Part shown: piece after piece, positions 1 to 41,428 of the stretch
Layout: each line of letters begins with the position of its first letter
Position numbering within the stretch: position 1 is the stretch's first letter
Origin: Candidatus Zambryskibacteria bacterium RIFCSPHIGHO2_01_FULL_43_25
GTDB taxonomy: Bacteria > Patescibacteriota > Minisyncoccia > Phycocordibacterales > Zambryskibacteraceae
Length of the DNA stretch: 41,428 bases
Assembly (NCBI GenBank): GCA_001823695.1
Contig: MHVD01000004.1
Coordinates: 1-41,428 of the forward strand
Direction of reading: 5' to 3'
Translations under genes and position numbers: made by a program
The notes under the pieces: model-generated
Database searches by the model: none
Told to the model about the DNA's origin: nothing
Seen by the model: the letters and a program-made list of their open reading frames with translations, nothing else

Positions 1-82
1 ATTCTTTTTTACCCCCAAAATTGAATACAAATTAGTCGCCGAGCGAAGCGAGGCGAACCAAAACTCTTTGACTTTTCCTACG

Positions 83-168
83 TGGTGCACAGGGAGGGAT
101 TCGAACCCCCGTAGCCCAATGGGCGATGGATTTACAGTCCACTGCGATTGACCACTCCGCCACCTGTG
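83..168 (-). tRNA. tRNA-Tyr (anticodon GTA), long variable arm, CCA encoded
   Basis: The reverse complement folds as a cloverleaf: acceptor GCACAGG/CCTGTGC, anticodon loop CTGTAAA, long variable arm, T-arm GGGGGTTCGAATCCCTC, 3' ACCA. Seen directly in sequence. Confidence 0.85.
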
Positions 169-214
169 CTTCTAACACAAAGCACATTTTACTGTGCTTT
201 ATACCTTTTGCAAA

Positions 215-2923
215 TTAGTTTTTGTTGACTTTCTTTTTGGACTCGTCAATCATGCTCGCCGCCCAGAGACTGCCCTTCCTTCCCTTTTTCACTTCAAAAC
301 TCAATTCTTCGCCTTTTATTCCGACACTTACCGTGCCCCCCTTGCTGACTTGTTTGCTCAACATAATAGTAGCGACCGAATTTAAAATTTTACTCTGAAT
401 CAGACGCTTCAGAGGTCTGGCGCCGTATTGCGGGTTGTAACCTTCCTTCGCCAGATATTCCACAACACCGGGAGTCAGTTCCAAATCTATTTCTTTCTGC
501 ATAAGTCTTTCCTTCACCAAGCCGATTTGGATTTTGACGATTTCACGGACAGCTTCAGGCGACAGTACGTTGAAGAGAACTATTTCATCAAGACGATTCA
601 GAAACTCCGGATTGAAATGATCTTTCACGCTCTCCATAACCTTGTTTTTGACCTCGCCATAATTGAACTCATCCCTTTCATCCGCGCTGGCAAAACCCAG
701 TCTCTGCATTTTTTCTATGTACTTGGCGCCGATATTTGAAGTCAGAATGATTATCGTGTTTTTGAAATTAACCGTTCTGCTTTTTGCATCGGTAAGCCGA
801 CCATTATCAAGAACTTGAAGCAGGATATTGAACACTTCCGGATGAGCCTTTTCAATTTCATCAAACAAAACCACGGCATAGGGCCTATGGCGGACAAGTT
901 CGGTAAGATGGCCGCCTTCGTCATAGCCGACATATCCCGGAGGTGAGCCGATTATCTTTGAGACGGAATGTTTCTCCATAAACTCGGACATATCTATTCG
1001 GATTAGCGCTTTTTCGTCGTCAAACATAAATTCGGCCAGAGCTTTGGTCAGCTCTGTCTTGCCCACTCCAGTAGGACCCAAGAAAAGGAACGAGCCGATG
1101 GGTCTTCCGGGGTCGGCAATACCGGCTCTGGAACGCTTCACGGTGTCGGCAACTTTGCCCACCGCTTCGTCCTGGCCGATAATCCTTCGGGTAAGAAACT
1201 CCTCCATTCTAGAGAGTTTTTCCGCCTCTTCTTCAAGCATTCTGGTAACCGGAATACCCGTCCAACGAGAGACGATGTCCGCGACATCAGCTTCGGTGAT
1301 TTCTTCTTTAAGAATTCTTCGCGAACTTTGAAGACGCTTCAGCCGCCTTGATCTGGACTCAAGCTCTCTTTCCAATTCGGGAATTTTCCCATAACGGATT
1401 TCCGCCGCCAGAGAAAGGTCAGTTCGCGCTTCTGCCGATTCCGCTTCCAAACGCAAGCCTTCCAGCTCTTTTTTTATTCGCTTAATATCATTGACCGTTT
1501 CTTTTTCATTCTTCCATTTCAATTCAATCTCCGATGTTTTTTCTTTCAAATCGGCTATTTCCTTTTCTATTTCTTTCACACGCTGTTTTGATTTCGCATC
1601 CTTTGAACTGGAATTCAATTCTCTTTTCAGGGCCTCCTTCTCAATCTCTAGTTTCATTATCTTGGAATGGGTTTCTTCAAGGACCGGGGGCATATTCTCA
1701 AGAGAAATCTTGAGATGCGATGCCGCTTCGTCTATCAGGTCAACCGCCTTGTCCGGCAAAAATCTGTCGGTTATATAACGGCTGGAAAAACTTACCGCCG
1801 CCCTTATAGCTTCATCGGTAATTCTCACCCCGTGGTAAAGCTCGTATTTCTCTTTGAGGCCGCGCAAAATACTTACAGTATCGTCAATCGACGGTTCACT
1901 CACATAGACGGGCTGAAATCTTCTGGAAAGAGCAGGATCTTTCTCTATGTGCTTCTGATATTCTTTCAGAGTCGTGGCGCCGATTGCCCGAAGTTCGCCG
2001 CGGGCGAGAGCCGGCTTCAGCATATTAGAAGCATCCACGGACCCTTCGGCCGCTCCAGCGCCGACGATTGTGTGAATCTCGTCTATAAAGAGAGTGATCT
2101 TGCCTTCCGACCGCTCAATTTCTTTCAGAATATTTTTCAGGCGTTCTTCGAATTCGCCTCGGTATTTGGTTCCCGCAATAAGAAGACCCAAGTCAAGAGA
2201 AACAAGCTCCTTATCGCGAAGAGATTCCGGAACATTGCCGGCGGTCATTCTTGCAGCCAAACCCTCAACTATCGCCGTTTTTCCGACACCTGCTTCACCT
2301 ATAAGGATCGGATTATTTTTTGTCCTGCGTGAAAGTATCTGAATTATCCTGGAAATCTCGTTGTCGCGGCCGATGACAGGGTCAAGTTTGTTCTGGCTGG
2401 CAAGTTTGGTTAGACTTCTTGTGTATTTCAGAATTGATTTGAACTTCTTGGGTTCTTTCACCCCGACCTCCTTCGTGGTCTTCAATTCTTCCAAAACCCT
2501 GACAACGCTGTCTTTTTCAATCTTAAAACGAGTTAGAAGCTCCCTTGCCTGACCCGGGGCGTCAATAGTAGCAATAAACAGATGCTCGGTTGAAACGAAT
2601 TCATCACCCAGATTGCGAGCGATTTTTACACTGTTTTCAATAATGTGAGCAAGCTCGGGAGTAATGTATATCTGATACGACGGAGCAGCAACCGACGAGC
2701 CGTCCGGAGATTCAATCACCTCAAGCAAAGAGTCGGTAAGAAGAATTATGTCGGTGTCGAGCTTGTCCAAAATGGAAGTGACCATGCTTTCCTCCTGCAA
2801 AATCAAAGCGGCCAGCATATGCATAGGACTTACGTGGTTTTGCCCGCGCTCAATAGCAAGCTCATGGGCTCTTTTTATGGCTTCTTTTGCTTTTGTCGTA
2901 AATTGGTTAAATGATGGCGGCAT
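215..2923 (-). CDS. clpB: ClpB disaggregase chaperone (AAA+, two NBDs plus long coiled-coil M-domain)
   Basis: 902-aa ORF with N-domain, Walker A GEAGVGKT and GPTGVGKT, a middle coiled-coil insertion typical of ClpB, and a C-terminal D2 small domain. Confidence 0.93.
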
Positions 2924-2987
2924 ATTCTTTATTAAATATGATACAACGTCAAACTATTATTGTCAAAAGAGAATCCCGAATTTCCTA

Positions 2988-3797
2988 TCAAATAGAATGA
3001 CGGGACATGGCCTGTTTTATTGCCCACACCGAGGCAAAGGCGTTGGAATTCGGTTCAGATTTTGATATATGAATACCGATGACATCGCCGGAGAGGTTTA
3101 TGAGCGGACCGCCAAAGGTCGGTGCTTTGGCCACAGTATCAGTTTCAATCACCACTGCAAAGTCCTTGCCGTCTACATCTTTTGAAGACAAGCCAATAAC
3201 TCTGCCCACTCCGACAATGTTTCTGCTATCACCTTCGATAGACACCACAGATTGACCCAGCTGTGGAGCAACCTGGGAAAGAATGGCTGGTTCGGCCGGC
3301 AAAACTAGCCCGGTCGGTTTGACAGTTTGGAAAAACGCCAAATTGCTCTCATCATCATAAGCCAAAATCCTTAAGTCAAAGGAAGTTCCTTCAGAAAAAT
3401 TCGTACGAAAAGTCCCTTCGGTGTTCAGGCCGTCTTGCCTGTTTGTAACAATAAGACCCTCTTTAGAAATTAACACGCCAAGCGAGGTCGTGGTTAGTCC
3501 AGTAGTTGGATCATTGGCTATTACACGTACGATACTTTCGCCATTTTTGGCTATGGCATCTATAACTCTGTCTTCTTCCTTAACTACCACCGTAACCTCC
3601 TTGACTTCGCCGCTACCCGCCCCCTCTTCCGGTACAACTTTCTCAACTGTTTTCTCAACAACTCTATTGATTGTTTGGGTAATTTCAGCCGGCACTTCCT
3701 GCAGGAGAGATACGGTTATTATCCCCGTGGCGATTGAGGTCACAAAGCTAATCAAAAGAGTCAGCAGTACGAGTTGTGTTTTATTTAAATCTTCCAT
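2988..3797 (-). CDS. membrane-anchored trypsin-like serine protease (HtrA/S1C-like, no PDZ domain)
   Basis: N-terminal TM helix. GDSGGP catalytic serine motif near the C-terminus. 269 aa. Confidence 0.7.
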   Translation of the reverse strand: MEDLNKTQLVLLTLLISFVTSIATGIITVSLLQEVPAEITQTINRVVEKTVEKVVPEEGAGSGEVKEVTVVVKEEDRVIDAIAKNGESIVRVIANDPTTGLTTTSLGVLISKEGLIVTNRQDGLNTEGTFRTNFSEGTSFDLRILAYDDESNLAFFQTVKPTGLVLPAEPAILSQVAPQLGQSVVSIEGDSRNIVGVGRVIGLSSKDVDGKDFAVVIETDTVAKAPTFGGPLINLSGDVIGIHISKSEPNSNAFASVWAIKQAMSRHSI

Positions 3798-3867
3798 CCC
3801 GTTAGAGATTAATTCTAATCTAGCTAAATAATAGAAGAAAAACTTCGTTAAATCAAGAAAAGAATAG

Positions 3868-5010
3868 TTAAATTATTTTCTTAAGAGCCACTACCAAAAA
3901 GTCAATGTCGCTCTTTCCAGTAGACCGACCAAATGAAAACCTCAACGAAGATTTTGCGCAATTGGCTCTGCCCAATGCCGACACCACATAAGACATAGAA
4001 TTTTCATTAAGATTTCTGCAAGAACTTCCAGACGAGCACATTATGCCCGCTTTATTGAGTTTTATAACAGCAAACTCGGCATCAATACCGGTAAAACAAA
4101 TATTGACGTTGTTCGGCAGACGATTCTTCACAGGACCATTCAACTTGGCTTTTGGGAAATTCTTCAATATCTCACTGATACAGTAATCTCTTAGAGCAGT
4201 CAACCTTTTCGACTCCTTGACACGCAGGTTTGAGGTTTCTACCAAGGCCTCGGCCATTCCGACGATTCCAGCAACATTTTCAGTACCGGAGCGAATGCCT
4301 CCCTCCTGCCCGCCTCCAACTATAATCGGTTCAACTTCCATCCCCCTTTTTATATACAAAATTCCCACGCCTTTCGGCCCATATATTTTCGAAGCATCCA
4401 GACTCAAGAGACTGACACCGAGCTGATTTACATTAACCGGACAATAATTTACAGATTGGCCGCTGTCGGTGTGGAAGTACGGAAAGTTACTGTCGGTTGT
4501 CTTGGAGCTGCGAAACTCTCTGATTATTCGTCCGATTTCTTTTATCGGTTGGATGGAGCCGATTTCATTATTCGCTTGCATTATGGAAACCAAAAAGGTT
4601 GACTGCTTTAACGCCGCCTTGACATCAGACGGAGAGACGACACCATCCGAATTGACTTTAAGCATAGTCACTTCTCCACCAGAATCGCGTACGACTCTGG
4701 CGGATTCCAAAACCGCCGGATGTTCAATTGAGGAAACAATTAGATGCGGCTTGTTTATATTCCCCTTCACTTTGCCGAAAAGACCAATAATGGCGAGATT
4801 TATGGATTCTGTACCGCTTCCGGTAAAGACTACTTCATCGGCGCGTGAGCCAAGCATCCGAGCCACGGACCTTCTGCTGTTTTCAACAAAAGAACGAGCC
4901 AGGGTGCCTTCGGAATAAATAGCAGATGGATTAGCGTAGTTTTTTGAGAAGAATGGTTCCATGGCCGAGAGGACTCGCCTACTCGGCGGAGTGGTAGATG
5001 CATAATCCAT
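3868..5010 (-). CDS. cysteine desulfurase (class V aminotransferase, NifS/IscS type)
   Basis: PLP-lysine motif SLDASKIYGPKG and catalytic loop SSGSSC. Start chosen at MDYAST (5010) because an AGGAGG RBS lies 6 nt upstream. The ORF track extends to 5079. Confidence 0.85.
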   Translation of the reverse strand: MDYASTTPPSRRVLSAMEPFFSKNYANPSAIYSEGTLARSFVENSRRSVARMLGSRADEVVFTGSGTESINLAIIGLFGKVKGNINKPHLIVSSIEHPAVLESARVVRDSGGEVTMLKVNSDGVVSPSDVKAALKQSTFLVSIMQANNEIGSIQPIKEIGRIIREFRSSKTTDSNFPYFHTDSGQSVNYCPVNVNQLGVSLLSLDASKIYGPKGVGILYIKRGMEVEPIIVGGGQEGGIRSGTENVAGIVGMAEALVETSNLRVKESKRLTALRDYCISEILKNFPKAKLNGPVKNRLPNNVNICFTGIDAEFAVIKLNKAGIMCSSGSSCRNLNENSMSYVVSALGRANCAKSSLRFSFGRSTGKSDIDFLVVALKKII

Positions 5011-5066
5011 AAAAATCCTCCTTTTTTTGGTTGCCATCGGTTGAATTCTAACGATATTTCTGTATT

Positions 5067-5095
5067 TTGCAAAAGTCATTATTTTCTTGTAGAAT
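5067..5095 (+). promoter_or_regulatory. sigma70-like promoter (TTGCAA-17 bp-TAGAAT) for the downstream membrane protein gene
   Basis: -35 TTGCAA at 5067-5072, 17-bp spacer, -10 TAGAAT at 5090-5095. It lies in the divergent region between the cysteine desulfurase and the 5124 ORF. Confidence 0.45.
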
Positions 5096-5123
5096 GTGTG
5101 ACTGTTATTCTCCTTTTTTAAAT

Positions 5124-5624
5124 ATGCTTCCCTTTTCCATTCCAGAGCTAAATACAGAGATGGTTCTGTTTGCCCTTATGGCAATTATCATTCTTCTGGT
5201 AATTTGGCTGATTGTTCTGGAAATCAGGTTAAACAGGCTACTTTTGGGCAAAGACGCCAGGAGTCTTGAAAATACAATAACCTGGGTAAGAGACACCCTA
5301 AGCGAAATGCTCAAGTTCAGGGATGAATCCGTCGGCTATTGGAGAAATGTCGAAGCTAGACTGAAGAGAAGCGTCCAGTCTATAGAGACCGTGAGGTTCA
5401 ATCCCTTCAAAGGAACCGGCGACGGCGGCAATCAGAGTTTCTCAACCGCTTTCTTAAACGAGAAAGGTGATGGGGTAGTCATATCGTCACTCCACTCCAG
5501 AGACAGAGTTAGCGTTTTTTCAAAACCGGTCAAAAAGTTTGGTTCCGAATTTGAAATGACCCAGGAAGAAAAAGGGGTTATTGAGCAAGCAAAAGAGTCC
5601 GTATCAATACCGCAAGACAAATAA
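5124..5624 (+). CDS. hypothetical N-terminally TM-anchored protein (possibly DUF4446-like)
   Basis: ORF with an ATG downstream of the predicted promoter. One TM helix (VLFALMAIIILLVIWLIVL) followed by a soluble domain with an FNPFKGTGDGGNQSFS motif. The family assignment is from memory only. Confidence 0.5.
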   Translation: MLPFSIPELNTEMVLFALMAIIILLVIWLIVLEIRLNRLLLGKDARSLENTITWVRDTLSEMLKFRDESVGYWRNVEARLKRSVQSIETVRFNPFKGTGDGGNQSFSTAFLNEKGDGVVISSLHSRDRVSVFSKPVKKFGSEFEMTQEEKGVIEQAKESVSIPQDK

Positions 5625-5638
5625 CACATAAAATAGAA

Positions 5639-7150
5639 ATGAACAAAAAAGTCGAAAAAATTAAGCGACCACCGGTTATTGGGATTTTTGGTCACATTGA
5701 CCACGGCAAATCAACTCTGCTTGACTACATCAGAAAAACAAACATTACCGAACGAGAGGCAGGAGGAATCACTCAGCACATTTCGGCCTATGAATTTGAA
5801 CGGGTAGGCAAAACTGGAGAAAAAAGCAAAATAACTTTTCTGGATACTCCCGGGCACGAAGCGTTTAAGGCCATCAGAAAAAGAGGGGCTAATGTCGCCG
5901 ATATCGGCGTGCTTATAGTTTCCGCCGAGGATGGGGTCAAGCCACAGACAGTTGAAGCTTTGGAATCCATAAGAACCAGCAAGCTGCCGTTCGTGGTCGC
6001 GATAAACAAAACAGACAAACCGGGGGCGGATGTAGAAAAAACAAAACAAGATCTGGCAAAGCATGATGTGTACCTAGAAGGGTACGGAGGCAAGGTGCCT
6101 TGGGTAGCAATCTCGGCAAAGACCGGACAGGGAGTTGACGAACTCCTTGACCTCCTGCTTCTGGCGGCGGACTTGGAAGATTTGTCTGGCGATACGAACA
6201 TTCCTGCGAAAGGAATAATAATAGAGAGCGATATTGATGCGAAGAAAGGAATATCAGTAACAGCAGTAATAAAAAACGGAGTTCTAAAGAAGGGCCAGTG
6301 CGCCGTCTCGGGAAAAAGTATATGTCCCATTCGCATGATTGAAAACTTCCTCGGCAAACCTATAGATTCGGCCACTTTCTCGAGCCCTGTGAGAATTATC
6401 GGCTGGGATTCCACTCCGAGTGTCGGAGCTTCATTTGTCTGTGTCGATTCAAAGAAGGAAGCCCAAGAGGAATCTTCCAGATTCGCCGAGAAGACAGCCG
6501 GGCTTAATGAAAATAAAGACAAGTTGTCCGAAAATAAGAACGAGAAAGTTTCCATACCGATAGTATTGAAAGCAGACACCACCGGCAGTCTTGAGGCCGT
6601 AATGTTTGAAATTGGTAAACTTGAAACTGATGCTGTTACGCCAAAAATAATTCTCTCCGGAGTAGGTCCGATAACCGAAAACGACATAAAAACAGCAACC
6701 GCAAACGGGTCAACTATCGTGCTGGGTTTTAATACAAGTACAGACAGTCGTGCGGAAAATCTGATTGAAAGATCGGGAATTGAGGTATTTATTTTTGACA
6801 TTATATACAAATTGACGGAAAAGTTAGCCAAGATAATCGCTTCAAGAACCCCGGTGATTGAGGTTGAGGAGGTGACAGGATCAGCAAAGATACTAAAAAC
6901 ATTCAGCAAAACAAGAGACAAACAGGTCGTCGGGGGCAGAGTTGAGAGCGGCGACCTATCAGTCGGCAATCAGGTAAAAATCTTTCGCAGAGAATCAGAA
7001 ATCGGCAAGGGGAAGATAAAGGAAATCCAAGTTCAGAAAGTTAAGGCTGGCTCTGTAACCGAAGGGAGTGAATTTGGAATGATGATTGAGTCAAAGACAG
7101 AGATAGCGCCAGGAGATAAGGTGCAATCCTCAAAAATGGTACGACAGTAA
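5639..7150 (+). CDS. infB: translation initiation factor IF-2 (short form lacking the long N-terminal region)
   Basis: G-domain motifs GHIDHGKST, DTPGH and NKTD, followed by IF-2 C-terminal beta-barrel domains. 503 aa. Confidence 0.92.
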   Translation: MNKKVEKIKRPPVIGIFGHIDHGKSTLLDYIRKTNITEREAGGITQHISAYEFERVGKTGEKSKITFLDTPGHEAFKAIRKRGANVADIGVLIVSAEDGVKPQTVEALESIRTSKLPFVVAINKTDKPGADVEKTKQDLAKHDVYLEGYGGKVPWVAISAKTGQGVDELLDLLLLAADLEDLSGDTNIPAKGIIIESDIDAKKGISVTAVIKNGVLKKGQCAVSGKSICPIRMIENFLGKPIDSATFSSPVRIIGWDSTPSVGASFVCVDSKKEAQEESSRFAEKTAGLNENKDKLSENKNEKVSIPIVLKADTTGSLEAVMFEIGKLETDAVTPKIILSGVGPITENDIKTATANGSTIVLGFNTSTDSRAENLIERSGIEVFIFDIIYKLTEKLAKIIASRTPVIEVEEVTGSAKILKTFSKTRDKQVVGGRVESGDLSVGNQVKIFRRESEIGKGKIKEIQVQKVKAGSVTEGSEFGMMIESKTEIAPGDKVQSSKMVRQ

Positions 7151-7152
7151 AC

Positions 7153-7476
7153 ATGCCATACAAAAGGGAGAGATTGGAAGAATTAATAAGAGAGATGGCG
7201 GCCAGATTCCTGGAAGAGGAATCGAGCGGAATTTCCATGATAACAGTAACCCGAGTGGAAACTTCAAAGGATAAAAAGGAAGCAAGGATATTCTTCACTG
7301 TCTTGCCTCAAGAAAAAGAAAAGGCCGCTCTTGATTTCGCCAAAAGAAAGTCTGGATTATGCCGAGATTATATTGTCAAACACACCCGCATAGGGAGACC
7401 GCCGAGAGTAAAATTCTTTATAGACCAAGGAGAGAAAAATAGGCAAAGAATAGATTTTCTTTCACAAAACGATTAG
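7153..7476 (+). CDS. rbfA: ribosome-binding factor A
   Basis: 107 aa with a KH-like RbfA signature (ITVTRVETSKDKKEARIFFTV...IGRPPRVKFFID). Immediately downstream of infB, the canonical gene order. Confidence 0.85.
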   Translation: MPYKRERLEELIREMAARFLEEESSGISMITVTRVETSKDKKEARIFFTVLPQEKEKAALDFAKRKSGLCRDYIVKHTRIGRPPRVKFFIDQGEKNRQRIDFLSQND

Positions 7477-7628
7477 AATCTTTCGGTGTACAGCCACGGC
7501 CGCACACTAACTTGGGCATTAATAGAATTTAAAAAAAATATATTTAACCGCTTGCTCCGCTCTCTTCTCATTGTTAAATTAGGTTATACTAACAACAGCA
7601 TGGGCTAAACAATGCCAAAGTTAGTGCA

Positions 7629-7644
7629 CGGCCACGTAGCCAAG
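7629..7644 (+). repeat. partial copy (16 nt) of the 5' end of the tRNA-Cys gene
   Basis: GGCCACGTAGCCAAGT is identical to positions 1-16 of the tRNA-Cys at 8042. Confidence 0.6.
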
Positions 7645-7723
7645 TCCCGCCGATAGTCGGACAAGATTCAGGCAGTGTCCCCATTTAGATAAAGTTTTTT
7701 GTAGAATACAAATAGTTTCATAC

Positions 7724-7756
7724 GGCCACGTAGCCAAGTAGTAAGGCAGGAGTCTG
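7724..7756 (+). repeat. partial copy (33 nt) of the tRNA-Cys 5' half, ending in the anticodon loop
   Basis: GGCCACGTAGCCAAGTAGTAAGGCAGGAGTCTG is identical to tRNA-Cys positions 1-33, then diverges. Confidence 0.7.
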
Positions 7757-7797
7757 TTTCGCTACGCGAGATCTGGCGTAGCCATGACAAAACTTCA

Positions 7798-8039
7798 ATG
7801 TATTTCGTATATATCTTGCTAAGTATTAAAACAAAGATATTTATATTGGCTCAACTCAAGATGTTGAAAACAGATTAAAACTTCATAATCAAGGAAAAGT
7901 ACGTTCTACGAAAGCATACAGGCCTTGGAAATTAATCACGACAGAATCGTTTATAACCCGGGGCGAAGCGGTAAGAAAAGAAAGATTCTTGAAAAATCAT
8001 CAACAAAAAGAGATACTAGGATACAGATTTGATATTTAA
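7798..8039 (+). pseudogene. small GIY-YIG nuclease-family gene (about 80 aa), interrupted by a 1-nt frameshift
   Basis: The frame from ATG 7798 encodes MYFVYILLSIKTK. A second frame from about 7836 encodes DIYIGSTQDVENRLKLHNQGKVRSTKAYRPWKLITTESFITRGEAVRKERFLKNHQQ, stop at 8037-8039. Together these form a GIY-YIG core (YVYIL...YIGST...R...E). Seen directly; the frameshift could instead be a sequencing error. Confidence 0.6.
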
Positions 8040-8041
8040 CC

Positions 8042-8113
8042 GGCCACGTAGCCAAGTAGTAAGGCAGGAGTCTGCAAAACTCCTATACGCGGGTGCGATT
8101 CCCGCCGTGGCCT
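8042..8113 (+). tRNA. tRNA-Cys (anticodon GCA)
   Basis: Cloverleaf: acceptor GGCCACG/CGTGGCC, 3-bp D-stem, anticodon loop CTGCAAA, T-arm GCGGGTGCGATTCCCGC, discriminator T. CCA is not encoded. Confidence 0.85.
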
Positions 8114-8246
8114 CCCTAAAACATTTATGGAGTAAATGTTCGGGCGAACATTTGCGAAGCAAAGTGTTTTAGCCAGGCCTAGGAGCAAACAAGCTGCTTT
8201 GTTTGCATCGGGAATTGCAGATTTGTTAAATTTGCCGTTAGAAGCC

Positions 8247-8328
8247 GGGCCAGTGGCGGAATGGTATACGCGCAACACTTAAAATGTTGTCCGCTATGCG
8301 GATGAGGGTCCGACTCCCTCCTGGCCCA
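8247..8328 (+). tRNA. tRNA-Leu (anticodon TAA), class II with long variable arm
   Basis: Acceptor GGGCCAG/CTGGCCC, anticodon stem-loop CAACA-CTTAAAA-TGTTG, long variable arm, T-arm GAGGGTCCGACTCCCTC. Confidence 0.8.
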
Positions 8329-8358
8329 CTTAGTACAAGATTATAATTTTGGTCAACC

Positions 8359-8400
8359 AATAAACATACTAACAAACTTGAGTTTGTTAGTATGTTTATT
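8359..8400 (+). promoter_or_regulatory. 42-bp perfect palindrome (20+TG+20) overlapping the promoter of the ArsR-like gene; candidate operator or terminal inverted repeat
   Basis: AATAAACATACTAACAAACT-TG-AGTTTGTTAGTATGTTTATT; the arms are exact reverse complements. It ends 5-14 nt before the gene's ATG codons. Confidence 0.7.
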
Positions 8401-8414
8401 GTAGGATGTTAAAT

Positions 8415-8699
8415 ATGACAAAAGTTAAAACCCCAAAGCAAATGGAACGCCACCTTAAGGGTATAGCCAACCATTACAGAATTGAAATATTACTCATAAT
8501 CTCAAGAAAAAAATCTATGACTTTGGAGGAAATCGTTGATGAAATTAAAGCTAATGAAAAAACACTGGGCGCGCACACGAGAAGTCTCCACCATGCAGGG
8601 CTTATTAACAAAAAATACCAAGGAAGATTCGTAAATCACTCCCTCTCTCCATATGGCAAGAAATTTGTTAATTTCTTGAAATCATTTCAACATGGATAA
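8415..8699 (+). CDS. ArsR/SmtB-family winged-helix transcriptional regulator (small, orphan)
   Basis: ANHYRIEILLIIS...LEEIVDEI...HTRSLHHAGLI matches the ArsR HTH pattern (compare LADPTRLRILELL...SHHLKVLREAGLV). The start could also be the ATG at 8406. Confidence 0.75.
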   Translation: MTKVKTPKQMERHLKGIANHYRIEILLIISRKKSMTLEEIVDEIKANEKTLGAHTRSLHHAGLINKKYQGRFVNHSLSPYGKKFVNFLKSFQHG

Positions 8700-8738
8700 C
8701 AACATACTCACAAACTCAAGTTTGTTAGTGTGATGTAA
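8700..8738 (+). repeat. second, imperfect copy of the ArsR-flanking palindrome, in inverted orientation (centre CA)
   Basis: ACATACTCACAAACT-CA-AGTTTGTTAGTGTGATGT begins 1 nt after the stop codon. It approximates the reverse complement of the upstream copy with 3 mismatches. Confidence 0.65.
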
Positions 8739-8872
8739 TTATGTTGTAGTGGATCGTGTCTTGTCGTCACAAATAAATTTGCTGACGTAAATTTTTCGCG
8801 ACCCTGGCTCGTGGTTTTTGCCTTTACTTCGCAAAACAAAAACATTGCTGTGCCTCGGACAAAAGCACAAAA

Positions 8873-8903
8873 TCCTGCGCAAGCAGGATTATTGTGTCTT
8901 TTG
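8873..8903 (-). terminator. hairpin terminator (AATCCTGC-GCAA-GCAGGATT plus T-rich tail) downstream of tRNA-Lys; may also terminate the ArsR gene on the + strand
   Basis: Perfect 8-bp stem with a GCAA loop, followed by TTGTGTCTTTTGTCC. Confidence 0.5.
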
Positions 8904-8977
8904 TCCGCCCAGTAGGATTTGAACCTACGACCGTTCGCTTAAGAGGCGACTGCTCTACCGGCCTGAGCTATGGGCGG
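8904..8977 (-). tRNA. tRNA-Lys (anticodon CTT)
   Basis: The reverse complement folds: acceptor CCGCCCA/TGGGCGG, D-arm GCTC-AGGCCGGTA-GAGC, anticodon loop CTCTTAA, T-arm GTAGGTTCAAATCCTAC, discriminator A. There is one G.A mismatch at the base of the anticodon stem. Confidence 0.7.
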
Positions 8978-9048
8978 ATTTTTACGTTCCAAATATACCA
9001 AATTAGTAGCCACAAACAAAGCCAGAAAATACATCAACGATTTATCTA

Positions 9049-9077
9049 TTGACTATTTCTTATTGATGTGCTAGTAT
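9049..9077 (+). promoter_or_regulatory. sigma70-like promoter (TTGACT-17-TAGTAT) upstream of the Nudix gene
   Basis: -35 TTGACT at 9049-9054 and -10 TAGTAT at 9072-9077. Two small hairpins lie in the 5' UTR. Confidence 0.45.
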
Positions 9078-9141
9078 ATACAAGCTACCACTAATTGGCG
9101 GTAGTTCCCTACTGCGGGCAAAGCGGAGTTCTTTAAGAGAG

Positions 9142-9609
9142 GTGTATGTGTCTTCCTACTCGAAATACGCCGTCGGCGTGATGATTCTTTTGCCCGACAA
9201 CCGAATCGTGGTAATTGAAGAGCCAAGCAAACCGCCTCCGACGCTTCCCAAATTCCCCATCGGGCAGAGTACAAAAGAAGAAGAAAACCTTCTTCGGATG
9301 GGCTATCCCGAGGGAGAGGTGCTCCGAATCGTGGGCGTGAGGGAGGCCGAGGAAGAAACAGGAATCTCTATGAGAAAAGCCAAGTATCACGGCTTGGTTC
9401 ACAGAGAAACCAGGCGCCTTCCCCAACCACACGACTGGGTGCTGAAGGAATACCATCTTCCTTTCATACCCGCCGGCCCGACAAAGGGCCAGGACGGTCA
9501 AAGGGTTTCCTTTCTGACAGCGAGGGAAATCCTCTCCAACCCGCGTTTCCACAAGGATCATCTCCAAGCCGCAAGGAAACGGCTTGAAGAGATCGCCGGA
9601 TTGCGTTAG
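9142..9609 (+). CDS. Nudix hydrolase
   Basis: Nudix box G-x5-E-x7-REAEEETGI is present (GVREAEEETGI). 155 aa. Confidence 0.75.
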   Translation: MYVSSYSKYAVGVMILLPDNRIVVIEEPSKPPPTLPKFPIGQSTKEEENLLRMGYPEGEVLRIVGVREAEEETGISMRKAKYHGLVHRETRRLPQPHDWVLKEYHLPFIPAGPTKGQDGQRVSFLTAREILSNPRFHKDHLQAARKRLEEIAGLR

Positions 9610-9610
9610 G

Positions 9611-9644
9611 GAGCGCCCGCGAGAAGTTACGCGGGCGCTTTTTC
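9611..9644 (+). terminator. Rho-independent terminator after the Nudix gene
   Basis: GAGCGCCCGCG-agaagtta-CGCGGGCGC followed by TTTTTC. Confidence 0.8.
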
Positions 9645-9772
9645 ATTGAAAATAAATATTGTATTCTTTACTGGTAAACAAGCTGGGGTAACCCGAACAA
9701 CCCTGCAGTGACAGTCTTGAACGGGTAAATGAAATCGAATCCCAGGGTTAGTGAGGTTTTAAGAAACAAAAT

Positions 9773-9857
9773 GGGTAGGTGGCGGAATTGGTATACGCGC
9801 ATGGCTTAGAACCATGTCCCGCGAGGGTTGCGAGTTCAAGTCTCGCCCTACCCACCA
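9773..9857 (+). tRNA. tRNA-Leu (anticodon TAG), class II, CCA encoded
   Basis: Acceptor GGGTAGG/CCTACCC, anticodon stem-loop CATGG-CTTAGAA-CCATG, long variable arm, T-arm GCGAGTTCAAGTCTCGC, ACCA 3' end. Confidence 0.85.
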
Positions 9858-9985
9858 AGACAGAACTTAGCGGTTGAGAACCAACCAAGGCGTAAGCGGC
9901 GCGAAGCGCCGCTCATACTGTTTCGCCTGATTTTCCAAAATTGTTAATAGAAACACAAATATAAGTTAGGATATTAAAACCGCTT

Positions 9986-10019
9986 GGTATAATAACTTAC
10001 GATCGTAAGTTATTATACC
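9986..10019 (+). repeat. 34-bp perfect palindrome GGTATAATAACTTACGA|TCGTAAGTTATTATACC (PalA family) upstream of the SPFH gene promoter
   Basis: The arms are exact reverse complements. It shares the termini GGTATWATA...TATWATACC with the palindrome at 21512. Confidence 0.7.
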
Positions 10020-10081
10020 ATTTTAAAATAGCGAAAAGTTTCAGAGAGGTTTTTAGGATTTTTATGAGTTGAGATTTTTTG

Positions 10082-10110
10082 TTGACTTTTTTTACTGTCT
10101 GTGATATAAG
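10082..10110 (+). promoter_or_regulatory. sigma70-like promoter (TTGACT-17-TATAAG)
   Basis: -35 at 10082-10087 and -10 at 10105-10110. It lies about 50 nt upstream of the AAGGAAGG RBS and the ATG at 10161. Confidence 0.45.
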
Positions 10111-10160
10111 AAACAACGGAAAAACGTACGTTGCGAATCACTACAACAAGGAAGGTTGGA

Positions 10161-11588
10161 ATGATTACGTGGCAGAGATTCAAGCTGTACCTGTGGGAAT
10201 CATGGGAATCGGTGAAAGGACGATTCGAAAAACGAATCAAAGCCTTAACCGAAGCGTTGAAGAAGTTGTGGAAGAGGCGACGGGAGAAATCGGCTGATGA
10301 GCCGACAATTGGTAAGTCAGACGACGTGGTGGAAGCAGACTGGGAGTTTGTAGAGGAGTCTTCTGACAAAGGCCCAGCCAGAACCATTCCGACTCATGTC
10401 CGAGTTGGGCTGGTCATGCTGGCTGTTTTTCTCCTGTCGGCTCTCGGCCTCAGTCTCTTCGAGAACACTGTCCTCGGTCAGACCTGGAACTGGGGAGCAT
10501 TCGTTTTCTACCTCACAATCCTGTGGCTCTTCTTGAGCCTTAGGATAGTGAGGGAGAACCAGACTGGAGCTATCCTCTTTTTCCGGAAACCAATCACCAA
10601 GGCACAATCCGGTATTCATTTCGTCCCCTTTTTACTTTATGCTCTGGAAACCATTCAGAAAACAGTTATCCAGTTCGAAATTCCGGCAGAACCGGAGCTG
10701 GTATGGAAGGGAGACGATGACAAACTCCCGAAAGGGATGGCTCCGCCGGTTCGCATCACCCATGCGCAGTTGGAATCGGCAATGTTCTACAGGGATGACC
10801 TCGAGGACGAGCCTACCAAGCATTTCAGCGAGTTTAGTCCGGAAGAGCAAGCTGTGCTTAGGTCAGACACGCTTCACCGGAAACGGCTCGTCTCTGAGGC
10901 AAGCGGAATCGTAAGACTCCTAGTCAGAGATTACTGCAAGTTCCTCGGAACAATCGAGTCTATGGAAGGAAAGGAGGGAGCAAAGAAACAGATCGCTGAC
11001 ACAGTCGTGTCCACGTGGCAAGATGTGATCGCCAAACTCACCCCTGCTGAAGCCAACATGCACAAGAGACGAATTAGCAAGCTTGTTCTGAAAAGAGTTC
11101 GACAGAAGTGCGGCGAAGAGGCATATGAAGGCGAGAGCGAGAGTGAACGCAAGGAACGTGAGTGGGGTATCCACGTTGAAGACACCGAGCTCAAGCCCTT
11201 CGACTGGCGAACAACTGTCAACAAGGCAATCGCGGCTGCAAGCGCAGCGGGAATGAACAAGGAAACGACGATCACCGATGCCGAAGCGGAAGGTGAAGCG
11301 ACGGTCTTGATTGGCCGTGGCGTGGCGGAATCCGCATTCCTCCTTTCTCAAGCCAAAGCCAAGGGTGTGAAGGTGGTTGCCGATCAGATTCATGACAACC
11401 CCGCTGGCGAAATCGCCGCGCGTCTCCTGGCAATGGAAGAGATAGCGAAGAAGTCGCCGCTCACGATTGTTCCAACGGAAGGTATCTTCGGACCAGCGTT
11501 GGGAATTGCGGAAGCGATCAAAAAGGGAGGCCCTGGAAGTTCAAGAGACACCCCCGAGTCGTCTCCAGCATCTCCTCCAACCCCATAA
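10161..11588 (+). CDS. SPFH/band-7 (flotillin-like) domain membrane protein
   Basis: Two N-terminal TM helices. The SPFH-like core is VRENQTGAILFFRKPI...SGIHFVPFLLYALETIQKTVIQFEI. The C-terminal region has flotillin-type ITDAEAEGEATVLIGRGVAE...LTIVPTE. The start was chosen at the ATG with the AAGGAAGG RBS; the ORF track starts at 10131. Confidence 0.5.
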   Translation: MITWQRFKLYLWESWESVKGRFEKRIKALTEALKKLWKRRREKSADEPTIGKSDDVVEADWEFVEESSDKGPARTIPTHVRVGLVMLAVFLLSALGLSLFENTVLGQTWNWGAFVFYLTILWLFLSLRIVRENQTGAILFFRKPITKAQSGIHFVPFLLYALETIQKTVIQFEIPAEPELVWKGDDDKLPKGMAPPVRITHAQLESAMFYRDDLEDEPTKHFSEFSPEEQAVLRSDTLHRKRLVSEASGIVRLLVRDYCKFLGTIESMEGKEGAKKQIADTVVSTWQDVIAKLTPAEANMHKRRISKLVLKRVRQKCGEEAYEGESESERKEREWGIHVEDTELKPFDWRTTVNKAIAAASAAGMNKETTITDAEAEGEATVLIGRGVAESAFLLSQAKAKGVKVVADQIHDNPAGEIAARLLAMEEIAKKSPLTIVPTEGIFGPALGIAEAIKKGGPGSSRDTPESSPASPPTP

Positions 11589-11611
11589 ATCCCACCGAGG
11601 TTGTAGTTGAT

Positions 11612-11650
11612 GAGGCCGTCTTGCTCCCCGCGAGACGGCCTCTTTCATTT
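11612..11650 (+). terminator. Rho-independent terminator after the SPFH gene
   Basis: GAGGCCGTCT-tgctccccgcg-AGACGGCCTC followed by TTTCATTT. Confidence 0.7.
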
Positions 11651-11677
11651 GACAAAACAACTTTGATAGTATATAAT
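11649..11677 (+). promoter_or_regulatory. perfect-consensus sigma70 promoter (TTGACA-17-TATAAT)
   Basis: TTGACA at 11649-11654, exact 17-bp spacer, TATAAT at 11672-11677. A GGAGGA RBS lies at 11722 before the ATG at 11731. Confidence 0.65.
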
Positions 11678-11730
11678 GCACACGGAACCTGTACGCAAAG
11701 ACAACCTGTTTCCTATTTCTGGAGGATTCG

Positions 11731-12888
11731 ATGCGTGGCGCTCTGACCCCACTCGTGGTGTTGGTAGTAATCGGCCTTATCTTCTTTATCATCAGGTACA
11801 TTGCCAAAAACCCTGGTTCCGTAAAGAACCTACCTGGTCAACTTCCTAACTTGATCAAGAAGGTCCTTTCTAGTGGGGACTTTTGGATACCATTGATCTC
11901 AGTGCCCATAATTCAGTGGCTTCTGTGGTCGTTCTCAAACGACCGGTGGGAGGCATTCTGGGATTCTGGCAGATTTTTCCCGGTCATCATTGCGGCTTTT
12001 CTCATCGCTTGGATATGGAAGAGAAAGCCGTGGTGGAGCGCAACGGGAGTGGGTCTCATGACAGCCGGCAGTCTGGCTGTTATGTTTTTCCCTTCGAAGG
12101 AATCGACTGTCAAGGACAACCTGAAGATCGTCGCGTTGTCTGCGCTCGAGACGGTGCATTACGGCCCCGGATCTGGAGTGACAGGAGAAGTAAGCATCCT
12201 GTCCGGCCACGTCTTCCGTGCGCTTTGCACTGATACGGCGATGGTGGAGAGAATCCTTCGGGAATTCAGCGGCGACACAACGATGGCAAACATCGCCGCC
12301 GCGGAGTCCAATTGCCGGCATCAGGTCGGTGACTCAGTTGTAACAAACGAAAACGCCAATGGGACAAAAGACCGAGGGCTCTGGCAGATCAACGACGCCC
12401 GCAGGTTCTTGGCGGATTCTCTTGGGGTAAATTATATGACTCTTGACGGAAACTTCGCAGTGGCGAAGGAACTCCTCAAGAGGAACCCCGACTACTCCGA
12501 CTGGGATTCCTCTCGGAGATGCTGGGAGATGAGGATCTGCGGCCGCCAACCAACGACTGTCGGTAGCGTTCCTCAGACACCCATCTTTCAGCTCACGCTG
12601 GGAGAGGGGGAGAAGGAATTGCAGGTTCCTGCCGACCAGCCAAGCCAGAGGATCCTCATGATCCGCGGAACGCGGACCAACTTCTGGCCGCTGATCTGGA
12701 AAGGGCCATACCTCGTGATCGACGAGAGCGGGAAGCAATACCGTATAGAGACAGATTCAATCTGTCCAGCGGTAGACACTCCATCGAACATGGTGGCTTT
12801 CCAAGCCATTGATTCCGCCTTTGTCATGTTGGTGGAGAAAGTGTCGTACGACGACACCAGATTCATCGACCGAGGGTGCAAGAAGTAG
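11731..12888 (+). CDS. 4-TM membrane protein with a VirB1-like specialised lytic transglycosylase (lysozyme-like, GH23) domain
   Basis: The N-terminal ~120 aa contain four hydrophobic helices. The soluble domain carries AAESNCRHQVGDSVVTNENANGTKDRGLWQIND. This matches the ES...N.NGS.D.GLMQIN signature of VirB1/IpgF/EtgA-type lytic transglycosylases, which are tied to secretion systems and pili. The ~190-aa C-terminal region is unknown. Confidence 0.55.
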   Translation: MRGALTPLVVLVVIGLIFFIIRYIAKNPGSVKNLPGQLPNLIKKVLSSGDFWIPLISVPIIQWLLWSFSNDRWEAFWDSGRFFPVIIAAFLIAWIWKRKPWWSATGVGLMTAGSLAVMFFPSKESTVKDNLKIVALSALETVHYGPGSGVTGEVSILSGHVFRALCTDTAMVERILREFSGDTTMANIAAAESNCRHQVGDSVVTNENANGTKDRGLWQINDARRFLADSLGVNYMTLDGNFAVAKELLKRNPDYSDWDSSRRCWEMRICGRQPTTVGSVPQTPIFQLTLGEGEKELQVPADQPSQRILMIRGTRTNFWPLIWKGPYLVIDESGKQYRIETDSICPAVDTPSNMVAFQAIDSAFVMLVEKVSYDDTRFIDRGCKK

Positions 12889-12897
12889 GTTGCGGGG

Positions 12898-12990
12898 GCG
12901 GAGGTATCTTCGGATACCTTCGCCCCTTTTTCATTTGCAAAGCAAACCGCCGCGCTCCAAGAGGGCGCGGCGACTTGCTGATTTTTATTT
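12898..12990. terminator. convergent terminator pair between the + LT-domain gene and the minus-strand small-protein operon
   Basis: Hairpin GGCGGAGGTATC-ttcg-GATACCTTCGCC followed by CCTTTTT serves the + strand. Hairpin CGCCGCGC-tccaagagg-GCGCGGCG is followed, in minus orientation, by a T-rich tract. Confidence 0.55.
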
Positions 12991-12995
12991 TCTAG

Positions 12996-13274
12996 TTAGT
13001 TTCCAAATAGGAATGGCGCCGTTGTCGCAGGATCAATGCCAAATGTCTGCAGGATTATTCTTATAACACCGAATACAGCAAACATTATGAACATACCGAT
13101 TATTCCCCAAAGCATATTGCGCTGGCCGGTACTTCTTGCTTCTTCGTTGTCAGTATTTCTGACGAACTGGAATATCCCCCAGAAGAAAAGCAGTAGAGAT
13201 ACGGTGAAAAGGAGAACTATTATCGGATTGAGAATGAACTCATTAATCTTGTGTAAGAGCGGAGCGACACTCAT
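12996..13274 (-). CDS. small 2-TM protein, FFWG-type paralog 4 of 4 (lacks a signal peptide); VirB2/TrbC-pilin-like topology
   Basis: 92 aa: LLLFFWGIFQFVRNTDNEEARSTGQRNMLWGIIGMFIMFAVFGV. Two hydrophobic helices are separated by a short charged loop. Paralogous to the ORFs at 13294, 13837 and 14180. Confidence 0.5.
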   Translation of the reverse strand: MSVAPLLHKINEFILNPIIVLLFTVSLLLFFWGIFQFVRNTDNEEARSTGQRNMLWGIIGMFIMFAVFGVIRIILQTFGIDPATTAPFLFGN

Positions 13275-13293
13275 TGTCGGTTAAGAACTGGCT

Positions 13294-13653
13294 TTATGGC
13301 AAACCTGGAACACCCGGAACATTGGACAGATCGTCCCCGATATTAACGTCTAGAGCTTCTCCTATAAATTCAACCAAGCCCCAGACAGCTACCATAACGA
13401 ACAGGGCGACAATGCCCCAAATCATGATGTTCTTTCCCTCTTTTTTCTTCTCTTCATCACCAGCGGCCAGAATGTACTTCGCCAATCCCCAGAAGAAGAA
13501 TAGAAGGGCCAGAGCGACAACGATAGGAAGCAACACCTCGATAATTCTGCCTATTGACTGGAAGAAGTCCTCAACGTTTGTAAGTTGGGGGCCGCCAGCC
13601 AAAGCCATGAATGGCAATGCGTAAAGAGCTATAGTGCTTAGAACTTTCTTCAT
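13294..13653 (-). CDS. small secreted 2-TM protein, FFWG-type paralog 3; VirB2/TrbC-pilin-like topology
   Basis: 119 aa with signal peptide MKKVLSTIALYALPFMALAGG, then LLFFFWGLAKYILAAGDEEKKKEGKNIMIWGIVALFVMVAVWGLV. Confidence 0.55.
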   Translation of the reverse strand: MKKVLSTIALYALPFMALAGGPQLTNVEDFFQSIGRIIEVLLPIVVALALLFFFWGLAKYILAAGDEEKKKEGKNIMIWGIVALFVMVAVWGLVEFIGEALDVNIGDDLSNVPGVPGLP

Positions 13654-13836
13654 TTTTATTTATTAAATAATAAACGATTTATGACTACAAGCCTTGTTTA
13701 AAGCCCAACAAGAAATAGTTTCTTGTGTAAGGCCGCAATTAGGCCAGCCACAAACCTCTTGACCTTTCATTCCTAAAAGGACTTAAACACTATTTTACAA
13801 TGATTGACCAATTAAAACAATAAACGATGGGGATAA

Positions 13837-14172
13837 TCAGGGCGCTACTATGTTAAAGGGATTCAAGTGCGATGGACTGAATATATCCTGCTGAATCAAC
13901 TTCACGATCCCCCATATCGCGACCATCACAAAAAGGGAAACTATACCCCAGAGCATTATGCGTTTTCCTTCTTCTATGGCTTTCTCGTCTCCTGCGCTTC
14001 TTATCATTTTCGTTACGCCCCAGAAGAAAAATAACAAAGCTAAAGCGACAGCAATAGGTATCAAAAGAGCCACCAGAGAGCCGATAGCTAAAAGAAGCTC
14101 CTGGAAACTTGCTACCTGCGCTTTCGCCAGGAGCGGCGCAAAAAACAACATTAGTGTCAGTATATTTGCCAT
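13837..14172 (-). CDS. small secreted 2-TM protein, FFWG-type paralog 2
   Basis: Start taken at MANILTLMLFFAPLLAKAQ (signal peptide). The ORF track extends to 14235, which would overlap the previous gene. Core: LLFFFWGVTKMIRSAGDEKAIEEGKRIMLWGIVSLFVMVAIWGIV. Confidence 0.5.
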   Translation of the reverse strand: MANILTLMLFFAPLLAKAQVASFQELLLAIGSLVALLIPIAVALALLFFFWGVTKMIRSAGDEKAIEEGKRIMLWGIVSLFVMVAIWGIVKLIQQDIFSPSHLNPFNIVAP

Positions 14173-14179
14173 ATTCTTA

Positions 14180-14653
14180 TCAATTGCTACTGCCCCTGGT
14201 TGGCAAAAAAGGAAGTTGGATCGGTCCGCCGCCAATGAAGTCGGAGTAGAGGAGATTTATGATGCCCCAGATAGATACCATTATAAACAAGGCGATAATA
14301 CCCCAAAAAATCAGTCTCTTGCCGTCGGCAACTTTCTTCTCATCTCCAGCCGCGAGTATGAATTTCGACAGCCCCCAGAAAAAGACAAGCATCGTCAACG
14401 CAACCATAATTGGGAAAGCTGTATTTATGAAATTTAGAATAATGCAAATAAATTCAGAAAAGTTCTGCGGAGCTTGAGACGGGGTATTTGAACTAGGAGT
14501 CGGACAGGAAGCAGCAAAAGTTACAAGGGGAATAAAGAAAAAAGAAAAAAGAACTAGCCCGCCCGAACGACTGACATCGTTCAGTCGGGCGGAGAATAAG
14601 GAATAAAGAATAAGGAGAGCCAATAATTTATTTTTCGGGAAAAATTTAAGCAT
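14180..14653 (-). CDS. small secreted or lipoprotein-like 2-TM protein, FFWG-type paralog 1, with extended N-terminus
   Basis: 157 aa. N-terminal hydrophobic region includes LVTFAASC (lipobox-like). Core: MLVFFWGLSKFILAAGDEKKVADGKRLIFWGIIALFIMVSIWGII. Confidence 0.5.
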   Translation of the reverse strand: MLKFFPKNKLLALLILYSLFSARLNDVSRSGGLVLFSFFFIPLVTFAASCPTPSSNTPSQAPQNFSEFICIILNFINTAFPIMVALTMLVFFWGLSKFILAAGDEKKVADGKRLIFWGIIALFIMVSIWGIINLLYSDFIGGGPIQLPFLPTRGSSN

Positions 14654-14654
14654 C

Positions 14655-15038
14655 TTACGGGGTTGTTGTTAACTGGTTTATTGTCGCCTCAATAGCCTTG
14701 GCTATTACCCAAGCGCCGAGGAGTACTGCTGTGCCTATAGCAACATAAAGAAAGTTTCTCTTGGCAACTTCAAGCTTGGCTTCATTGCCCTGAGCAGTAA
14801 CAAACTTAAAACCGGCAAATATTATCATTATTGTGACCACGACACCGCCAACAGGAAGTATAACGTCATTTATTACGACCCTGATGAAGTCGTAAAGGTT
14901 ATCTGTCCCCCCCTTAAGAGGATTCTGCAAACCGCCGGGGTTACCGATTGAGGCGGAAACAATTAATGGGAGAGTAAAAATACCAAGAACTGTAATTTGT
15001 GCTACCGCGAAAGATAAGGTTCTAAAAAATGATCTCAT
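14655..15038 (-). CDS. small secreted 2-TM protein, divergent type B; VirB2/TrbC-like topology
   Basis: 127 aa with an N-terminal hydrophobic signal, then VVVTIMIIFAGFKFVTAQGNEAKLEVAKRNFLYVAIGTAVLLGAWVIAKAI (helix, charged loop, helix). Confidence 0.5.
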   Translation of the reverse strand: MRSFFRTLSFAVAQITVLGIFTLPLIVSASIGNPGGLQNPLKGGTDNLYDFIRVVINDVILPVGGVVVTIMIIFAGFKFVTAQGNEAKLEVAKRNFLYVAIGTAVLLGAWVIAKAIEATINQLTTTP

Positions 15039-15044
15039 AATATT

Positions 15045-15503
15045 TTAAGGTTGCGTATTTATAAGAATCTGGAAAAACGTTGAGCCGGGATCAAGCAACG
15101 CCTTGCCTATAGTATAAACAATGACCCAGGCCGCCAAGACAAAAATAAAACCAATCAATGTCTTCTTGAAAATTCCGTGCGCTTTTTCAATCTTGCTTTG
15201 ACTGCCCTCTGCCGTAATATATATCGCGCCCGCCCAGATAAATGACAGCGCCGCCAAAGGAATAGCTATAATAATCATAAATTTCAATATCTTTTCCGCA
15301 AGCTCAACAAGGTCGTCAAAACCGCATGGGTCTTGTATAACCCCAGTTTTCAAATCGGGTTTGTCGTCACAGACATCCATAAAAGTGCTCGTGGGATTTT
15401 GGGCATAAGCCAGATTTGGGACGTTTAGAAACACGAAAAGGACAAGCGTTAAAAGCGCAAAAATAAGACCACTTGATACACTTTTTTGCCTGAAAGTCTT
15501 CAT
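15045..15503 (-). CDS. small secreted 2-TM protein, divergent type A; VirB2/TrbC-like topology
   Basis: 152 aa with a signal peptide ending AYA, a Cys pair (CDDK...DPC) in the mature N-terminus, then IIIAIPLAALSFIWAGAIYITAEGSQSKIEKAHGIFKKTLIGFIFVLAAWVIV. The ATG overlaps the upstream gene's stop (TAATG), indicating translational coupling. Confidence 0.5.
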   Translation of the reverse strand: MKTFRQKSVSSGLIFALLTLVLFVFLNVPNLAYAQNPTSTFMDVCDDKPDLKTGVIQDPCGFDDLVELAEKILKFMIIIAIPLAALSFIWAGAIYITAEGSQSKIEKAHGIFKKTLIGFIFVLAAWVIVYTIGKALLDPGSTFFQILINTQP

Positions 15504-16792
15504 TATTTCCCCTCTAGTAAAAGATTAATGCGTCCATGCGTATCGGCTATTGCCTGCTCCTGTCTTACCCGTCCGCCGGTTATTGATTCAATCATCTCCC
15601 TAAAAAGCACTTCTGTCTCTTCCGGATCCGGATCGTGCCACCCCCTAGCCCAAAGAGCGCTTTTGTAAAAGACCGACAAAAATTGATCCGACGGCAGTTC
15701 CGCTAGAAGATCTCTTCTCGGAGGAGGAAGTTTCAGGTTTTCAACAAAGGCCGCGACACTTTCACGGGTAGTGAGAGCTCTGGCTATTTGGTAAGCTCCG
15801 GCTATATTCTTTGAATTTTTGATAATTGCTAACCCATAAAGCTGGCCAAAGGTTGTATTGCGTCCGGAATTTCTGGATTGAGGCATTATGGAAACATCAA
15901 AATTAAGATTCGGATTTTTGCGTCGTACATAATCAAGCTCCGAGGCAAAACCAAAATAGACCGCCAAATCACCGGCAACAAAAGAAGTTTGAGCATCAGG
16001 CAGGGATCTATTCCAGGAATAAAAGGCTTTAGTCGGGTTTGAAAATTCGGTGTAGAAAGTCAGGGCAGAATTGGCCGGAGAGATGGGTTCACCGCGTCTG
16101 TCGGAGAGGGTGCTTACAAATTTGTTATATTGCCATTCAACTATCGGGTTGCCCGCCTGGAAAATAAGCGTGGTAAGAATCTCCTTGGCATTTTGGATAT
16201 TGGAAAACTCGCCCATAGCCACTGTGCTCCTCTCCAGATTGAGAGCTCCGGCGCGAATGGTTAGTTTTTTGGTTAGGTCAAAAAATTCATCCCAGTACAG
16301 AGGCGGAGTTGATATGCCCGCGTTTGTAAAAATATCCCTGTTCCAGTACATAACCAGAGGGTCAATCGTCAAGGGCAGCGCCACAATCCCATCGGACATG
16401 AGAAACATCTCGGCTTCTTCTACAAAAGAGCTCTTGAAATCTCTCTCGGAAATAGTCTGGTAGGGAATGGGGAAAATTTTGTTGCGGTACTTTATGATCA
16501 AATCCTGGGAAATGACAATCAGGTCCGGACCACCGCCTGAAGCCAGAGCTTCAAGAAGATCTTCATCGAAACTCTCTGCCGGTTTTTCAACATAGCTGAC
16601 CTTGAACGTGTCATCCTTGCTTATGGGCAATTTGGAGAACGACTGCGAGAAGACACCACGAGACATTGTGCCCCAGATTACGACGTTGGAAGTCGTTTGG
16701 CCTCCGCCGCCCTTGCTTAAAGCAAAAAAAGCAACGCCTATCGCTATAAATACCCCGAACACAACCAGAAGACCGATTTGGAATTTACTCAT
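15503..16792 (-). CDS. membrane-anchored extracellular solute-binding-protein-like protein (SBP_bac_1 / sugar ABC substrate-binding fold)
   Basis: 429 aa with an N-terminal TM anchor. Periplasmic-binding-protein motifs DPLVMYWNRDIFTNAGISTPPLYWDEF and AVYFGFASE. No adjacent permease or ATPase genes. Confidence 0.6.
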   Translation of the reverse strand: MSKFQIGLLVVFGVFIAIGVAFFALSKGGGGQTTSNVVIWGTMSRGVFSQSFSKLPISKDDTFKVSYVEKPAESFDEDLLEALASGGGPDLIVISQDLIIKYRNKIFPIPYQTISERDFKSSFVEEAEMFLMSDGIVALPLTIDPLVMYWNRDIFTNAGISTPPLYWDEFFDLTKKLTIRAGALNLERSTVAMGEFSNIQNAKEILTTLIFQAGNPIVEWQYNKFVSTLSDRRGEPISPANSALTFYTEFSNPTKAFYSWNRSLPDAQTSFVAGDLAVYFGFASELDYVRRKNPNLNFDVSIMPQSRNSGRNTTFGQLYGLAIIKNSKNIAGAYQIARALTTRESVAAFVENLKLPPPRRDLLAELPSDQFLSVFYKSALWARGWHDPDPEETEVLFREMIESITGGRVRQEQAIADTHGRINLLLEGK

Positions 16793-17190
16793 CCCGTTAG
16801 AAATCAGTTAGTTGGGTTTGTAATTTGACCATAATTATTTGACTGATTTTATATTAATACACCTGTAAGTGATGTAACTACGGAAATGCCCATACTTTAA
16901 CATTTTTATCAAGCTTCCTTTTCGAACTTTTCTATTTTTCTATAAGTTAGAGCTCTAATCATACAGCATTTCCTATTTCTTACGGGACTCATCCCGTTAG
17001 AAATCACTTAGTTTGTCTTGTAATGCGACCATTATTTATTTACTATTTTGTATATTAATATACCCGCAAGAAATTCTGATTACGGAAATGCCTATATTTT
17101 TATAATCCTGTCTAGCTTCTTTTTCAATTAACTCCATAAAACTATTTTACAGTTGCTCTTTCTTCCGTAGCATTTCCTATTTCTAACGGG
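16787..17190. repeat. tandem direct repeat, two diverged ~200-bp units (16787-16986 and 16987-17190); each unit ends in a copy of the SBP start region (CGGG-ATGAGT in minus orientation)
   Basis: The units align at about 75% identity. Each begins ACTCATCCCGTTAGAAATCA and ends CATTTCCTATTTCT(T/A)ACGGG. A 12-bp inverted repeat CCCGTTAGAAAT / ATTTCTAACGGG brackets each ATGAGT. Confidence 0.75.
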
Positions 17191-17192
17191 AC

Positions 17193-17720
17193 TCATTTCT
17201 TAAGCATCATTATACCAAAGTGATGTTCGCCTGCCGATATATCCTTTTCAACCGAAAATCCCTTGTTTGAGAAAAGCGAGACTGCTGAATCTCTGGTAAA
17301 TACGGCCGACTGTTCCGGACCAAGACCTTCGAAAGAATCCGTCCAGTCAATAATCAAAGCCCGCCCGCCGGACTTGAGTATCCGCGCCGCTTCTCCAGCA
17401 CAGGCCTCTTTATTGGAAATTTGAAACAGCACATTGGACATAAAAACCCAGTCAGCGCTCGCATCCTTCAGTCTGGTGCCTCCTATTTGTTCTATATCGC
17501 CCCAGATTATCTCAACATTGGAGAGGTTGCGGCGGCGCGCCTCGTTTTTTATACGAGCCAAAAGATCCTTCTGAATGTCCACGGCATAAACTCGGCCTGA
17601 CTCGCCTACTTTAAGCGCCGCCGCCAGGGTGTAGTGGCCGGAGCCGGAGCCAAAGTCAACCACTACTTGCCCCAAAAGCAAGTTAAGCTGGTCTATATTT
17701 TTTTGAGGGTCGGAGAACAT
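17193..17720 (-). CDS. class I SAM-dependent methyltransferase
   Basis: Motif I VVDFGSGSGHYT and Rossmann-fold MTase spacing. 175 aa. Confidence 0.7.
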   Translation of the reverse strand: MFSDPQKNIDQLNLLLGQVVVDFGSGSGHYTLAAALKVGESGRVYAVDIQKDLLARIKNEARRRNLSNVEIIWGDIEQIGGTRLKDASADWVFMSNVLFQISNKEACAGEAARILKSGGRALIIDWTDSFEGLGPEQSAVFTRDSAVSLFSNKGFSVEKDISAGEHHFGIMMLKK

Positions 17721-17896
17721 AAGATAGACAAGAAACTAAAAACTTAATACAAAAAACTCAAAACCTGTTATTTAATTATAACTCACATATCAAGAATTGG
17801 TTATGGATAATTACACTACCCAATAGCGCTAGGTTCGCAACAAAATGTTACAGGTTGCAAGTTTTAAGTTTTAAGTTTTCCGTTGCAAGTTATACG

Positions 17897-20371
17897 CTAC
17901 AAGCATATAAGGCTTGCTAATTTGTCCCCTTCCCGCAATTTCATTATTCTAACGCCTTGAGTGGAGCGCGACAGTTCCGGAATTTCATTTATTCCCACTC
18001 TAATGACTTGCCCTTTTTGGGAAATTGCCACCAATTCTTCCTCTTCTTCCGTTACAACTGCCGATGATATCAGATTGCCCGTCTTTGCCGTTATCTTCCC
18101 TGTTTTTATTCCAGAACCGCCGCGCTTTTGAACCTTGTATTCTCCAATATCAGTTTTCTTACCGTAGCCATTCTGACTAATTACCAGCAACTTCGGGCTC
18201 GGAGCGTCTTTGCGGACAACTTGAGCCGCGATTATGCTGTCACTCTTGGATAGCTTCATCACCCTGACTCCTGCCGCGTTTCTACCCATTTCCCTGACAT
18301 CGGACTCCTTAAATCTGATTGCTTGGCCTTTTGTGGAAGCCAAAGACACGGTATCGCCCTTGCTTGCGAGCGAAGCAGACACCAACAAGTCGTCAGATGA
18401 GAGTTTAATGGCAATTATTCCGCTTGAGCGCACATCCCGAAGCGTCTCTGCCGCCACTCTTTTCCCAACTCCTTGTTTTGTAACCATGAACACGGAGAGG
18501 CCCTCCTTGGCTTTCGCTTCTTTTGGCACAGGCAAAATAGAAGTTATTTTTTCGTCGTCTCCCAGAGATATGAAATTCATTATTGATTTGCCGCGAGTCG
18601 CCCTTTTGCCTTCCGGAATATCGTACATCTTTATCTGATAGACTTTGCCCCGGTCTGTGAAAAAGAGAAGGTCGCTGTGAGTGCTGGTGGTCAAAAATTG
18701 CGTTACAAAGTCTTCCTCTTTGGTATTGAGGTCAACAACACCGACACCGCCGCGACGCTGCTTTTTGTATTCATCCGGATTCGTCCTCTTGATGTATCCG
18801 CCGGCGGTGAGTACTAGCGCGTTTTCTTCGTCTGCAATCAGATCTTCCGGCGAGAATATTTTTGCTCCGTGTTTGACCACTTTCGTCCTCCTTTCATCGC
18901 CATACTTCTCCTTGAGTTCCTTAAGCTCGTCTTTTATTATGCCAAGGATTTTTTTCGGATTTTTCAATATATCTTCAAGCAGAGAAATAAGTTCTTGTAT
19001 TGACTTGAGTTCGTCTTCAATTTTCTTGCGCTCAAGACCGGCAAGTCTCTGCAGTTTCATTTCCAAAATGGCAACTGACTGTTTGTCGGAGAACTTGAAC
19101 TCCTTCATCAGGCCCTTATGCGCATCTTCAACTGTCTTTGATGCTTTTATGAGCTTGATAATCGCATCTATGTGGTCCAGCGCTTTTTTGAGACCGAACA
19201 GAATGTGCTCGCGGTCTTTTGCCTTATTCAGGTCAAATTCCGTCTTTCGGCGGATAACTTCGGCTCGATGGACCGTAAACTCTTCCAGAATGTCTCGGAG
19301 AGAGAGTGTTTGGGGTATACCTTCTACAAGCGCTACAAGATTGAAATGGAATGTATCCTCAAGCGCCGTGTGCTTATAAAGAGCGTTAAGAACTTTTTGC
19401 GGCTGGCTGCCGCCCTTGAGCTCTATGACAATTCTTATATCTTTGGTGGATTCGTCGCGCAAATCTCTTATGCCGTCAATCTTCTTTTCGTGCACTAGGT
19501 CGGCAATTTTTTGTATCAAATCGGATTTATTGACTCTATAAGGAATGGCGGAAATTATTATTTGGTATTGGCCGAGTTTAGTTTCGGTTATTTCGGCAAT
19601 ACCACGCGTTACTACACCGCCGCGGCCAGTGGCATAAGCATGATGAATATCTTTCTCATTGAAAATAAGTCCGCCGGTCGGAAAGTCGGGACCCTTTATG
19701 AATTGCAACAAATCTTCCGTCGTGGCATCGGTATTGTCCAGAAGGTGGCAGACCGCGTCGGCGACTTCGCCAAGATTGTGCGGAGGAATATTGGTCGCCA
19801 TTCCGACCGCAATGCCCAGGGTACCGTTCAGAAGTAGGTTTGGAACTGCAGCCGGCAGAACTTCGGGTTCCTTTTTGGTGCCATCGTAATTGGGGCGGAA
19901 ATTGACTGTATTCTTGTCAATGTCCCGCAGAAGCTCGCTTGAAAGCCGAGACATTTTCGCTTCGGTGTATCTGTAAGCGGCGGCGGCATCGCCGTCTATT
20001 GAACCGAAGTTGCCCTGCCCGAGTACTAGCGGGTAACGAAAAGAAAAATCTTGGGCCATTTTAACCATCGCATCATATACGGACGCGTCGCCATGGGGAT
20101 GATAGCTTCCCAATACCGCACCGACGACTGTCGCCGACTTCCTGAATTTGGCGCTAGCAGTCAAGCCCATCTCATTCATTGCATATAAAATTCTCCTGTG
20201 AACGGGCTTCAAGCCATCGCGAACGTCAGGAAGAGCGCGGGCAGTAATAACCGACATCGCGTAGTCTAGATACGACTCCTTCATTTCGCTCGTTATGCTA
20301 CGTGAAACCACTTGAGAGATTGGCGCTCCCGCTTCTTCACTTTCCTTTTCTTCCTTTTTCTTTTCAGCCAT
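17897..20371 (-). CDS. gyrA: DNA gyrase subunit A
   Basis: 824 aa with the active-site region [29 protein letters not shown] and C-terminal beta-pinwheel repeats. Confidence 0.93.
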
Positions 20372-20399
20372 AAAAAATATAAGACTTCCCGAAGTTCAT

Positions 20400-20756
20400 C
20401 TATCTTGCCGGATTCGCGGAATCACCCTGGAAAAACTCCAGGTCGCCTCCTTCAACTTGACTTTTTATCCGCTCGTATTCCTCGGAGAAAGAGCCAATCT
20501 CTTCATCTCCAGACATACCCTTGATCGCTTCGTATACCGAAGCGACCCCACGGCTTAGGGTCTCAAACGGACTCTCCGAACTCTCTTCGGTCTCGGTAGG
20601 AGCTTGGGCCACCACCGGAGCACTGCCTCCGGGAATATGAACTGAAAGCCAAACAACAAATATGAAAATTGTGATCAGGGCCGAAATGCCATAAGCCACG
20701 CGTCGTCTGTGGTGTTCCGGCTTTTCTCTTAGTCTATCTATTGTATTGAATACCAT
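20400..20756 (-). CDS. hypothetical single-TM protein with acidic C-terminal domain
   Basis: 118-aa ORF with TM helix ISALITIFIFVVWLSV. No recognisable domain. Confidence 0.35.
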   Translation of the reverse strand: MVFNTIDRLREKPEHHRRRVAYGISALITIFIFVVWLSVHIPGGSAPVVAQAPTETEESSESPFETLSRGVASVYEAIKGMSGDEEIGSFSEEYERIKSQVEGGDLEFFQGDSANPAR

Positions 20757-20772
20757 TTTTTTATATTAAATT

Positions 20773-21447
20773 TTAAGAACTACTAAGCACTATTATATCG
20801 CCCTCCCTGCCTTCTAAGTCCTTTCGTTTGAGAGTCAGCTTGTCTTGCGGCTTTATCCCTTCCTCTCCGCCTTCTTTGAGAAAAGCCTTGAGGCCGCCGT
20901 CCTTGCCCGTACTGTCAAAAGACATCGGTATCATAATCGCCGGTTCCAGTTTAACAGAAAGTTTGTAAGCGTCCGAAGGAGACAGGACTTCTCCGCCGCC
21001 AATAGGCACAAACAAAACATCAATACCGTCGAGCGCTTCCTTGGTTTCCGGACTTAATTCGGCGCTGTTTTGAATTACGCCCAGAAGACAGAGATTCATG
21101 TTTTCAAGAGATACGAGGTAAATGGTGTTTATCTGCTCTTTGCCGTCGTAATTTGTCTTTGAAGAAAAACCTTGAACAGCAATGTCATTGATTTCATAGG
21201 CGCCCGGACCGCTGATAACGAACGGCTTTTTGTCGCCACGAGAAGCGTTATCTACACCGTTGAAATCGGGATGATTGAGACTTGTGAGGACGATATCGGA
21301 GCCGAAACTGCTTGACGGATATTTTGATTCTTTGGATACGGGATTATAGGCGATAATCGTATCGCCAAACTGAATCCTGAAAGATTGAACACCCTGATAA
21401 GTGATTATCATTAGGCCTATTATAGCAAATTGGACGCTAAAAAACAA
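20773..21447 (-). CDS. MBL-fold (UPF0173-like) protein with degenerate metal-binding motif
   Basis: The C-terminal pattern DVLFVPIGGGEVLSPSDAYKLSVKLEPAIMIPMSFD resembles UPF0173 metal-dependent hydrolases. The expected HxHxDH is replaced by TSLNHPDFNG. N-terminal TM helix. Confidence 0.4.
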   Translation of the reverse strand: MFFSVQFAIIGLMIITYQGVQSFRIQFGDTIIAYNPVSKESKYPSSSFGSDIVLTSLNHPDFNGVDNASRGDKKPFVISGPGAYEINDIAVQGFSSKTNYDGKEQINTIYLVSLENMNLCLLGVIQNSAELSPETKEALDGIDVLFVPIGGGEVLSPSDAYKLSVKLEPAIMIPMSFDSTGKDGGLKAFLKEGGEEGIKPQDKLTLKRKDLEGREGDIIVLSSS

Positions 21448-21511
21448 GCAGTTTTTTGATGATTTTCAGCGAGTTTTTAACCCGCTTTACCTATTTTACC
21501 CTGCTCCTGAT

Positions 21512-21547
21512 GGTATTATAAAAACGCTATAGCGTTTTTATAATACC
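21512..21547 (+). repeat. 36-bp perfect palindrome GGTATTATAAAAACGC-TATA-GCGTTTTTATAATACC (PalA family) in the divergent intergenic region
   Basis: Exact reverse-complement arms with a TATA centre flanked by GC. The termini match the palindrome at 9986. Confidence 0.7.
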
Positions 21548-21653
21548 TATTGACAAATACTGCTTATTTGATACAACGTAAAAGGACCTTGAACATCCCC
21601 TTTTTTCGTGGAGGCAGCTCACGTCTAGGAACTCGCCTGATGCGATTCACAAG

Positions 21654-21890
21654 ATGAGGTACAACGCCAAGCTCTCCCTTGTGGTCGTGGCAATCATCTT
21701 GGCCGCAATTCTTTTTGCTGGCTTAGATGCGCCGGAGATCGGAATAATCTTCGGCGGATCGGCTCCGGCCATTACAGTGTGGAGACATCTACGTAGATGT
21801 CCACATTGTTTGAGTTGGCGAACCAAAAAAGATAGGTGGATTGGCCACCGCAGGTGTCTTGCCTGCTATTATACATACTTCAGGAAATAA
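21654..21890 (+). CDS. possible small protein: N-terminal TM helix plus C-terminal CxxC...CxxC zinc ribbon (low confidence; may be non-coding)
   Basis: The ORF encodes LSLVVVAIILAAILFAGL...CPHC-x17-CLAC. It lies in a GC-rich stretch next to the RNase P-like region. Confidence 0.2.
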   Translation: MRYNAKLSLVVVAIILAAILFAGLDAPEIGIIFGGSAPAITVWRHLRRCPHCLSWRTKKDRWIGHRRCLACYYTYFRK

Positions 21891-21894
21891 CCTG

Positions 21895-22268
21895 GGGTTT
21901 GCGCTTACTCTCCCTTCCACATGTTGCACGTGGAGGGAGTTGACTTCTCTCCCATAGGTGCAACTATATATTATAGAGCAGTACCCGTAGGCCTCCCCGT
22001 TCTATCGGCTAACGGATCACCCTCTTTCCGAGAAAGGAGACCCCCGCGCGATGTTAGTTGGAGCGATCCTCTTGTGGAGTCCCGTTACCTCCGGAAAGAA
22101 ACTGGATCCCAGTTGAGGGTCAAAAGGTGGGGGTGCCTGTCAGCTAAACCTGCCTAAGCCTCTCCGGGTACTTAGGCGAGACGTAACTGGCAGGCGCCTC
22201 TTCCTGAAAACATCACGGCTCTGCCGAGCCGAGAAGTCTTTCCCTCCCCCCACAGCGTGTGCGGGGGA
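21895..22268 (-). ncRNA. rnpB: GC-rich structured non-coding region with RNase P RNA (type A)-like motifs; candidate rnpB, strand uncertain
   Basis: No ORF with protein-like composition; local GC is about 55%. In minus orientation a hairpin CCCCCGCACA-cgc-UGUGGGGGG is followed by AGGGAAAGACUUCUCGGCUC (compare the P3-J3/4-P4 sequence GGAGGAAAGUCCGGGCUCC). Further on, GCCAGUUACGUCUCGCC resembles GCCAGGUAACGCCUGG. Complementary segments GACTTCTC (about 21946) and GAGAAGTC (about 22230) could form P4. Not verified; a covariance model is needed. Confidence 0.3.
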
Positions 22269-22281
22269 TTTTCAATTTAAG

Positions 22282-22323
22282 ACCATCACATTTTTTCTGC
22301 TATAGCAGAAAAAATGTGATGGT
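22282..22323 (+). repeat. 42-bp perfect hairpin/palindrome ACCATCACATTTTTTCTGC-TATA-GCAGAAAAAATGTGATGGT (PalB family)
   Basis: 19-bp exact stem with a TATA loop. The terminal 10 nt and the GC-TATA-GC centre are identical to the element at 29834. Confidence 0.75.
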
Positions 22324-22485
22324 TGAATTCAATTTAAAAAAGTTGGAAAAAACTTTACAAAACATACTAAATCATTTAGTATAAGGTCGCTTTCGCAGGA
22401 GAGCACAATTATTAGAATATTCGTCGTGTAATCCCGTTTCGGAGTCACTCTGACAAAGCGAGAAGCGGACCATGGCGCATTTTTT

Positions 22486-23631
22486 ATGGCAGAAATACAA
22501 ACAAAACCCAAGACCACAGCGGAGGATGTAAACGCTTCCGAAGAAGAAATAAAGTCAAAAAAGGAGAGTTACATGACCAGGCGTTTTGCCGAGGCCGCCA
22601 ACCCTCCGGCAATTGAAGACTTGATAGAAGGCAAGGTGATATCCATTGAACCGGGGGCGGTTTACATTGACCTTGTTCCCTTCGGCACGGGCATAATATA
22701 CGGCCGCGAGTATCTCAATGCCCGCGACATAATAAAGAAGATTAATATCGGCGACAGTGTTGCCGGAAAGGTGGTCGGCATAGACGACAAGGACGGCTAC
22801 ATTGAAATTTCGCTTAAAGAGGCGAGGCAAGCTCTAATCTGGGGAGAAGCCGAAGAGGCGATAAGAGAAAAGAGAATTTATGACCTTGTGATTCAAGACG
22901 CCAACAAGGGCGGGCTTATAATGACTTGGCAGGGCATACAGGGCTTCTTGCCCGCTTCCCAGCTCAAACCCGAGCACTATCCGAGAATCTCCGACGGCGA
23001 CAAAGATAAAATTCTTGAAGAACTGCAAAAACTCGTTAATGAGAAAATTTCCGTATCAATCATCGCCGCAATTCCGAAAGAGGGAAAACTGATATTTTCC
23101 GAGAAAAGTCCGGAGAGCAAAGACAAGACAGAGATTATAAGCAAATACAACCTGGGCGACGAGATTACCGGCGAAGTGACTGGTATCGTTGATTTCGGCG
23201 TCTTTGTCAAACTGGAAGAAGGCCTTGAAGGACTGGTCCACATATCAGAAATGGATTGGGCTTTGGTGGAAAACCCTCGGGCAATGTACAAGATTGGAGA
23301 CAAAGTTAAGGTCAAGGTCATTGAAATCAAAGACGGCAAGATTTCATTGTCTATAAAAGCGCTCCAGCCGAATCCATGGATTGACGCCGCAAAGAAATAC
23401 AAGAAAGACGACATTGTGAAAGGCGTAATCATCAAGTTTAACAAGCACGGAGCGCTGGCTTCCATTGAAGAAGGTGTTGCCGGCTTGGTACATATTTCAG
23501 AGTTCGGCAGTGAAGATAAGTTGCGGGAGAAGCTTGAACTCGGCAAAACTTACAACTTCAAGATAACTTTGTTTGAACCCAAGGAGCAGAAAATGGCGCT
23601 GTCGTATGGAGAGGCAAATCCGATAGAGTAG
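22486..23631 (+). CDS. rpsA: 30S ribosomal protein S1 (short, four S1 domains)
   Basis: Repeated S1 OB-fold motifs (G.V.G.V..I..FG.FV.L..G..GL.HISE). Confidence 0.85.
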   Translation: MAEIQTKPKTTAEDVNASEEEIKSKKESYMTRRFAEAANPPAIEDLIEGKVISIEPGAVYIDLVPFGTGIIYGREYLNARDIIKKINIGDSVAGKVVGIDDKDGYIEISLKEARQALIWGEAEEAIREKRIYDLVIQDANKGGLIMTWQGIQGFLPASQLKPEHYPRISDGDKDKILEELQKLVNEKISVSIIAAIPKEGKLIFSEKSPESKDKTEIISKYNLGDEITGEVTGIVDFGVFVKLEEGLEGLVHISEMDWALVENPRAMYKIGDKVKVKVIEIKDGKISLSIKALQPNPWIDAAKKYKKDDIVKGVIIKFNKHGALASIEEGVAGLVHISEFGSEDKLREKLELGKTYNFKITLFEPKEQKMALSYGEANPIE

Positions 23632-23715
23632 CTTTCAGCTGCTTGCCCGTTCAATTTTTACGAAGTAAAAATTGTTCGGGTCAGGTGTCAGTTTTCAGGA
23701 AGGCTAAAAAGCATC

Positions 23716-23750
23716 AAAAAACCGTCCGCCTACTGGCGGAGTGGTTTTTT
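23716..23750. terminator. bidirectional intrinsic terminator, CCGCC-hairpin family copy 1 (A-run, CCGTCCGCC-TACT-GGCGGAGTGG, T-run)
   Basis: Lies between the convergent rpsA (+) and pth (-). Confidence 0.7.
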
Positions 23751-23811
23751 GTAGTCCATCACATGCGCGCACATGGAGGAACTGCTTATCCTAAAGCCTA
23801 GCGCCTAGAGC

Positions 23812-24441
23812 CTAATTTCCTATTTGATTAAACTCATTCATCGCCCTCTCTTTTCCTTCAAGAATTATCACTTCAAGCGCTTCGGTGATTTTCTTTGACA
23901 CTTTTTTGAGTACAGCTATTTCTGCTGGTTTGAAATCGCTAATTATAAATTTATCAACCGCGCTCTCCCCTTTCGGTTTCCTGACTTTCCCTTTCGGGGT
24001 TACAGGCGATATTCCGACTCTTATTCTTATAAAACCGGTGGTTTTGAGCGCGCGGATTATTGATTCAACTCCCCTGTGCCCACCCGAACCGCGGTCAAAT
24101 GTAATTTTGAAACTGCCAAGCGCGATGTCCAAGTCATCGTGAACGACAATAAGTTCTTCCGCGGCTTTTTTGCTTTTTATCGCTTTTGAAACACTAGCAC
24201 CGGATTTATTCATAAATGTTTCCGGAAAAATCAGGAGTACTTTTTTTTCTTTGCCCGCTGAAGCTTTAGCGGAAGTGGGGCCGACTTTATGCTCGGAAAT
24301 AAGCCCCGCGTACTTACCGTTCGGCACAAATTCTGGGAAACCCTGCTGTTTGGCGAAATAAGACACGACAATCCTGCCGGTATTGTGCCGACTGTTTTCA
24401 TACTTTTCTCCCGGATTTCCAAGTCCTGCAATTGTAAACAT
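23812..24441 (-). CDS. pth: peptidyl-tRNA hydrolase
   Basis: N-terminal signature MFTIAGLGNPGEKYENSRHNTGR. The ORF track begins 6 codons earlier, at 24459. Confidence 0.85.
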   Translation of the reverse strand: MFTIAGLGNPGEKYENSRHNTGRIVVSYFAKQQGFPEFVPNGKYAGLISEHKVGPTSAKASAGKEKKVLLIFPETFMNKSGASVSKAIKSKKAAEELIVVHDDLDIALGSFKITFDRGSGGHRGVESIIRALKTTGFIRIRVGISPVTPKGKVRKPKGESAVDKFIISDFKPAEIAVLKKVSKKITEALEVIILEGKERAMNEFNQIGN

Positions 24442-24532
24442 AATTGAATAATATATCACAATTTAATTTTTAGTCCTCTGCCTTTTATTTTGCGTTTTTA
24501 TCCAACACCGTTGTGCAACTCAAACTAATCTT

Positions 24533-25216
24533 GTGTCAAACGGACTTAGTGTAATACAATCAATGGGCATTTTAGAAAAAATGGACATTCAAAAAGAAAC
24601 GAACAATCCGTCAGCTGACGGACCAGCCGAAAATAATTCCTCAACGCCGGCACAAGAAAACAAGAAAGGCAGTTTTGGAGAGTTTATAAAGTTCATAGTC
24701 ATTGCCGCTGTTATCGTAATTCCCTTCCGGATGTTTATCGCCCAGCCGTTTGTGGTAAACGGCGCTTCAATGGATCCGACTTTCGAATCAGGCGAGTACT
24801 TGATAGTTGACCAGCTGACTTACCAGTTTGAAAGCCCGAAAAGGGGTTCAGTGCTTATATTCAGATATCCGAAAGATCCTAAAAAATTTTTTATAAAGAG
24901 AATAGCCGGTCTTCCGGGTGAAACTCTAGAGTTGCGCGGCGAAATAATAACGATAAAAAATTCCGACCATCCGGAGGGTTTCCAGCTTGACGAGCCGTAT
25001 CTCAAGTACACCAGAGCGGACAACATGACCGTGGTTTTGGGTCCAGATGAATACTTTGTTTTGGGCGACAACAGACAGGCCAGTTCCGACTCGCGAGTCT
25101 GGGGCACGTTGCCGGAAAATTTGATAGTCGGCAGACCGATTATTCGGCTCTTGCCGCCGAACAAGATTGATTGGCTCCCCGGCGACTATTCAGAAAATAT
25201 TGAAAAAAACAATTGA
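24533..25216 (+). CDS. lepB: signal peptidase I (S26 family)
   Basis: Catalytic Ser motif GASMDPT, Lys motif KRIAGLPGE and conserved GDNRQASSDSRVWG. N-terminal TM helix. The start codon is ambiguous (24533, 24563 or 24581). Confidence 0.85.
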   Translation: MSNGLSVIQSMGILEKMDIQKETNNPSADGPAENNSSTPAQENKKGSFGEFIKFIVIAAVIVIPFRMFIAQPFVVNGASMDPTFESGEYLIVDQLTYQFESPKRGSVLIFRYPKDPKKFFIKRIAGLPGETLELRGEIITIKNSDHPEGFQLDEPYLKYTRADNMTVVLGPDEYFVLGDNRQASSDSRVWGTLPENLIVGRPIIRLLPPNKIDWLPGDYSENIEKNN

Positions 25217-26379
25217 CTCTTATGTCTAACAGCAAGAGAGCATCAAGCGTAGCAAGACCGTTGAGCAAATCCGAAGAGATAGCGATGTATTTCGGGTTTG
25301 TACCGATTGAAAATCCGTCAATCTGCAGAAAAGACAACCAGATCGCTAAGCAGTTGAAAGAGAGACCGGCTAGAGACGAAAGAATTTGCTTCTGCAATCC
25401 AGCGGAAAAGGCCGCCCTACTGCGAACGTATGAGGAAAGTGATTTGAATCAATGGCCACACCCGGTGCAGGTCTATTACAAGAAAGAAGCCGACAGTCGA
25501 ATTGGCAGTTTGGTCGGGCTGGATATTTTCGGCGCCAATACCAGCGCCAGCAATGCCCTGTTAATCAGAAGCGCAGTTTCAATGCTTGAAGAAAAAGGTC
25601 TTGACGACCTGTTTGTGGAAGTAAACAGCATCGGCGATAAAAATTCATTTACCGAATTTGAAAGACAGGTGGTAACTTTTATAAGAAAAAATGCAAACGA
25701 CATACCCGCGTCCATTCACAGACTTTTGAGGCACAATCCCTTCCACATTCTAAATGCCGAAGATCCGAAAATAAAAGATTTTGCCGAAAACGCACCAAAG
25801 GCGATTAACTTTTTGTCGGAAAACTCCAGAGTGTACTTAAAAGAAGTGATTGAATATCTGGAAGGTTTCGGCATGCCTTATATTATCAAACATTCTCTTA
25901 CGGCCAATCCAACGGTTTGCTCCGGAGTAATATTCCAAATAAAAAGCGAGAAGAACGAAGACGGCGACGTACTGGCCATGGGATTCTCGTATGGCAAATT
26001 CTCAAGAAGGGTCGGCCTAAGAAGAGAATTGCCGGCAATCGGTGTGACAATACATTTAGGAGAAGATAAGAAAATCAAATCTCCGATGCCGAAAATCAAG
26101 TTTTCGCTGATTCAACTCGGCTTTGAAGCGAAATTGAAAACTCTAAACATAGTTGAAGCGCTGAGAAGAGCCCGCGTGCCGGTATCGTTTTCCCTTATGA
26201 GAGACAAGCTAGCTAGCCAGCTTTCAAGCGCAGAGGATAGTAATGTCCCCTATGTAATAATCATAGGCCAGAAAGAGGCGCTGGAAGACACCGTCGTGAT
26301 CAGAGATATGGATACCAGAGTTCAAGAAATTGTGCCCGCATCTGAACTGTCAAACTACATTAGAAGAATCAGGGGCTAA
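25213..26379 (+). CDS. histidyl-tRNA-synthetase-like class II aaRS homolog with degenerate catalytic motifs and an intact anticodon-binding domain
   Basis: Collinear with HisRS: the middle (LRHNPFHILNAEDPKIKDF versus R.NPLRILD.K.P) and the C-terminal anticodon-binding domain (YVIIIGQKEALEDTVVIRDMDT) both align. LRPEGTA is replaced by CNPAEKA, FRYERPQKGRYRQF by VYYKKEADSRIGSL, GLDYYT by ANPTVCS and GGGRYD by MGFSYG. The alignment is from memory and needs checking. Confidence 0.45.
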   Translation: MTLMSNSKRASSVARPLSKSEEIAMYFGFVPIENPSICRKDNQIAKQLKERPARDERICFCNPAEKAALLRTYEESDLNQWPHPVQVYYKKEADSRIGSLVGLDIFGANTSASNALLIRSAVSMLEEKGLDDLFVEVNSIGDKNSFTEFERQVVTFIRKNANDIPASIHRLLRHNPFHILNAEDPKIKDFAENAPKAINFLSENSRVYLKEVIEYLEGFGMPYIIKHSLTANPTVCSGVIFQIKSEKNEDGDVLAMGFSYGKFSRRVGLRRELPAIGVTIHLGEDKKIKSPMPKIKFSLIQLGFEAKLKTLNIVEALRRARVPVSFSLMRDKLASQLSSAEDSNVPYVIIIGQKEALEDTVVIRDMDTRVQEIVPASELSNYIRRIRG

Positions 26380-26456
26380 CGACCCACCGGCCAAGATGGG
26401 CCGCTTTACCGACATCTATTGCCACAGGTATTCTTAGGTGTTATACTTGCGCATCT

Positions 26457-26708
26457 ATGGCAATAAACGTGGAAATAAAAAAGACCGGAAATGAGAACAA
26501 TATCTCAATTTTGAGGAAATTCTCCAAGCGTGTTCAATCTGCCGGATTACTGCAGAAAGTCCGCTCCAAGCGATACAGCGAACGAAACATGTCGGAAGCT
26601 GTGAAGAAAAAGAAGGCCCTGAAATCCATCAAAAGGCGCGAAGAGATCGCGATGATGATTAAGATGGGTAAAATCATACCAAATGCCAAAAGAGGCCACC
26701 GTAGATAA
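26457..26708 (+). CDS. rpsU: 30S ribosomal protein S21
   Basis: 83 aa. ILRKFSKRVQSAGLLQKVRSKRYSERNMSE matches the bS21 pattern (LRRFKR...G.L.E.RRR.YEKP). Confidence 0.7.
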   Translation: MAINVEIKKTGNENNISILRKFSKRVQSAGLLQKVRSKRYSERNMSEAVKKKKALKSIKRREEIAMMIKMGKIIPNAKRGHRR

Positions 26709-27087
26709 CAGCAATTTCTCTATAAAAAATCTGACAAAAGGCAAGCCACCACGCTTGCCTTTTGCAAGGATAAAGGCGGAAATTTTAGGCAAGAAATACA
26801 ATCTCTCTCTAGTCTTTGCTGGAAACGCTCTGACAGAGAGACTCAACACCACATACAGAGGCAAGCATAAGCCGACAAACGTACTGTCTTTCCCACTGTC
26901 AAAAACCTCTGGAGAAATTTTTGTGAACCTAAAACAAGCAAAAAAAGAGGCAAGAAAGTTTGGAGAAGGTTACAGAAACTTTGTCGGATTATTGTTTATC
27001 CACGGTCTTCTCCATTTGAAAGATATGCGCCACGGTATTAAAATGGAGCAAGCTGAAAAGCGTTTGAGAAAAAGGTTTCTCATTTGA
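26683..27087 (+). CDS. ybeY: rRNA maturation endoribonuclease YbeY
   Basis: Zinc motif HGLLHLKDMRHG (H-x3-H-x5-H) plus TNVLSFP. Overlaps the rpsU 3' end by 26 nt. Confidence 0.75.
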   Translation: MPKEATVDNSNFSIKNLTKGKPPRLPFARIKAEILGKKYNLSLVFAGNALTERLNTTYRGKHKPTNVLSFPLSKTSGEIFVNLKQAKKEARKFGEGYRNFVGLLFIHGLLHLKDMRHGIKMEQAEKRLRKRFLI

Positions 27088-27183
27088 GAACACACTGCAA
27101 CTGACCAACGGTGACTCGCAATTAAATAACCGACAGCGATATTCAGTTGTCAGGCGCAAGTCGCAGATTGTTAGTTAGTTATT

Positions 27184-28374
27184 ATGGCAAGAAACATCGC
27201 GATAGGAATAGACATAGGCACATACCAGATCAAGGTGGTCGCTGCCGAACATTTACAGGGCGACAAAATGCGTCCCAAGGTTTTGGGTACTGGTTTTGCG
27301 GAATCGCGTGGTTTGCGCCACGGCTATATTGTCAACGTCTCGGAGGTTACGAGGAGTCTTAAAAACGCTCTGGCCCAAGTTGAAAAAACGTCGCAGTTGC
27401 CAATAAAAAAGGCTTACATTTCCGTGGGCGGCATTGGAATCAGCAGCACTGTCTCCCAAGGCAGTGCGCTTATTTCCAGAGCTGATTCAGAAATAACCGA
27501 ACTTGACCTGTCAAAGGTCATGGAAGCCTGCGAAAACTCAATACCCGCGTCTCTTACGCAAAACAGACGGGTCATACACCGCATCCCCCTTCAGTACAAA
27601 ATTGACGGCAAATTGTCGCTCGGCGATCCAGTCGGAATGAAAGGAATGAAGCTTGAAATAAAAGCGATGTTCGTCACTTGCCTGGAACAGCATCTAAAAT
27701 CGCTCATTGAAGCGGTGGAAGAGACTGGTGTTGAAGTCATTGCGGAGGTTGCCTCACCCATTGCCGCCGCCCACGTAACACTGACAAAAGCGCAGAAGAT
27801 AGCCGGCTGCGTACTGGCAAATATCGGCTCCGAAACCCTATCCATAGTCGTGTTTGAAAACGACATACCAACTTCACTTGAAGTTTTCCCAATTGGTTCA
27901 ACCGACATCACGAAAGATATAGCGCTGGGTCTCCGAATCCCGCTTGAAGAAGCGGAGAGCATAAAACACGGCAGTATTACAGCCACGAGTTTTCCGAAAA
28001 AGAAGCTTGATGAAATAGTTGCCGCCAGACTTTCCGATATGTTTGAGCTAATTGAGGCTCATTTGAAAAAAATAGGAAGAAACGGACTGCTGCCAGCCGG
28101 AATCATTATCACCGGCGGAGGTTCAAGTATCGTTGACATTGCCGAGATCGCAAAATCTTCGCTTCGGCTGCCATCAAGGGTGGCACATATTAATTTCCCG
28201 GATAAAGGAAGTGCAAGATTTGACGATACGCTGTTTGCTGTAGCTTACGGACTTTGCATTTTGGGTTTGACTCAAGACTTAGACGATGGAGAAGGAATGC
28301 TTGGCGGATTTATCAGAGGCAAAGGCGGAGCTTTCGGAGGCATAAAGAGTTGGATAAAACAATTTTTGCCGTAA
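27184..28374 (+). CDS. ftsA: cell division protein FtsA
   Basis: Actin-fold N-terminus IAIGIDIGTYQIKVV, 396 aa, immediately upstream of ftsZ. Confidence 0.85.
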   Translation: MARNIAIGIDIGTYQIKVVAAEHLQGDKMRPKVLGTGFAESRGLRHGYIVNVSEVTRSLKNALAQVEKTSQLPIKKAYISVGGIGISSTVSQGSALISRADSEITELDLSKVMEACENSIPASLTQNRRVIHRIPLQYKIDGKLSLGDPVGMKGMKLEIKAMFVTCLEQHLKSLIEAVEETGVEVIAEVASPIAAAHVTLTKAQKIAGCVLANIGSETLSIVVFENDIPTSLEVFPIGSTDITKDIALGLRIPLEEAESIKHGSITATSFPKKKLDEIVAARLSDMFELIEAHLKKIGRNGLLPAGIIITGGGSSIVDIAEIAKSSLRLPSRVAHINFPDKGSARFDDTLFAVAYGLCILGLTQDLDDGEGMLGGFIRGKGGAFGGIKSWIKQFLP

Positions 28375-28553
28375 AAATTAACTAAATACAGCAGACGAAA
28401 AACTTAAAAACAAACGACCTCTTGAACCTGCTGTCGGGAGTTAAAAGTTATAAGTTTTCAGTTACAAGGACACAATATAGACTTAATGTCAAGTAGCTTC
28501 CCTTTTTAGACCTTTTTGCTAATATGTAGGCACTTTTAAACGAGGAAACAAAT

Positions 28554-29735
28554 ATGCCACAAATTAAACCAGAAGTAGAGTCATTTGCGAGGATAAAGGT
28601 CATCGGCGTTGGCGGATCGGGCAAAAACGCCATAAACCACATGATAAACTCCAAGGTCAGGGGTGTGGACTTTGTAGCTGTAAACACCGATGCACAGGAC
28701 CTCCATCATTCAATGGCCAAAAGGAAGATCCATATCGGAAAGAACTTGACTAGGGGCCTGGGTACGGGAATGAATGTTGAGCTCGGCAAAAAAGCTGTAG
28801 AAGAAACGAAAGAAGAGATACAGGAAGCTATGAAGGGAGCCGACATGGTCTTCATCGCCTGTGGAATGGGCGGCGGCACGGGCACCGGAGCGGCACCAGT
28901 TCTTGCTCGAACAGCGAGAGAAATCGGCTGCCTTACAGTCGCAGTCGTCACCAAACCATTTTTCTTTGAAGGCCTCCAGAGAATGCGATTGGCCGAACAG
29001 GGAATTGAAGATCTGCGCGGTTCGGTAGATGCGCTGATTGTCATTCCAAACGATCGCTTGCTCGCAACAATTGACAAAGATACAACGGCAAAAAATGCGT
29101 TTGCACTTTGCGATGATATTTTGCGCCGCGCCGTTGAAGGAATAACCGATATCATAACCACCCCCGGTATAATCAACATTGACTTTGCCGATATCAGAGC
29201 AGTAATGGAAGGGGCTGGCGCGGCGCTTATGGGCATCGGCTACGCCAGTGGAGAAAAGAGAGCAGAGGAGGCGGCGCGAATCGCCATCAACTCTCCCCTT
29301 CTGGAAATTTCAATTACCGGCGCTCGCGGTGTGCTCTTCTCTATCGCCGGTGGCGATGATCTCACAATGTTTGAAATACAAGATGCCGCAAAAATTATCA
29401 CCGAATCCGCCGACCCGAATGCCAAGATTATATTCGGAACCGCCAGAGACGAGAAGCTCAAAAAGGGAGAAATCAAGATTACCGTTATCGCTTCAGGTTT
29501 TCCCGAAAATCTGGTAAAGAAGACCCTTTTCCACGAAGACGGAGACATTGAAAAGAAAGGACGAATTTACAACTCATTCCCGACTTTTACCCAGAAAGAA
29601 AAGGAAAAAGAGAAAGAAAAGGATAAGGAAAAAGACGAAGAAAAGAAAGTTGAACCGCCCCAGACTGCTCCGGCCGTTGAGGATAATGACGACGATTGGG
29701 GCGCCGTGCCGGCGTTTTTGAGAAGAAAAAAATAA
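28554..29735 (+). CDS. ftsZ: cell division GTPase FtsZ
   Basis: Tubulin signature GGGTGTGAAPV, T7 loop, and a C-terminal K/E-rich linker followed by DDDWGAVPAFLRRKK. Confidence 0.93.
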   Translation: MPQIKPEVESFARIKVIGVGGSGKNAINHMINSKVRGVDFVAVNTDAQDLHHSMAKRKIHIGKNLTRGLGTGMNVELGKKAVEETKEEIQEAMKGADMVFIACGMGGGTGTGAAPVLARTAREIGCLTVAVVTKPFFFEGLQRMRLAEQGIEDLRGSVDALIVIPNDRLLATIDKDTTAKNAFALCDDILRRAVEGITDIITTPGIINIDFADIRAVMEGAGAALMGIGYASGEKRAEEAARIAINSPLLEISITGARGVLFSIAGGDDLTMFEIQDAAKIITESADPNAKIIFGTARDEKLKKGEIKITVIASGFPENLVKKTLFHEDGDIEKKGRIYNSFPTFTQKEKEKEKEKDKEKDEEKKVEPPQTAPAVEDNDDDWGAVPAFLRRKK

Positions 29736-29786
29736 ATTAGGCACTAGTTATTAGACTCTAGGCTTTAGAACAACCAAACCACACCA

Positions 29787-29822
29787 ACAAACCGTTCCGC
29801 CTGCTGGCGGACGGTTTGTTGT
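29787..29822. terminator. intrinsic terminator, CCGCC-hairpin family copy 2 (AACAAACCGTTCCGCC-TGCT-GGCGGACGGTTTGTT)
   Basis: Immediately after ftsZ. Confidence 0.7.
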
Positions 29823-29833
29823 TTACATTTTTC

Positions 29834-29875
29834 ACCATCACATAAAATCCGCTATAGCGGATTTTATGTGATGGT
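29834..29875 (+). repeat. 42-bp perfect hairpin/palindrome ACCATCACATAAAATCCGC-TATA-GCGGATTTTATGTGATGGT (PalB family copy 2)
   Basis: 19-bp exact stem. Same termini and centre as 22282, with compensatory differences inside the arms. Confidence 0.75.
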
Positions 29876-30333
29876 AGATTGGCAAGATCCAAAAAAGATC
29901 CAAAATGAAGAAGTTCTTCCCCTTCACGAGAAGAGACTGCAAACACGGGCAGAAGAGTGCCGCCGCGTTCGCAAGAACGTGGCGGGTTTTTATTTTGCCT
30001 TTAATTTCTTAACATCAGCAGTATCCCAACTTATCAGCGACCGCATATAAGTTGGAATACTTTGTTTAGTTAGAAGTAGTAGTGGTGAGTAGTGGATTGT
30101 CTGTTGTTAGTTTTTTGTGCGTTAGGAATTTTCAAATTTCTGTATTCCTTCTTGATTCTTTATTCCCCGCCTGCCAGCGCCTGTTGTTGATAAAATTGTT
30201 ATATTCGGATAAAGTGGTAACTACGAATTCTTGCAAAAATCCAGCAACGGGCTTATGGCGGGCAGGCTAATTTATTATTCTTATCTTCATGCTATTCTTT
30301 ATTCGTTATTCCTAATTCTTTATTCTTTTTACC

Positions 30334-31254
30334 ATGTATGAATTGGCAATTTTGGGCGGTGGACCGGCAGGCGTTGCCGCCGGAGTTTATGCAGCCCGAA
30401 AAAAACTAAAAACCGTTTTGATTACGGAGAGCTTCGGCGGACAGAGCACCGAGTCTAGCGGCATACAAAACTGGATCGGCACGATTGAAATTGACGGACT
30501 TGCATTTTCAGAGATGCTCAAAGGGCATCTTTTGGCTTATTCCGACGGAATTATTGATATAAAAGAAGGAGAGAAAATTGAATCAGTCGGCAAGACCGAT
30601 GCTTCGTTTGAAATAAAAACTAATAAAAATACTCACAGAGCGAAAAATTTGCTCATAACAACCGGCAGCCACCGAAGAAAACTAGAAATCCCCGGGGCGG
30701 AGGAGTTCGAAAATCGCGGAATCACATATTGCGCCTCTTGCGACGGACCGCTGTTTTCAGGAAAAGACGTCGTGATTATCGGCGGTGGTAACGCCGGATT
30801 TGAAACAGCTCTGCAATTGCTGGCTCATGCCAAAAGTGTGACCTTGCTTCACAGAAGTGCCAATTTCAAGGCCGACCCGATAACAGTTGAGAAGGTACTG
30901 TCAGACCCCAAAATGAAAGCCCTCAAAAATGTCTTGCCTGTTGAGATAAAGGGAAACAAGTTCGTAACGGAGGTGGTTTACGAAAACAAGGATACCAAAG
31001 AGAGAACGGAAATTCCGGCAGAGGGCGTATTCATAGAGATTGGCTCGGTGCCAAACGTTGATTTTGTGAAAGACCAGCTTGAGCTCAATGAATACAATCA
31101 GATAAAAATAGACCACAGAAATCAGCGCACAAGCGCCGAGGGAATTTGGGCCGCCGGCGATTGCACGGACGCGCTTTTTCATCAAAACAATATAGCTGCC
31201 GGAGATGCTGTTCGGGCGCTTGAAGACATTTATATTCATTTACACACAAGATAA
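30334..31254 (+). CDS. trxB: thioredoxin-disulfide reductase
   Basis: FAD motif GGGPAGVAAGVYAA, redox-active CASCDG, and the NADPH-binding GGGNAG. Confidence 0.85.
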   Translation: MYELAILGGGPAGVAAGVYAARKKLKTVLITESFGGQSTESSGIQNWIGTIEIDGLAFSEMLKGHLLAYSDGIIDIKEGEKIESVGKTDASFEIKTNKNTHRAKNLLITTGSHRRKLEIPGAEEFENRGITYCASCDGPLFSGKDVVIIGGGNAGFETALQLLAHAKSVTLLHRSANFKADPITVEKVLSDPKMKALKNVLPVEIKGNKFVTEVVYENKDTKERTEIPAEGVFIEIGSVPNVDFVKDQLELNEYNQIKIDHRNQRTSAEGIWAAGDCTDALFHQNNIAAGDAVRALEDIYIHLHTR

Positions 31255-31403
31255 TCCCGTAAGAAATAGGAAGTGCTAATGAATGAAGACAAAAATGGAA
31301 AAATATCTAGAATATTACAAAAATAATCTTACGCAGGACTCGCTGACCGCGGCCTGCCAGCCCGAACGAATGAATTCTTTCATTCTGGTGGGTTTCTAAC
31401 GGG

Positions 31404-32048
31404 ATGAAAAAACCAAGACTTTTAGTGTTTGCTTCTGGTACAACTTCCGGCGGCGGCTCCGGATTTGAAAACCTAGTGCCAGCGGCAAAAAGCGGCATTT
31501 TGAGCGCAGATATAGTGGCCGTGGTTTCAAACCACGAACAAGGGGGTGTGCGCGAGAAAGCGGACCGCCTTAATATACCTTTTATATATTTCAACGGCCC
31601 CTTCAATGAACAGAGCTATCAAAAAATAGTCGCCGATACGAATGCCGACTTTGTGGCGCTTTCCGGCTGGCTTAAACTGGTTTTGGGTCTTGATCCGGCA
31701 AGAACATTCAACATCCACCCGGGACCGCTTCCAAGATTCGGGGGAAAAGGAATGTACGGAATCCATGTTCATGAAGCTGTGCTGGAAGCTTACAAACGCG
31801 GAGAAGTGACCCATTCAGCAGTTACAATGCACTTCGTAACTCCCATTTACGATGAGGGGCCGGTTTTCTTCCGCTTTCAAGTGCCCATTGAAGTGTTAGA
31901 CACAGCTGAAACACTTGCAGAGCGGGTTCATAAAGCTGAACATGAATGGCAACCGAAAATCACAAATATGGTGGTAAATGAAGAAATTTCATGGGACGGC
32001 AAAAATAGAGAGACACTCAAACTGCCAGCAGGTTACAAAACGATTTAG
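31404..32048 (+). CDS. formyltransferase-family protein (PurN / GAR transformylase-like)
   Basis: NIHPGPLPRFGGKGMYGIHVHEAVLEAYKRGEVTHSAVTMHFVTPIYDEGPV matches the PurN catalytic-region pattern (NIHPSLLP.F.G......A...G....G.T.H.V....D.GPI). Confidence 0.65.
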   Translation: MKKPRLLVFASGTTSGGGSGFENLVPAAKSGILSADIVAVVSNHEQGGVREKADRLNIPFIYFNGPFNEQSYQKIVADTNADFVALSGWLKLVLGLDPARTFNIHPGPLPRFGGKGMYGIHVHEAVLEAYKRGEVTHSAVTMHFVTPIYDEGPVFFRFQVPIEVLDTAETLAERVHKAEHEWQPKITNMVVNEEISWDGKNRETLKLPAGYKTI

Positions 32049-33025
32049 ACGACCAAAACTTCGGGGAAAATCACTCCCTTATATACATAGAGAAGTAGCG
32101 AAATTAGTATCAAAAGAAGTATTCCATAAATGATATTCTTGGGATGCTGTATTTTTATTTTAATGAATACCATTAGAACAAGAGCAATGGCTACTACTGC
32201 CGCCAGAACAAGGTAAATTGTGTTTATATTCTCTTTCGGGCTGGTCAGTAAGGTGGAAGGATTCGCGATTGTTTCAACTTCTGCGCTTCCATTCAGGGCC
32301 AGAGATTCTTCGGCAACCGGATTTTCAACCGCTATGAATGTATCAGTTTCAGACAGAACTTTCGGCACGGAGATTGGTTTGGCAATTTCTTTGGTTGCTG
32401 TTTTTTCCGGCGCAACCTGGGAAGAAACGAGAGGCTCCGGAGTTTCAACGAAAATAGCTTTCCTTAGCATCGGACGGCCGAACATTTGAACTACAAACAC
32501 CGTTTCTCTGCCGTTGTAATACCCCTTGGCAGTCGCTATGCCTATCTCTGTGAATTTGCCATTTAAAATATTTGCTCTGTGGGACGCGGAACTCATCCAG
32601 GCCCTGTCAACATCAAATGAGTCAGAAAAGTTTACGGCCAGGTTTTCACCGGCGTAAGAGTATTCATAACCGGCTTTTTGAAACCAAAACCAAGGCTCGG
32701 TGCCGTCAGGACTCATATGAGCAAAATAACCTTTGGCCGCCATATCATCGGCTTTGAGTTGGGCCGCTTTTTCCAAAATCGGATTTATCGCCAGAGAAGA
32801 AATGTTGCTTGAAAGTCGTTCTACATTTGCCAAATCAACCAGCGCTTTGGGAATAACTGCGCTCAGAAGATCGGTTTTTGTTATGACTAGACCGTGGATA
32901 ACGGAAAAGAAAAAGATAAAAACTGAAAGCCCTGCCAGTATGGAAACCGAGGTCTTCCGCAGAATATGCGGCTTGTATTCGTTGTTTTTGTTGGGAATGA
33001 AGTATTTTCTCAAGATTTCTTTCAT
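32045..33025 (-). CDS. membrane-anchored CAP-domain (SCP/PR-1/YkwD-like) protein
   Basis: TM helix at residues about 30-50. CAP motifs: GYFAHMSPDGTEPWF, YAGENLAVN, WMSSASHRANILNGKFTEIGIATA. Confidence 0.7.
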   Translation of the reverse strand: MKEILRKYFIPNKNNEYKPHILRKTSVSILAGLSVFIFFFSVIHGLVITKTDLLSAVIPKALVDLANVERLSSNISSLAINPILEKAAQLKADDMAAKGYFAHMSPDGTEPWFWFQKAGYEYSYAGENLAVNFSDSFDVDRAWMSSASHRANILNGKFTEIGIATAKGYYNGRETVFVVQMFGRPMLRKAIFVETPEPLVSSQVAPEKTATKEIAKPISVPKVLSETDTFIAVENPVAEESLALNGSAEVETIANPSTLLTSPKENINTIYLVLAAVVAIALVLMVFIKIKIQHPKNIIYGILLLILISLLLYVYKGVIFPEVLVV

Positions 33026-33047
33026 TAACCCCTATTATACCACAATA

Positions 33048-33719
33048 TTAATTCTGTGGCAAGTTTTCGGAGCTTACGTATTCAGTATACACCACAAGGC
33101 GCTCATCGTAAGTTTTTTTCTCCGGAATCCATATCCCGTCGCAAGTAATCAGATTAAGCGCCACTTTAGTGGTAGTTCCGAATATTCTCTCAAGCGGCGG
33201 GTCGTGATAATCTACCAGCCCTATCTCCCTAACCTTAAACTGAATCCTCTTCCCTTCCGAAATTACATAAATGTCATCATCAATTTTTAGATTTTTAAGA
33301 TCGTGGAACACGGCGGGTTTGGAATCGTCGCCTCTATCCAAGTGTCCCGCCATAACCGAATTGCCGACCGAGCCCGGAGTCGGTCCGTATCTGTACCATC
33401 CGACATTTTGGTATTTATCAGGCGTTCCCATTTCCCCACTACGAGTAATGCCAACGTCTTCAATCAAGGCATCAACGCCGATTGCCGGAATAATTATTTT
33501 CTCCGGCGTACTACTGGAAATTCTCGCGCTGGCTTCACCATCAGGCGACGGCATAGACAGCGCTCTGGCTCTGTCGGAAGCAGATAGGATTATAATTACA
33601 ATTATCAGGGCAATGACAAAAACCACATTGGTTGCAACTAGGTAACGGTTTTTCAAAACAAATTTCTTCGCTTTTTTTGCGATTTTTATGAAGTTTTTGC
33701 GCGTCAATATGATTGTCAT
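33048..33719 (-). CDS. sortase (transpeptidase)
   Basis: Catalytic TLxTC-type motif LNLITCDGIW, the His in NSVMAGHLDRGD, and an N-terminal TM anchor. Confidence 0.8.
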   Translation of the reverse strand: MTIILTRKNFIKIAKKAKKFVLKNRYLVATNVVFVIALIIVIIILSASDRARALSMPSPDGEASARISSSTPEKIIIPAIGVDALIEDVGITRSGEMGTPDKYQNVGWYRYGPTPGSVGNSVMAGHLDRGDDSKPAVFHDLKNLKIDDDIYVISEGKRIQFKVREIGLVDYHDPPLERIFGTTTKVALNLITCDGIWIPEKKTYDERLVVYTEYVSSENLPQN

Positions 33720-33723
33720 TTCG

Positions 33724-34332
33724 TTATAGCGACAGTTTTAGAAGCGTATTGAGCAGTGACAGCATCTGGACGAGAATCACTTGGAGATTTTTTATTTTGT
33801 CAGACAGGGCGGCTATTTGCTCCTTTTCAGATTGAGCGGGCACATTTGCATCTTCCGATTTTGGCGCTCCAAAGTAAACAACAATGTAATACGAACTTTT
33901 CCCCGAATAGATTCCCGAAGCGGCATACGCCCCAACGTCTTCAAATTTTTCATTAAGCAGGTTCGCCTTGTGGGTGGAAGACATCATCCAGTAGGCAACC
34001 ACGTTTTCTGCTTCAAACACATGAACCGCGAGGTTTTCACCCGCTCTAGAATACGGGTAATTTACTCTCTCCAATATCGGCCAAGTGCCACCGGATTGCG
34101 ATTTGCTGTGCTCCAAATACCCCTTGCCGGCGAGCTCCTCGGCTTTCACCCTGGCCGCTTGGGCAAGTTCCGGACTCTCGCTCAGGACAGAGAGATTGTA
34201 TTCCAATCTCCTTCCGTTTATTTCCTCAATAATCTCTTGGGGTGTTATGCCCGCCGAAACGCTTAGAGGCCCTAAAATGAGACTAAGAAGTGATAACAAC
34301 AGTAAAAGACGGCTCATATTCTTCTCTAGCAT
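33724..34332 (-). CDS. secreted CAP-domain (SCP/PR-1-like) protein
   Basis: Signal peptide, then GKGYLEHSKSQSGG...YSRAGENLAVH...WMMSSTHKANLLNEKFEDVGA. Confidence 0.7.
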   Translation of the reverse strand: MLEKNMSRLLLLLSLLSLILGPLSVSAGITPQEIIEEINGRRLEYNLSVLSESPELAQAARVKAEELAGKGYLEHSKSQSGGTWPILERVNYPYSRAGENLAVHVFEAENVVAYWMMSSTHKANLLNEKFEDVGAYAASGIYSGKSSYYIVVYFGAPKSEDANVPAQSEKEQIAALSDKIKNLQVILVQMLSLLNTLLKLSL

Positions 34333-34340
34333 AATACAAA

Positions 34341-34380
34341 AACCCGCCCTTCCGCCAGCTGGCGAAGGAACGGGGTCTTT
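34341..34380. terminator. intrinsic terminator, CCGCC-hairpin family copy 3 (CCCG-CCTTCCGCC-AGCT-GGCGAAGG-AACGGGG)
   Basis: Lies downstream of the giant surface-protein gene on the minus strand, with a T-run on the minus strand. Confidence 0.6.
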
Positions 34381-34388
34381 GTCATACT

Positions 34389-37300
34389 TTAATTAATTTT
34401 ATTTGCTTTGATTTTAACTGCTGTGTAATTTACGGCAACCAAACTCATAATTAGGGCAAATACTATTGAGACAATGGAGTTGCTGGAACTTTCAGCTCGC
34501 CCGGTATTTGGCAGCCCCGGCAGTTCCGTTGAGGCGCCAAGAACTTCACCAGCGGGGCCAGAAGAGAATGCTCCGGCAACTAGAGGGCGAATCGTGTCAC
34601 CGCTCCTGTGGCTACCACCTTCTTCAGTGGAACTAATCGAGAAGGAACCGTCTCCATCACCATCCCCACCATCACCGTTGCCACCTTCCCCTTCTTCAAA
34701 AGAATTCGTAATGGTGCAGAAATATTCTTCATCGGGAATGGTCGCATCTATCGTTCCTTCTTCATCACAATCGCCTGTAAATTCTACGACCGCGTCAAGA
34801 TCATTCGGCTCCTCCGTAACTGTGTAAGTACCGGGAGCGACAACATTTACTTCTCCTGAAGTTACTTCTTTTTCATTGAGATATAGAGTAAAGTCTGAAA
34901 CTTCAGTGCCTTCGGGGGCGTTTTCAAGAACTTTTGTCACCGTAATAGAAACCATTCCTGGTTCCGGTTCTGGTTCCGGCTCCGGTTCTGCACAGGCCAG
35001 AGGGTTAATGCCAAAAGTTACTGAGGCCGAGGCGTTTATTTCCAGTTCCAAGTTGCCAAACCAAGCAGACGCAGACGCGGTATTCTCCACGTCGCACACA
35101 TTCGGGATTATATTGACCGCCCCGACGGCATCAAGATCGTATCCATCCGCTTCATTTTCAAACAAGTTCTTGTCTGACGCTTCGGAGAGTCTGACCTTGC
35201 TTGCAAACAAGAGACTTCCCATATCAACCGAGCCGTCCCTATTTACCAAACCCAGGTCAACCCAAGTGCTTCCGTCCCAAGCTTCCACTTTCACTTTTTC
35301 ATCTGGATAGCTGGTGCCGCCGGTTACCTCGTAAACTTGAATATCGTTTCCGGCGTCATTGTAGATAGTACCGTCAAACAAGGCCACTATATTCCCTTGG
35401 TCAAAACCAAGAGAGAAGAATGAACCCGCGACAACTGCGTCATAAGGAGTTCCGGTAGTCTGTGGAGCGCCGAGCAGAGAGCCCGGGTTGGTTCTGTCGG
35501 CTAAAATCGCTGTGCCATTCTTTCTAAGGCCTTGATTGTTGTCTTCCGTGCCTGTTGCCCATTCGGTCAATGAGGCCGCAGCATCAAGACTAGCAATGAA
35601 CGAAACTTCTCCGCTCTGGCCTGCTGACTTGTTGCCCAAATTCCACGTTACGATGCTTCCGCTCTCAAGACCGCCATTATCCGCAGATACGAAAGTCATA
35701 CCGACAGGAACAGGATCGGAAATTACAAGATCGTTGACGTCACCGTAATTTACCGCCCAGTTAATTGTGAAGGTAATTTCACCGGTTGAAGTGGCATAAG
35801 AAGCGTCCTTAACCAAATCAATTGACGGTTCTGACGAGCAAGTCTCATTCCAGATTATTATATATTTGTCGTCGCTTATATTGCTTAGAGTAGGATGTTC
35901 GGCTGTTATCGGGCCTTCGGATGCGCCGGCAAAACTATCGCCGACTGTATAGCCAAGCAGTCTGAACTTGTCAATCTGGCACTGAGCGTCTGGAGGCAGA
36001 ACATTTGGCGCTTGGGTATCCGTAACAGTGGTTAATTCCCAAGTGCTAAAGCCATTGCTACCCTGCGTAAGGTCGGGGCTTGTCCAGTTATACGGATAGC
36101 CGTCGCCCAACGCCACATGTCCTTCAGAGAGCACATCGTAGGAAAAGGCATTGTAGTAGAATTTGAACTGCTGGCTGTCATCCTCCGAATTGGCGGGTTC
36201 TCCATCTATATATTTCTTAATATGAACATTCACTGTCTCTTCGGGTGGCGGTGGAGGTGGTTCATCGCCACCGCAATTCTTGTAGTTTATATACAGGGCG
36301 AAGAGTATTCCGGCGGGGTTGCTTTCATCACTGCTTCCGGCAACTCCCTTGTTCTTTCCTTCCACTTTTATGGTATTAGATCCTGCCTGAAGCTTGTCTC
36401 CGATACCGACAAAAGTATCTTGTGTGGCTAACTGGAAATTATTTTCATCAGTCTGTTCCTCTCCTATCAGTACATCGTTAATCCAGACTTTGTAGTAGTT
36501 GTCGGCAGCAAGCTTGAGAGTTGCATCAGTCACATCGCCAGGAATGTCAAAGGTTTTGGTAAACCTGTAGTATTCGGTAGTTTCCGGATTGCCCACTCCA
36601 TCTTCTTCCCAGACCCATTGCGCAGAAAGATCGCCCACATCGGCAGTCCAAGCTGGGTGTATGAACGTGAGAGGAACGGCAGGAGTATCTTCAATATCTC
36701 TCCAGACCATCATGTCAGAATCGCTGACAACAACCATTTCCGCAGGATTGCATTCCGGCAAACACTCCAGCGAGACATCATCCAAAAATGTGCCGAGAGA
36801 GTTTGGCGTTCCCTGGTCTTGGAATTCAAGTTTGGTGCTGTTGTCCGCGGCTACGAAGGTATACTCGTGATCTGTCCAGGAAGTATTTCCGCCTCCGGCG
36901 GCAGTAACGGTATCTTCAAGCACTCCGTCCCAGAGTATGCCAAGCACATTTTCAGAAGAATCAGTATCCGGTCGAGGAGAGAATGAGAACGAGAGTTTGT
37001 ATTCTCTGCCGGGAACAGTCGGAATATCTTGATAGATTGCTACAGAGGCTTGTTCTCCACTAGGACCGCCAGGACCCTGCCAATCGGTATCCAACTCTGC
37101 GTGTTGCTCTCCGCTATTTGAGGTCCAGCCATTTACACCCTGATGAAGTTCTAATTTTGCAATATCCGGCGCGGGGTCAGTTACAGAAGCCATCCAGTTT
37201 ACCAGCCAGCCAAGACCAGCAGTACCGCTGTCAAAAATGTCCCATTTCTCGTCGTCGGTAACGACAGGAGTTTCAAAACCGCTGTTTTCAATCAGGTTAA

Positions 37301-38339
37301 CTCCGATTTCACATATTGGTTCCGGTTCTGGTTCACCTTCATTTCCACAAAGAGTAATGTGGCTAATGTCATGTCCACCCTTTACAACAGTTCCATCCGT
37401 TCCACCCGGTAAATTCTGATAGTCTTGTCCCTCTTTTGAAAGCACACCGTCAGCTACCGGGTCTGATGTCCAATCTGCTTCCGAGGCATCACCCGTTACG
37501 GAAGTTTCGTAATCTTCGTTATACCCATCTTCCAAAACATATTCTCCCTTTTCGTCATCCCATTCCCACTTGGCAATTCCAAAATCAAAGCCATAAGCTT
37601 GGCACTCGTTGTCTATACTTCCATTGCCGGGTTTATCATCTTCTTCTATAACATTTCCTGTAATTTCAATACCGTCTACTCGGAAGAATTCATTGTTATC
37701 AGCGGTAGCCGAATCATTATAGAAACGAAGTCTGAATACTGAGTCATCTAGAGAGTTAGGTAAATTGAATGAATCCTGAAATGTCCAGCTTGAATCATCC
37801 CTTATGTCGTGCTTCTTTAACTCGTTCCAATCAGTAGTACCATCACAGCTTCCTGATCCTTCTTTATACTGAACAAGACCATCGTCAGACGAATCATCTG
37901 AATCCTTATCGCCTCTCCAATAATAAGAAAGTTCCAAAGATTCATATCCGGTAACATCAACTTCTCTACAAACCCATCCGTCTTCCGAACCGCTGTCATT
38001 TGTATCTTCAGCTATTTTTGCAAATCTTCCTCCATCTGGACTTGCCGTATCTTCAATATAACCATCTGGATTTTTCGCAATAGTACCATCTTCATGTTCA
38101 TCCCAATCCGGTATATCAGCTAGATCGTTTCCTGAACCAAACGATTCAGAAAAGACAACTGGAACAATAGCGTTCGCAGTTTGAGGAATAAGTAATGCAA
38201 CAGGTCCAGCTAGTTGAACAACCATTGCGATAGCAGTAAAAATTCCGATCGTGGTTCTTCCTGCCTGCGCCATGCCTGCGCATGCAGGAGGCAGGCCTGC
38301 TTGATTAGAGTGTCTAATACTTGTTGAAAAATATTTCAT
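34389..38339 (-). CDS. giant (about 1316 aa) secreted cell-surface protein with a C-terminal LPNTG sortase sorting signal
   Basis: N-terminal signal peptide (GIFTAIAMVVQLAGPVALL). PEPEPEPEP and GDGDGDG linkers. The C-terminus is LPNTG, a hydrophobic helix, then KIKANKIN. Start taken at the ATG at 38339; the ORF track's 38414 lies inside the predicted promoter and is unlikely to be used. Confidence 0.8.
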   Translation of the reverse strand: MKYFSTSIRHSNQAGLPPACAGMAQAGRTTIGIFTAIAMVVQLAGPVALLIPQTANAIVPVVFSESFGSGNDLADIPDWDEHEDGTIAKNPDGYIEDTASPDGGRFAKIAEDTNDSGSEDGWVCREVDVTGYESLELSYYWRGDKDSDDSSDDGLVQYKEGSGSCDGTTDWNELKKHDIRDDSSWTFQDSFNLPNSLDDSVFRLRFYNDSATADNNEFFRVDGIEITGNVIEEDDKPGNGSIDNECQAYGFDFGIAKWEWDDEKGEYVLEDGYNEDYETSVTGDASEADWTSDPVADGVLSKEGQDYQNLPGGTDGTVVKGGHDISHITLCGNEGEPEPEPICEIGVNLIENSGFETPVVTDDEKWDIFDSGTAGLGWLVNWMASVTDPAPDIAKLELHQGVNGWTSNSGEQHAELDTDWQGPGGPSGEQASVAIYQDIPTVPGREYKLSFSFSPRPDTDSSENVLGILWDGVLEDTVTAAGGGNTSWTDHEYTFVAADNSTKLEFQDQGTPNSLGTFLDDVSLECLPECNPAEMVVVSDSDMMVWRDIEDTPAVPLTFIHPAWTADVGDLSAQWVWEEDGVGNPETTEYYRFTKTFDIPGDVTDATLKLAADNYYKVWINDVLIGEEQTDENNFQLATQDTFVGIGDKLQAGSNTIKVEGKNKGVAGSSDESNPAGILFALYINYKNCGGDEPPPPPPEETVNVHIKKYIDGEPANSEDDSQQFKFYYNAFSYDVLSEGHVALGDGYPYNWTSPDLTQGSNGFSTWELTTVTDTQAPNVLPPDAQCQIDKFRLLGYTVGDSFAGASEGPITAEHPTLSNISDDKYIIIWNETCSSEPSIDLVKDASYATSTGEITFTINWAVNYGDVNDLVISDPVPVGMTFVSADNGGLESGSIVTWNLGNKSAGQSGEVSFIASLDAAASLTEWATGTEDNNQGLRKNGTAILADRTNPGSLLGAPQTTGTPYDAVVAGSFFSLGFDQGNIVALFDGTIYNDAGNDIQVYEVTGGTSYPDEKVKVEAWDGSTWVDLGLVNRDGSVDMGSLLFASKVRLSEASDKNLFENEADGYDLDAVGAVNIIPNVCDVENTASASAWFGNLELEINASASVTFGINPLACAEPEPEPEPEPGMVSITVTKVLENAPEGTEVSDFTLYLNEKEVTSGEVNVVAPGTYTVTEEPNDLDAVVEFTGDCDEEGTIDATIPDEEYFCTITNSFEEGEGGNGDGGDGDGDGSFSISSTEEGGSHRSGDTIRPLVAGAFSSGPAGEVLGASTELPGLPNTGRAESSSNSIVSIVFALIMSLVAVNYTAVKIKANKIN

Positions 38340-38423
38340 GAGATTTTCATTTAATTTGTAAAAAATTTTTCCACACTTTAATTGCGTTGAAAAACACGGA
38401 CGAACAAAAGACATCTGGTCTTA

Positions 38424-38452
38424 TTATATACATAACTTACCAAAAATGTCAA
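38424..38452 (-). promoter_or_regulatory. sigma70-like promoter (TTGACA-16/17-TATATA) for the giant surface-protein gene
   Basis: The minus strand reads CCCTTGACATTTTTGGTAAGTTATGTATATAATAAG. Confidence 0.55.
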
Positions 38453-38607
38453 GGGGTAACAAAAGAGCAATATAACTGTATTTAAAAGTAAACTTTTACC
38501 GCAAATATAGCAAGGAAAAGCAGCTAATAAGGGGGAACATCCCGCAAAATGAATCAAGTAACCCTATTTTTGCTGTTTTTTGTACTTATCCCCTTTTTTG
38601 GTTTTTT

Positions 38608-38640
38608 ACAAAAAGGCGGTGGGATTTTCGGTCCCACCGC
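38608..38640 (-). terminator. Rho-independent terminator of the GC-rich secreted-protein gene (GGCGGTGGGACCGAAAATCCCACCGCC plus TTTTTG on the minus strand)
   Basis: 10-bp perfect stem. Confidence 0.75.
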
Positions 38641-38663
38641 CCCACAGCGATCCTTCCCTTGTG

Positions 38664-39488
38664 CTACGGAGAGAAGTTGGGAAGTGCGAATTTCAACCCA
38701 ACTTCAATCTTCCTCAACCTCCGGAAGAATAAAACAACACCGTTTTGCGGATTGACCGGCCGGCCGGCCTCGTCATCATCTTCGCACAAAAGGAGACCGG
38801 TAGCAGTCCCTGCCACTAAAGCTCCAGCAACCCACAACCACGGGAATGGCGCGCCTACCTTCACTGTATCCGTCTTCTCCACTAGTACCGGCACGAGAAT
38901 CGTGTTCGGTTTTGGTGGCGGAAGTGTTGGCCAGAAGCGCACGACCGTGGGACGATCAAGCGATACTGACATCGTGTCGGTGACTGCCCGGCCCGAAACC
39001 AGAATCAGTTTCGAGTACCAGACGTTGATCGAATCGGGTGGCACAACTACCGGCGCCTCCTTAACCTCTGCTGACCAGCTCTTGATTGGGTTGCCACACA
39101 GGAGCGACATATAGTTTCCCAAACAAAGCTCGCCTGGTTCAGCATCTCTCGTTACTTCAATGATTTCCCCTTCTGCCGAAAGACCAGCGAGAGTCATCCG
39201 CTTCGGACAGGCGCGGACAGGAGTGTTGAATATGAAATGCCCGAAACTGACGTTGTCTGAACCAATGCTACCAGCCAACTCCGGACGATACTTGATGACG
39301 GTATTGCGGAGAATTCCACAATCCGCGTAGATCTTGGTCCTGTCGCAGACTGTAATCCAGCCTGCCATCTCGCTCGCCAGCCTTGCCGGATCTGTGAAAG
39401 CGCCCTGCCGCCTCTGCACTCTCTGCGCTTCTGTGCTTCTTGGCATGAGCGCCAAAACCAGCACGACGAAGAGCAATGTGGCTCTCAT
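38664..39488 (-). CDS. hypothetical secreted protein (signal peptide, C-terminal hydrophobic anchor), GC-rich gene
   Basis: 274 aa. N-terminal MRATLLFVVLVLALMPRSTEAQ. GGAGGA RBS. About 55% GC versus about 40% in the flanks. No recognised domain. Confidence 0.55.
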   Translation of the reverse strand: MRATLLFVVLVLALMPRSTEAQRVQRRQGAFTDPARLASEMAGWITVCDRTKIYADCGILRNTVIKYRPELAGSIGSDNVSFGHFIFNTPVRACPKRMTLAGLSAEGEIIEVTRDAEPGELCLGNYMSLLCGNPIKSWSAEVKEAPVVVPPDSINVWYSKLILVSGRAVTDTMSVSLDRPTVVRFWPTLPPPKPNTILVPVLVEKTDTVKVGAPFPWLWVAGALVAGTATGLLLCEDDDEAGRPVNPQNGVVLFFRRLRKIEVGLKFALPNFSP

Positions 39489-39576
39489 TTCTTCCTCCTT
39501 GGTTTCGCTTGAGTCTGGAACGTTTCCGTGGTGACAGTACCACGAGTATTTAAAGAAGTAAAGCTTATTTTTATTT

Positions 39577-39602
39577 TCATATTCTTAAGAATATGAGAAT
39601 AA
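39577..39602 (+). promoter_or_regulatory. 26-bp near-perfect palindrome TTTTCATATTCTTAAGAATATGAGAA upstream of the GC-rich secreted-protein gene; candidate operator
   Basis: The central 18 bp, CATATTCTTAAGAATATG, are perfectly palindromic. It lies about 90 bp upstream of the start codon at 39488. Confidence 0.4.
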
Positions 39603-39627
39603 AAAAATGAATGTTTTCGGTAAATTT

Positions 39628-39704
39628 TGGTGCGCGATAGAGGATTCGAACCTCTGGCCTCGTCTACGTCAAAGACGCGCTCTAACCAACTGAGCTAATC
39701 GCGC
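39628..39704 (-). tRNA. tRNA-Val (anticodon GAC), CCA encoded
   Basis: The reverse complement folds: acceptor GCGCGAT/ATCGCGC, anticodon stem-loop CGTCT-TTGACGT-AGACG, T-arm AGAGGTTCGAATCCTCT, ACCA 3' end. Confidence 0.85.
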
Positions 39705-39875
39705 TACTTAAAAATATATTACCTTTAAAAAAGTAAAATTCAAATCCCTGCTTGACGGCAGGTGAGCTGATGCGCGCACAAAAATGATTTGAAATTAAGC
39801 TAATTTCGTGCCATAGTAGCCGAGGCAACATAGCTCTTTTAGGAAACATTACTCTCAACTCTCGCGGAGGAATGG

Positions 39876-40244
39876 GTGGAAAAATACAACGTGGAAAGCG
39901 TCAGCGAACTCGCCGAAATCATTGCAGAGACTGATGCCGAGGCAGACGGCGTAATCGTACTTATCCACTTCGGCGACATCTTTGTTTGCGGCATCAGGGA
40001 CAAGATGAGAAACATCAAAGGCGCACGGAAAATAGGTGTGATCCGCCGCGACTCGCCGGAACTTGCCAGCTATGTGGAGAAACTGGCCGGCAAGGGTTGC
40101 GAGTTCATCACCACGAACCCAAAACCCGTCAGGCGGGTTGTGCGCTCAAGCGCACAGACATTCATTGTCGCTGTGCGCTGGACCGTAGACGGTGTAAAGC
40201 GACAGGAAACGCCCAAGGCAGAGCGAAAGCTGGCCAGGGCGTGA
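39876..40244 (+). CDS. hypothetical protein, GC-rich (GTG start with GGAGG RBS)
   Basis: 122-aa ORF. A good RBS lies 5 nt upstream of the GTG. It is followed by a terminator. No recognisable domain. Confidence 0.4.
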   Translation: MEKYNVESVSELAEIIAETDAEADGVIVLIHFGDIFVCGIRDKMRNIKGARKIGVIRRDSPELASYVEKLAGKGCEFITTNPKPVRRVVRSSAQTFIVAVRWTVDGVKRQETPKAERKLARA

Positions 40245-40280
40245 ACGCCAGTTCGCCAGACAACCCCAACCACATTCACC

Positions 40281-40308
40281 GGGGCAGCCGCACAAGCTGC
40301 CCCTTTTG
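40281..40308 (+). terminator. Rho-independent terminator (GGGGCAGC-cgcacaa-GCTGCCCC plus TTTTG)
   Basis: Perfect 8-bp GC-rich stem followed by a T-run. A CA-rich tract (CACACACCCACACACACC) follows. Confidence 0.75.
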
Positions 40309-40382
40309 CATATATTTTGCTTATATTCACACACCCACACACACCCCGAACATTCCCTCTATCACCCCCTCTAAAATCCCGC

Positions 40383-40420
40383 AATCTATTCTATAGTTCT
40401 CAAGAACATTAGAATAGATT
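40383..40420 (+). repeat. 38-bp near-perfect palindrome overlapping the 3' end of the second ArsR-like gene (centre CA)
   Basis: AATCTATTCTA-TAGTTCT-CA-AGAACAT-TAGAATAGATT. It encodes the C-terminal residues FLRTIE and the stop codon, and shares the core TAGTTCTYRAGAAC with the palindrome at 40693. Confidence 0.6.
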
Positions 40421-40655
40421 TGCCAAGCGAAGAAAGTTTATGCCTAACAGCACTCCCATCATTACGTTTTAAAATAAGACCCGAATTTGCGAGTCGTGAT
40501 ACGTGCTGGGAAATTGTCTTAAAATTCACTTTTAAAATATCTGATATCTCAAATATTGATAATTCCGGTTTATTACTCAAAAGCTCAAGTATCTGGATCC
40601 GGCGATGGTTTGCAAAACCTTTAACTATTTTTTCTAATTCTCTAACCTTTTTCAT
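40386..40655 (-). CDS. ArsR/SmtB-family winged-helix transcriptional regulator, paralog of the gene at 8415
   Basis: VKGFANHRRIQILELLS...ISQHVSRLANSGLI is homologous to LKGIANHYRIEILLIIS...HTRSLHHAGLI of the first copy. Confidence 0.75.
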   Translation of the reverse strand: MKKVRELEKIVKGFANHRRIQILELLSNKPELSIFEISDILKVNFKTISQHVSRLANSGLILKRNDGSAVRHKLSSLGKSILMFLRTIE

Positions 40656-40692
40656 ATATCTATTTTCATATATCTATTTCATTCTAACACTA

Positions 40693-40738
40693 CACATCCC
40701 TATTCCATAGTTCTTGAGAACTATGGAATAGGGATGTG
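40693..40738 (+). promoter_or_regulatory. 46-bp perfect palindrome (22+TG+22) upstream of the second ArsR-like gene; candidate operator or terminal inverted repeat
   Basis: CACATCCCTATTCCATAGTTCT-TG-AGAACTATGGAATAGGGATGTG. It lies about 40 bp upstream of the start codon at 40655. Confidence 0.7.
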
Positions 40739-40863
40739 GGGATGAGAAATTTTAGCGGAACAATAAAGAACAACAAAAATGACGAAAATGATGTGGTAAA
40801 AAGAAGTTGGAGTATGTTGAGCTGAGACCAGCTGTAACCCCATATTATTAGCTAAAAACAGCA

Positions 40864-40895
40864 AAAACGTTCCGCCAGCTGGCGGAACGTTTTTG
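40864..40895. terminator. intrinsic terminator, CCGCC-hairpin family copy 4 (AAAAACGTTCCGCC-AGCT-GGCGGAACGTTTTT), perfect
   Basis: Perfect 10-bp stem with A-run and T-run flanks. It is flanked by ATTATTAGCTA direct repeats at about 40845 and 40958. Confidence 0.7.
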
Positions 40896-40981
40896 TGTCT
40901 TTATGCACAAGCGTGATATTCTTGTGGGTTATACTTTTAGAAGTGGTTTTATAACTACAATTATTAGCTAGTTTATGAGTT

Positions 40982-41428
40982 ATGAATAAAAAGTTGGTTA
41001 TGGTAGTTGTCGGCGTATTGATAATTGCCGGCGGTATTGTAGTTTTTAATAATTACGGTTCAAGTTCTGACCAGACAGCCGGGGCTGGAGGAGCATTTGA
41101 CGCACTTGGTTATAACCGCACCGCGCGAATTTTCAATGGCACCGGTGCGACTTGGTGTGAATCAAAGGGTTTGCCGTCAGACTGCGTTGGTATTTATTCT
41201 CCTGACAAACTCATAATGAAATGGACAGAGGACTGGGATAGGGGCAATGACGAGAACTGGGCTAATCCTCCTTATGACAGCGCTTGGATTGATAATGAAT
41301 GGAATGGAAAAAAGGATGGTTCCGGCTCTGTTTGGCATTACAAAATAAAGTGGGTTGGTCCTTGTGGCGCAGATTATACCCCGCTTCCGGATGGCGGATA
41401 CTGCATTTGGGGACAGTTTGAGACAATT
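40982..41428 (+). CDS. hypothetical membrane-anchored secreted protein, 5' partial (runs off the window end)
   Basis: The open frame from ATG 40982 has no stop before the window end. N-terminal TM helix LVMVVVGVLIIAGGIVV. W, D and N-rich ectodomain. Confidence 0.45.
   Translation, partial: MNKKLVMVVVGVLIIAGGIVVFNNYGSSSDQTAGAGGAFDALGYNRTARIFNGTGATWCESKGLPSDCVGIYSPDKLIMKWTEDWDRGNDENWANPPYDSAWIDNEWNGKKDGSGSVWHYKIKWVGPCGADYTPLPDGGYCIWGQFETI

Follow-up and report, generated by a model that had tools for sequence, protein, structure and literature searches.

The usual operator of the ArsR/SmtB family is an inverted repeat of the N-2-N form, 12-2-12. The autorepressors of this family (SmtB, CzrA, and CadC, and the non-metal HlyU, PagR, and NolR) are the closest described systems to the locus that we analyzed: they share with it the fold and the Pfam family, and the likeness extends to the general plan of a small dimeric winged-helix protein with an inverted repeat of 2-bp center over its own promoter, an arrangement that is predicted in the present case. 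The protein described here differs from them, however, in that it stays below all the curated NCBIfam ArsR cut-offs and, when compared with the metal sensors of the family, in that it has no evident metal site. Moreover, its half-sites are longer (15 to 21 nt), no resistance or efflux gene is attached to its gene, and the system includes a second predicted operator at the stop codon and a predicted leaderless promoter, with a conservation at the nucleotide level that spans the phylum.

Other described systems resemble the locus in part. The lac operator O2 lies at about +400, and LacI with its O1 and O2 sites, GalR, and DeoR combine a promoter operator with a similar site a few hundred bp downstream, as we observe here at about +335; nevertheless, they belong to another protein family, and in our case no helical phasing is detectable and the second site lies exactly at the regulator's own stop codon. 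In the HrcA-CIRCE and NrdR-box systems, one regulator and a near-invariant inverted repeat are maintained over vast distances, the regulator's own gene being among the sites, but these systems govern chaperones and ribonucleotide reductase, respectively, whereas here no coherent target pathway appears and each paralog has a box of its own. The REP/RAYT and Rickettsia palindromic elements are likewise dispersed intergenic palindromes that flank a gene and occasionally occur in frame, as the box described below does in TspO. When we examined whether the locus belongs with REP/RAYT, dispersal and flanking were both present, but the flanked gene codes for a 94-aa DNA-binding HTH_5 protein and not for a transposase such as the Y1-type RAYT, the copy number is low, and the boxes are conserved between distant lineages. 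Finally, AspA of the Sulfolobus plasmid pNOB8 binds a palindrome beside its own gene, and it is a small ArsR-like protein and a structural neighbor of ours (5k5q, 4rs8); in contrast to AspA, the present locus is chromosomal and has no adjacent parA or parB.

The regulator gene lies at positions 8415–8699 on the forward strand of the window (the whole stretch of DNA that was analyzed, 41,428 nt) and codes for a 94-aa protein with the ArsR/SmtB winged-helix fold, as recognized by Pfam HTH_5, homologs, AlphaFold, and Foldseek. The start at ATG 8415 (MTKVKT...) matches the starts of the homologs, and the in-frame ATG at 8406 is the less likely one. Against Pfam PF01022 (HTH_5, ArsR family) the protein scores 27.4 bits with a gathering cut-off of 22 (E = 3.2e-6). 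A reading of this DNA made earlier from its letters, here called the sequence-only reading, had described the gene as an orphan, but a protein search returned 1,936 relatives from across the Patescibacteria. The best 120 of the 1,936 are 67–78% identical over their full length; they originate from Parcubacteria-type, Levybacteria, Sungbacteria, and other Patescibacteria assemblies; apart from what appears to be the same organism, the nearest relative among the matches listed has 78% protein identity. Using two narrow peptide patterns only, and counting one genome per species, we found the regulator encoded in 224 genomes, and an alignment of 32 homologs contains 37 invariant columns. Judged by these relatives, the regulator is among the most conserved small proteins of the Patescibacteria. 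When 1.84 billion cluster representatives were searched with a profile, only 399 matched with E ≤ 1e-3, and 140 at E ≤ 1e-10, which indicates a compact clade that is separate from the mainstream ArsR proteins.

The AlphaFold model of the protein (pLDDT 90.8) has the topology α1-α2-α3-αR-β1-β2-α5, with helices at residues 10–20, 23–35, 40–47, 51–63, and 82–93 and a β hairpin at residues 67–80. Foldseek matched this model to CadC, PagR, HlyU, and SmtB with a probability of 1.00 and TM scores of 0.72–0.77. Further structural matches included SqrR, NolR, and the centromere-binding AspA (5k5q, 4rs8), and a comparison of the profile with solved structures returned HlyU, CadC, and ArsR chains at a weak E of about 1e-4. 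Both the HTH_5 score and the winged-helix fold agree with membership in the ArsR/SmtB family. The curated NCBIfam ArsR models, including those of metalloregulators, all scored below their cut-offs (37 vs. 55 bits). We searched the 32-sequence alignment for the metal ligands of the family (an α3N Cys or α5 Asp, His, or Glu) and found no invariant Cys and no cluster in the C-terminal helix; the invariant His 16, 23, 57, and 78 align with ordinary scaffold and recognition-helix positions. Since there is neither a conserved Cys nor an α5 ligand cluster, the protein gives no sign of metal sensing.

An inverted-repeat search of the window located a palindrome upstream of the gene at 8358–8401 (no strand is assigned to it or to the other palindromes and hairpins reported below), which we propose as operator 1 and which scores 46 bits with the weight matrix. 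Its arms, 8358–8378 and 8381–8401, have 21 nt each and are 100% complementary around a TG center, giving a total of 44 bp; the sequence-only reading had correctly described a perfect palindrome centered on TG, although the size it gave, 42 bp in a 20+TG+20 arrangement, was short of the 21+2+21 that we measured. The palindrome ends 4 nt before ATG 8406 and 13 nt before ATG 8415, and the 32-bp core that it has in common with the relatives spans 8364–8395. A second copy, with CA as its center, had been reported near the stop codon, and we found it as a box at 8702–8733, just behind the regulator's TAA (8697–8699), where 29 of its 32 positions are identical to the upstream core and 3 are mismatched; we propose this box as operator 2. 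Its outer arms are weaker and imperfect and reach 8699–8747, and the centers of both boxes lie 338 bp apart. With up to 3 mismatches allowed, the 32-nt pattern had 0.00 expected occurrences in shuffled sequence and exactly 2 copies in the 41 kb, and a weight matrix derived from the relatives revealed no copy above 8 bits in the window beyond these two. As described earlier, the gene is placed among tRNA genes, which the tRNA scan assigned as tRNA-Cys (8042–8115), tRNA-Leu (8247–8329), tRNA-Lys (8903–8977, minus strand), and tRNA-Leu (9773–9857). This setting is not kept in other genomes: any tRNA gene is found within 3 kb in 14 of 60 relatives, and the proposed comparison of the unit between tRNA-Leu and tRNA-Lys encountered this pair in none of the 60.

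To compare the arrangement among relatives, we assembled 80 genome loci by way of the protein and 120 metagenome loci by way of the box alone. The 32-bp box is present upstream in 120 of the 123 loci that contain the gene and at the stop codon in 116 of the 123, and the link between box and gene also holds in the loci that were retrieved by the box-only search. The consensus of the box is ACATCCTTACAAACT-KG-AGTTTGTAAGGATGT, in which eleven positions are at least 98% invariant. In most relatives the downstream box starts between −1 and +2 nt from the stop codon, and the regulator's TAA is itself part of the outer arm AATAACAT. It is thus the regulator's stop codon, and not the gene that follows, that sets the position of the downstream box, whose conservation equals that of the upstream box. 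The centers of the two boxes are 335 bp apart in 39 of 111 loci; this mode is set by the length of the gene, and we found no 10.5-bp periodicity beyond it. Most boxes are co-directed with the gene, both upstream (109 of 120) and downstream (95 of 116), and the inverted center of the window's downstream box is a minority state among the relatives. The downstream bias of 95:21 is not a property that a symmetric operator requires. Co-variation between box and protein was uninformative in family 1, the subfamily of this regulator, as the recognition helix and the box are both nearly invariant. One locus (L133) has two regulator genes, and a truncated copy is present in two others (L037 and L182).

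In the modal class of relatives (58 loci), the upstream box is followed by TGTG-TATAAT-N6-ATG, where TATAAT begins 4 nt after the box, ends 6 nt before the ATG, and has positions that are 89–100% conserved. The ATG is found at offset 16 in 56 of these 58 loci, and a Shine-Dalgarno-like motif in 1. A strong −10 follows 71% of the upstream boxes; the figure is 9–12% for other boxes and 4% for random positions. Among the downstream boxes, a −10 at the position typical of upstream boxes occurs in only 12%, and with a frequency of about 10% the downstream and other boxes are for the most part not promoters with the upstream geometry. The center of the relatives' box, CTTGAGA, is in the −35 position, 16 nt ahead of TATAAT. 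From this succession of elements, the box is expected to overlie the −35 and the spacer of a promoter whose mRNA would be leaderless; as the −10 and the ATG are 6 nt apart, the expected first nucleotide of the transcript is the A of the ATG, so that the box spans about −48 to −17 relative to the predicted start and would be promoter DNA, outside the predicted transcript. Given this predicted start, the position of the upstream box is that of a repressor operator, with the geometry of an autorepressor.

In the window, the putative counterparts of these elements are a −35-like TTGAGT at 8378–8383 (forward strand), which lies in the center of the palindrome and aligns with the relatives' CTTGAGA, and a −10-like TAGGAT at 8402–8407 (forward strand), 7 nt before ATG 8415 and at the position of the relatives' near-invariant TATAAT. 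This promoter, TTGAGT-18-TAGGAT, scores 8/12, which is weaker than those of the relatives, and its spacing is 3 nt longer; a consensus promoter scan of the window did not call it. Because the match is weak, the promoter assignment in this genome rests on homology. TAGGAT contains AGGA and could also be a ribosome-binding site, with the transcript starting further upstream, for example, from the TATAAT at 8343–8348.

The association of gene and palindrome is not confined to one type of protein. We identified three paralogous subfamilies, each with a palindrome of its own at either end of its gene: ACAAACT-NN-AGTTTGT in family 1, ACATTCT-GC-AGAATGT in family 2, and ..GTTCT-NN-AGAAC.. in family 3 (window 40693–40738 and loci L204–L207). 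The recognition helices differ among families 1, 2, and 3 as well (NEKTIGEHTRRL, NFKTISEHTRKL, and NFKTISQHVSRL, respectively). In the family 2 loci L020, L073, and L199 (KQLERHFKG..NFKTISEHTRKL), ACATTCYNACATTCT-GC-AGAATGT.. is found on both sides of the gene. Family 3 is represented in the window itself by an ArsR-like gene of 89 aa at 40386–40655 on the minus strand, identified by tblastn and as an open reading frame, whose product is 38% identical to that of the first gene and reaches 37.4 bits with Pfam HTH_5 (E = 2.3e-9). It is 100% identical to a Candidatus Zambryskibacteria protein and has 297 homologs, of which 120 are listed at 61–78% identity, in Zambryski-, Woyke-, Brenner-, and Roizmanbacteria. 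The inverted-repeat search returned for this paralog a perfect palindrome of 22+2+22, CACATCCCTATTCCATAGTTCT ca AGAACTATGGAATAGGGATGTG, at 40693–40738 (as RNA, −36.1 kcal/mol, z = −10.6), which lies just upstream of a −10 TAGAAT at 40681–40686 on the minus strand, and a degenerate second copy at 40383–40420 overlaps the end of the gene, its final codons and stop codon included. In L204–L207, which come from other lineages, the family 3 downstream box lies within the codons for ..ILMFLRTLE*, and in three of these four loci the −10 hexamer stands 6 nt before the ATG. As the same bracket is found in families 2 and 3, the succession of box, leaderless promoter, gene, and stop-codon box appears to be a property of the whole clade. 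Like the conservation, the geometry, and the fold, the paralog-specific boxes are a direct outcome of the comparison, and they would constitute the strongest argument for a protein that recognizes its palindrome.

All things considered, we think it likely that this is a minimal ArsR/SmtB-fold protein conserved across the Patescibacteria whose cognate operator is the palindrome, which it would use for autoregulation and as a second site. An autoregulatory operator with a second site had been one of the suggestions of the sequence-only reading, and the promoter-overlapping box in about 120 relatives and the paralog-specific boxes both lend it weight. The upstream box would cover the −35 hexamer and the spacer of the gene's own promoter, transcription in most relatives would begin at the A of the ATG to give a leaderless mRNA, and a bound dimer, or a pair of dimers, would exclude RNA polymerase, resulting in negative autoregulation. 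About 335 bp downstream, at the stop codon, the same protein would have its second site, which would most likely either reinforce autorepression through looping or serve as a protein roadblock or insulator at the 3′ end. The protein probably has targets in other genomes as well, from a handful to a few dozen additional intergenic boxes; in the window, the family 1 protein would act only on its own gene. The binding, the sign of the regulation, the point where transcription starts, and what the downstream box does are inferred from sequence.

For the box at the stop codon, a looping partner, a roadblock, and an operator of the next gene are all possible. With no phasing outside the modal 335 bp, looping is without independent support. 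As a roadblock, the occupied box would possibly stop the polymerase at the end of the gene or shield the gene from opposing transcription, and in the window tRNA-Lys is transcribed towards the downstream box. As for the next gene, a co-directional gene comes after 88 of the 106 downstream boxes, with a median distance of 51 nt, so the box may serve this gene in many genomes. Taken to its full extent, this would mean that the downstream box plays no part in the expression of the regulator and is just an operator for the gene behind it, and the recurrence of TspO/MBR (12 loci), an MnmA-like protein, and a SWIM zinc-finger protein among the followers fits such a role. We regard it as unlikely, however, as the start of the box is fixed to the regulator's stop codon and not to the start of the next gene, the family 3 box even lies inside the regulator's last codons, and few downstream boxes have the −10 of the upstream type (the 12% given above). 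Moreover, the followers are diverse, and in the window there is no co-directional follower at all, the next gene being tRNA-Lys on the other strand.

A wider reading, which we put forward as doubtful, is that a whole clade of minimal, Patescibacteria-specific ArsR-like proteins (about 140 clusters at 50% identity, E ≤ 1e-10) and their boxes serve to punctuate or insulate transcription units through roadblock termination and promoter occlusion, or to organize the genome, in bacteria whose genomes are reduced. Each paralog would bracket its own gene with a 32–46-bp palindrome and seed intergenic and occasionally in-frame copies, and the system would be more than an ordinary pathway regulator.

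The palindromes might instead function as RNA hairpins that have no dependence on the encoded protein, a 5′ stem-loop affecting translation or stability and a 3′ terminator or stabilizer. Both copies in the window do fold stably, the upstream one at −25.1 kcal/mol (z = −8.8) and the downstream one at −14.8 kcal/mol (z = −3.0), the downstream copy is certainly transcribed, and the boxes are oriented along transcription. The same reading is favored by the perfect palindromes found in 25 of 110 boxes classed as other, as compared with 15 of 120 upstream boxes, and by the flanks, where complementarity within a copy slightly exceeds the expectation (3.9 vs. 3.6 of 10, z about 2.5–2.8 per class). 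This weak excess hints at some hairpin-level constraint, or it may be a trace of the copies' origin. The arms themselves behave otherwise. Left-right complementarity is 18.18 of 22 within a box and 18.06 of 22 between the boxes of one locus (p = 0.45), so the half-sites behave independently; boxes that combine both common variants of the half-site (CCTTAC and ACCAAC) occur often, and we found no compensatory change between box arms. In about half of the boxes, two fixed A-A mismatches (ACAAACTTGAGAATGT) stand beside the invariant CT..AG center. In the relatives, furthermore, the −10 comes after the upstream box and the ATG follows 6 nt later, which leaves this box outside the mRNA. As regards termination, at least 5 T in the 8 nt behind the box occur in 30% of downstream boxes on the forward strand, which is not above the 34% of the opposite strand. 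The window's downstream stem, which is A+T-rich and has the tail TGTAATTA, was not called by the scan for intrinsic terminators. Ordinary terminators were called close by, at 8796–8814 and 8871–8890. The latter, AATCCTGC-GCAA-GCAGGATT, has T-rich tails on both strands and is a candidate for a conventional bidirectional terminator between the regulator gene and tRNA-Lys; with this hairpin nearby, the downstream box need not be a terminator. A search of Rfam 15 at a permissive threshold returned the tRNAs and chance matches to microRNA hairpins far below gathering scores, and no family that matches the boxes. Finally, what is conserved across the phylum is the sequence, beyond pairing alone. Without compensatory change and without T-tracts, the data favor protein binding over an RNA hairpin or terminator, and we consider RNA hairpins quite unlikely as the explanation of the boxes.

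Boxes are not restricted to the ends of the regulator gene. The metagenome loci contain 192 of them, 78 adjacent to the gene, 80 clearly away from it, and 34 too near a contig end to be assigned, and 73 of the 80 away boxes (91%) are intergenic, which suggests a small regulon. Further boxes occur about once every 12 kb in the vicinity of the gene and once every 35 kb elsewhere, which may correspond to from a few to a few dozen boxes per genome. The sequence-only reading had called for a search for more copies: they are present away from the gene in other genomes, and in the window there are no boxes beyond those at its two regulator genes. Its other prospect, a lack of further copies together with a degenerate downstream copy, is not what the relatives display, as the downstream copy is as conserved as the upstream one. 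The genes that recurrently follow boxes are those for TspO/MBR, the MnmA-like and SWIM zinc-finger proteins already mentioned, and an unnamed protein family; among the followers we found no coherent regulon or pathway, and only TspO is clearly recurrent. In L015 and L052 the box is in frame inside the TspO gene. A fusion is seen in L037 and L182, where the downstream box connects the regulator gene with the C-terminal half of TspO, as though a deletion had removed the DNA between two direct boxes. Single boxes may spread or recombine. In three loci (L139, L156, and L157), boxes from two families are grouped together in shared spacers.

Dispersal of this kind would also be expected if the boxes were selfish intergenic palindromes, similar to REP or RPE sequences, and the regulator their dedicated binder or a frequent neighbor. 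The number of boxes away from the gene, which in the box-only search equals that of adjacent ones or nearly so (80 and 78), their intergenic positions, their density, the spacers shared by two families, and the TspO insertions and fusions are all points in favor. Nevertheless, such repeats normally have no phylum-wide conservation at the nucleotide level, the copy number here is low, with none outside the regulator genes in the 41-kb window, no REP-associated transposase is linked, and a host function is indicated by the promoter geometry, which is fixed at the regulator gene. We consider a selfish nature of the boxes very unlikely.

To a miniature mobile element consisting of box, gene, and box and ending in the two palindromes, which the sequence-only reading had proposed in describing them as terminal inverted repeats, we give hardly any credence: the window copies are mutually inverted (TG vs. 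CA center), the gene neighborhood varies between genomes, and the duplicated and truncated genes noted above occur occasionally, but the boxes of relatives mostly have the same orientation and so are not terminal inverted repeats, there is no target-site duplication at the borders of the unit (8350–8357 vs. 8748–8755) and no transposase or recombinase gene, the window contains a single unit and loci have one copy as a rule, so that the arrangement does not resemble a MITE, the 65–78% identity across very distant lineages is what one would expect of a vertically inherited core gene, and only 3 matches were found among 2.9 million viral contigs, a number that also shows that the box is not a phage feature.

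Returning to the autoregulator with its cognate palindrome, the kind of system is a known one, that of an ArsR-type autorepressor; what is new is the bracket architecture, the paralog-specific boxes, and the breadth of the conservation. Searches of the literature (Patescibacteria or CPR with ArsR, palindrome, or leaderless; the box sequence) found no description of the system, and no Rfam family or curated NCBIfam family describes the combination of regulator and box. Transcription control in the Patescibacteria (CPR) is almost undescribed, and few of their members are cultivated. Here, a regulator and a DNA site conserved at the nucleotide level co-occur in hundreds of lineages, and they provide a promoter model for the CPR, a −10 hexamer 6 nt before the ATG with no Shine-Dalgarno. 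The system makes testable the form of the CPR promoter, leaderless expression, and the effect of an operator placed at a stop codon, and its paralog-specific boxes offer a naturally occurring series of orthogonal protein-operator pairs. Should the boxes that lie apart from the gene turn out to be functional, they would be among the first predicted regulons of the phylum.

The window carries a second ArsR-like regulator gene, on the minus strand at 40386-40655, which belongs to family 3 of the paralogous regulator subfamilies, each with its own palindrome. A perfect 46-bp palindrome specific to this gene lies upstream of it, and the stop codon falls within a second, degenerate copy (span 40383-40738). 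The architecture is the same as that of the palindrome bracket around the first regulator, while the sequence is different.

Other perfect palindromes were also observed in the window. Three of them, 36-42 bp long (22282-22323, 29834-29875 and 21512-21547), have the centre GCTATAGC in common, and two of these also share the ends ACCATCACAT...ATGTGATGGT; the GCTATAGC-centred palindromes form a separate family. A further perfect 36-bp palindrome, TGGTATAATAACTTACGATCGTAAGTTATTATACCA, at 9985-10020, adjoins tRNA-Leu (9773-9857), precedes a gene starting at 10131 and contains two convergent extended -10 elements (TGGTATAAT), one per strand. An exact repeat of the first 34 nt of tRNA-Cys (8041-8074) is present at 7723-7756, and 18 nt occur once more at 7628-7645. 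The stretch separating the intact tRNA from the partial copy contains an apparent GIY-YIG nuclease gene remnant (..YIGSTQDVENRLKLHNQGKVRSTKAYRPWKL..), and this arrangement (7628-7645, 7722-7756 and 7784-8030) may represent an insertion adjoining the tRNA gene.

In related loci from other genomes and metagenomes (L-numbers, with positions within each locus), family 1 and family 2 boxes, the palindromes proposed as operators, occur 55-131 bp apart in shared intergenic spacers (L139 5645/5700, L157 1525/1656, L156 437/551). At L037 1456 and L182 2573, a duplicate of the upstream box, its -10 and nine initial regulator codons ends in a stop and is an extra, truncated copy. Boxes are also found in frame inside TspO genes, a recurrent neighbor of the box in relatives, where they code for ..(H/R)P(Y/N)ILENIRML.. 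(L015 4594, L052 3581). In two further loci (L037 3294, L182) the regulator's downstream box links its gene directly to the C-terminal half of TspO, as would be expected had the N-terminal half been lost through recombination between two direct boxes. Finally, in family 3 loci L204-L207 (~1735-1770), the regulator's own final ten codons (ILMFLRTLE and the stop) contain the downstream box, and therefore a single stretch of DNA serves as the proposed operator and codes for the predicted C-terminal helix.

Follow-up and report, generated by a model that had tools for sequence, protein, structure and literature searches.

The window analysed here, a 41,428-nt stretch of chromosomal DNA of Candidatus Zambryskibacteria (CPR), carries four perfect palindromes that had been flagged by an initial annotation and are numbered here as elements 1 to 4. 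It also carries two genes for ArsR-type winged-helix proteins with palindromes of their own. The features are as follows.

8358 to 8401: perfect palindrome (21+2+21) with the centre CT-TG-AG, just upstream of ArsR-type gene 1.
8406 to 8699, plus strand: ArsR-type winged-helix gene 1 (97 aa), bracketed by the 8358 palindrome and the 8703-8732 copy.
8703 to 8732: degenerate inverted copy of the 8358 palindrome, centre CA, downstream of ArsR-type gene 1.
9985 to 10020: element 1, a 36-bp perfect palindrome, TGGTATAATAACTTACGA followed by TCGTAAGTTATTATACCA, centre CGATCG.
21512 to 21547: element 2, a 36-bp perfect palindrome, centre GCTATAGC.
22282 to 22323: element 3, a 42-bp perfect palindrome, ACCATCACAT-TTTTTCT-GCTATAGC-AGAAAAA-ATGTGATGGT.
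23755 to 23777: degenerate third copy of the ACCATCACAT type, TCCATCACATGCGCGCACATGGA, 5 nt past the S1 terminator.
29834 to 29875: element 4, a 42-bp perfect palindrome, ACCATCACAT-AAAATCC-GCTATAGC-GGATTTT-ATGTGATGGT.
40383 to 40420: quasi-palindromic copy of the 40693 element, within the 3' coding end of ArsR-type gene 2 (codons ..SILMFLRTIE and stop).
40386 to 40655, minus strand: ArsR-type winged-helix gene 2 (89 aa).
40693 to 40738: perfect palindrome (22+2+22), upstream of ArsR-type gene 2.

All four flagged palindromes were found to be exact, with lengths of 36, 36, 42 and 42 bp; the first, placed at 9986 by the annotation, extends one base further on each side. Perfect palindromes at 8358-8401, 40693-40738 and 40862-40895 had been missed, as had the degenerate copies at 8703-8732, 23755-23777 and 40383-40420. 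A chance origin, already thought very unlikely, is ruled out by the presence in the window of nine perfect palindromes with arms of at least 10 bp, where 100 shuffles gave 0.25 on average and never more than 2. The GC content of the window is 45.5%, rather than the 40% assumed. The predicted hairpins have energies of -12.6 to -21.7 kcal/mol and DNA hairpin z-scores of -7 to -12. Elements 2-4 are intact in five to six independent ENA and JGI assemblies and are therefore not assembly artefacts. Across the whole window, Rfam models at gathering score matched six tRNAs only and gave no match at the elements, where the sub-threshold matches were to generic miRNA-hairpin models.

Element 1 lies 110 nt upstream of an SPFH/Band7 gene (10131-11588) and carries an inward-facing TGGTATAAT, an extended -10-like box, at each of its outer ends. 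Element 2 separates the divergent genes for an MBL-fold protein (20773-21447, minus strand) and a small ORF (21654-21890, plus strand); TATAAT lies near each of its outer ends, pointing outward, TTGACA begins 2 nt past its right end, and TTATAA-17-TATAAT can be read directly on both strands. It is identical in the relative L009. Element 3 begins 14 nt past a terminator-like hairpin, a feature that the annotation did not mention, and ends 30 nt upstream of the -35 hexamer of a predicted S1 promoter (22354-22382); in L009 it has the same core with two uncompensated changes within the outer 3 bp. Element 4 follows the FtsZ terminator (29782-29822) by 11 nt, confirming the canonical terminator described immediately before it, and TTGGCA begins 3 nt past its right end. 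It is absent from L009, and a 42/43-identical copy occurs in L035 in an unrelated context. A perfect TCACATTTTTTTGCTATAGCAAAAAAATGTGA is present in L009 in the spacer that matches that of the 23755-23777 copy. As the annotation had stated, none of the four elements is followed by a T-run.

Elements 2-4 have the identical centre GCTATAGC, as described; the centre of element 1 is CGATCG. The three occurrences of GCTATAGC in the window, where 0.27 would be expected, all fall within these elements. Elements 3 and 4 have the termini ACCATCACAT...ATGTGATGGT in common, and each arm is the same in both over its outer 10 nt and its central 4 nt. As had been noticed, the arms differ in between, at positions 11-14 and 17 only, and each change is mirrored on the opposite arm.

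Metagenomes were scanned with the pattern TCACAT-Nx-GCTATAGC-Nx-ATGTGA, which returned 69 loci. The compensatory arm variation proved to be real and general, since perfect mirror symmetry is seen in 32 of 70 matches, which between them have about 20 different inner segments. In 517 kb GCTATAGC occurs 83 times, against 6.8 expected, and complementary arms are present at about 17 of the 24 GCTATAGC sites that had not been used to fetch loci. The palindromes thus found form a family with the frame RTYACAT-N4-9-GCTATAGC-N4-9-ATGTRAY, which is widespread in CPR/Patescibacteria. Its members are single AT-rich palindromes (21-44% GC) of 28-48 bp, and nearly all copies are intergenic, with three to four in the 41-kb window. 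The annotation took the compensatory changes as a sign of selection on, or generation of, hairpin structure. The mirrored variation stands, but selection specifically for a hairpin does not follow, as many gene-linked members are quasi-palindromes with asymmetric inner segments and symmetric outer blocks and centre. The conserved parts are sequence blocks, beyond mere pairing.

Several copies in the family have no regulator gene beside them. One MAG has at least five copies on five contigs. Four solo copies, on four contigs of one MAG, are identical over 36 bp. The arm ATCACATTATTGTT is common to the gene-linked pair of MAG Ga0075954 and to four solo copies there. Spacers between convergent genes hold at least five independent solo copies. 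The genes facing solo copies, which we take, from names recognised by eye, to be rpoB, rmuC, tsaE, rsmI, tig, ndk and smpB, have no common theme. Each relative has a repeated palindrome family of its own, and chimeric arms occur in L042/L059 and L026.

An all-versus-all comparison of the flanking ORFs gave one recurrent family, PaaX_M (PF20803; E 1e-19 to 1e-22). By tblastn and HMM searches, a PaaX_M-type gene was located within about 150 nt of a palindrome in about 12 unique loci, and wherever the flanks of such a gene could be read, a site lies on either side of it. The proteins (175-191 aa) consist of an N-terminal winged helix and a Cas2-like domain, after which they end; PaaX_C, the C-terminal effector-binding domain, gave no match in them. 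An AF2 model (pLDDT 75) had E. coli PaaX as its best PDB match (8a39, E 9e-5), followed by Rv0674 and then by Cas2 proteins, and the Asp at the Cas2 catalytic position (D115) is invariant. The family is multi-copy per MAG, often on contigs of 1-3 kb. Paralogues differ in their arms (TTCACATCTGTT in L082, AATACTAAAAAATCTT in L083, ATYACATTATTSTT in type B), also when they share a contig, where they are diverged as well. Type B has AATAAT in the proximal arm of a site that stops 11-12 nt short of the ATG, and homology between its modules begins and ends where the outer edges of the palindromes lie; in L083 the palindrome is followed by TATAAT and then by the ATG. A distant PaaX_M gene in L024 stands between two CGATCG-centred sites (..TTACGATCGTA..).

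The two ArsR-type genes of the window show a parallel arrangement, each being bracketed by palindromes. The protein of gene 2 is 39% identical to that of gene 1 and 60-78% identical to homologues across CPR phyla. The core of its upstream palindrome, ATTCnATAGTTCT-TG-AGAAC.., is conserved upstream of gene 2 orthologues in four CPR phyla, in which these palindromes are long, often perfect, and overlap TTGAGA-16/17-TATAAT-like promoters. The 8358 palindrome is putatively the same kind of element as the flagged ones, that is, an operator, of a different family.

The annotation offered three explanations for the elements, namely sites of a dimeric regulator, cruciform or hairpin-forming recombination sites, and a miniature hairpin repeat family. 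The first is the best supported, by the roughly 12 PaaX-linked loci and by the layout of the PaaX operator, and the third is its main rival. Elements 2-4 are members of the family above, and with a probability of about 0.55 they are DNA sites of short PaaX-type proteins without the ligand-binding C-terminal domain. E. coli PaaX is dimeric, has its wHTH at the N-terminus and acts as a repressor of its own promoter; its operator is TGATTC-N27-GAATCA (PMC9493321). The half-sites of elements 3 and 4 are laid out as ACCATCACAT-N22-ATGTGATGGT. A PaaX-type dimer would sit on the palindrome with its two winged helices reading the outer blocks (ACCATCACAT in this genome) and the conserved GCTATAGC under the dimer axis. 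The 4-9 nt between outer block and centre would be unread, which is proposed as the reason why they vary between sites. Each PaaX-type gene has its own pair of sites, one over the promoter or start region and one downstream, an arrangement that fits autoregulation. The copies in the window are solo sites without an adjacent regulator gene. One precedes S1, one follows FtsZ and one separates the MBL gene from the small ORF; promoter-like hexamers lie beside them, and the protein would there repress or insulate transcription. Element 1 would be a site of the same type whose centre is CGATCG and which overlies an extended -10 promoter (TGGTATAAT). The exact mirror symmetry, including the unread segment, is best accounted for by the symmetry of the dimer together with homogenisation of the arms by template switching, an established mutational process at quasi-palindromes (PMC7202029).

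The block conservation of elements 3 and 4, the paralogue-specific arms and the promoter overlap at gene-linked sites count in favour of these operators, and the ArsR-type regulator with its conserved upstream palindrome is an independent parallel. Several observations count against them. The window lacks a PaaX_M gene, and so do the 21-kb loci from four relatives (L009-L012). The solo copies in convergent spacers have no promoter to control, and the genes that solo copies face share no theme. The promoter hexamers beside elements 2-4 are weak (9/12 consensus matches) and about as dense as in shuffles, and the distance from outer block to centre, which ranges from 4 to 9 nt across the family, is awkward for a single rigid protein. 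The four solo copies identical over 36 bp in one MAG suggest recent copying rather than the sites of a regulon.

Such copying would be expected if the palindromes were dispersed copy-generating repeats of the REP/REPIN kind, with the bracketed PaaX/Cas2-like gene as a RAYT-like mobiliser or caretaker, possibly because its Cas2-like domain acts as a nuclease on the extruded hairpin. Solo copies may instead be scars of module deletion by recombination between two palindromes. A gene flanked by its own palindromes, with dispersed extragenic copies, is the hallmark of RAYT/REPIN systems, for which Bertels and Rainey considered that the protein might bind the elements and tune neighbouring genes (PMC3337134). 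The present family has that hallmark, and the near-identical copy of element 4 in L035, the position of solo copies in convergent spacers and beside terminators, the private palindrome family of each relative and the chimeric arms point the same way. So do the bounding of type-B homology by the outer palindrome edges, the multiple gene copies on short contigs and the invariant D115. The bracketed gene, however, lacks an HUH/Y1 transposase domain, and paralogues on one contig, being diverged with different arms, are not recent copies. The divergence of elements 3 and 4 in one block between invariant outer and central parts argues for sequence-specific constraint, not copy drift. The same bracketing is shown by ArsR-type genes, which have no enzyme domain and whose upstream site is conserved across phyla. 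Among the compared loci no clean pair of insertion and empty site was found, and homology edges at palindromes are equally expected of conserved operators in fast-diverging spacers. We consider such selfish repeats a possible, though unlikely, explanation. More doubtful is a CPR-wide REPIN-like system, in which the partner is a short PaaX/Cas2-like protein instead of an HUH transposase and copies, maintains or processes the palindromes, for instance by way of its Cas2-like domain with the invariant Asp, with intergenic spread and secondary co-option in regulation.

It is quite improbable that the hairpin itself is the functional form, the palindromes, transcribed in either direction, folding into perfect 16-19-bp stems with a UAUA loop that protect RNA 3' ends, are cut by RNase III or terminate transcription without a U-tract, or else being extruded as cruciforms in DNA. 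The predicted stability is high, and a hairpin that has to function on both strands would require just such strict Watson-Crick symmetry without G-T pairs. Elements 3 and 4, as well as the 23755 copy, stand just after terminators, and solo copies in convergent spacers would suit such a role. Structure alone nevertheless leaves the conserved outer and central blocks unexplained, and many gene-linked members are unable to form perfect stems. The stems are AT-rich without a following T-run, canonical terminators (A-run, GC-stem, T-run) are abundant in the same genomes and look different, and upstream copies either stop 11-12 nt short of a start codon or overlap it.

Elements 1 and 2 were first grouped by their common termini GGTATWATA...TATWATACC. 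The likeness is there, but as evidence of a family it is doubtful, as the termini are most simply the extended -10 box of this lineage, TGGTATAAT. This box also occurs 8 nt before the ATG of the gene starting at 33025 (position 33034), at 17209, and in a promoter of L009 at 11272 after a TTGACT -35. On this evidence both elements could be mirror-symmetric promoters with the termini as -10 boxes: element 2, exactly between divergent genes with its TTATAA-17-TATAAT on both strands, would be bidirectional, and element 1 a strong extended -10 with its mirror image. We doubt this strongly. The palindromic interior and family-typical GCTATAGC centre of element 2 would be left unexplained, and the mirrored promoter of element 1 would run antisense into a tRNA gene. 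Mirrored promoters are, moreover, compatible with an operator laid over a promoter, and hence no true alternative to it.

Site-specific recombination sites (dif, pdif, lox), with the 8-bp centre as crossover, arms that bind a recombinase and bracketed genes as cassettes, would account for the invariant centre with variable arms, the bracketing by two sites and the chimeric left and right arms, but are highly improbable: the only recurrent neighbour is the PaaX-type gene and no recurrent recombinase gene adjoins the sites, the arms differ among sites of one genome, and their length and spacing (4-9 nt from arm to centre) vary, with no fixed 11-6-11 or 13-8-13. Intrinsic terminators were rejected, as none of the four elements turned up in terminator scans, their stems have a GC content of 28-38% and no T-run follows.

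CPR/Patescibacteria cannot be grown alone and encode few recognisable regulators; to our knowledge, almost nothing is known of their transcriptional regulation. The present analysis ties an easily scanned motif, RTYACAT-N-GCTATAGC-N-ATGTRAY, with its CGATCG and CT-TG-AG relatives, to two protein families abundant in CPR, the short PaaX-like and the 89-aa ArsR-like proteins. Regulator-site pairs could then be read straight from metagenomes, and defined protein/DNA pairs would be available for in-vitro tests. If the solo copies are self-propagating, they would represent a novel kind of REP-like system whose partner protein has a Cas2 fold. Annotators should be aware that a long perfect palindrome in one of these genomes is not to be taken for a terminator or for an assembly artefact.

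Like bidirectional intrinsic terminators, the elements are intergenic perfect palindromes, some in convergent spacers; they differ in having no GC-rich stem or flanking A-run/T-run, and true terminators adjoin elements 3 and 4. With REP/REPIN-RAYT systems they share extragenic palindromes that appear to be dispersed through the genome, lineage-specific classes and an associated gene flanked by the same palindromes. The partner here, however, is PaaX_M and not an HUH/Y1 (IS200/IS605-like) transposase, and, whereas REPs are GC-rich, imperfect and about 20 nt long, the present palindromes are AT-rich, commonly perfect, 28-48 bp long and single, without REP doublets and their spacers. Autoregulated ArsR/SmtB repressors resemble the 8358 and 40693 families, in which a small winged-helix gene has a palindrome over its own promoter region and, in the 40693 family, the palindrome is conserved along with the protein across phyla. 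The classical ArsR/SmtB operator is a 12-2-12 repeat; those described here are far longer (36-52 bp) and often perfect, and each gene is accompanied by a second copy, either downstream of it or within its 3' end. Compared with PaaX itself, the CPR proteins lack the phenylacetyl-CoA-binding C-terminal domain, are only 175-191 aa long and occur in several copies per genome, and paa genes are not involved. Their sites add the conserved centre GCTATAGC, are often perfect over 28-48 bp, bracket the gene on both sides and also stand solo beside housekeeping genes. The likeness to PaaX lies in the winged helix and Cas2-like dimerisation domain, with 8a39 as the best structural match, and in the wide inverted half-sites, TGATTC-N27-GAATCA for PaaX and TCACAT-N16-26-ATGTGA for the CPR family.

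The four intergenic palindromes flagged in the initial annotation were all verified at sequence level:

9985-10020, element 1: 36 bp, exact palindrome, centre CGATCG
21512-21547, element 2: 36 bp, exact palindrome, centre GCTATAGC
22282-22323, element 3: 42 bp, exact palindrome, centre GCTATAGC
29834-29875, element 4: 42 bp, exact palindrome, centre GCTATAGC

The centre GCTATAGC was common to elements 2-4, as had been claimed, and did not occur elsewhere in the window (3 sites against 0.27 expected). Elements 3 and 4 also had the reported common terminus, ACCATCACAT, at both ends, and their arms differed at positions 11-14 and 17 only, every difference being mirrored on the opposite arm. Perfect palindromes with arms of at least 10 bp numbered nine in the window, whereas shuffles averaged 0.25 and never exceeded 2. 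Five or six independent ENA and JGI assemblies contain elements 2-4 in full, which are therefore not artefacts; among six strain-level contigs (99.9-100% identical) a covariation signal was absent. Further elements, both perfect palindromes and degenerate copies, had gone unnoticed:

8358-8401: perfect palindrome
40693-40738: perfect palindrome
40862-40895: perfect palindrome, bidirectional-terminator-like
8703-8732: degenerate copy
23755-23777: degenerate copy
40383-40420: degenerate copy

Additionally, a 42-bp quasi-palindrome at 39566-39607 (19/21 pairs, 12% GC, centre CTTAAG) was located between a 274-aa gene and tRNA-Val.

One metagenome scan, with the pattern TCACAT-N4-10-GCTATAGC-N4-10-ATGTGA, gave 70 matches at 69 loci. 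Perfect symmetry was present in 32 of the 70, with about 20 distinct inner segments, and many of the remaining matches were one mismatch short of it; symmetry of a 7-mer is expected by chance at about 6e-5. The mirrored variation of the arms, which was the central observation of the initial annotation, is on this evidence correct and general. Two copies located 740 bp apart at a single locus (L039) differed solely by one mirrored C/T plus G/A pair. Across the 517 kb of low-GC sequence that was fetched, GCTATAGC was found 83 times against 6.8 expected, and complementary arms, mostly with the outer motif RTYACAT, were present at about 17 of the 24 sites that had not been the reason for fetching the locus. 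High-GC matches (loci L014, L022, L049, L064 and L066) lacked symmetry and were discounted as chance or coding matches. The viral collection yielded 0 matches for both types of termini, and a search with the exact termini of elements 3 and 4 returned nothing but chance matches among 185,579 species-representative genomes, a collection outside which the source genome lies. Two matches to ACCATCACAT-N22-ATGTGATGGT in a "Dysgonomonas" MAG were TGTGATGGT repeat arrays beside eukaryote-like exons and were rejected as chance and unrelated. Contigs L007 and L008 (JAVBJR010000133.1 and JAVBJR010000602.1), from a MAG labelled Dysgonomonas, carried the TGTGATGGT arrays together with ORF fragments resembling fibronectin-III/Ig-type exons and are probably eukaryotic contamination of the bin. 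Giant-palindrome contigs or terminal inverted repeats centred on a family palindrome (L045 1-104, the whole 1216 nt of L032, and the ends of L050) probably arose as snap-back or assembly artefacts for which the palindrome was the seed.

Clustering of the ORFs flanking the palindromes revealed one recurrent family of 175-191 aa, whose members hit Pfam PaaX_M (the central, Cas2-like domain of PaaX) at E-values between 1e-19 and 1e-22. A PDB sequence search with the profile of this PaaX-like family found nothing significant (AspA at E 0.2), so that a fold search was needed to identify the PaaX likeness. The AlphaFold model (pLDDT 75) comprised N-terminal helices and a beta-hairpin wing followed by a ferredoxin-like domain, and its best fold match in the PDB was E. 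coli PaaX (8a39, E 9e-5), with Rv0674 and then Cas2 proteins next. The Asp at the Cas2 catalytic position was invariant in the family, which has at least 758 members, the named ones all from CPR lineages, with several genes per MAG and many on 1-3 kb contigs.

Using tblastn and HMM searches, a PaaX-like gene was found no more than about 150 nt from a palindrome at about 12 unique loci. The only one away from a GCTATAGC palindrome in the fetched DNA was a diverged paralogue on L024, about 3 kb off, which had CGATCG-centred sites of its own on both sides; these sites include TTACGATCGTA, the core of element 1. Every PaaX-like gene with readable flanks had one upstream site, often perfect, and one downstream site, usually a quasi-palindrome and sometimes centred on GCTATCGC. 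Different paralogues had different arms, even within one contig (L082 vs L083), and MAG Ga0075954 carried a gene-linked pair together with four identical solo copies (palindromes of the family with no PaaX-type gene beside them) sharing a common arm. No description of the protein-palindrome pairing was found in the searchable literature. The elements are most likely binding sites of short PaaX-type dimeric regulators, a reading to which we give a probability of roughly 0.55. Segments L082 10001-12908 and L083 10001-13625 belong to one 59.7-kb contig, on which two PaaX-like paralogues lie directly upstream of uvrB and a uvrA paralogue, with uvrC and uvrA near; these paralogues may control excision-repair genes.

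An independent parallel was identified in the same window at two paralogous ArsR-type winged-helix genes, which were 39% identical:

8406-8699, plus strand: ArsR-type gene 1
40386-40655, minus strand: ArsR-type gene 2

Close upstream of each gene is a perfect palindrome of 44-46 bp, and a degenerate copy in inverted orientation is found at the opposite end of the gene; the palindromes of both are centred on CT-TG-AG (window 8358-8732 and 40383-40738). The 89-aa ArsR-type protein showed 60-78% identity across Zambryski-, Woyke-, Brenner-, Roizman- and Pacebacteria. In each of the four contexts that were fetched, the core ATTCTnAnnTTCT-TG/CA-AGAAnnTnAGAAT was located in a 36-52-bp palindrome directly upstream of the 89-aa gene; this palindrome was kept in four CPR phyla (L085-L088, around 1417-1775) and overlapped a TTGAGA-16/17-TATAAT-like promoter in three of the four contexts. 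In Zambryskibacteria, the last codons of the gene itself (..SILMFLRTLE*) include the downstream copy. Since the protein is without an enzyme domain, the long perfect palindrome there behaves as a conserved putative operator, and this supports reading the PaaX-linked palindromes in the same way.

The window is a chromosome segment of a Candidatus Zambryskibacteria bacterium (Parcubacteria, CPR) from the Rifle aquifer, carrying IF-2, RbfA, GyrA/ParC-like, S1, Pth, YbeY, FtsA, FtsZ, TrxB-like and sortase genes and six scattered tRNA genes. Known phages and plasmids gave no megablast match for 9000-30000, and a reading of the window as a known mobile element was rejected on this basis; Rfam, at gathering and E-value thresholds, returned only tRNAs and generic miRNA-hairpin noise. 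Four relatives (L009-L012; S1 identity 81-88%) share the gene order of the window; the spacers change fast among them, and repeated perfect palindromes differ genome by genome. In L009, element 2 is identical to that of the window, element 3 has two uncompensated changes in the outer 3 bp, a third copy (TCACATTTTTTTGCTATAGCAAAAAAATGTGA) located after S1 shows a mirrored one-base deletion relative to element 3, and unrelated sequence takes the place of element 4 and its surroundings. The whole MBL-S1 spacer is about 90% identical between the window and L009, so the conservation of elements 2 and 3 there is weakly informative by itself. L010 carries CACTTGGAAAC-N3-GTTTCCAAGTG three times (14322, 18127, 19294), L012 carries ATTTGTACGATATATCGTACAAAT twice plus 40- and 48-bp palindromes (14832, 18348, 18421-18468, 14658), and L011 has classical A-run/GC-stem/T-run terminators only; the repeated palindromes of L010 and L012, both Zambryskibacteria relatives, occupy the same spacers as those of the window, and the 48-bp one is perfect. 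Alignment of the MBL-S1 and FtsZ-trxB spacers with the four relatives gave no clean insertion or empty-site edges, and both spacers showed turnover by replacement. The strain-level contig L006 (ERZ27254756, 11183-11367) is identical to the window until the FtsZ stop codon and then diverges completely; the cause is strain variation or else a join made during assembly at the variable FtsZ-trxB spacer.

Element 1 has TGGTATAAT at both ends. The same motif was found 8 nt before the ATG of a CAP-domain gene, 32045-33025 (motif at 33025-33042, minus strand), and behind TTGACT in L009, and is most simply the extended -10 of the lineage. Because it recurs at other promoter-like places, element 1 is read as overlying a putative SPFH-gene promoter. 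The position of TGGTATAAT before the CAP-domain gene suggests a leaderless or near-leaderless mRNA for that gene, and a similar geometry was seen at PaaX-like genes of other loci. Element 2, flanked by the MBL gene and, in divergent orientation, a 78-aa ORF, has TTATAA-17-TATAAT on both strands, with TTGACA starting 2 nt after; the predicted S1 promoter has its -35 30 nt downstream of element 3; and TTGGCA-16-CAAAAT starts 3 nt past element 4. These hexamer matches are weak, and shuffled sequence yields them at least as often, so that they are suggestive only. Elements 3 and 4, like the degenerate copy at 23755, are each preceded at 5-14 nt by a terminator or terminator-like hairpin. Use of the GCTATAGC centre as a -10 box, with a -35 16-17 nt upstream, holds at locus L019 only and was rejected as not general.

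The 78-aa ORF (21654-21890, MRYNAKLSLVVVAIIL...), just downstream of element 2, is under the usual ORF-length cut-offs and is conserved in L009; it encodes one hydrophobic helix followed by CPHC...CLAC. Between it and element 3, about 380 nt of non-coding sequence (~21900-22280), 88-90% conserved in L009, looks GC-rich and structured, ends in a terminator-like hairpin (CCCCCCACAGCGTGTGCGGGGG-TTTT) and is without a match in Rfam; it may represent an RNA gene not yet described. In L012 the same spacer holds a different non-coding insert of about 330 nt (9515-9870), with a good promoter (TTGACA-17-TATGAT) at one edge and a strong terminator at the other, which may be another small RNA gene; L010 and L011 are without either insert. 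L009 has two inserts with small genes, one of 84 aa after S1 (11240-11585) and one of 56 aa after FtsZ (~17890-18141), both absent from the window and both starting with a near-identical promoter block (GACTTGACTTTTATGTAT...TGnTATAAY), which look like a repeated promoter-plus-small-membrane-protein cassette.

Some observations do not fit a pure operator model, namely the placement of the copies, the diversity of their neighbours and the repeat-like copies. Symmetric or near-symmetric copies were located between co-directional genes in 24 cases, between divergent genes in 3 and between convergent genes in 8 (at least 5 independent; the convergent cases were verified). The genes facing solo copies are diverse housekeeping genes, among which a common function was sought and none found. 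The main rival is a REPIN-like selfish family, which is compatible with regulation and which we regard as unlikely. A repeat family is resembled by the identical solo copies in one MAG, by a near-identical copy of element 4 in an unrelated context (L035), by chimeric arms among copies and by module-like homology edges. The layout seen here, in which a gene lies between palindromes of its own and extragenic copies are dispersed, is also a hallmark of RAYT/REPIN systems (PMC3337134); however, the partner protein is PaaX-type, without an HUH/Y1 domain, and the palindromes are AT-rich and perfect, unlike short, GC-rich, imperfect REPs. Function as hairpins alone (single-strand folding z-scores of the elements were -7 to -12), as mirrored promoters alone or as recombination sites is less likely.

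If the elements are binding sites of PaaX-type regulators, their mirror symmetry would be maintained through dimer recognition plus homogenisation between arms; template switching at quasi-palindromes is an established process (PMC7202029). Through the palindrome/protein pairing, regulation in CPR bacteria would become directly accessible. As reviewed in PMC9493321, PaaX forms a dimer and carries its winged helix at the N-terminus; it binds TGATTC-N27-GAATCA and acts as a repressor of its own promoter. The conserved GCTATAGC centre, the frequent perfection of the palindromes, the bracketing of genes and the solo copies seen here are not described for PaaX. In elements 3 and 4, ACCATCACAT-N22-ATGTGATGGT likewise consists of conserved outer half-sites and a long spacer, and such a PaaX-like architecture would account for the common termini and different interiors of these two elements.

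Follow-up and report, generated by a model that had tools for sequence, protein, structure and literature searches.

We found that the chromosome of Ca. Zambryskibacteria (Paceibacteria), one of the ultra-small Patescibacteria, carries six VirB2-like pilin paralogs in an operon led by a gene for a solute-binding-like (SBP-like) protein. The locus is probably the Paceibacteria form of the VirB2-like pilin array, a chromosomal satellite of a monoderm-type (MPF-FATA-like) T4SS encoded elsewhere in the genome. Given that no T4SS core gene lies in the window (the whole stretch analysed, 41,428 nucleotides), the link between the array and a T4SS is drawn from family membership and from other genomes of the group. 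The initial annotation could assign the combination to no described system and proposed a surface filament or adhesion apparatus, a T4SS satellite locus or a new envelope module; the second option fits best, and the array at its core is of a type already known in Patescibacteria. Tandem arrays of 2-11 VirB2-like genes occur in 383 Patescibacteria assemblies, with an average identity of ~25% among paralogs, and many of them lie far from virB4 (PMC12102498). The six-gene array of Southlakia epibionticum is essential (PMC10633639, PMC12857230), and in cultured Paceibacteria T4SS pilins rank with the most strongly expressed of the secreted proteins (PMC10936435). In PMC12102498 and PMC10633639 we found no mention of an SBP, and the searchable literature yielded no description of the SBP-array combination, of its fixed gene order, or of transglycosylase and SPFH genes convergent on such an array.

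The locus occupies positions 10131-16792 and consists of an SPFH gene and a PF18896 transglycosylase gene on the plus strand and the operon of the SBP-like protein and six paralogs on the minus strand; all nine genes that had been claimed were present where they had been placed (Table 1). They had been viewed as a single 7-kb unit, whereas three transcription units seem to be present, one each for the SPFH gene, the transglycosylase gene and the SBP-array operon: since a terminator-like hairpin and a promoter match separate the two plus-strand genes and a second hairpin precedes the array, the SPFH and transglycosylase genes fall outside the operon. The second hairpin may act as terminator for the convergent transcripts. 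The tandem cassettes 5' of the SBP gene may carry the operon promoter; in the loci of relatives the methyltransferase and SBP genes abut instead. A domain scan of the large ORFs of the window detected no VirB4, VirD4, VirB6 or ABC permease/ATPase domain in any of them, in agreement with the initial annotation; GyrA was recognised via its orthologs, outside this direct scan.

Table 1. Features of the locus and their positions in the window
Feature	Position	Strand	Evidence and remarks
SPFH/Band-7 membrane protein	10131..11588	+	Band_7 27.7 bits vs GA 23.6
Terminator-like hairpin	11612-11642		between SPFH and transglycosylase genes
Sigma-70-like promoter match	11649..11677	+	TTGACA-17-TATAAT, 12/12; 5' of transglycosylase gene, 3' of hairpin 11612-11642
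Membrane-anchored lysozyme-like/lytic transglycosylase, 385 aa	11731..12888	+	PF18896 SLT_3; convergent with array
G+C-rich hairpin, 15 bp	12894..12927	.	between transglycosylase gene and array
Pilin-like gene 6, 92 aa	12996..13274	-	PF18895 24.7 bits, just under GA
Pilin-like gene 5, 119 aa	13294..13653	-	PF18895 51.9 bits
Pilin-like gene 4	13837..14172	-	PF18895 40.4 bits; likely ATG start
Pilin-like gene 3, 157 aa (longest ORF)	14180..14653	-	PF18895 33.9 bits
Pilin-like gene 2, 127 aa	14655..15038	-	PF18895 35 bits
Pilin-like gene 1, 152 aa	15045..15503	-	PF18895 43.1 bits
Orphan solute-binding-like protein, 429 aa, N-terminal membrane anchor	15503..16792	-	SBP_bac_1 72 bits
Two tandem cassettes, ~200 nt each, inverted repeats as borders	16787..17196	-	5' of SBP gene

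All six small proteins matched the T4SS_pilin family PF18895, five of them above its GA of 26.6 bits, and none matched a holin or immunity family. The protein of gene 2 also came close to TrbC (PF04956; 27.2 bits vs GA 27.9), for which many orthologs have precomputed matches, and that of gene 5 scored 35.5 bits against NF045849, the NCBIfam model of the Mbov_0395 pilin-like conjugal transfer protein (cut-off 40). The proposed VirB2/TrbC relationship stands at the level of family membership. Likeness to the solved VirB2 and TraA pilins could not be confirmed, our searches having found neither a significant sequence match nor a discriminating fold similarity to any solved T4SS pilin; "pilin" is used here as the label of a family assigned from sequence matches. 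The two hydrophobic helices attributed to every small protein were present in all six, as a hairpin with a short A-x-G-(D/N)-E loop, and the attributed signal peptide in five, gene 6 being the exception. The paralogs are ~18-24% identical to one another and differ in layout. The gene 1 protein has a Cys-pair segment (C45 and C60, both conserved) between its signal peptide and its helices, and the gene 2 class carries an NP motif; the AF2 model of the gene 2 protein (pLDDT 85.5) consists of the signal helix and two further helices (48-81 and 86-124) that form a hairpin. Gene 4 belongs to the variable middle class and is separated from gene 5 by 183 nt; its longest ORF opens at TTG 14235 and its start is most likely ATG 14172. 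Gene 6, the conserved end of the array, encodes a short protein of two hydrophobic helices only.

The SBP gene and the array are tightly joined. In GGGAAATAATGAAG the stop codon of the SBP gene and the ATG of gene 1 share TAATG, the overlap that had been noted initially. Among related loci having DNA downstream of the SBP gene, this gene was directly 5' of the array on the same strand in 141 of 142 (72/72 from genomes, 69/70 from metagenomes). The distance between the SBP stop codon and the first-pilin start, the latter taken from its longest ORF, did not exceed 12 nt in 57 of 72 loci, with 4-nt or 1-nt overlaps being common. Precomputed Pfam calls of relatives independently gave SBP_bac_1 followed by 4-7 T4SS_pilin genes. 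The operon architecture and the paralog order are conserved across hundreds of related species, so that recurrence of the gene order in relatives, proposed as a check on the locus, proved strong. However, every locus fetched was collinear over ~30 kb (FtsA ... S1, MBL, GyrA, methyltransferase, SBP, array, transglycosylase, SPFH ... RbfA, IF2), and no lineage with broken housekeeping synteny was found among them. The adjacency of SBP gene and array may therefore be inherited gene order, and synteny alone is weak evidence for their functional coupling.

This bears on an explanation that we regard as unlikely but as deserving the most attention among the alternatives, namely that the SBP-like protein is the receptor of an ordinary ABC importer for carbohydrates, with the permease and ATPase genes at another site in the genome, that it shares a promoter with the array by genome compactness and that the array serves the T4SS alone. 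The protein, 100% identical to OHA89135.1 of Ca. Zambryskibacteria, is a clear member of SBP_bac_1 and also of SBP_bac_8 (61 bits), and its AF2 model (pLDDT 92.4) has a confident MalE-like fold (TM-score 0.6-0.72, 17-19% identity to solved structures). The two lobes are intact and many aromatic residues are invariant, and the invariant set includes Trp, Tyr and Asn/Asp as in sugar-binding sites. Judged from sequence and model, the protein looks functional for binding, as a genuine sugar-binding protein would, which we counted against our preferred explanation. Tight packing is moreover the norm here, since in most loci the methyltransferase gene, too, adjoins or overlaps the SBP gene and the whole 30 kb is collinear, and in one locus (L135) EF-Ts comes after the SBP gene and there is no array. 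On the other hand, the initial description of an orphan SBP held: no ABC ATPase of transporter size was detected in 2.2 Mb from 160 related loci, no ABC ATPase or permease lay in the window or within 10 kb of the SBP gene in these loci, and five annotated loci gave no permease or ATPase Pfam match within 8-10 kb of it. The near-constant company of the array, with stop/start overlaps, also argues against an importer receptor, as does the membrane anchor. The N-terminus has no lipobox Cys; individual residues along one face of its anchor helix are conserved (F4, Q5, F12, F15, I16, G19, V20 and F23, at helical spacing), which a simple tether would not need, and conservation of the TM helix (0.67) is on a par with that of the globular part (0.61). 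The SBP is under purifying selection, with a median identity of 47.5%, similar to the 50% of the neighbouring methyltransferase and the 56% of the MBL-fold enzyme.

The conserved anchor would also suit a T4SS-independent membrane complex, in which a channel or platform of VirB2-like 2-TM subunits is fed or gated by the SBP and works as an uptake or sensing device. We consider this rather improbable. No T4SS core gene accompanies the operon, the paralogs are constant in order and number, as one would expect of a hetero-oligomer with a set composition, and reviews call the role of the Patescibacteria T4SS unknown and speculate on uptake from the host (PMC12857230, PMC11665869). Yet array size ranges from 2 to 8 genes across related loci, PF18895 proteins elsewhere in Patescibacteria sit within T4SS clusters, and VirB4 is carried by most genomes of the group (22/25 Zambryskibacteria assemblies). 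An SBP-gated membrane complex of VirB2-like subunits also has, to our knowledge, no precedent, which weighs against it.

The paralogs might also be interchangeable variants for surface or antigenic variation or for adaptation to host strains, as suggested for Patescibacteria arrays (PMC12102498), a reading to which we give little credence. Their low identity fits the reported average, and the middle types 3, 4 and 5 differ in number and order between species, gene 3 being mostly third in related arrays. The outer positions, in contrast, are stable: in 69 of 71 loci the best match to gene 1 opened the array, in 68 of 71 that to gene 2 came second, and gene 6 was last in 26/30 six-gene and 19/21 seven-gene arrays, giving patterns such as 1-2-3-4-5-6 and 1-2-3-4-5-5-6, i.e. 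type 1, type 2, a variable middle and a short leaderless last gene. Types 1, 2 and 6 keep their positions even in species whose GyrA is ~70% identical to that of the window, and each has class features (the Cys pair, the NP motif and the missing leader, respectively). Fixed positions and class features together point to specialised subunits of old standing and not to variants with a rapid turnover.

The claim of a 4-TM protein with an ES-signature transglycosylase domain was confirmed, as a lysozyme-like, SLT-type domain (PF18896 SLT_3, residues 183-258, 32.8 bits vs GA 27) on a four-segment membrane anchor (5-21, 45-61, 79-95 and 104-120), followed by an uncharacterised C-terminal region of ~125 aa. 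At least 80% of 33 orthologs retain the ES motif (residues 192-193); the orthologs are otherwise very divergent, and one that was tested had no Pfam match. The SPFH protein, whose start codon is uncertain, has hydrophobic segments at 94-110 and 124-140. Of 58 loci, about 41 had a transglycosylase-related gene after the array and 47 an SPFH-like gene at the place of the SPFH gene (from cluster c4 or from the divergent cluster c0, the two being linked by hhalign at 95.8%), both usually convergent with the array. A lysozyme-like domain adjoining several small 2-TM proteins could recall a phage-derived lysis or bacteriocin cassette with holin-like or immunity proteins, but this is effectively refuted, as none of the nine proteins matched PHROGs, the six small ones all match T4SS_pilin and no holin or immunity family, the locus is stable on the chromosome beside gyrA in hundreds of species, and the enzyme is encoded on the other strand from the small genes, each having signals of its own.

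If the locus is a T4SS satellite, the small proteins would be inserted by Sec, processed and held as a membrane pool, from which the T4SS would build a surface conduit or a short filament where the cell touches its host. Paralog 1, paralog 2 and the last, leaderless paralog may each have a specialised task that the others could not take over, for instance as tip, adaptor or base, and the middle paralogs would be the bulk subunits. The lysozyme-like enzyme might open the wall locally and the SPFH protein might scaffold the membrane patch. The SBP-like protein, whose role we infer, could be anchored by its conserved TM helix as an extracytoplasmic partner of the complex, acting as ligand or host-glycan receptor or as assembly factor, not as an ABC importer receptor. 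The NF045849 relatives are Mycoplasma ICE proteins without a known pilus, which argues against a pilus.

Compared with the VirB1/EtgA-type transglycosylases, the enzyme shares the lysozyme-like domain, the conserved ES catalytic motif, the NGTKDRGLWQIN segment and secretion-gene neighbours, and differs in its PF18896 domain, four-segment anchor and C-terminal region and in its separate, convergent transcription. MalE and UgpB-like SBP_bac_1 proteins of ABC importers share the family HMM match and the two-lobe fold with the SBP-like protein, which has an uncleaved-looking conserved TM anchor instead of a lipobox and is followed by pilin-like genes, with no permease or ATPase nearby in the 160 loci. 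SBPs serving T4SS-related functions other than bulk nutrient uptake include the pheromone-binding PrgZ and TraC of enterococcal conjugative plasmids, which belong to the OppA family, bind peptides and work through the Opp permease of the host, and ChvE, which acts with VirA in sugar sensing in Agrobacterium; PrgZ is encoded with transfer genes and ChvE apart from the vir genes, and neither system is known to be coupled to pilin genes. The Mycoplasma ICE protein Mbov_0395/MMCAP2_0565 (NF045849), matched by five of the six small proteins (E 1e-4 to 6e-9, all under the curated 40-bit cut-off), is likewise a 2-TM T4SS-associated protein of a monoderm, encoded by a single gene in a mobile element as opposed to a chromosomal array. 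Gram-negative VirB2/TrbC/TraA pilins (PF04956) have the same small size, leader, two hydrophobic helices and short polar loop, whereas here the host is a monoderm, six differentiated paralogs replace one major pilin, and no VirB3, VirB4 or VirB5 is adjacent. The closest counterparts, the VirB2-like arrays of Patescibacteria (Quinonero-Coronel et al. 2025, PMC12102498), including that of Southlakia epibionticum ML1 (Wang et al. 2023, PMC10633639), are also tandem PF18895/VirB2-like genes within the 2-11 range, with low paralog identity, on a monoderm chromosome and with a lysozyme-like enzyme nearby. Unlike these, the array described here lies beside gyrA and not inside a T4SS cluster, has at its head an SBP-like gene coupled to it translationally, and keeps a fixed paralog order across species.

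The products of the window match Candidatus Zambryskibacteria entries OHA89128-OHA89135, placing the host within Patescibacteria (CPR), class Paceibacteria; the solute-binding-like (SBP-like) protein, the transglycosylase and the product of array gene 1 are 100% identical to OHA89135, OHA89128 and OHA89134, respectively, of Candidatus Zambryskibacteria bacterium RIFCSPHIGHO2_01_F.... Every gene described for this block in the initial annotation was recovered in the ORF list and by Pfam scans, and the flanks encode housekeeping functions (ClpB, IF2, RbfA, tRNAs, GyrA, S1, Pth, signal peptidase, FtsA and FtsZ), with GyrA identified via its orthologs. The overlap of the SBP stop codon with the ATG of gene 1 in TAATG, likewise proposed initially, is found in the sequence, and the remaining gaps within the operon are 6, 1, 7, 183 and 19 nt when gene 4 is started at the ATG at 14172. 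The block had been presented as a single 7-kb module. Because terminator-like and promoter-like signals sit between the genes, it looks instead like three transcription units, in which the SPFH and transglycosylase genes converge on the SBP-array operon; the hairpin and promoter calls are pattern matches, not functional evidence. An Rfam scan of 9500-18000 yielded one tRNA that passed and two sub-threshold matches that were disregarded.

Features of the SBP-array locus and of the convergent genes
Feature	Coordinates	Strand or location	Evidence
SPFH/Band-7 protein	10131-11588	+	Band_7, 27.7 bits vs GA 23.6
Terminator-like hairpin, 13 bp	11612-11642	between SPFH and transglycosylase genes	consensus scan
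Perfect TTGACA-17-TATAAT promoter match	11649-11677	between SPFH and transglycosylase genes	consensus scan
Lysozyme-like transglycosylase, 385 aa	11731-12888	+	PF18896 (SLT_3, 'lysozyme like domain'), 32.8 bits vs GA 27, residues 183-258
G+C-rich hairpin, 15 bp	12894-12927	between transglycosylase gene and array end	consensus scan
Six small T4SS_pilin genes	after SBP gene, down to 12996	-	PF18895
SBP-like protein, 429 aa	15503-16792	-	SBP_bac_1, 72.2 bits

Several features of the surrounding DNA were also recorded. The 183-nt gap between genes 4 and 5 (13654-13836) is non-coding, the other operon gaps measuring 1-19 nt, and a consensus scan found no convincing promoter or terminator pattern in it. 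Between the RbfA and SPFH genes, the stretch 8042-9857 contains four tRNA genes (Cys, Leu, Lys, Leu), among which lie a regulator of the ArsR type (8406-8699) and a weak NUDIX-like ORF (9142-9609). A second envelope cluster on the minus strand (32045-38414) comprises a sortase (33048-33719) and two secreted CAP-domain proteins (32045-33025 and 33724-34332). It also includes a protein of 1341 aa (34389-38414) that carries DUF11 and DUF642 repeats and could be an adhesin or a surface protein anchored by the sortase.

The SBP-like protein belongs to SBP_bac_1, as seen from both its HMM match and its two-lobe periplasmic-binding fold. The AF2 model, based on an 80-sequence alignment, shows two confident lobes (pLDDT 92.4) resembling maltose- and sugar-binding proteins (TM-score 0.6-0.72, identity 17-19%, E ~1e-21), and the best sequence match in the PDB was a mannobiose-type binding protein (E 2e-14). 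A structural match to C. difficile 'PilW' (7t31) was discounted as most probably due to an MBP tag, given that the other top matches are MBP fusion constructs. No lipobox was found, and any Cys within the first 40 residues was present in 4 of 80 homologs only. The N-terminal hydrophobic helix shows a conservation of 0.67 compared with 0.61 for the globular part, with conserved residues F4, Q5, F12, F15, I16, G19, V20 and F23 at helical spacing, suggesting that the anchor may make a specific intramembrane contact. Median ortholog identity was 47.5% for the SBP-like protein, 50% for the methyltransferase, 56% for the MBL-fold enzyme and 70.5% for GyrA. Searching for a permease or ATPase partner, we found none in Pfam scans of the large ORFs of the window and none within 8-10 kb in five Pfam-annotated related loci, while a Walker-A plus LSGGQ scan of all ORFs in 160 loci (2.2 Mb) returned only four proteins of 790-915 aa. 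Since these far exceed the size of a transporter ATPase, the SBP-like protein is an orphan within the loci scanned; ABC partners elsewhere in the genome are possible.

To follow the gene through related genomes, we used its family, which matches >3,300 sequences clustered at 90% and 1,171 clusters at 50% identity with E <=1e-30, with relatives in at least 578 GTDB species genomes. The sample consisted of 80 genome loci and 80 metagenome loci, the latter picked around a divergent family member, annotated by BLASTP of the window proteins and by an HMM derived from the six paralogs of the window. A same-strand PF18895-like array, mostly of 6 or 7 genes, directly followed the SBP gene in 72/72 genome loci and 69/70 metagenome loci with downstream DNA (141/142 in total), indicating that the order of SBP and small genes singled out in the initial annotation indeed recurs among relatives. 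In 57 of the 72 genome loci, the first small gene, taken as its longest ORF, starts <=12 nt from the SBP stop, 4-nt or 1-nt overlaps being frequent, and precomputed Pfam annotation of five independent contigs showed SBP_bac_1 and then 4-7 T4SS_pilin genes. The sole exception among the 142, locus L135 (3720-6224), carries EF-Ts in place of the array after SBP, with GyrA and the methyltransferase upstream, which could be explained by array loss, relocation or mis-assembly.

The conserved order extends well beyond the operon. Every locus obtained was collinear in the order FtsA, YbeY, His-tRNA-synthetase-like, signal peptidase, Pth, S1, MBL, small ORF, GyrA, (methyltransferase), SBP, array, transglycosylase, SPFH ... 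RbfA, IF2, and in most loci the methyltransferase and SBP genes directly adjoin as well. Given that the whole region is collinear in all loci, adjacency of SBP and array alone is not proof of joint function. A lineage with broken housekeeping synteny was sought via divergent SBP homologs, combining a representative search, an alignment of 31-38% identical members and a metagenome scan; all 80 new loci were gyrA-linked and collinear, so functional coupling is inseparable from inherited order in this sample, and low-scoring pil2 homologs on long contigs again showed unbroken synteny. The strongest alternative to a joint function is that the SBP-like protein is the receptor of an ordinary importer whose partners are encoded elsewhere, a role compatible with its sugar-binding type of fold. 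We regard this as possible but unlikely: coupling of SBP and array is favoured by their almost invariable co-occurrence, the overlapping stop and start codons, the conserved anchor and the lack of an ABC partner in the loci scanned.

The methyltransferase and SBP genes of relatives abut; in the window, the 400 nt from the methyltransferase stop to the SBP start (16787-17196) consist of two tandem ~200-nt cassettes that are 71-96% identical. Each begins with ATGAGT-CCCGT(T/A)AGAAATAGGAAATGC right behind a stop codon and ends with ATTTCTAACGGG-ATG at a start codon. A related cassette of ~150 nt with identical ends lies at 31250-31410 between thioredoxin-reductase-like and formyltransferase genes, and the motif TCTAACGGG followed by ATG also precedes the peptidase gene at 3797 (3798-3809). 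Because the two genes abut in relatives, the cassettes look like small inverted-repeat-bounded elements inserted exactly at gene junctions. The Rfam scan gave no match to the cassettes at 16787-17196, and when one cassette was folded its ends paired with an energy that was not unusual (z = -1.76).

Pfam scanning assigned the small proteins to the T4SS pilin family suggested in the initial annotation, five of the six lying above the PF18895 GA of 26.6 (33.9-51.9 bits) and the sixth reaching 24.7 bits; gene 2 fell just short of the TrbC/VirB2 cut-off (27.2 vs GA 27.9 bits). Alignment of the paralogs revealed a common layout of two helices, joined by a short A-x-G-(D/N)-E loop and preceded by a hydrophobic leader, and together with hydropathy this confirmed the predicted topology of a signal peptide and two transmembrane helices joined by a polar loop for genes 1-5 but not for gene 6, which is leaderless. 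The AF2 model of gene 2 is a hairpin of helices 48-81 and 86-124. Comparison of the small proteins with solved VirB2/TraA pilins was uninformative, giving no discriminating match, and an NCBIfam search returned only sub-threshold matches, to 'pilin-like' proteins of Mycoplasma ICEs, for which, to our knowledge, no pilus is known. The VirB4 association of the PF18895 family was not observed within the window: as first noted from the sequence, its scanned large ORFs hold no Pfam-detectable VirB4, VirB6, VirD4 or ABC domain, and VirB4, VirB6 and VirD4 were not found in the flanks of related loci either. Given the lack of VirB4 in the window, the uninformative fold comparison and the sub-threshold Mycoplasma relatives, the products should be termed VirB2-like membrane proteins rather than demonstrated pilins. 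Pilus polymerisation is not reported for any Patescibacteria PF18895 protein in PMC12857230 or PMC10633639. That the small proteins form a complex independent of any T4SS would agree with these local searches; VirB4 is present in 22 of 25 Zambryskibacteria assemblies (Table S1 of PMC12102498), and we consider T4SS independence improbable.

The paralogs are ancient and follow a set order. Gene 1 had its best match at the first array position in 69/71 loci and gene 2 at the second in 68/71, gene 6 had its best match at the last position in 26/30 six-gene and 19/21 seven-gene arrays, and genes 3-5 form a middle class whose copy number varies among species. Each of the outer types has features of its own: orthologs of type 1 keep a Cys pair (C45 and C60), not seen in the other paralogs, within an extra segment after the leader (15045-15503) that may form a disulfide-stabilised exposed loop; those of type 2 retain an NP motif; and type 6 (12996-13274 in the window), which ends the array in most species, is a ~91-aa protein that lacks a signal peptide and has two hydrophobic helices. 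As positional order and class-specific features are both kept, the paralogs fit better as specialised subunits of one structure than as interchangeable variants. Pure surface variation, to which the low paralog identity and the variable middle class could be ascribed, thus receives little credence from us, since a fixed order of differentiated paralogs argues against this published idea and points to a hetero-oligomeric structure.

The first 120 residues of the transglycosylase contain four hydrophobic segments, and the positive-inside rule predicts that its enzyme domain lies outside the cell. Its catalytic motif is similar to that of c-type lysozyme (NGSKDYGLFQIN), and the ES motif (E192-S193) is kept in >=80% of 33 orthologs. 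The SPFH protein has hydrophobic segments at 94-110 and 124-140, consistent with an N-terminal anchor. Gene clustering, HMM and profile-profile comparison placed a transglycosylase-like gene convergent after the array in ~41/58 loci, and an SPFH-like gene was next after the transglycosylase position in 47/58, belonging either to cluster c4 or to the divergent cluster c0 (hhalign probability 95.8%). Both families diverge fast, the SPFH protein sharing ~24.5% identity with its orthologs, and Pfam failed to match one ortholog of the transglycosylase and one SPFH-like relative of the c0 type. This pair, the fastest-diverging of the block among relatives, also has a raised G+C content (0.52-0.55 at 11001-13000, covering the 3' part of SPFH and the transglycosylase, vs ~0.43 in the array and SBP gene and 0.40-0.49 elsewhere). 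The transglycosylase gene looks like a transcription unit of its own, and the general collinearity of the region weakens a possible link of the enzyme to a secretion or pilus system. A phage-type lysis cassette, which a wall-degrading enzyme beside small membrane proteins could bring to mind, was rejected after a PHROGs search for holin and endolysin relatives gave zero matches; holin-type families, which the initial annotation had named as a contrary outcome, were not matched in it either.

On balance, we lean towards reading the locus as a satellite of a chromosomal monoderm-type T4SS. The small proteins would be Sec-inserted membrane subunits from which the T4SS builds a short filament or a conduit at the cell surface. 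In this structure the middle types would supply the bulk, and types 1, 2 and 6 would be specialised for its ends or as adaptors. Space in the wall would be cleared by the lysozyme-like enzyme, the SPFH protein would organise the membrane patch, and the SBP-like protein would be a partner outside the cytoplasm that either binds a host-derived ligand as a receptor or helps in assembly. The data establish family membership, operon layout, gene order, conservation and the orphan state of the SBP, from which assembly and the part played by the SBP are inferred. The key link between SBP and array is uncertain because it rests on gene order in an all-collinear clade. In a bolder version, which we hold to be quite unlikely, the SBP-like protein would be the substrate-capture front end of an import apparatus of VirB2-like subunits, with the T4SS ATPase optional, binding a host glycan or wall fragment at contact and passing it to a conduit of ordered paralogs. 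If true, this would be the first SBP-dependent T4SS-type uptake system and would provide a mechanism by which genome-reduced Paceibacteria draw building blocks from their hosts.

Arrays of this kind have been described. Using PF18895 and PF04956 on 3,035 Patescibacteria genomes, Quinonero-Coronel et al. (2025) catalogued 441 VirB2 arrays, each of 2-11 genes, in 383 assemblies; mean paralog identity was ~25%, and a role in adaptation to different hosts was suggested (PMC12102498). Our six consecutive genes, with paralog identities of 18-24%, fall under the definition used there (>=2 VirB2-like genes, in tandem or with one gene between, and low paralog identity). The accessible part of their Table S3 includes arrays far from virB4; in that part, PF18895 entries occur only near virB4, and distant arrays are listed solely via CONJScan profiles such as T_virB2, often incompletely, for which reason gyrase-linked arrays may be under-counted in the published 441. 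In Southlakia, the essential T4SS cluster includes predicted pilin subunits (Wang et al. 2023; PMC10633639); a 2025 review counts six sequence-divergent VirB2-like pilins there and speculates on a host-uptake conduit (PMC12857230), and in cultured Paceibacteria T4SS pilins rank with the most strongly expressed secreted proteins (PMC10936435). What the T4SS and its unusual pilin arrays do in Patescibacteria is an unsettled question: a 2024 perspective considers the T4SS role 'completely unknown' (PMC11665869), and reviews speculate on uptake from the host (PMC11665869, PMC12857230). We found no mention of a solute-binding protein alongside the arrays in these papers or in a wider literature search, which does not prove its absence from the literature. 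An SBP gene directly before the array offers a specific handle on this question through its ligand, its contact with the small proteins and its tracking with VirB4; should the coupling prove to be no more than inherited order, the locus would be an unremarkable case of an established class. Together, the family and topology put forward in the initial annotation stand and its unassignable new system does not, since the locus is a Patescibacteria VirB2-like array of the type already known, to which are added here a conserved SBP-like leader gene, a fixed order of differentiated paralogs and a convergent transglycosylase/SPFH pair.

Follow-up and report, generated by a model that had tools for sequence, protein, structure and literature searches.

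The 400 bp that lie between a methyltransferase gene and the gene for an extracellular solute-binding protein (SBP) in the window, the whole 41,428-nt stretch of DNA that was analysed, very probably represent a MITE-like, non-autonomous DNA transposon that is present twice in tandem, and not a duplicated leader. The family to which these copies belong is apparently undescribed: no description was found in the literature on the arm sequences, on MITEs, on leaderless genes or on the Patescibacteria. From its distribution, its empty sites and the repeats that flank its copies, we infer that the family is mobile. The features of the array and of the further copies in the window are the following.

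17193–17720, minus strand: SAM-dependent methyltransferase gene (175 aa), upstream of the array
17191–17196, minus strand: ATGAGT copy 1, at the original start-codon position
16993–17190, minus strand: unit A, putative MITE-like element of 198 bp
17179–17190 and 16993–17004: terminal inverted repeats of unit A
17170–17177 and 17084–17091: strands of the long hairpin P2 of unit A, with a loop of 78 nt
16987–16992, minus strand: ATGAGT copy 2, the spacer common to both tandem elements
16793–16986, minus strand: unit B, 194-bp element of the same subfamily as unit A
16975–16986 (one mismatch) and 16793–16804: terminal inverted repeats of unit B
16966–16973 and 16882–16889: strands of hairpin P2 of unit B, with a loop of 76 nt
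16787–16792, minus strand: ATGAGT copy 3, the working start codon of the SBP gene and its codon 2
15503–16792, minus strand: SBP gene (429 aa), downstream of the array
31256–31403, plus strand: copy C, a third, degenerate copy of 148 bp
3798–3810, minus strand: solitary gene-proximal arm, AATCTCTAACGGG, flush with the ATG (3797) of a gene for a trypsin-like protease

Read on the minus strand, the array runs ATGAGT, unit A, ATGAGT, unit B, ATGAGT, and the SBP gene behind it is followed by a run of T4SS-pilin-like genes. The TGA in the first ATGAGT (17195–17193) is the stop codon of the methyltransferase gene, and unit A lies in the class 2 orientation, with its hairpin end directed away from the SBP gene. 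The earlier note had described two diverged units of about 200 bp with ATGAGT at each boundary (the SBP start, the middle and the methyltransferase stop that it overlaps), and this description stands. The units are 73% identical overall, and they align far above background even after removal of the arms and the adjoining AGGAAATGCT (68% identity, z = 9.0 with 500 shuffles); Tandem Repeats Finder, with a stated sensitivity that drops below about 70% identity, does not list the array. Substitutions between the units are symmetric (A in unit A at 17 of 41, A in unit B at 17 of 41), and there are indels too. A diversity-generating retroelement was rejected on this symmetry, on the indels and on the lack of a reverse transcriptase.

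The same note had a 12-nt inverted repeat bracketing ATGAGT at every junction and presenting an AUG in a hairpin loop. The repeat does exist: the 12-mer ATTTCTAACGGG has three exact matches within the 400 bp, plus one at one mismatch, and by our own arithmetic about 0.005 exact matches would be expected by chance per 41 kb. It does not, however, bracket every junction. Arms stand on both sides of ATGAGT copy 2 only, where they are complementary at 11 of 12 positions and could place an AUG in a loop, whereas the outer two junctions have a single arm each and could not. Since both arms flank ATGAGT at the middle junction only, they are to be read as the two ends of each unit. In a model with 13-nt terminal repeats, the last T of ATGAGT copy 1 becomes the outermost base of unit A and the A of copy 3 the outermost base of unit B, with TGAG as the duplicated target, so that the repeated ATGAGT is a target-site duplication joined to the terminal T and A of the element and not the copied start cassette that it had been taken for.

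Throughout the family, elements are about 43–310 bp long and are bounded by terminal inverted repeats of 12–13 nt, (T)CCCGTTAGAAAT...ATTTCTAACGGG(A), with CCCG/TAC as the head; the two arms pair at 1278 of 1320 positions in 110 elements. Hairpin P2 sits one nucleotide inside one of the ends, with a conserved base, GGAA(A/G)...(T/C)TTCC, a variable distal stem in which changes on one strand are matched on the other, and a loop of either 3–5 nt or 57–153 nt. A variable segment makes up the remainder of the element; internal sequence is not conserved between subfamilies, and minimal copies are plain long hairpins of 35–47 nt. The elements have no coding capacity. They hold a short upstream ORF, M-x-P-V-R-N, with a start encoded by the terminal repeat and a stop that varies in position; coupling through this ORF was discarded, given that it ends at the arm UAA in only 12 of 54 cases and that element length is not confined to one value modulo 3. 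The arms co-vary within elements (AGAGAT/ATCTCT, AGAAGT/ACTTCT, AGAAGC/GCTTCT), a pattern not predicted if transposase binding sites were simply decaying.

Mismatches in the stems show no excess of G·U, either in the arms (13 G·U, 14 A·C, 15 other) or in P2 (5 G·U, 8 A·C), which argues that the pairing is a feature of the DNA. RNAalifold recovered the arm stem and P2 and nothing more, and both strands fold with about the same energy; a structured RNA on the sense strand was dismissed on these energies and on the missing G·U excess. A curated structured RNA (riboswitch, leader or sRNA) was likewise dropped, as the Rfam covariance models gave no relevant match, at gathering score and at E <= 10, to the window region or to eight typical loci.

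Empty sites are seen in relatives. In L123, L124 and L125 the gyrA-methyltransferase-SBP-pilin synteny is kept, and in all three the stop codon of the methyltransferase gene touches the SBP ATG or overlaps it, and neither insert nor arms are present. In L123, the SBP of which is 66% identical, the uninterrupted junction reads ...ATGAGCAAA..., and at the junction of ATGAGT copy 1 it has ...ggcaaagcaATGAGCAAATTT.... The ancestral state is hence shown to be a methyltransferase stop overlapping the SBP start, two signals that the element now parts by 400 nt. At the same methyltransferase-SBP junction, a member of the Nomurabacteria (L017) carries a different element of 83 nt in the opposite orientation. 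Presence and absence at orthologous sites is thus observed between relatives. Within the species there is no polymorphism: in six contigs from different samples the locus is 100% identical over 430 nt and invariant in copy number, and there is therefore no sign of recent activity at the SBP locus, nor of the variation in unit number among strains that had been put forward.

An exact 17-mer scan with one genome per species yielded at least 116 loci, mostly in the Patescibacteria, and a JGI scan contributed 45 loci beyond these; the two combined gave 135 unique paired-arm elements, of 40–310 bp, among the matches listed. More than 100 other genomes carry these element ends, again mostly Patescibacteria and among the matches listed, and the family ranges over many Patescibacteria classes and into other phyla. 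The start codon is abutted by 97 of the 135 listed elements (about 72%); copies outside the Patescibacteria are not at start codons. Among the 97 copies at a start codon, the longest exact direct repeat beside the 13-nt ends measures 4 nt in 68, 5 nt in five, 3 nt in four and 2 nt in two, and is absent in 18. Left and right flanks agree in 80–89% of cases at positions x2–x5 and in 37% at x6, and the prevailing flanking 4-mers (TGAA, 53; TGGA, 14; TGAG, 13; TGTA, 8) follow the pattern TGNA; copy C and the Nomurabacteria element fit a duplication of zero length. At three loci (L040, L078 and L055) the copy upstream of the element reads GTG and the one downstream of it ATG, which shows that the A of the ATG comes from the element. 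One element is nested in another at an ATGAAT site (L101), and several 8-kb loci in other genomes hold two to three copies each. Because the same bounded units recur at unrelated genes and in unrelated genomes, a simple tandem duplication of a leader was rejected, and with it the local duplication of promoter, 5' UTR and start cassette that the earlier note had proposed.

Both orientations relative to the gene are found (68:16). Orientation is fixed in subfamilies (17/17 in the 82–84-nt type, 7/7 in the 74–76-nt type and 4/4 in the 118-nt type), a regularity not predicted by random insertion without selection, and this single orientation per subfamily hints at a co-opted function.

The genome of the window itself holds several dispersed copies: units A and B, copy C, the arm remnant and a copy on the contig of L141, which bears the same locus-tag prefix (A2653_) and so belongs to the same genome. 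Copy C fills the gap from the TAA stop of a thioredoxin-reductase-like gene (31252–31254) to the ATG of a PurN-like gene (31404); its arms have one mismatch each, the 3' strand of P2 is lost, and a GC-rich, terminator-like hairpin lies within it (31356–31391). The closest syntenic relative (L176) has a different, armless spacer of 73 nt where copy C sits. The solitary arm at the protease gene is probably the remnant of an old insertion, and in L053 the start of a gene whose N-terminus is much like that of the protease carries a complete element of 76 nt. The L141 copy, of 191 nt, stands at the junction of the recJ stop and the rnhA start and is 71% identical to unit A and 67% to unit B; a copy at another locus of the same genome and the uninterrupted junctions of the relatives both contradict the duplicated-leader idea.

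Five attributes of a MITE are accordingly present: small size without coding, terminal inverted repeats, target duplication, dispersed copies, and presence or absence at orthologous sites; the earlier suspicion of a hotspot of recombination or mobility is borne out. The window yielded no transposase, integrase or reverse transcriptase, and an autonomous element with these ends, or a transposase to match, was found neither in the window nor in about 1.1 Mb of other loci nor in IMG/VR viral contigs; distant arm pairs and the neighbourhoods of solitary arms were also checked and gave no autonomous element.

In the mechanism suggested by these flanks, the element would enter a short target, as a rule the 4-nt TGNA but at times 3 or 5 nt long, and the target would be duplicated. 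With the TG-N-A of a start codon as target, the original ATG would remain beside the promoter, and the terminal A of the element together with the duplicated TG would form a new ATG flush at the other end. Promoter and ORF would both survive, since the ATG is rebuilt at the element end. In compact genomes rich in leaderless genes, the start codon would then be among the few places where an insertion does no harm, and the high share of start-abutting copies would be explained by this harmlessness combined with a TGAA-like target preference. Each insertion would also re-create its own target, and a second insertion would therefore give exactly the array ATGAG-T[el]A-TGAG-T[el]A-TGAGT, where el is the element.

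A TAnnnT hexamer ends 5–9 nt upstream of the upstream ATG copy in 36 of 74 cases, with a peak at 6–7 nt, and this spacing of the -10 box is the geometry of a leaderless promoter. Within units A and B no convincing promoter was found, contrary to what had been supposed. In 17 of 64 copies P2 is preceded, at a distance of 6 nt, by a -10-like hexamer, the peak being confined to one subfamily, and no internal promoter shared across subfamilies was found; a search for pairing of the arms with 16S rRNA, over the 3' half of the gene from a member of the Nomurabacteria, gave no match. The SBP-pilin operon must, we infer, rely on read-through and on internal initiation without a Shine-Dalgarno sequence, at an AUG that sits directly 3' of a self-pairing element.

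The tandem arrangement could also have arisen from a single insertion followed by duplication in place, through unequal exchange or slippage between the flanking ATGAGT repeats. This account, which retains part of the earlier leader-duplication idea, is tenable if on balance improbable. Unequal exchange between the 6-nt repeats would yield an identical repeat-element-repeat-element-repeat array, and units A and B are alike in orientation and architecture and are mutual closest relatives at 73%. The copy at L141, however, is as near to unit A as unit B is, so that nothing singles out A and B as a pair; tandem pairs with a common 6-nt spacer recur at L056, L064 and L166, the L056 pair combining different arm variants; and the direct homology for an exchange amounts to just 6 nt. 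A rather more doubtful proposition is that the element serves, from the outset or by later adoption, as a functional 5'-leader module, with paired ends and P2 acting in the mRNA, for example for start-codon insulation, for RNase III-type trimming to the AUG, for attenuation or as the carrier of an outward promoter; selection would then account for its position flush with the AUG. This reading is favored by the fixed orientation in subfamilies, by the matched changes of both arms within elements, by the element always being flush with the AUG, by P2 pairing that persists through many matching changes on both strands, by the retention of gatC-start elements in two species (L118 and L120), by one element lying within the infA-rpmJ ribosomal operon, and by the -10-like hexamers ahead of P2. 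Against it, either orientation works across the family, internal sequence is not conserved between subfamilies, G·U does not exceed A·C on the sense strand, copies share no promoter or upstream-ORF-stop geometry, those outside the Patescibacteria lie away from start codons, and no Rfam family matches. Under such a reading a leaderless gene would gain a leader, and its true AUG would stand directly at the base of a stem of 14 bp, the opposite strand of which begins 6 nt from the 5'-terminal AUG. With this geometry the true start could be reached by ribosomes loaded at the 5' end, or exposed again by an RNase specific for double strands. The adoption of such a mobile 5'-leader module by many genes of the Patescibacteria, as a new control of translation start spread by transposition, seems improbable, but the fixed orientation of subfamilies and the matched changes of the arms keep it alive.

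REP/REPIN elements moved by a RAYT (an IS200-like Y1 transposase) are likewise short extragenic repeats that form hairpins, occur many times per genome and cluster in tandem or inverted order; the smallest copies of the present family are no more than long hairpins, a Y1_Tnp gene at L103/L171 (Pfam PF01797, E = 1.5e-9) adjoins two mini-copies, and this protein family is very abundant in the Patescibacteria. Such an origin is nevertheless very unlikely, for only one of four Y1_Tnp loci has mini-copies nearby, the examined Y1 genes (the L173–L175 homologues and that of L171) are flanked by private GC-rich palindromes instead of CCCGTTAGA arms, the protein scores 38 bits against NCBIfam REP_Tyr_transpos with its cut-off of 80, the elements have no GTAG head, and they show a target duplication, which would not be expected of Y1 transposition. 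Even less credence can be given to a recombination site of the Xer/dif, integron attC or loxP type, with ATTTCTAACGGG-ATGAGT-CCCGTTAGAAAT as its 12-6-12 core and the 200-bp units as cassettes. The middle junction does consist of 12-nt arms about a 6-nt spacer, and the arm sequences TCTAAC and GTTAGA look like integron core sites, but the full palindrome is limited to abutting elements, single copies have half-sites at both ends, the spacer varies between sites, the core order is opposite to that of attC and the window has no recombinase. An integron attC in particular was rejected, the elements reading 5'-GTTAGA...TCTAAC-3' where 5'-RYYYAAC...GTTRRRY-3' is required, and no integrase being present.

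If the elements are MITE-like transposons, as we favor, their nearest counterparts would be bacterial MITEs in general, such as the Correia/NEMIS elements of Neisseria, RUP of Streptococcus pneumoniae and ERIC/IRU of the enterobacteria (see also PMC2229807, PMC3184786). With these bacterial MITEs they have in common a small size (<320 bp), the lack of coding, terminal inverted repeats, short flanking direct repeats, many dispersed copies, presence or absence at orthologous sites, folding into long hairpins and, by analogy, co-transcription with neighboring genes. They differ in their end sequence, in a TGNA duplication where those elements have TA, and in spanning Patescibacteria classes and other phyla where none of those is known outside a single genus; moreover, most copies sit on a start codon that is rebuilt by their own terminal A, and no parent IS is known. 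The ends of the IS1380/piggyBac superfamily offer a further candidate likeness: they begin with CC(C), go with a 4–5-bp duplication of T...A symmetry (TTAA for piggyBac), and the piggyBac end, CCCTAGAAAGATA, is somewhat resembled by CCCGTTAGAAAT. Unlike in that superfamily, the target is TGNA and not TTAA, and none of the copies was found to have such a transposase nearby. Rickettsia palindromic elements and the mitochondrial byp elements of Magnusiomyces are likewise mobile hairpins that touch coding sequence, with ends and duplicated flanks that preserve reading frame or decoding; those, however, lie inside ORFs and are translated or bypassed, whereas the present element lies at the first codons, and the ORF behind it stays whole and has an ATG of its own.

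The genomes of Patescibacteria (the CPR group) are tiny and densely packed with genes, and the common view is that they contain little repetitive DNA. The evidence gathered here points to a mobile-element family that is conserved across the phylum and has its safe harbor exactly at start codons, where it rewrites the 5' ends of many genes, among them ribosomal-operon genes, gatC and transporter genes. Insertion disrupts translational coupling inside operons, sometimes turns GTG starts into ATG, and leaves behind a decoy 5'-terminal ATG that encodes M-x-P-V-R-N. In practice, gene callers and the prediction of start sites will be led astray by the element, assemblies will be split by it, and its copies will pass for "duplicated leaders". 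If the rule of orientation reflects function, the family would amount to a natural experiment on how the start codon is found in organisms that rely on leaderless mRNAs.

In all likelihood, the two tandem units that separate the methyltransferase and SBP (solute-binding-protein) genes are copies of a mobile element resembling MITEs, small non-autonomous transposons with terminal inverted repeats. Their neighbourhood comprises gyrA, the methyltransferase gene, the SBP gene (its protein has locus tag A2653_02910 at NCBI and is assigned there to a Candidatus Zambryskibacteria MAG) and a series of T4SS-pilin-like genes. The features concerned are these:

17193-17720, minus strand: methyltransferase gene, 175-aa ORF
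17196-17191, minus strand: first copy of ATGAGT, overlapping the TGA stop of the methyltransferase ORF
17190-16993, minus strand: unit A, 198 nt
16992-16987, minus strand: middle copy of ATGAGT, between units A and B
16986-16793, minus strand: unit B, 194 nt
16792-16787, minus strand: last copy of ATGAGT, opening the 429-aa SBP ORF
15503-16792, minus strand: SBP gene, 429-aa ORF with SBP_bac_1/SBP_bac_8 domains
31256-31403, plus strand: copy C, 148 bp, degenerate, filling the entire spacer from a thioredoxin-reductase-like TAA to a PurN-like ATG
3798-3810, minus strand: solitary arm AATCTCTAACGGG, immediately adjoining the start codon (ATG) of a trypsin-like protease gene

The two diverged units and the threefold ATGAGT described in the earlier note are real: the units are 73% identical overall and 68% without their arms (the 12-13-nt terminal inverted repeats; z = 9.0, 500 shuffles), and ATTTCTAACGGG occurs exactly three times in the array, plus once with one mismatch. 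The array is absent from the listing of Tandem Repeats Finder, by whose description arrays below ~70% identity usually fall under the threshold, and pieces of it (D2, D6, D12, D17) were picked up by a repeat search of the window. Both units start with CCCGT(T/A)AGAAAT and end with ATTTCTAACGGG, and the inverted repeat therefore represents the paired ends of each unit; it brackets ATGAGT, as had been proposed for every junction, at the middle junction only, the outer junctions having one arm each. Copy-number variation among strains was not found, the region of both units being 100% identical across six contigs from different samples, and current activity is therefore not indicated at this locus.

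The view of the array as a duplicated promoter, 5' UTR and start cassette gives way before an empty site in three relatives and the dispersal of the same family across genomes. Synteny of the gyrA, methyltransferase, SBP and pilin genes is kept in these relatives, whose SBP proteins share 66%, 54% and 50% identity with that of the window. Each of them has a methyltransferase stop that adjoins or overlaps the start codon of the SBP gene, with no arms at the junction and no good match elsewhere in the fetched loci. The junction reads ...ggcaaagcaATGAGCAAATTTCAG... in comparison locus L123, versus ...cttaagaaATGAGT[A]ATGAGT[B]ATGAGTAAATTCCAA in the window, and the 400 bp between the two genes are an insertion. 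At the same junction in a Nomurabacteria locus (L017) lies a different, 83-nt family member in opposite orientation, evidently an independent hit on that SBP start codon.

A scan of the 17-mer CCCGTWAGAAATAGGAA against one genome per GTDB species matched at least 116 loci; since by our own arithmetic a comparable number of chance matches is expected over the whole 596-Gb collection, the signal lies in the make-up of the matches, not in their count. Most of the matches listed are from Patescibacteria (Paceibacterota, Nomura-, Zambryski- and Kaiserbacteria, "Saccharibacteria"), by our reckoning a small fraction of the collection, and a few are from Thermodesulfobacteriota, Omnitrophota and Planctomycetota. 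A JGI metagenome scan gave 45 further loci, and a scan of IMG/VR none. Arm pairing yielded 135 unique elements, roughly 43-310 bp long and laid out as arm 1, a variable segment, a hairpin (P2), one nucleotide and arm 2. The base of P2 is GGAA(A/G)...(T/C)TTCC, its loop spans 3-5 nt or 57-153 nt (units A and B, with 78 and 76 nt, are of the long-loop type), and its distal stem carries matched substitutions (GGAAATC/GATTTCC, GGAAACC/GGTTTCC, GGAAGC/GCTTCC, GGAAATGC/GCATTTCC). Two species (L118, L120) share ~80% identical elements of 75-76 nt at the start of the same gene, which from its protein sequence we take to be gatC, and some insertions thus persist through speciation. Copies outside the Patescibacteria (L105, L167, L075, L148, L154 and others in Thermodesulfobacteriota and Omnitrophota) differ in the 13th base pair of their ends, which is C...G, and have further 8-nt repeats (ACGCAGAT or ATCTGCGT) on their outer sides. 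None of three copies inspected in L105 is at a start codon; they are found upstream of genes with a Shine-Dalgarno sequence or at the 3' ends of such genes. At position 2761 of L105, one element copy provides the stop codon of an ORF.

Insertion is centred on start codons, with 97 of the 135 elements abutting an ORF-opening ATG. In 102 of 135 elements the 12-nt arms are followed outward by a T at one end and an A at the other, making the inverted repeat effectively 13 nt long. Beside these 13-nt ends, exact direct repeats reach 4 nt in 68 of the 97 start-abutting copies, 5 nt in 5, 3 nt in 4 and 2 nt in 2, and are lacking in 18; left and right flanks agree at 79% at x1, 80-89% at x2-x5 and 37% at x6, and the duplicated 4-mers are TGAA (53), TGGA (14), TGAG (13), TGTA (8) and TGCA (4). 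At three loci (L040, L078, L055) the promoter-side start copy is GTG and the gene-side copy ATG, so that the functional ATG owes its A to the element; insertion there seems to have turned GTG starts into ATG starts. A TAnnnT hexamer ends 5-9 nt before the promoter-side copy at 36 of 74 loci, and the distances peak sharply at 6-7 nt, which is leaderless-promoter geometry. In the window, too, at least two genes are arranged as leaderless transcripts are, with TATAAT 8 nt ahead of the ATG and no Shine-Dalgarno. Loci without such a hexamer include operon-internal stop/start junctions of the kind seen three times in the window genome (methyltransferase|SBP, trxB|purN and recJ|rnhA). In L101 (~2735-2962) an element is nested within another at ATGAAT, with perfect 6-nt flanking repeats and away from any gene start, which suggests a genuine preference for TGAA-like targets beyond selection alone.

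The window genome holds further copies. The flanks of copy C are compatible with a zero-length or a 2-nt duplication, and in the closest syntenic relative (L176) the trxB-purN spacer is another one, of 73 nt. A gene whose N-terminus closely resembles that of the protease carries a complete 76-nt element at its start (L053), and the solitary arm at 3798-3810 hence looks like a decayed insertion that retained the gene-side arm only. On a 96-kb contig from JGI (L141), the recJ stop codon is separated from the ATG of rnhA by a 191-nt element with TGAA flanks; the RNase H locus tag there, A2653_00590, shares its prefix with the window SBP and places the element in the window's own genome. This element shows 71% identity with unit A and 67% with unit B, and ~190-nt copies from other genomes reach at most 58% identity to any of the three. 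Because this copy is about as close to both units as they are to each other, A and B do not form a privileged pair; their tandem arrangement could reflect two insertions into a self-regenerating target, and an old in-place duplication of one element is possible as well.

Pairing within the elements bears on whether they act as DNA or as RNA. Of 1320 arm positions, 1278 are paired; the mismatches (in mRNA sense) are 13 G·U, 14 A·C and 15 others, and P2 has 302 Watson-Crick pairs, 5 G·U and 8 A·C. An RNA-maintained stem is expected to tolerate G·U and not A·C, so this symmetry favours a palindrome at the DNA level and argues for stems that would be transposon ends or products of hairpin-templated correction. 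RNAalifold found no structure beyond the arm stem and P2, folding of the 422-nt region showed no strand bias (z = -3.7 vs -3.9), and no Rfam family matched. The ORF opened by the promoter-side ATG always starts M-x-P-V-R-N because the arm encodes those codons; its end point varies, and just 12 of 54 such ORFs extend to the UAA of the arm.

With CC(C) at the ends and a T...A duplication of 4-5 bp, the family is reminiscent of the IS1380/piggyBac superfamily. Neither a transposase nor an integrase or reverse transcriptase is encoded in the window, and no transposase gene lies between arm pairs 0.5-4.5 kb apart in the fetched loci. A Y1_Tnp (IS200-like) gene adjoins two 35-nt mini-copies in L103/L171; it was rejected as mobiliser, since it and three homologues (L173, L174, L175) are bracketed by private GC-rich palindromes and not by arms. 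Patescibacteria encode such transposases in great numbers (of 8000 candidates scored, 7900 proteins had E <= 1e-10), and these genes with their private perfect palindromes constitute a separate mobile or REP-like system. Other repeats of the window include intergenic perfect or near-perfect palindrome families (22282-22323 and 29834-29875; 8358-8401 and 8701-8732; 40386-40417 and 40693-40738; 14557-14592 and 31356-31391), which look like terminators; the CTATTCTATAGTTCT... palindrome is also present in the trxB-purN spacer of L176. An exact 34-nt repeat occurs at 8041-8074, as the 5' part of a tRNA gene (8042-8113), and at 7723-7756, where no tRNA is called and the copy may be a fragment of one.

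Orientation is fixed within subfamilies. P2 lies on the gene side in 17 of 17 elements of 82-84 nt, before at least 10 different genes as read from the flanks; orientation is opposite in 7 of 7 elements of 74-76 nt and single in 4 of 4 of 118 nt. Given the symmetric ends, this rule points to selection on internal sequence, which would entail some effect on expression. The inner three positions of both arms co-vary in several lineages, and the gene-side AUG, without a Shine-Dalgarno, lies directly 3' of a stable stem. That the family has additionally acquired a function nevertheless seems rather unlikely. In Nomurabacteria locus L013 (690-735), the 16S rRNA gene ends ...GGTCGTGGAATAATTC and lacks the CCTCC anti-Shine-Dalgarno, which fits initiation independent of Shine-Dalgarno pairing in at least some of the group carrying the element.

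No description of the family was found in Rfam or the literature searched; MITEs as a kind are already known, and what is new by these searches is the target logic, the breadth of distribution and the orientation rule. The family typically inserts at, and regenerates, the start codons of mostly leaderless Patescibacteria genes.

Follow-up and report, generated by a model that had tools for sequence, protein, structure and literature searches.

Genes for a CPR family of small ArsR/SmtB-fold regulators carry related predicted operators at both ends, one of them written into the last codons

The stretch of DNA that we analysed, which we call the window, is 41,428 nt of contig MHVD01000004.1 from Candidatus Zambryskibacteria bacterium RIFCSPHIGHO2_01_FULL_43_25. 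Near its end is a small regulator gene lying between two related inverted repeats. The features at this locus are:

40386..40655, minus strand: ORF for an 89-aa winged-helix regulator of the ArsR/SmtB fold (stop codon at 40386-40388)
40693..40738: predicted upstream operator, a 22+2+22 palindrome found by inverted-repeat search, with the conserved core 40700-40731 = CTATTCCATAGTTCT TG AGAACTATGGAATAG
40383..40420: predicted distal operator, found by inverted-repeat search and embedded in the same gene (last ~10 codons plus stop), with its core at 40386-40417
40681..40689, minus strand: candidate extended -10 promoter, TGTTAGAAT, read from the sequence that separates the ATG from the upstream operator
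40649..40676: TTTTCATATATCTA repeated in tandem, a 14-nt duplication covering leader and start, from a repeat search and the sequence

The duplication makes an upstream ORF of five codons, and the TGA of this ORF overlaps the ATG of the gene proper. A search for known RNA families (Rfam, gathering threshold) gave only six tRNAs in the window.

The gene had been called ArsR-like in a first-pass annotation of the sequence, and Pfam confirms its membership of the ArsR/SmtB family: the protein scores 37.4 bits against HTH_5 (ArsR), where the cut-off is 22. Its AlphaFold2 monomer model (pLDDT 95.3) has the a1-a2-a3-a4-b1-b2-a5 topology of the ArsR/SmtB fold, with helices at residues 2-14, 17-28, 34-41, 45-57 and 76-88 and strands at 61-66 and 69-74; in ArsR/SmtB proteins a5 is the dimer helix. 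The best Foldseek matches to the model are 3cuo (an uncharacterised E. coli regulator), CadC, HlyU and SmtB, with CzrA, PagR and NolR lower, and the TM-scores against CadC, CzrA, HlyU and NolR are 0.8-0.89. A profile search of the PDB returned HlyU, CadC, CzrA, SmtB, NolR and PagR. The closest solved relative by profile is HlyU, which its PDB deposition calls an activator. We found 297 homologs of the 89-aa protein, mostly in CPR, with about 60-78% identity among the matches listed; the family is essentially confined to the CPR and strongly conserved within it.

The window also contains a paralog, which belongs to a second CPR-wide family and has palindromes of its own:

8415..8699, plus strand: ORF for a 94-aa ArsR-like paralog (stop codon at 8697-8699)
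8358..8401: predicted upstream operator of the paralog, a perfect 21+2+21 palindrome found by inverted-repeat search, CAATAAACATACTAACAAACT TG AGTTTGTTAGTATGTTTATTG
8696..8739: predicted distal operator of the paralog, non-coding, at or just after the stop codon (core 8703-8732, 14+CA+14 with 2 mismatches)

The paralog scores 27.3 bits against HTH_5 (Pfam cut-off 22) and is 39% identical to the 89-aa protein over 89 aa (E = 1e-21). It has 1852 homologs, and the 120 matches listed comprise sequences with 67-78% identity plus one identical sequence. Neither protein has a Cys residue, and by inspection of the sequences we found no metal-site motif in the 89-aa protein and no His/Asp/Glu cluster in a5 of either paralog. 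With no Cys, and with NCBIfam NF033788 scores of 50.4 bits for the 89-aa protein and 37.2 for the paralog against a cut-off of 55, we rejected assignment to the metalloregulator class of the ArsR/SmtB family (CxC in a3, or an a5 site of the DxHx10Hx2E type).

The arms of the upstream repeat (40693-40714 and 40717-40738, 22 nt each) are 100% complementary around a TG centre. Its earlier description as a 46-bp perfect palindrome therefore holds for the arms, but strictly only 44 of the 46 positions are palindromic because the TG centre is not self-complementary. In the distal repeat the 18-nt arms (40383-40400 and 40403-40420) differ at 2 positions and flank a CA centre. This repeat had been said to encode the last six residues; in fact 35 of its 38 nt lie within the ORF, covering about ten codons and the stop. 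On the gene strand the region reads (AA)A TCT ATT CTA ATG TTC TTG AGA ACT ATA GAA TAG ATT, which is K-S-I-L-M-F-L-R-T-I-E-stop. Aligned as inverted copies, the two sites share 88% identity over 32 nt. We see no meaning in the inverted centre of the distal copy, to which the first-pass annotation had drawn attention: TG and CA are one base-pair step read from opposite strands, the downstream centre is set by a Leu TTR codon, and among homologous loci a downstream TG occurs both with an upstream CA (36 loci) and with an upstream TG (24 loci). A chance origin of the palindromes is excluded, as the window contains 43 palindrome records (about 17 distinct) with arms of at least 13 nt, compared with 0-5 in shuffled windows.

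The family survey used 143 unique homologous loci, of which nearly all belong to CPR/Patescibacteria. The upstream site is present in 139 of them and the in-ORF site in 137, and both follow the motif ATTCY-N4-TTCT-N2-AGAA-N4-RGAAT, a 15-2-15 core, against whose position weight matrix (PWM) the upstream and distal sites of the window gene score 34.4 and 40.6 bits. In the paralog family, sites at both ends occur in 9 of 9 unique loci, with the motif CAT(C/A)CTTAyAAACT-NN-AGwwTrTAAGGATG, and the distal site begins 0-4 nt 3' of the stop codon in 7 of the 9. The idea that one design is repeated, pairing a strong 5' palindrome with a weaker relative at the 3' end, thus extends well beyond the two loci for which it was proposed. 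Placement of the distal copy inside coding sequence is true of the gene at 40.4 kb and not of its paralog at 8.4 kb, where the copy follows the stop. The half-sites of the two paralogs differ, each being unique to its own locus within the window. That the sites have diverged along with the proteins is upheld by the PWM of the 89-aa family, which gives the paralog's sites -2.6 and -7.1 bits and its own sites 34-41 bits, as well as by covariation within loci (below).

Codon usage at the 3' end of the gene is fixed to the motif. Counting positions back from the stop codon and comparing with the background of the same genes, Phe(-6) is TTC in 72 of 72 cases (background 37%) and Arg(-4) is AGA in 71 of 71 (26%). 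The Leu codons are partitioned, with CTN at Leu(-8) in 72 of 72 (59%) and TTR at Leu(-5) in 69 of 70 (41%). Glu(-1) is GAA in 68 of 69 (58%), Ile(-9) is ATT in 63 of 64 (45%), and the stop codon is TAG in 43 of 72 genes of the 89-aa family (25%). With synonymous codons frozen in this way, the in-ORF copy is not accidental, as had been argued on other grounds. The predicted binding site is written into the last ten codons, and therefore selection at the DNA level partly dictates the tail of the protein.

The upstream and downstream sites of a locus also covary, at the N4 and outer positions (z = 5-9; none of 2000 permutations reached the observed value) and at the centre, where TA goes with TA (odds ratio 9.5, P = 1.5e-7). 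In some lineages the sequences indicate that this covariation runs through amino acid changes: a GC centre within the ORF necessarily turns Leu85 into Cys, and in 4 of the 5 genes with this change the upstream centre is GC too (P = 8e-5). In the window gene, the rare ACT-ATA (Thr-Ile) codons mirror CTAT in the upstream site. We set aside as anecdotal a further case, replacement of the C-terminal Glu by Ala or Thr tracking an upstream AGCAT block (2 of 12 loci, P = 0.06).

The candidate -10 at 40681..40689 was not listed by a generic sigma-70 scan, and homologous loci have TGnTATAAT at the equivalent relative place, typically 6-7 nt 5' of the ATG. The distance from the centre of the upstream operator to the -10 hexamer is bimodal in these loci, at about 21 or 30-31 nt, so that the site is positioned ~33 or ~43 bp ahead of leaderless extended -10 promoters. 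The two preferred positions are one helical turn apart, which would also fit an activator that works on one face of the DNA; the sign of regulation that we propose below is our reading of the sequences. At some loci the site is 50-70 nt away from the -10, too far for simple occlusion. Other distances in the cassette are nearly constant. The distance between the two operators has a periodicity of 10.5-10.6 bp (R = 0.27-0.31, P <= 0.0003 against a jitter null) that is confounded with operator-to-promoter phasing. The signal is real, but we do not take it as proof of looping because it is indistinguishable from operator-promoter geometry.

The family motif occurs at a third place in the window:

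39572..39601: third site of the family motif, TATTTTCATATTCTTAAGAATATGAGAATA (PWM 34.3 bits), between a tRNA-Val gene (minus strand) and the ORF 38664..39488 (minus strand)

It is a probable regulon operator, judging by its sequence and position; the ORF 38664..39488 has no Pfam match. In 461 kb of related loci the PWM gave 195 matches, compared with 0 in shuffled sequence. At regulator genes there are 143 of these, and the remainder are 5' of ORFs; about 35 are away from regulator genes and precede diverse genes. The motif scan suggested earlier as a way to find a regulon was thus productive, with matches at promoter distance before other genes. The same scan bears on the suspicion, raised at the outset, that the palindromes are generic REP-like repeats: the motif is indeed found in other intergenic regions, 39572-39601 among them, but such sites are few, lie upstream of genes and are not high-copy. 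As the 41-kb window has only three sites, of which two belong to the gene 40386-40655, and as 143 of 195 matches fall at regulator genes, we rejected REP/BIME- or MITE-like repeats. Because the sites have a fixed placement before promoters and also occur before unrelated genes, we regard the palindromes as operators rather than REP repeats, hairpins or terminators. Several repair and nucleotide genes lie near orphan sites (Pyr_excise, Fpg, NUDIX at three loci, and SNase), a hint at a possible DNA-repair regulon.

Could the distal site belong to the next gene instead? It would then be an operator or promoter-operator for that gene, abutting the regulator gene by chance and having no role in its expression. 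In 65 of 78 loci the gene that follows runs in the same direction, often at a distance of 1-90 nt, and the distal site could mainly serve it. A clear TGnTATAAT separates the distal site from the next ATG in loci L048, L111, L160 and L130, and in L167 and L171 of the paralog family, and in several loci a tRNA-Gln gene begins 47-60 nt past the stop codon. Co-directionality is equally about 80% on the upstream side, however (61 of 73 loci having a neighbour there), and the distal site keeps its position relative to the regulator's stop codon, while the gap to the next gene varies from -4 to more than 280 nt. In 30 of 130 loci the next ORF starts at most 12 nt away, too close for a promoter to fit in, and the site is just as intact where no co-directional gene follows, including at both window paralogs. 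An arm sequence TAGAAT acting as the -10 of a close downstream gene was also rejected: the TTA codon that would give it is not enriched at gaps of 12 nt or less. The downstream genes are diverse–by reading their N-terminal sequences we take them to be RsmI (8 loci), MurC, RecJ, ThrC, ABC-F ATPase, DHFR, UDG and others–and no conserved functional partner gene was found among the loci. We consider service to the next gene alone unlikely. A functionless resemblance, in which the C-terminal helix is conserved as protein and gene conversion keeps the upstream operator similar to it, is quite improbable. Residues 76-88 do form helix a5 in the AlphaFold2 model, a hydrophobic I-L-x-F-L pattern would make sense for the protein, and gene conversion would also give covariation that extends to the outer positions and centre. 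But protein-level selection does not explain the fixed synonymous codons, the Leu partition (CTN at -8, TTR at -5) or the TAG excess, changes at otherwise invariant residues track the operator (such as Leu85Cys with a GC centre), and the paralog family retains a distal site that is non-coding.

We give little credence to the proposal that the palindrome-gene-palindrome unit is a small mobile or selfish cassette with the palindromes as its terminal repeats or recombination sites, even though its neighbouring genes change in nearly every lineage and the two sites are both inverted and direct repeats of each other. The GC content of the cassette is below that of its flanks in 94 of 105 loci (33% versus 45% in the window), yet it follows host GC (r = 0.75). 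About 10 of 60 loci have a tRNA gene within 500 nt, and tRNA genes adjoin both window paralogs; against this, the similarity between arms lacks the attL/attR pattern expected of site-specific insertion, and in the window sequence we saw no transposase or recombinase and no flanking direct duplication. The same motif at promoter distance before ordinary genes, and the fixed geometry of the upstream site to the -10, also speak against a cassette of this kind. Least probable of all, in our view, is that the palindromes act as nucleic-acid structures (an mRNA-stabilising or terminating hairpin, or a DNA cruciform) and not as protein sites. Their arms are longer than the 12-2-12 of a typical ArsR operator, and the upstream arms are perfectly complementary over 20-26 nt even where the sequence varies among loci, which resembles stem covariation. 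Long perfect arms can, however, arise neutrally, template switching being known to yield them at quasi-palindromes. Pairing is not conserved in the in-ORF site, where ~75% of loci lack pairing at arm positions 6 and 8 while four short blocks are invariant, and the mismatches have no sense-strand G-U bias (122 GT, 117 AC and 368 other). The upstream palindrome lies 5' of the -10 in most loci with an identifiable promoter and so is not transcribed there. The stems are AT-rich with no U-tract or T-run after either site, and a terminator scan lists neither. We therefore rejected both an intrinsic terminator, as the first-pass annotation had, and an RNA or DNA hairpin more generally.

Having weighed these alternatives, we think it fairly probable that the palindromes are operators of the protein encoded between them, with a roadblock or loop at the gene end. 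Comparative sequence analysis yields the sites, their motif and position relative to promoters, the DNA-level selection, the covariation and the sites before other genes; from these we infer binding by the 89-aa protein, the sign of regulation, and a roadblock or loop. The sites have dyad symmetry, as would suit a homodimeric regulator, and the protein would be a minimal dimeric winged-helix regulator of the ArsR/SmtB fold that lacks a recognisable sensor site. The upstream operator would cover the -35/spacer region of an extended -10 promoter whose mRNA is typically leaderless in the family, and protein bound there would shut off transcription of its own gene. The second operator appears to be kept at the 3' boundary of the ORF (codons 79-89 plus stop here, from the stop codon onwards in the paralog family), and acts most likely as a roadblock or loop anchor at the gene end, where bound protein would halt or stall RNA polymerase. 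Possible effects are transcripts without a stop codon, whose products would be tagged by trans-translation as happens for LacI at O3; gated read-through to the downstream gene; and cooperation with the upstream site via a ~300-bp loop. Looping is not established because operator-operator and operator-to-promoter phasing are inseparable, and ArsR-type dimers are not generally known to form tetramers. More tentatively, and with some doubt, we suggest a bolder form of this proposal. The last ten codons might be maintained mainly as a DNA operator, driving changes in the C-terminal helix (Leu85Cys with a GC centre, Leu88Ile in the window), and the unit might be a portable cassette that combines 5' occlusion with a 3' roadblock, non-stop mRNA and trans-translation, insulating or gating the downstream gene. 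The family might then be a global regulator in regulator-poor genomes.

CPR/Patescibacteria are hardly cultivable and encode few regulators. Our literature search found no paper describing the 89-aa regulator family or its motif. The analysis provides two pan-CPR regulator families with defined predicted operators, a CPR promoter architecture (extended -10, largely leaderless) and first candidate regulon members. It also describes a deep and replicated natural case of dual coding, in which a predicted transcription factor site limits change at synonymous and even non-synonymous positions in the gene that encodes the factor, and it suggests that autoregulation of the LacI-O3 or C.Kpn2I type, at the 3' end of or within a gene, is possibly widespread.

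Among known systems, the non-metal-sensing ArsR/SmtB regulators (HlyU, NolR, PagR and SdpR-type autorepressors) share with the 89-aa protein its fold, size and HTH_5 domain, a dyad site over their own promoter and the lack of a metal-binding motif. The thiol switch of HlyU, BigR and SqrR is ruled out for the 89-aa protein because it has no Cys. Its family differs from these relatives in having a longer operator (15-2-15, with four TTCT/AGAA-like blocks) and a second copy of it at the 3' end of the gene. Two operators also flank the promoter in the gal system (OE and OI, bound by GalR), one of them in coding sequence, and variable operator-promoter distances are tolerated there. The internal gal operator is in the first structural gene, whereas that of the 89-aa family is in the regulator's own gene. 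Looping in gal needs HU; in the 89-aa family it is suggested by phasing that has another explanation.

A predicted operator lying within the gene of its regulator or at the 3' end of that gene, the arrangement known from LacI-O3 and C.Kpn2I, was found in silico in 137 of 143 loci of the 89-aa family and 7 of 9 of the paralog family. LacI bound at O3, at the 3' end of lacI, roadblocks RNA polymerase, which leads to a truncated transcript and to SsrA tagging, and O3 also loops to O1 (PMC3711431). Blocked RNA polymerase-ribosome complexes are rescued by trans-translation (PMC13584721). The likeness lies in the auxiliary operator, which in both cases sits where the gene of the regulator ends. LacI is an unrelated protein, however, and the distal operator of the 89-aa family is a near-full-strength copy of the main one, is preserved in hundreds of lineages and constrains about ten codons; roadblock, tagging and looping are putative in this family. 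In the case of C.Kpn2I, an operator within its own coding region is an elongation roadblock, and the authors predict widespread use of such sites (PMC6237814). C.Kpn2I is likewise a small HTH regulator with a site inside its own ORF. It has another fold and a restriction-modification context, whereas the 89-aa gene is bracketed by two sites, with the in-ORF one at its extreme 3' end.

Both ArsR-like genes of the window stand between two inverted repeats, arranged as follows.

40386..40655, minus strand: regulator gene, 89 aa
40693-40738: upstream inverted repeat of the regulator gene, 22-nt arms, 100% complementary, 2-nt centre TG
40383-40420: 3'-end inverted repeat of the regulator gene, 18-nt arms with two mismatches, centre CA
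40689-40681: candidate extended -10 of the regulator gene, TGTTAGAAT
8415..8699: paralog gene, 94 aa
8358-8401: upstream palindrome of the paralog, perfect, 21+2+21
8703-8732: distal copy of the paralog, 14+2+14 with two mismatches, starting just past the stop codon
8402-8407: candidate -10 of the paralog, TAGGAT, 7 nt before the ATG at 8415

The 3' repeat of the regulator gene lies nearly all within the ORF. On the gene strand it reads AAA TCT ATT CTA ATG TTC TTG AGA ACT ATA GAA TAG ATT and encodes K-S-I-L-M-F-L-R-T-I-E-stop; the first-pass annotation was right that it overlaps the stop codon, but the repeat spans more than the last six residues it was said to encode. As inverted copies, the upstream and 3' sites are 88% identical over 32 nt, and each half-site, whether the regulator's or the paralog's, is unique to its own locus within the window. 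A chance origin of the window's palindromes is excluded, because palindrome records (arms >=13 nt) number 43 in the real window and 0-5 in shuffled windows. An exact 14-nt tandem duplication (TTTTCATATATCTA x2) lies at 40649-40676, across the regulator's start codon region; on the gene strand it makes a 5-codon upstream ORF (MKIDI*) that ends in a TGA overlapping the gene's own ATG (ATGA), and it stretches the -10-to-ATG distance from 11 to 25 nt.

The 89-aa protein matches Pfam HTH_5 (ArsR) with 37.4 bits (cut-off 22) and is 39% identical to the 94-aa product of 8415..8699 (E = 1e-21). A profile of 35 family members matches the solved structures of HlyU, CadC, CzrA, SmtB, NolR and PagR. The AlphaFold2 model (pLDDT 95.3) shows the a1-a2-a3-a4-b1-b2-a5 topology of ArsR/SmtB proteins, in which a5 spans residues 76-88, and Foldseek gives it TM-scores of 0.8-0.89 to CadC, HlyU, CzrA and NolR. 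Cysteine and a recognisable a5 metal site are absent from the sequences of both window paralogs, and the NCBIfam metalloregulator model scores the 89-aa protein below threshold (50.4; cut-off 55). By fold and sequence the protein belongs to the ArsR/SmtB family, of the non-metal-sensing kind; it is a minimal version of the ArsR fold and lacks an obvious sensor. A protein of identical sequence from Candidatus Zambryskibacteria carries the annotation 'hypothetical'. There are 297 homologs; among the matches listed, identity is ~60-78%, nearly all are ~89 aa long, and those that are named come from many CPR lineages.

We compared the regulator gene with 80 loci from GTDB genomes and 80 from metagenomes, which together contain 143 unique genes. 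The upstream site is present in 139 of these, and the in-ORF site, in a fixed register in the last codons, in 137. The operator motif is ATTCY-N4-TTCT-N2-AGAA-N4-RGAAT, and the conserved C-terminal peptide S-I-L-K/M-F-L-R-T-L-E-stop is this motif translated (TCT ATT CTN AAR/ATG TTC TTR AGA ACA TTR GAA TAG). For the paralog's family (1852 matches, of which 120 were listed: one identical sequence, the others at 67-78% identity) we sampled eight fetched loci plus the window, finding sites by eye and arm pairing. All nine have both an upstream and a distal site, with the motif CAT(C/A)CTTAyAAACT-NN-AGwwTrTAAGGATG; here the distal site is non-coding and begins 0-4 nt past the stop codon in 7/9 unique loci. 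The first-pass proposal of one design repeated at two loci is therefore borne out in both families, in which the bracket of two predicted operators is conserved whether the distal copy is coding or not.

The cassette (the two operators and the gene between them) has a GC content of 33% in the window (40383-40738 and 8358-8739), against 45% in its surroundings. Cassette GC is below that of the surroundings in 94 of 105 related loci (mean 38% vs 43.5%), and it still follows host GC (r = 0.75).

The palindromes could in principle act as RNA or DNA structures, for example as terminators. This reading is ruled out by the pattern of mismatches and by the lack of a terminator signature: within the ORF, arm positions 6 and 8 fail to pair in roughly three-quarters of loci whereas four short blocks never vary, the in-ORF mismatches have no sense-strand G-U bias (122 GT, 117 AC, 368 other), and there is no T-run 3' of either site, neither of which is listed by a terminator scan. 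The location of the upstream site is that of a predicted operator. Upstream regions of the family have a clear extended -10 (TGnTATAAT) between the palindrome and the ATG, and the palindrome centre is mostly ~21 or 30-31 nt before the -10 hexamer, and thus near -33 or -43, overlapping the -35/spacer region. In the CPR loci (for example L045, L076, L080 and L037) the extended -10 occurs without a clear -35. Because it is mostly 6-7 nt from the ATG, leaderless mRNAs are suggested to be common for these genes.

The motif could also be a REP-like repeat. We built a position weight matrix (PWM) from the upstream sites and scanned 461 kb of loci at a threshold of 14 bits. It had 195 matches, compared to none in shuffled sequence, and the ~35 that are away from any regulator gene are upstream of ORFs, which rules out a REP-like repeat; the sites behave as predicted operators of a regulon. 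Pfam matches of the ORFs beside these orphan sites include a pyrimidine-dimer glycosylase, Fpg, three NUDIX proteins, an SNase-like nuclease, Sua5, a cold-shock protein, TauE and glycosyltransferases (genes by orphan sites include L016:3894-4331, L045:4076-4699, L076:618-1151, L078:3628-4926, L128:221-745 and L136:1569-2405). Elsewhere, the genes directly downstream of the regulator include ones that we take, from N-terminal sequences without a Pfam check, to be RecJ, RecG, RadC, UDG and DHFR. The orphan-site and downstream genes may hint at targets in DNA repair or nucleotide sanitation. The window itself has a third site at 39572-39601 (TATTTTCATATTCTTAAGAATATGAGAATA, PWM 34.3 bits), 27 nt after tRNA-Val (minus strand) and ~85-115 nt upstream of ORF 38664..39488 (minus strand). 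This ORF encodes 274 aa with a hydrophobic, signal-peptide-like N-terminus and has a strong AAGGAGG ribosome-binding site, and it has no Pfam match.

The window has further palindromes. One at 40862-40895 separates the upstream operator of the regulator from the gene that follows (ATG 40982); it is perfect, 34 bp long, contains GC, is flanked by a T-run at either end and resembles a bidirectional terminator; no ORF or Rfam RNA leading into it is evident. Four long intergenic palindromes of unrelated sequence (36-48 bp, perfect or near-perfect) lie at 9985-10020, 21512-21547, 22282-22323 and 29831-29878. The first bears TGGTATAAT on both strands, GCTATAGC forms the centre of the other three, of which the last two have CACCATCACAT outer arms in common as well. 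These four may serve a different regulator as operators, or may be promoter elements that work in both directions.

Codon choice in the last codons of the regulator genes, with the remaining codons of the same genes as background, differs as follows.

Codon use at the in-ORF site
Ile(-9): ATT 63/64, background 45%
Leu(-8): CTN 72/72, background 59%
Phe(-6): TTC 72/72, background 37%
Leu(-5): TTR 69/70, background 41%
Arg(-4): AGA 71/71, background 26%
Glu(-1): GAA 68/69, background 58%
Stop: TAG 43/72, background 25% of long ORFs in the same loci

By this comparison, the in-ORF copy is under selection at the DNA level. Upstream and in-ORF sites of the same locus are also more alike than sites across loci (z = 5-9; 0/2000 permutations reach the observed value), at the variable N4 and outer positions and including bases past the stop codon. 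The central step covaries (TA with TA, odds ratio 9.5, p = 1.5e-7). In five genes an in-ORF GC centre converts the otherwise invariant Leu85 to Cys ('FCR'), and the upstream centre is also GC in four of the five (p = 8e-5). The window gene has the rare ACT-ATA (Thr87-Ile88; 5/72 and 2/72 in the family), which matches CTAT of its own upstream site. These codon and covariation statistics ignore kinship, near-duplicates being collapsed only by exact sequence or protein identity thresholds. The 'inverted centre' to which the first-pass annotation gave meaning is uninformative, because TG and CA are one base-pair step read from either strand; a downstream TG, set by the Leu codon, accompanies an upstream CA in 36 loci and TG in 24.

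The suggestion that regulators and sites co-evolve gained support at three levels: between families, between paralogs in one genome, and between orthologs. Scored with the regulator-family PWM, the paralog's sites reach -2.6 and -7.1 bits; each paralog thus has its own predicted site specificity. Their recognition helices, when compared, are different (FKTISQHVSRL in the regulator vs EKTLGAHTRSL in the paralog; NFKTxSEHxRRL vs NEKT(L/I)GEHTRRL at the family level). In L005, the centre is GC, together with FCR, in one paralog and TA in the other.

In both families it is the regulator's stop codon that anchors the distal site, and not the gene that follows. The spacing to the following gene varies from -4 to >280 nt (<=12 nt in 30/130 loci), the downstream genes differ and are unrelated among lineages, and the distal site is intact without a same-strand gene after it, as in both window paralogs. 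RNA polymerase would run into a protein bound at this site just before transcribing the stop codon, and read-through into the following gene would be gated by this block as well. The distance between operators is periodic at 10.5-10.6 bp (R = 0.27-0.31, jitter-null P <= 0.0003, n = 94-128 after collapsing relatives). This phasing would fit looping but is not assignable to it, because the distance from the upstream site to the -10 also has two peaks, separated by one helical turn, and the remaining distances hardly vary. The protein may repress or activate: its closest relative of solved structure in the profile search, HlyU, was deposited as an activator. Both window paralogs adjoin tRNA genes (8042-8329, 8903-8977 and 39628-39704); ~10/60 related loci have a tRNA at most 500 nt from the regulator gene, and in five of these (L020, L034, L043, L056 and L062) tRNA-Gln begins 47-60 nt downstream of the stop codon, just beyond the in-ORF operator.

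A literature search found no published description of these bracketed regulator families. What is new is that two CPR-wide regulator families have genes bracketed by two copies of a predicted operator, that one family has the full predicted operator in its last ten codons, where it must have been maintained over a very long period, and that this in-ORF operator leaves a measurable mark on codon choice and protein sequence. Operators in coding regions, and roadblock autoregulation at the end of or within a regulator's own gene, are both already known. LacI bound at O3 leads, by a truncated transcript, to SsrA tagging (PMC3711431), and there is direct evidence that trans-translation rescues such blocked complexes (PMC13584721); the predicted arrangement here would resemble LacI-O3 in having a site at the end of the regulator gene, where polymerase is met just before the stop codon. 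The operator of C.Kpn2I lies in its own ORF (PMC6237814), as the in-ORF copy of the regulator family would.
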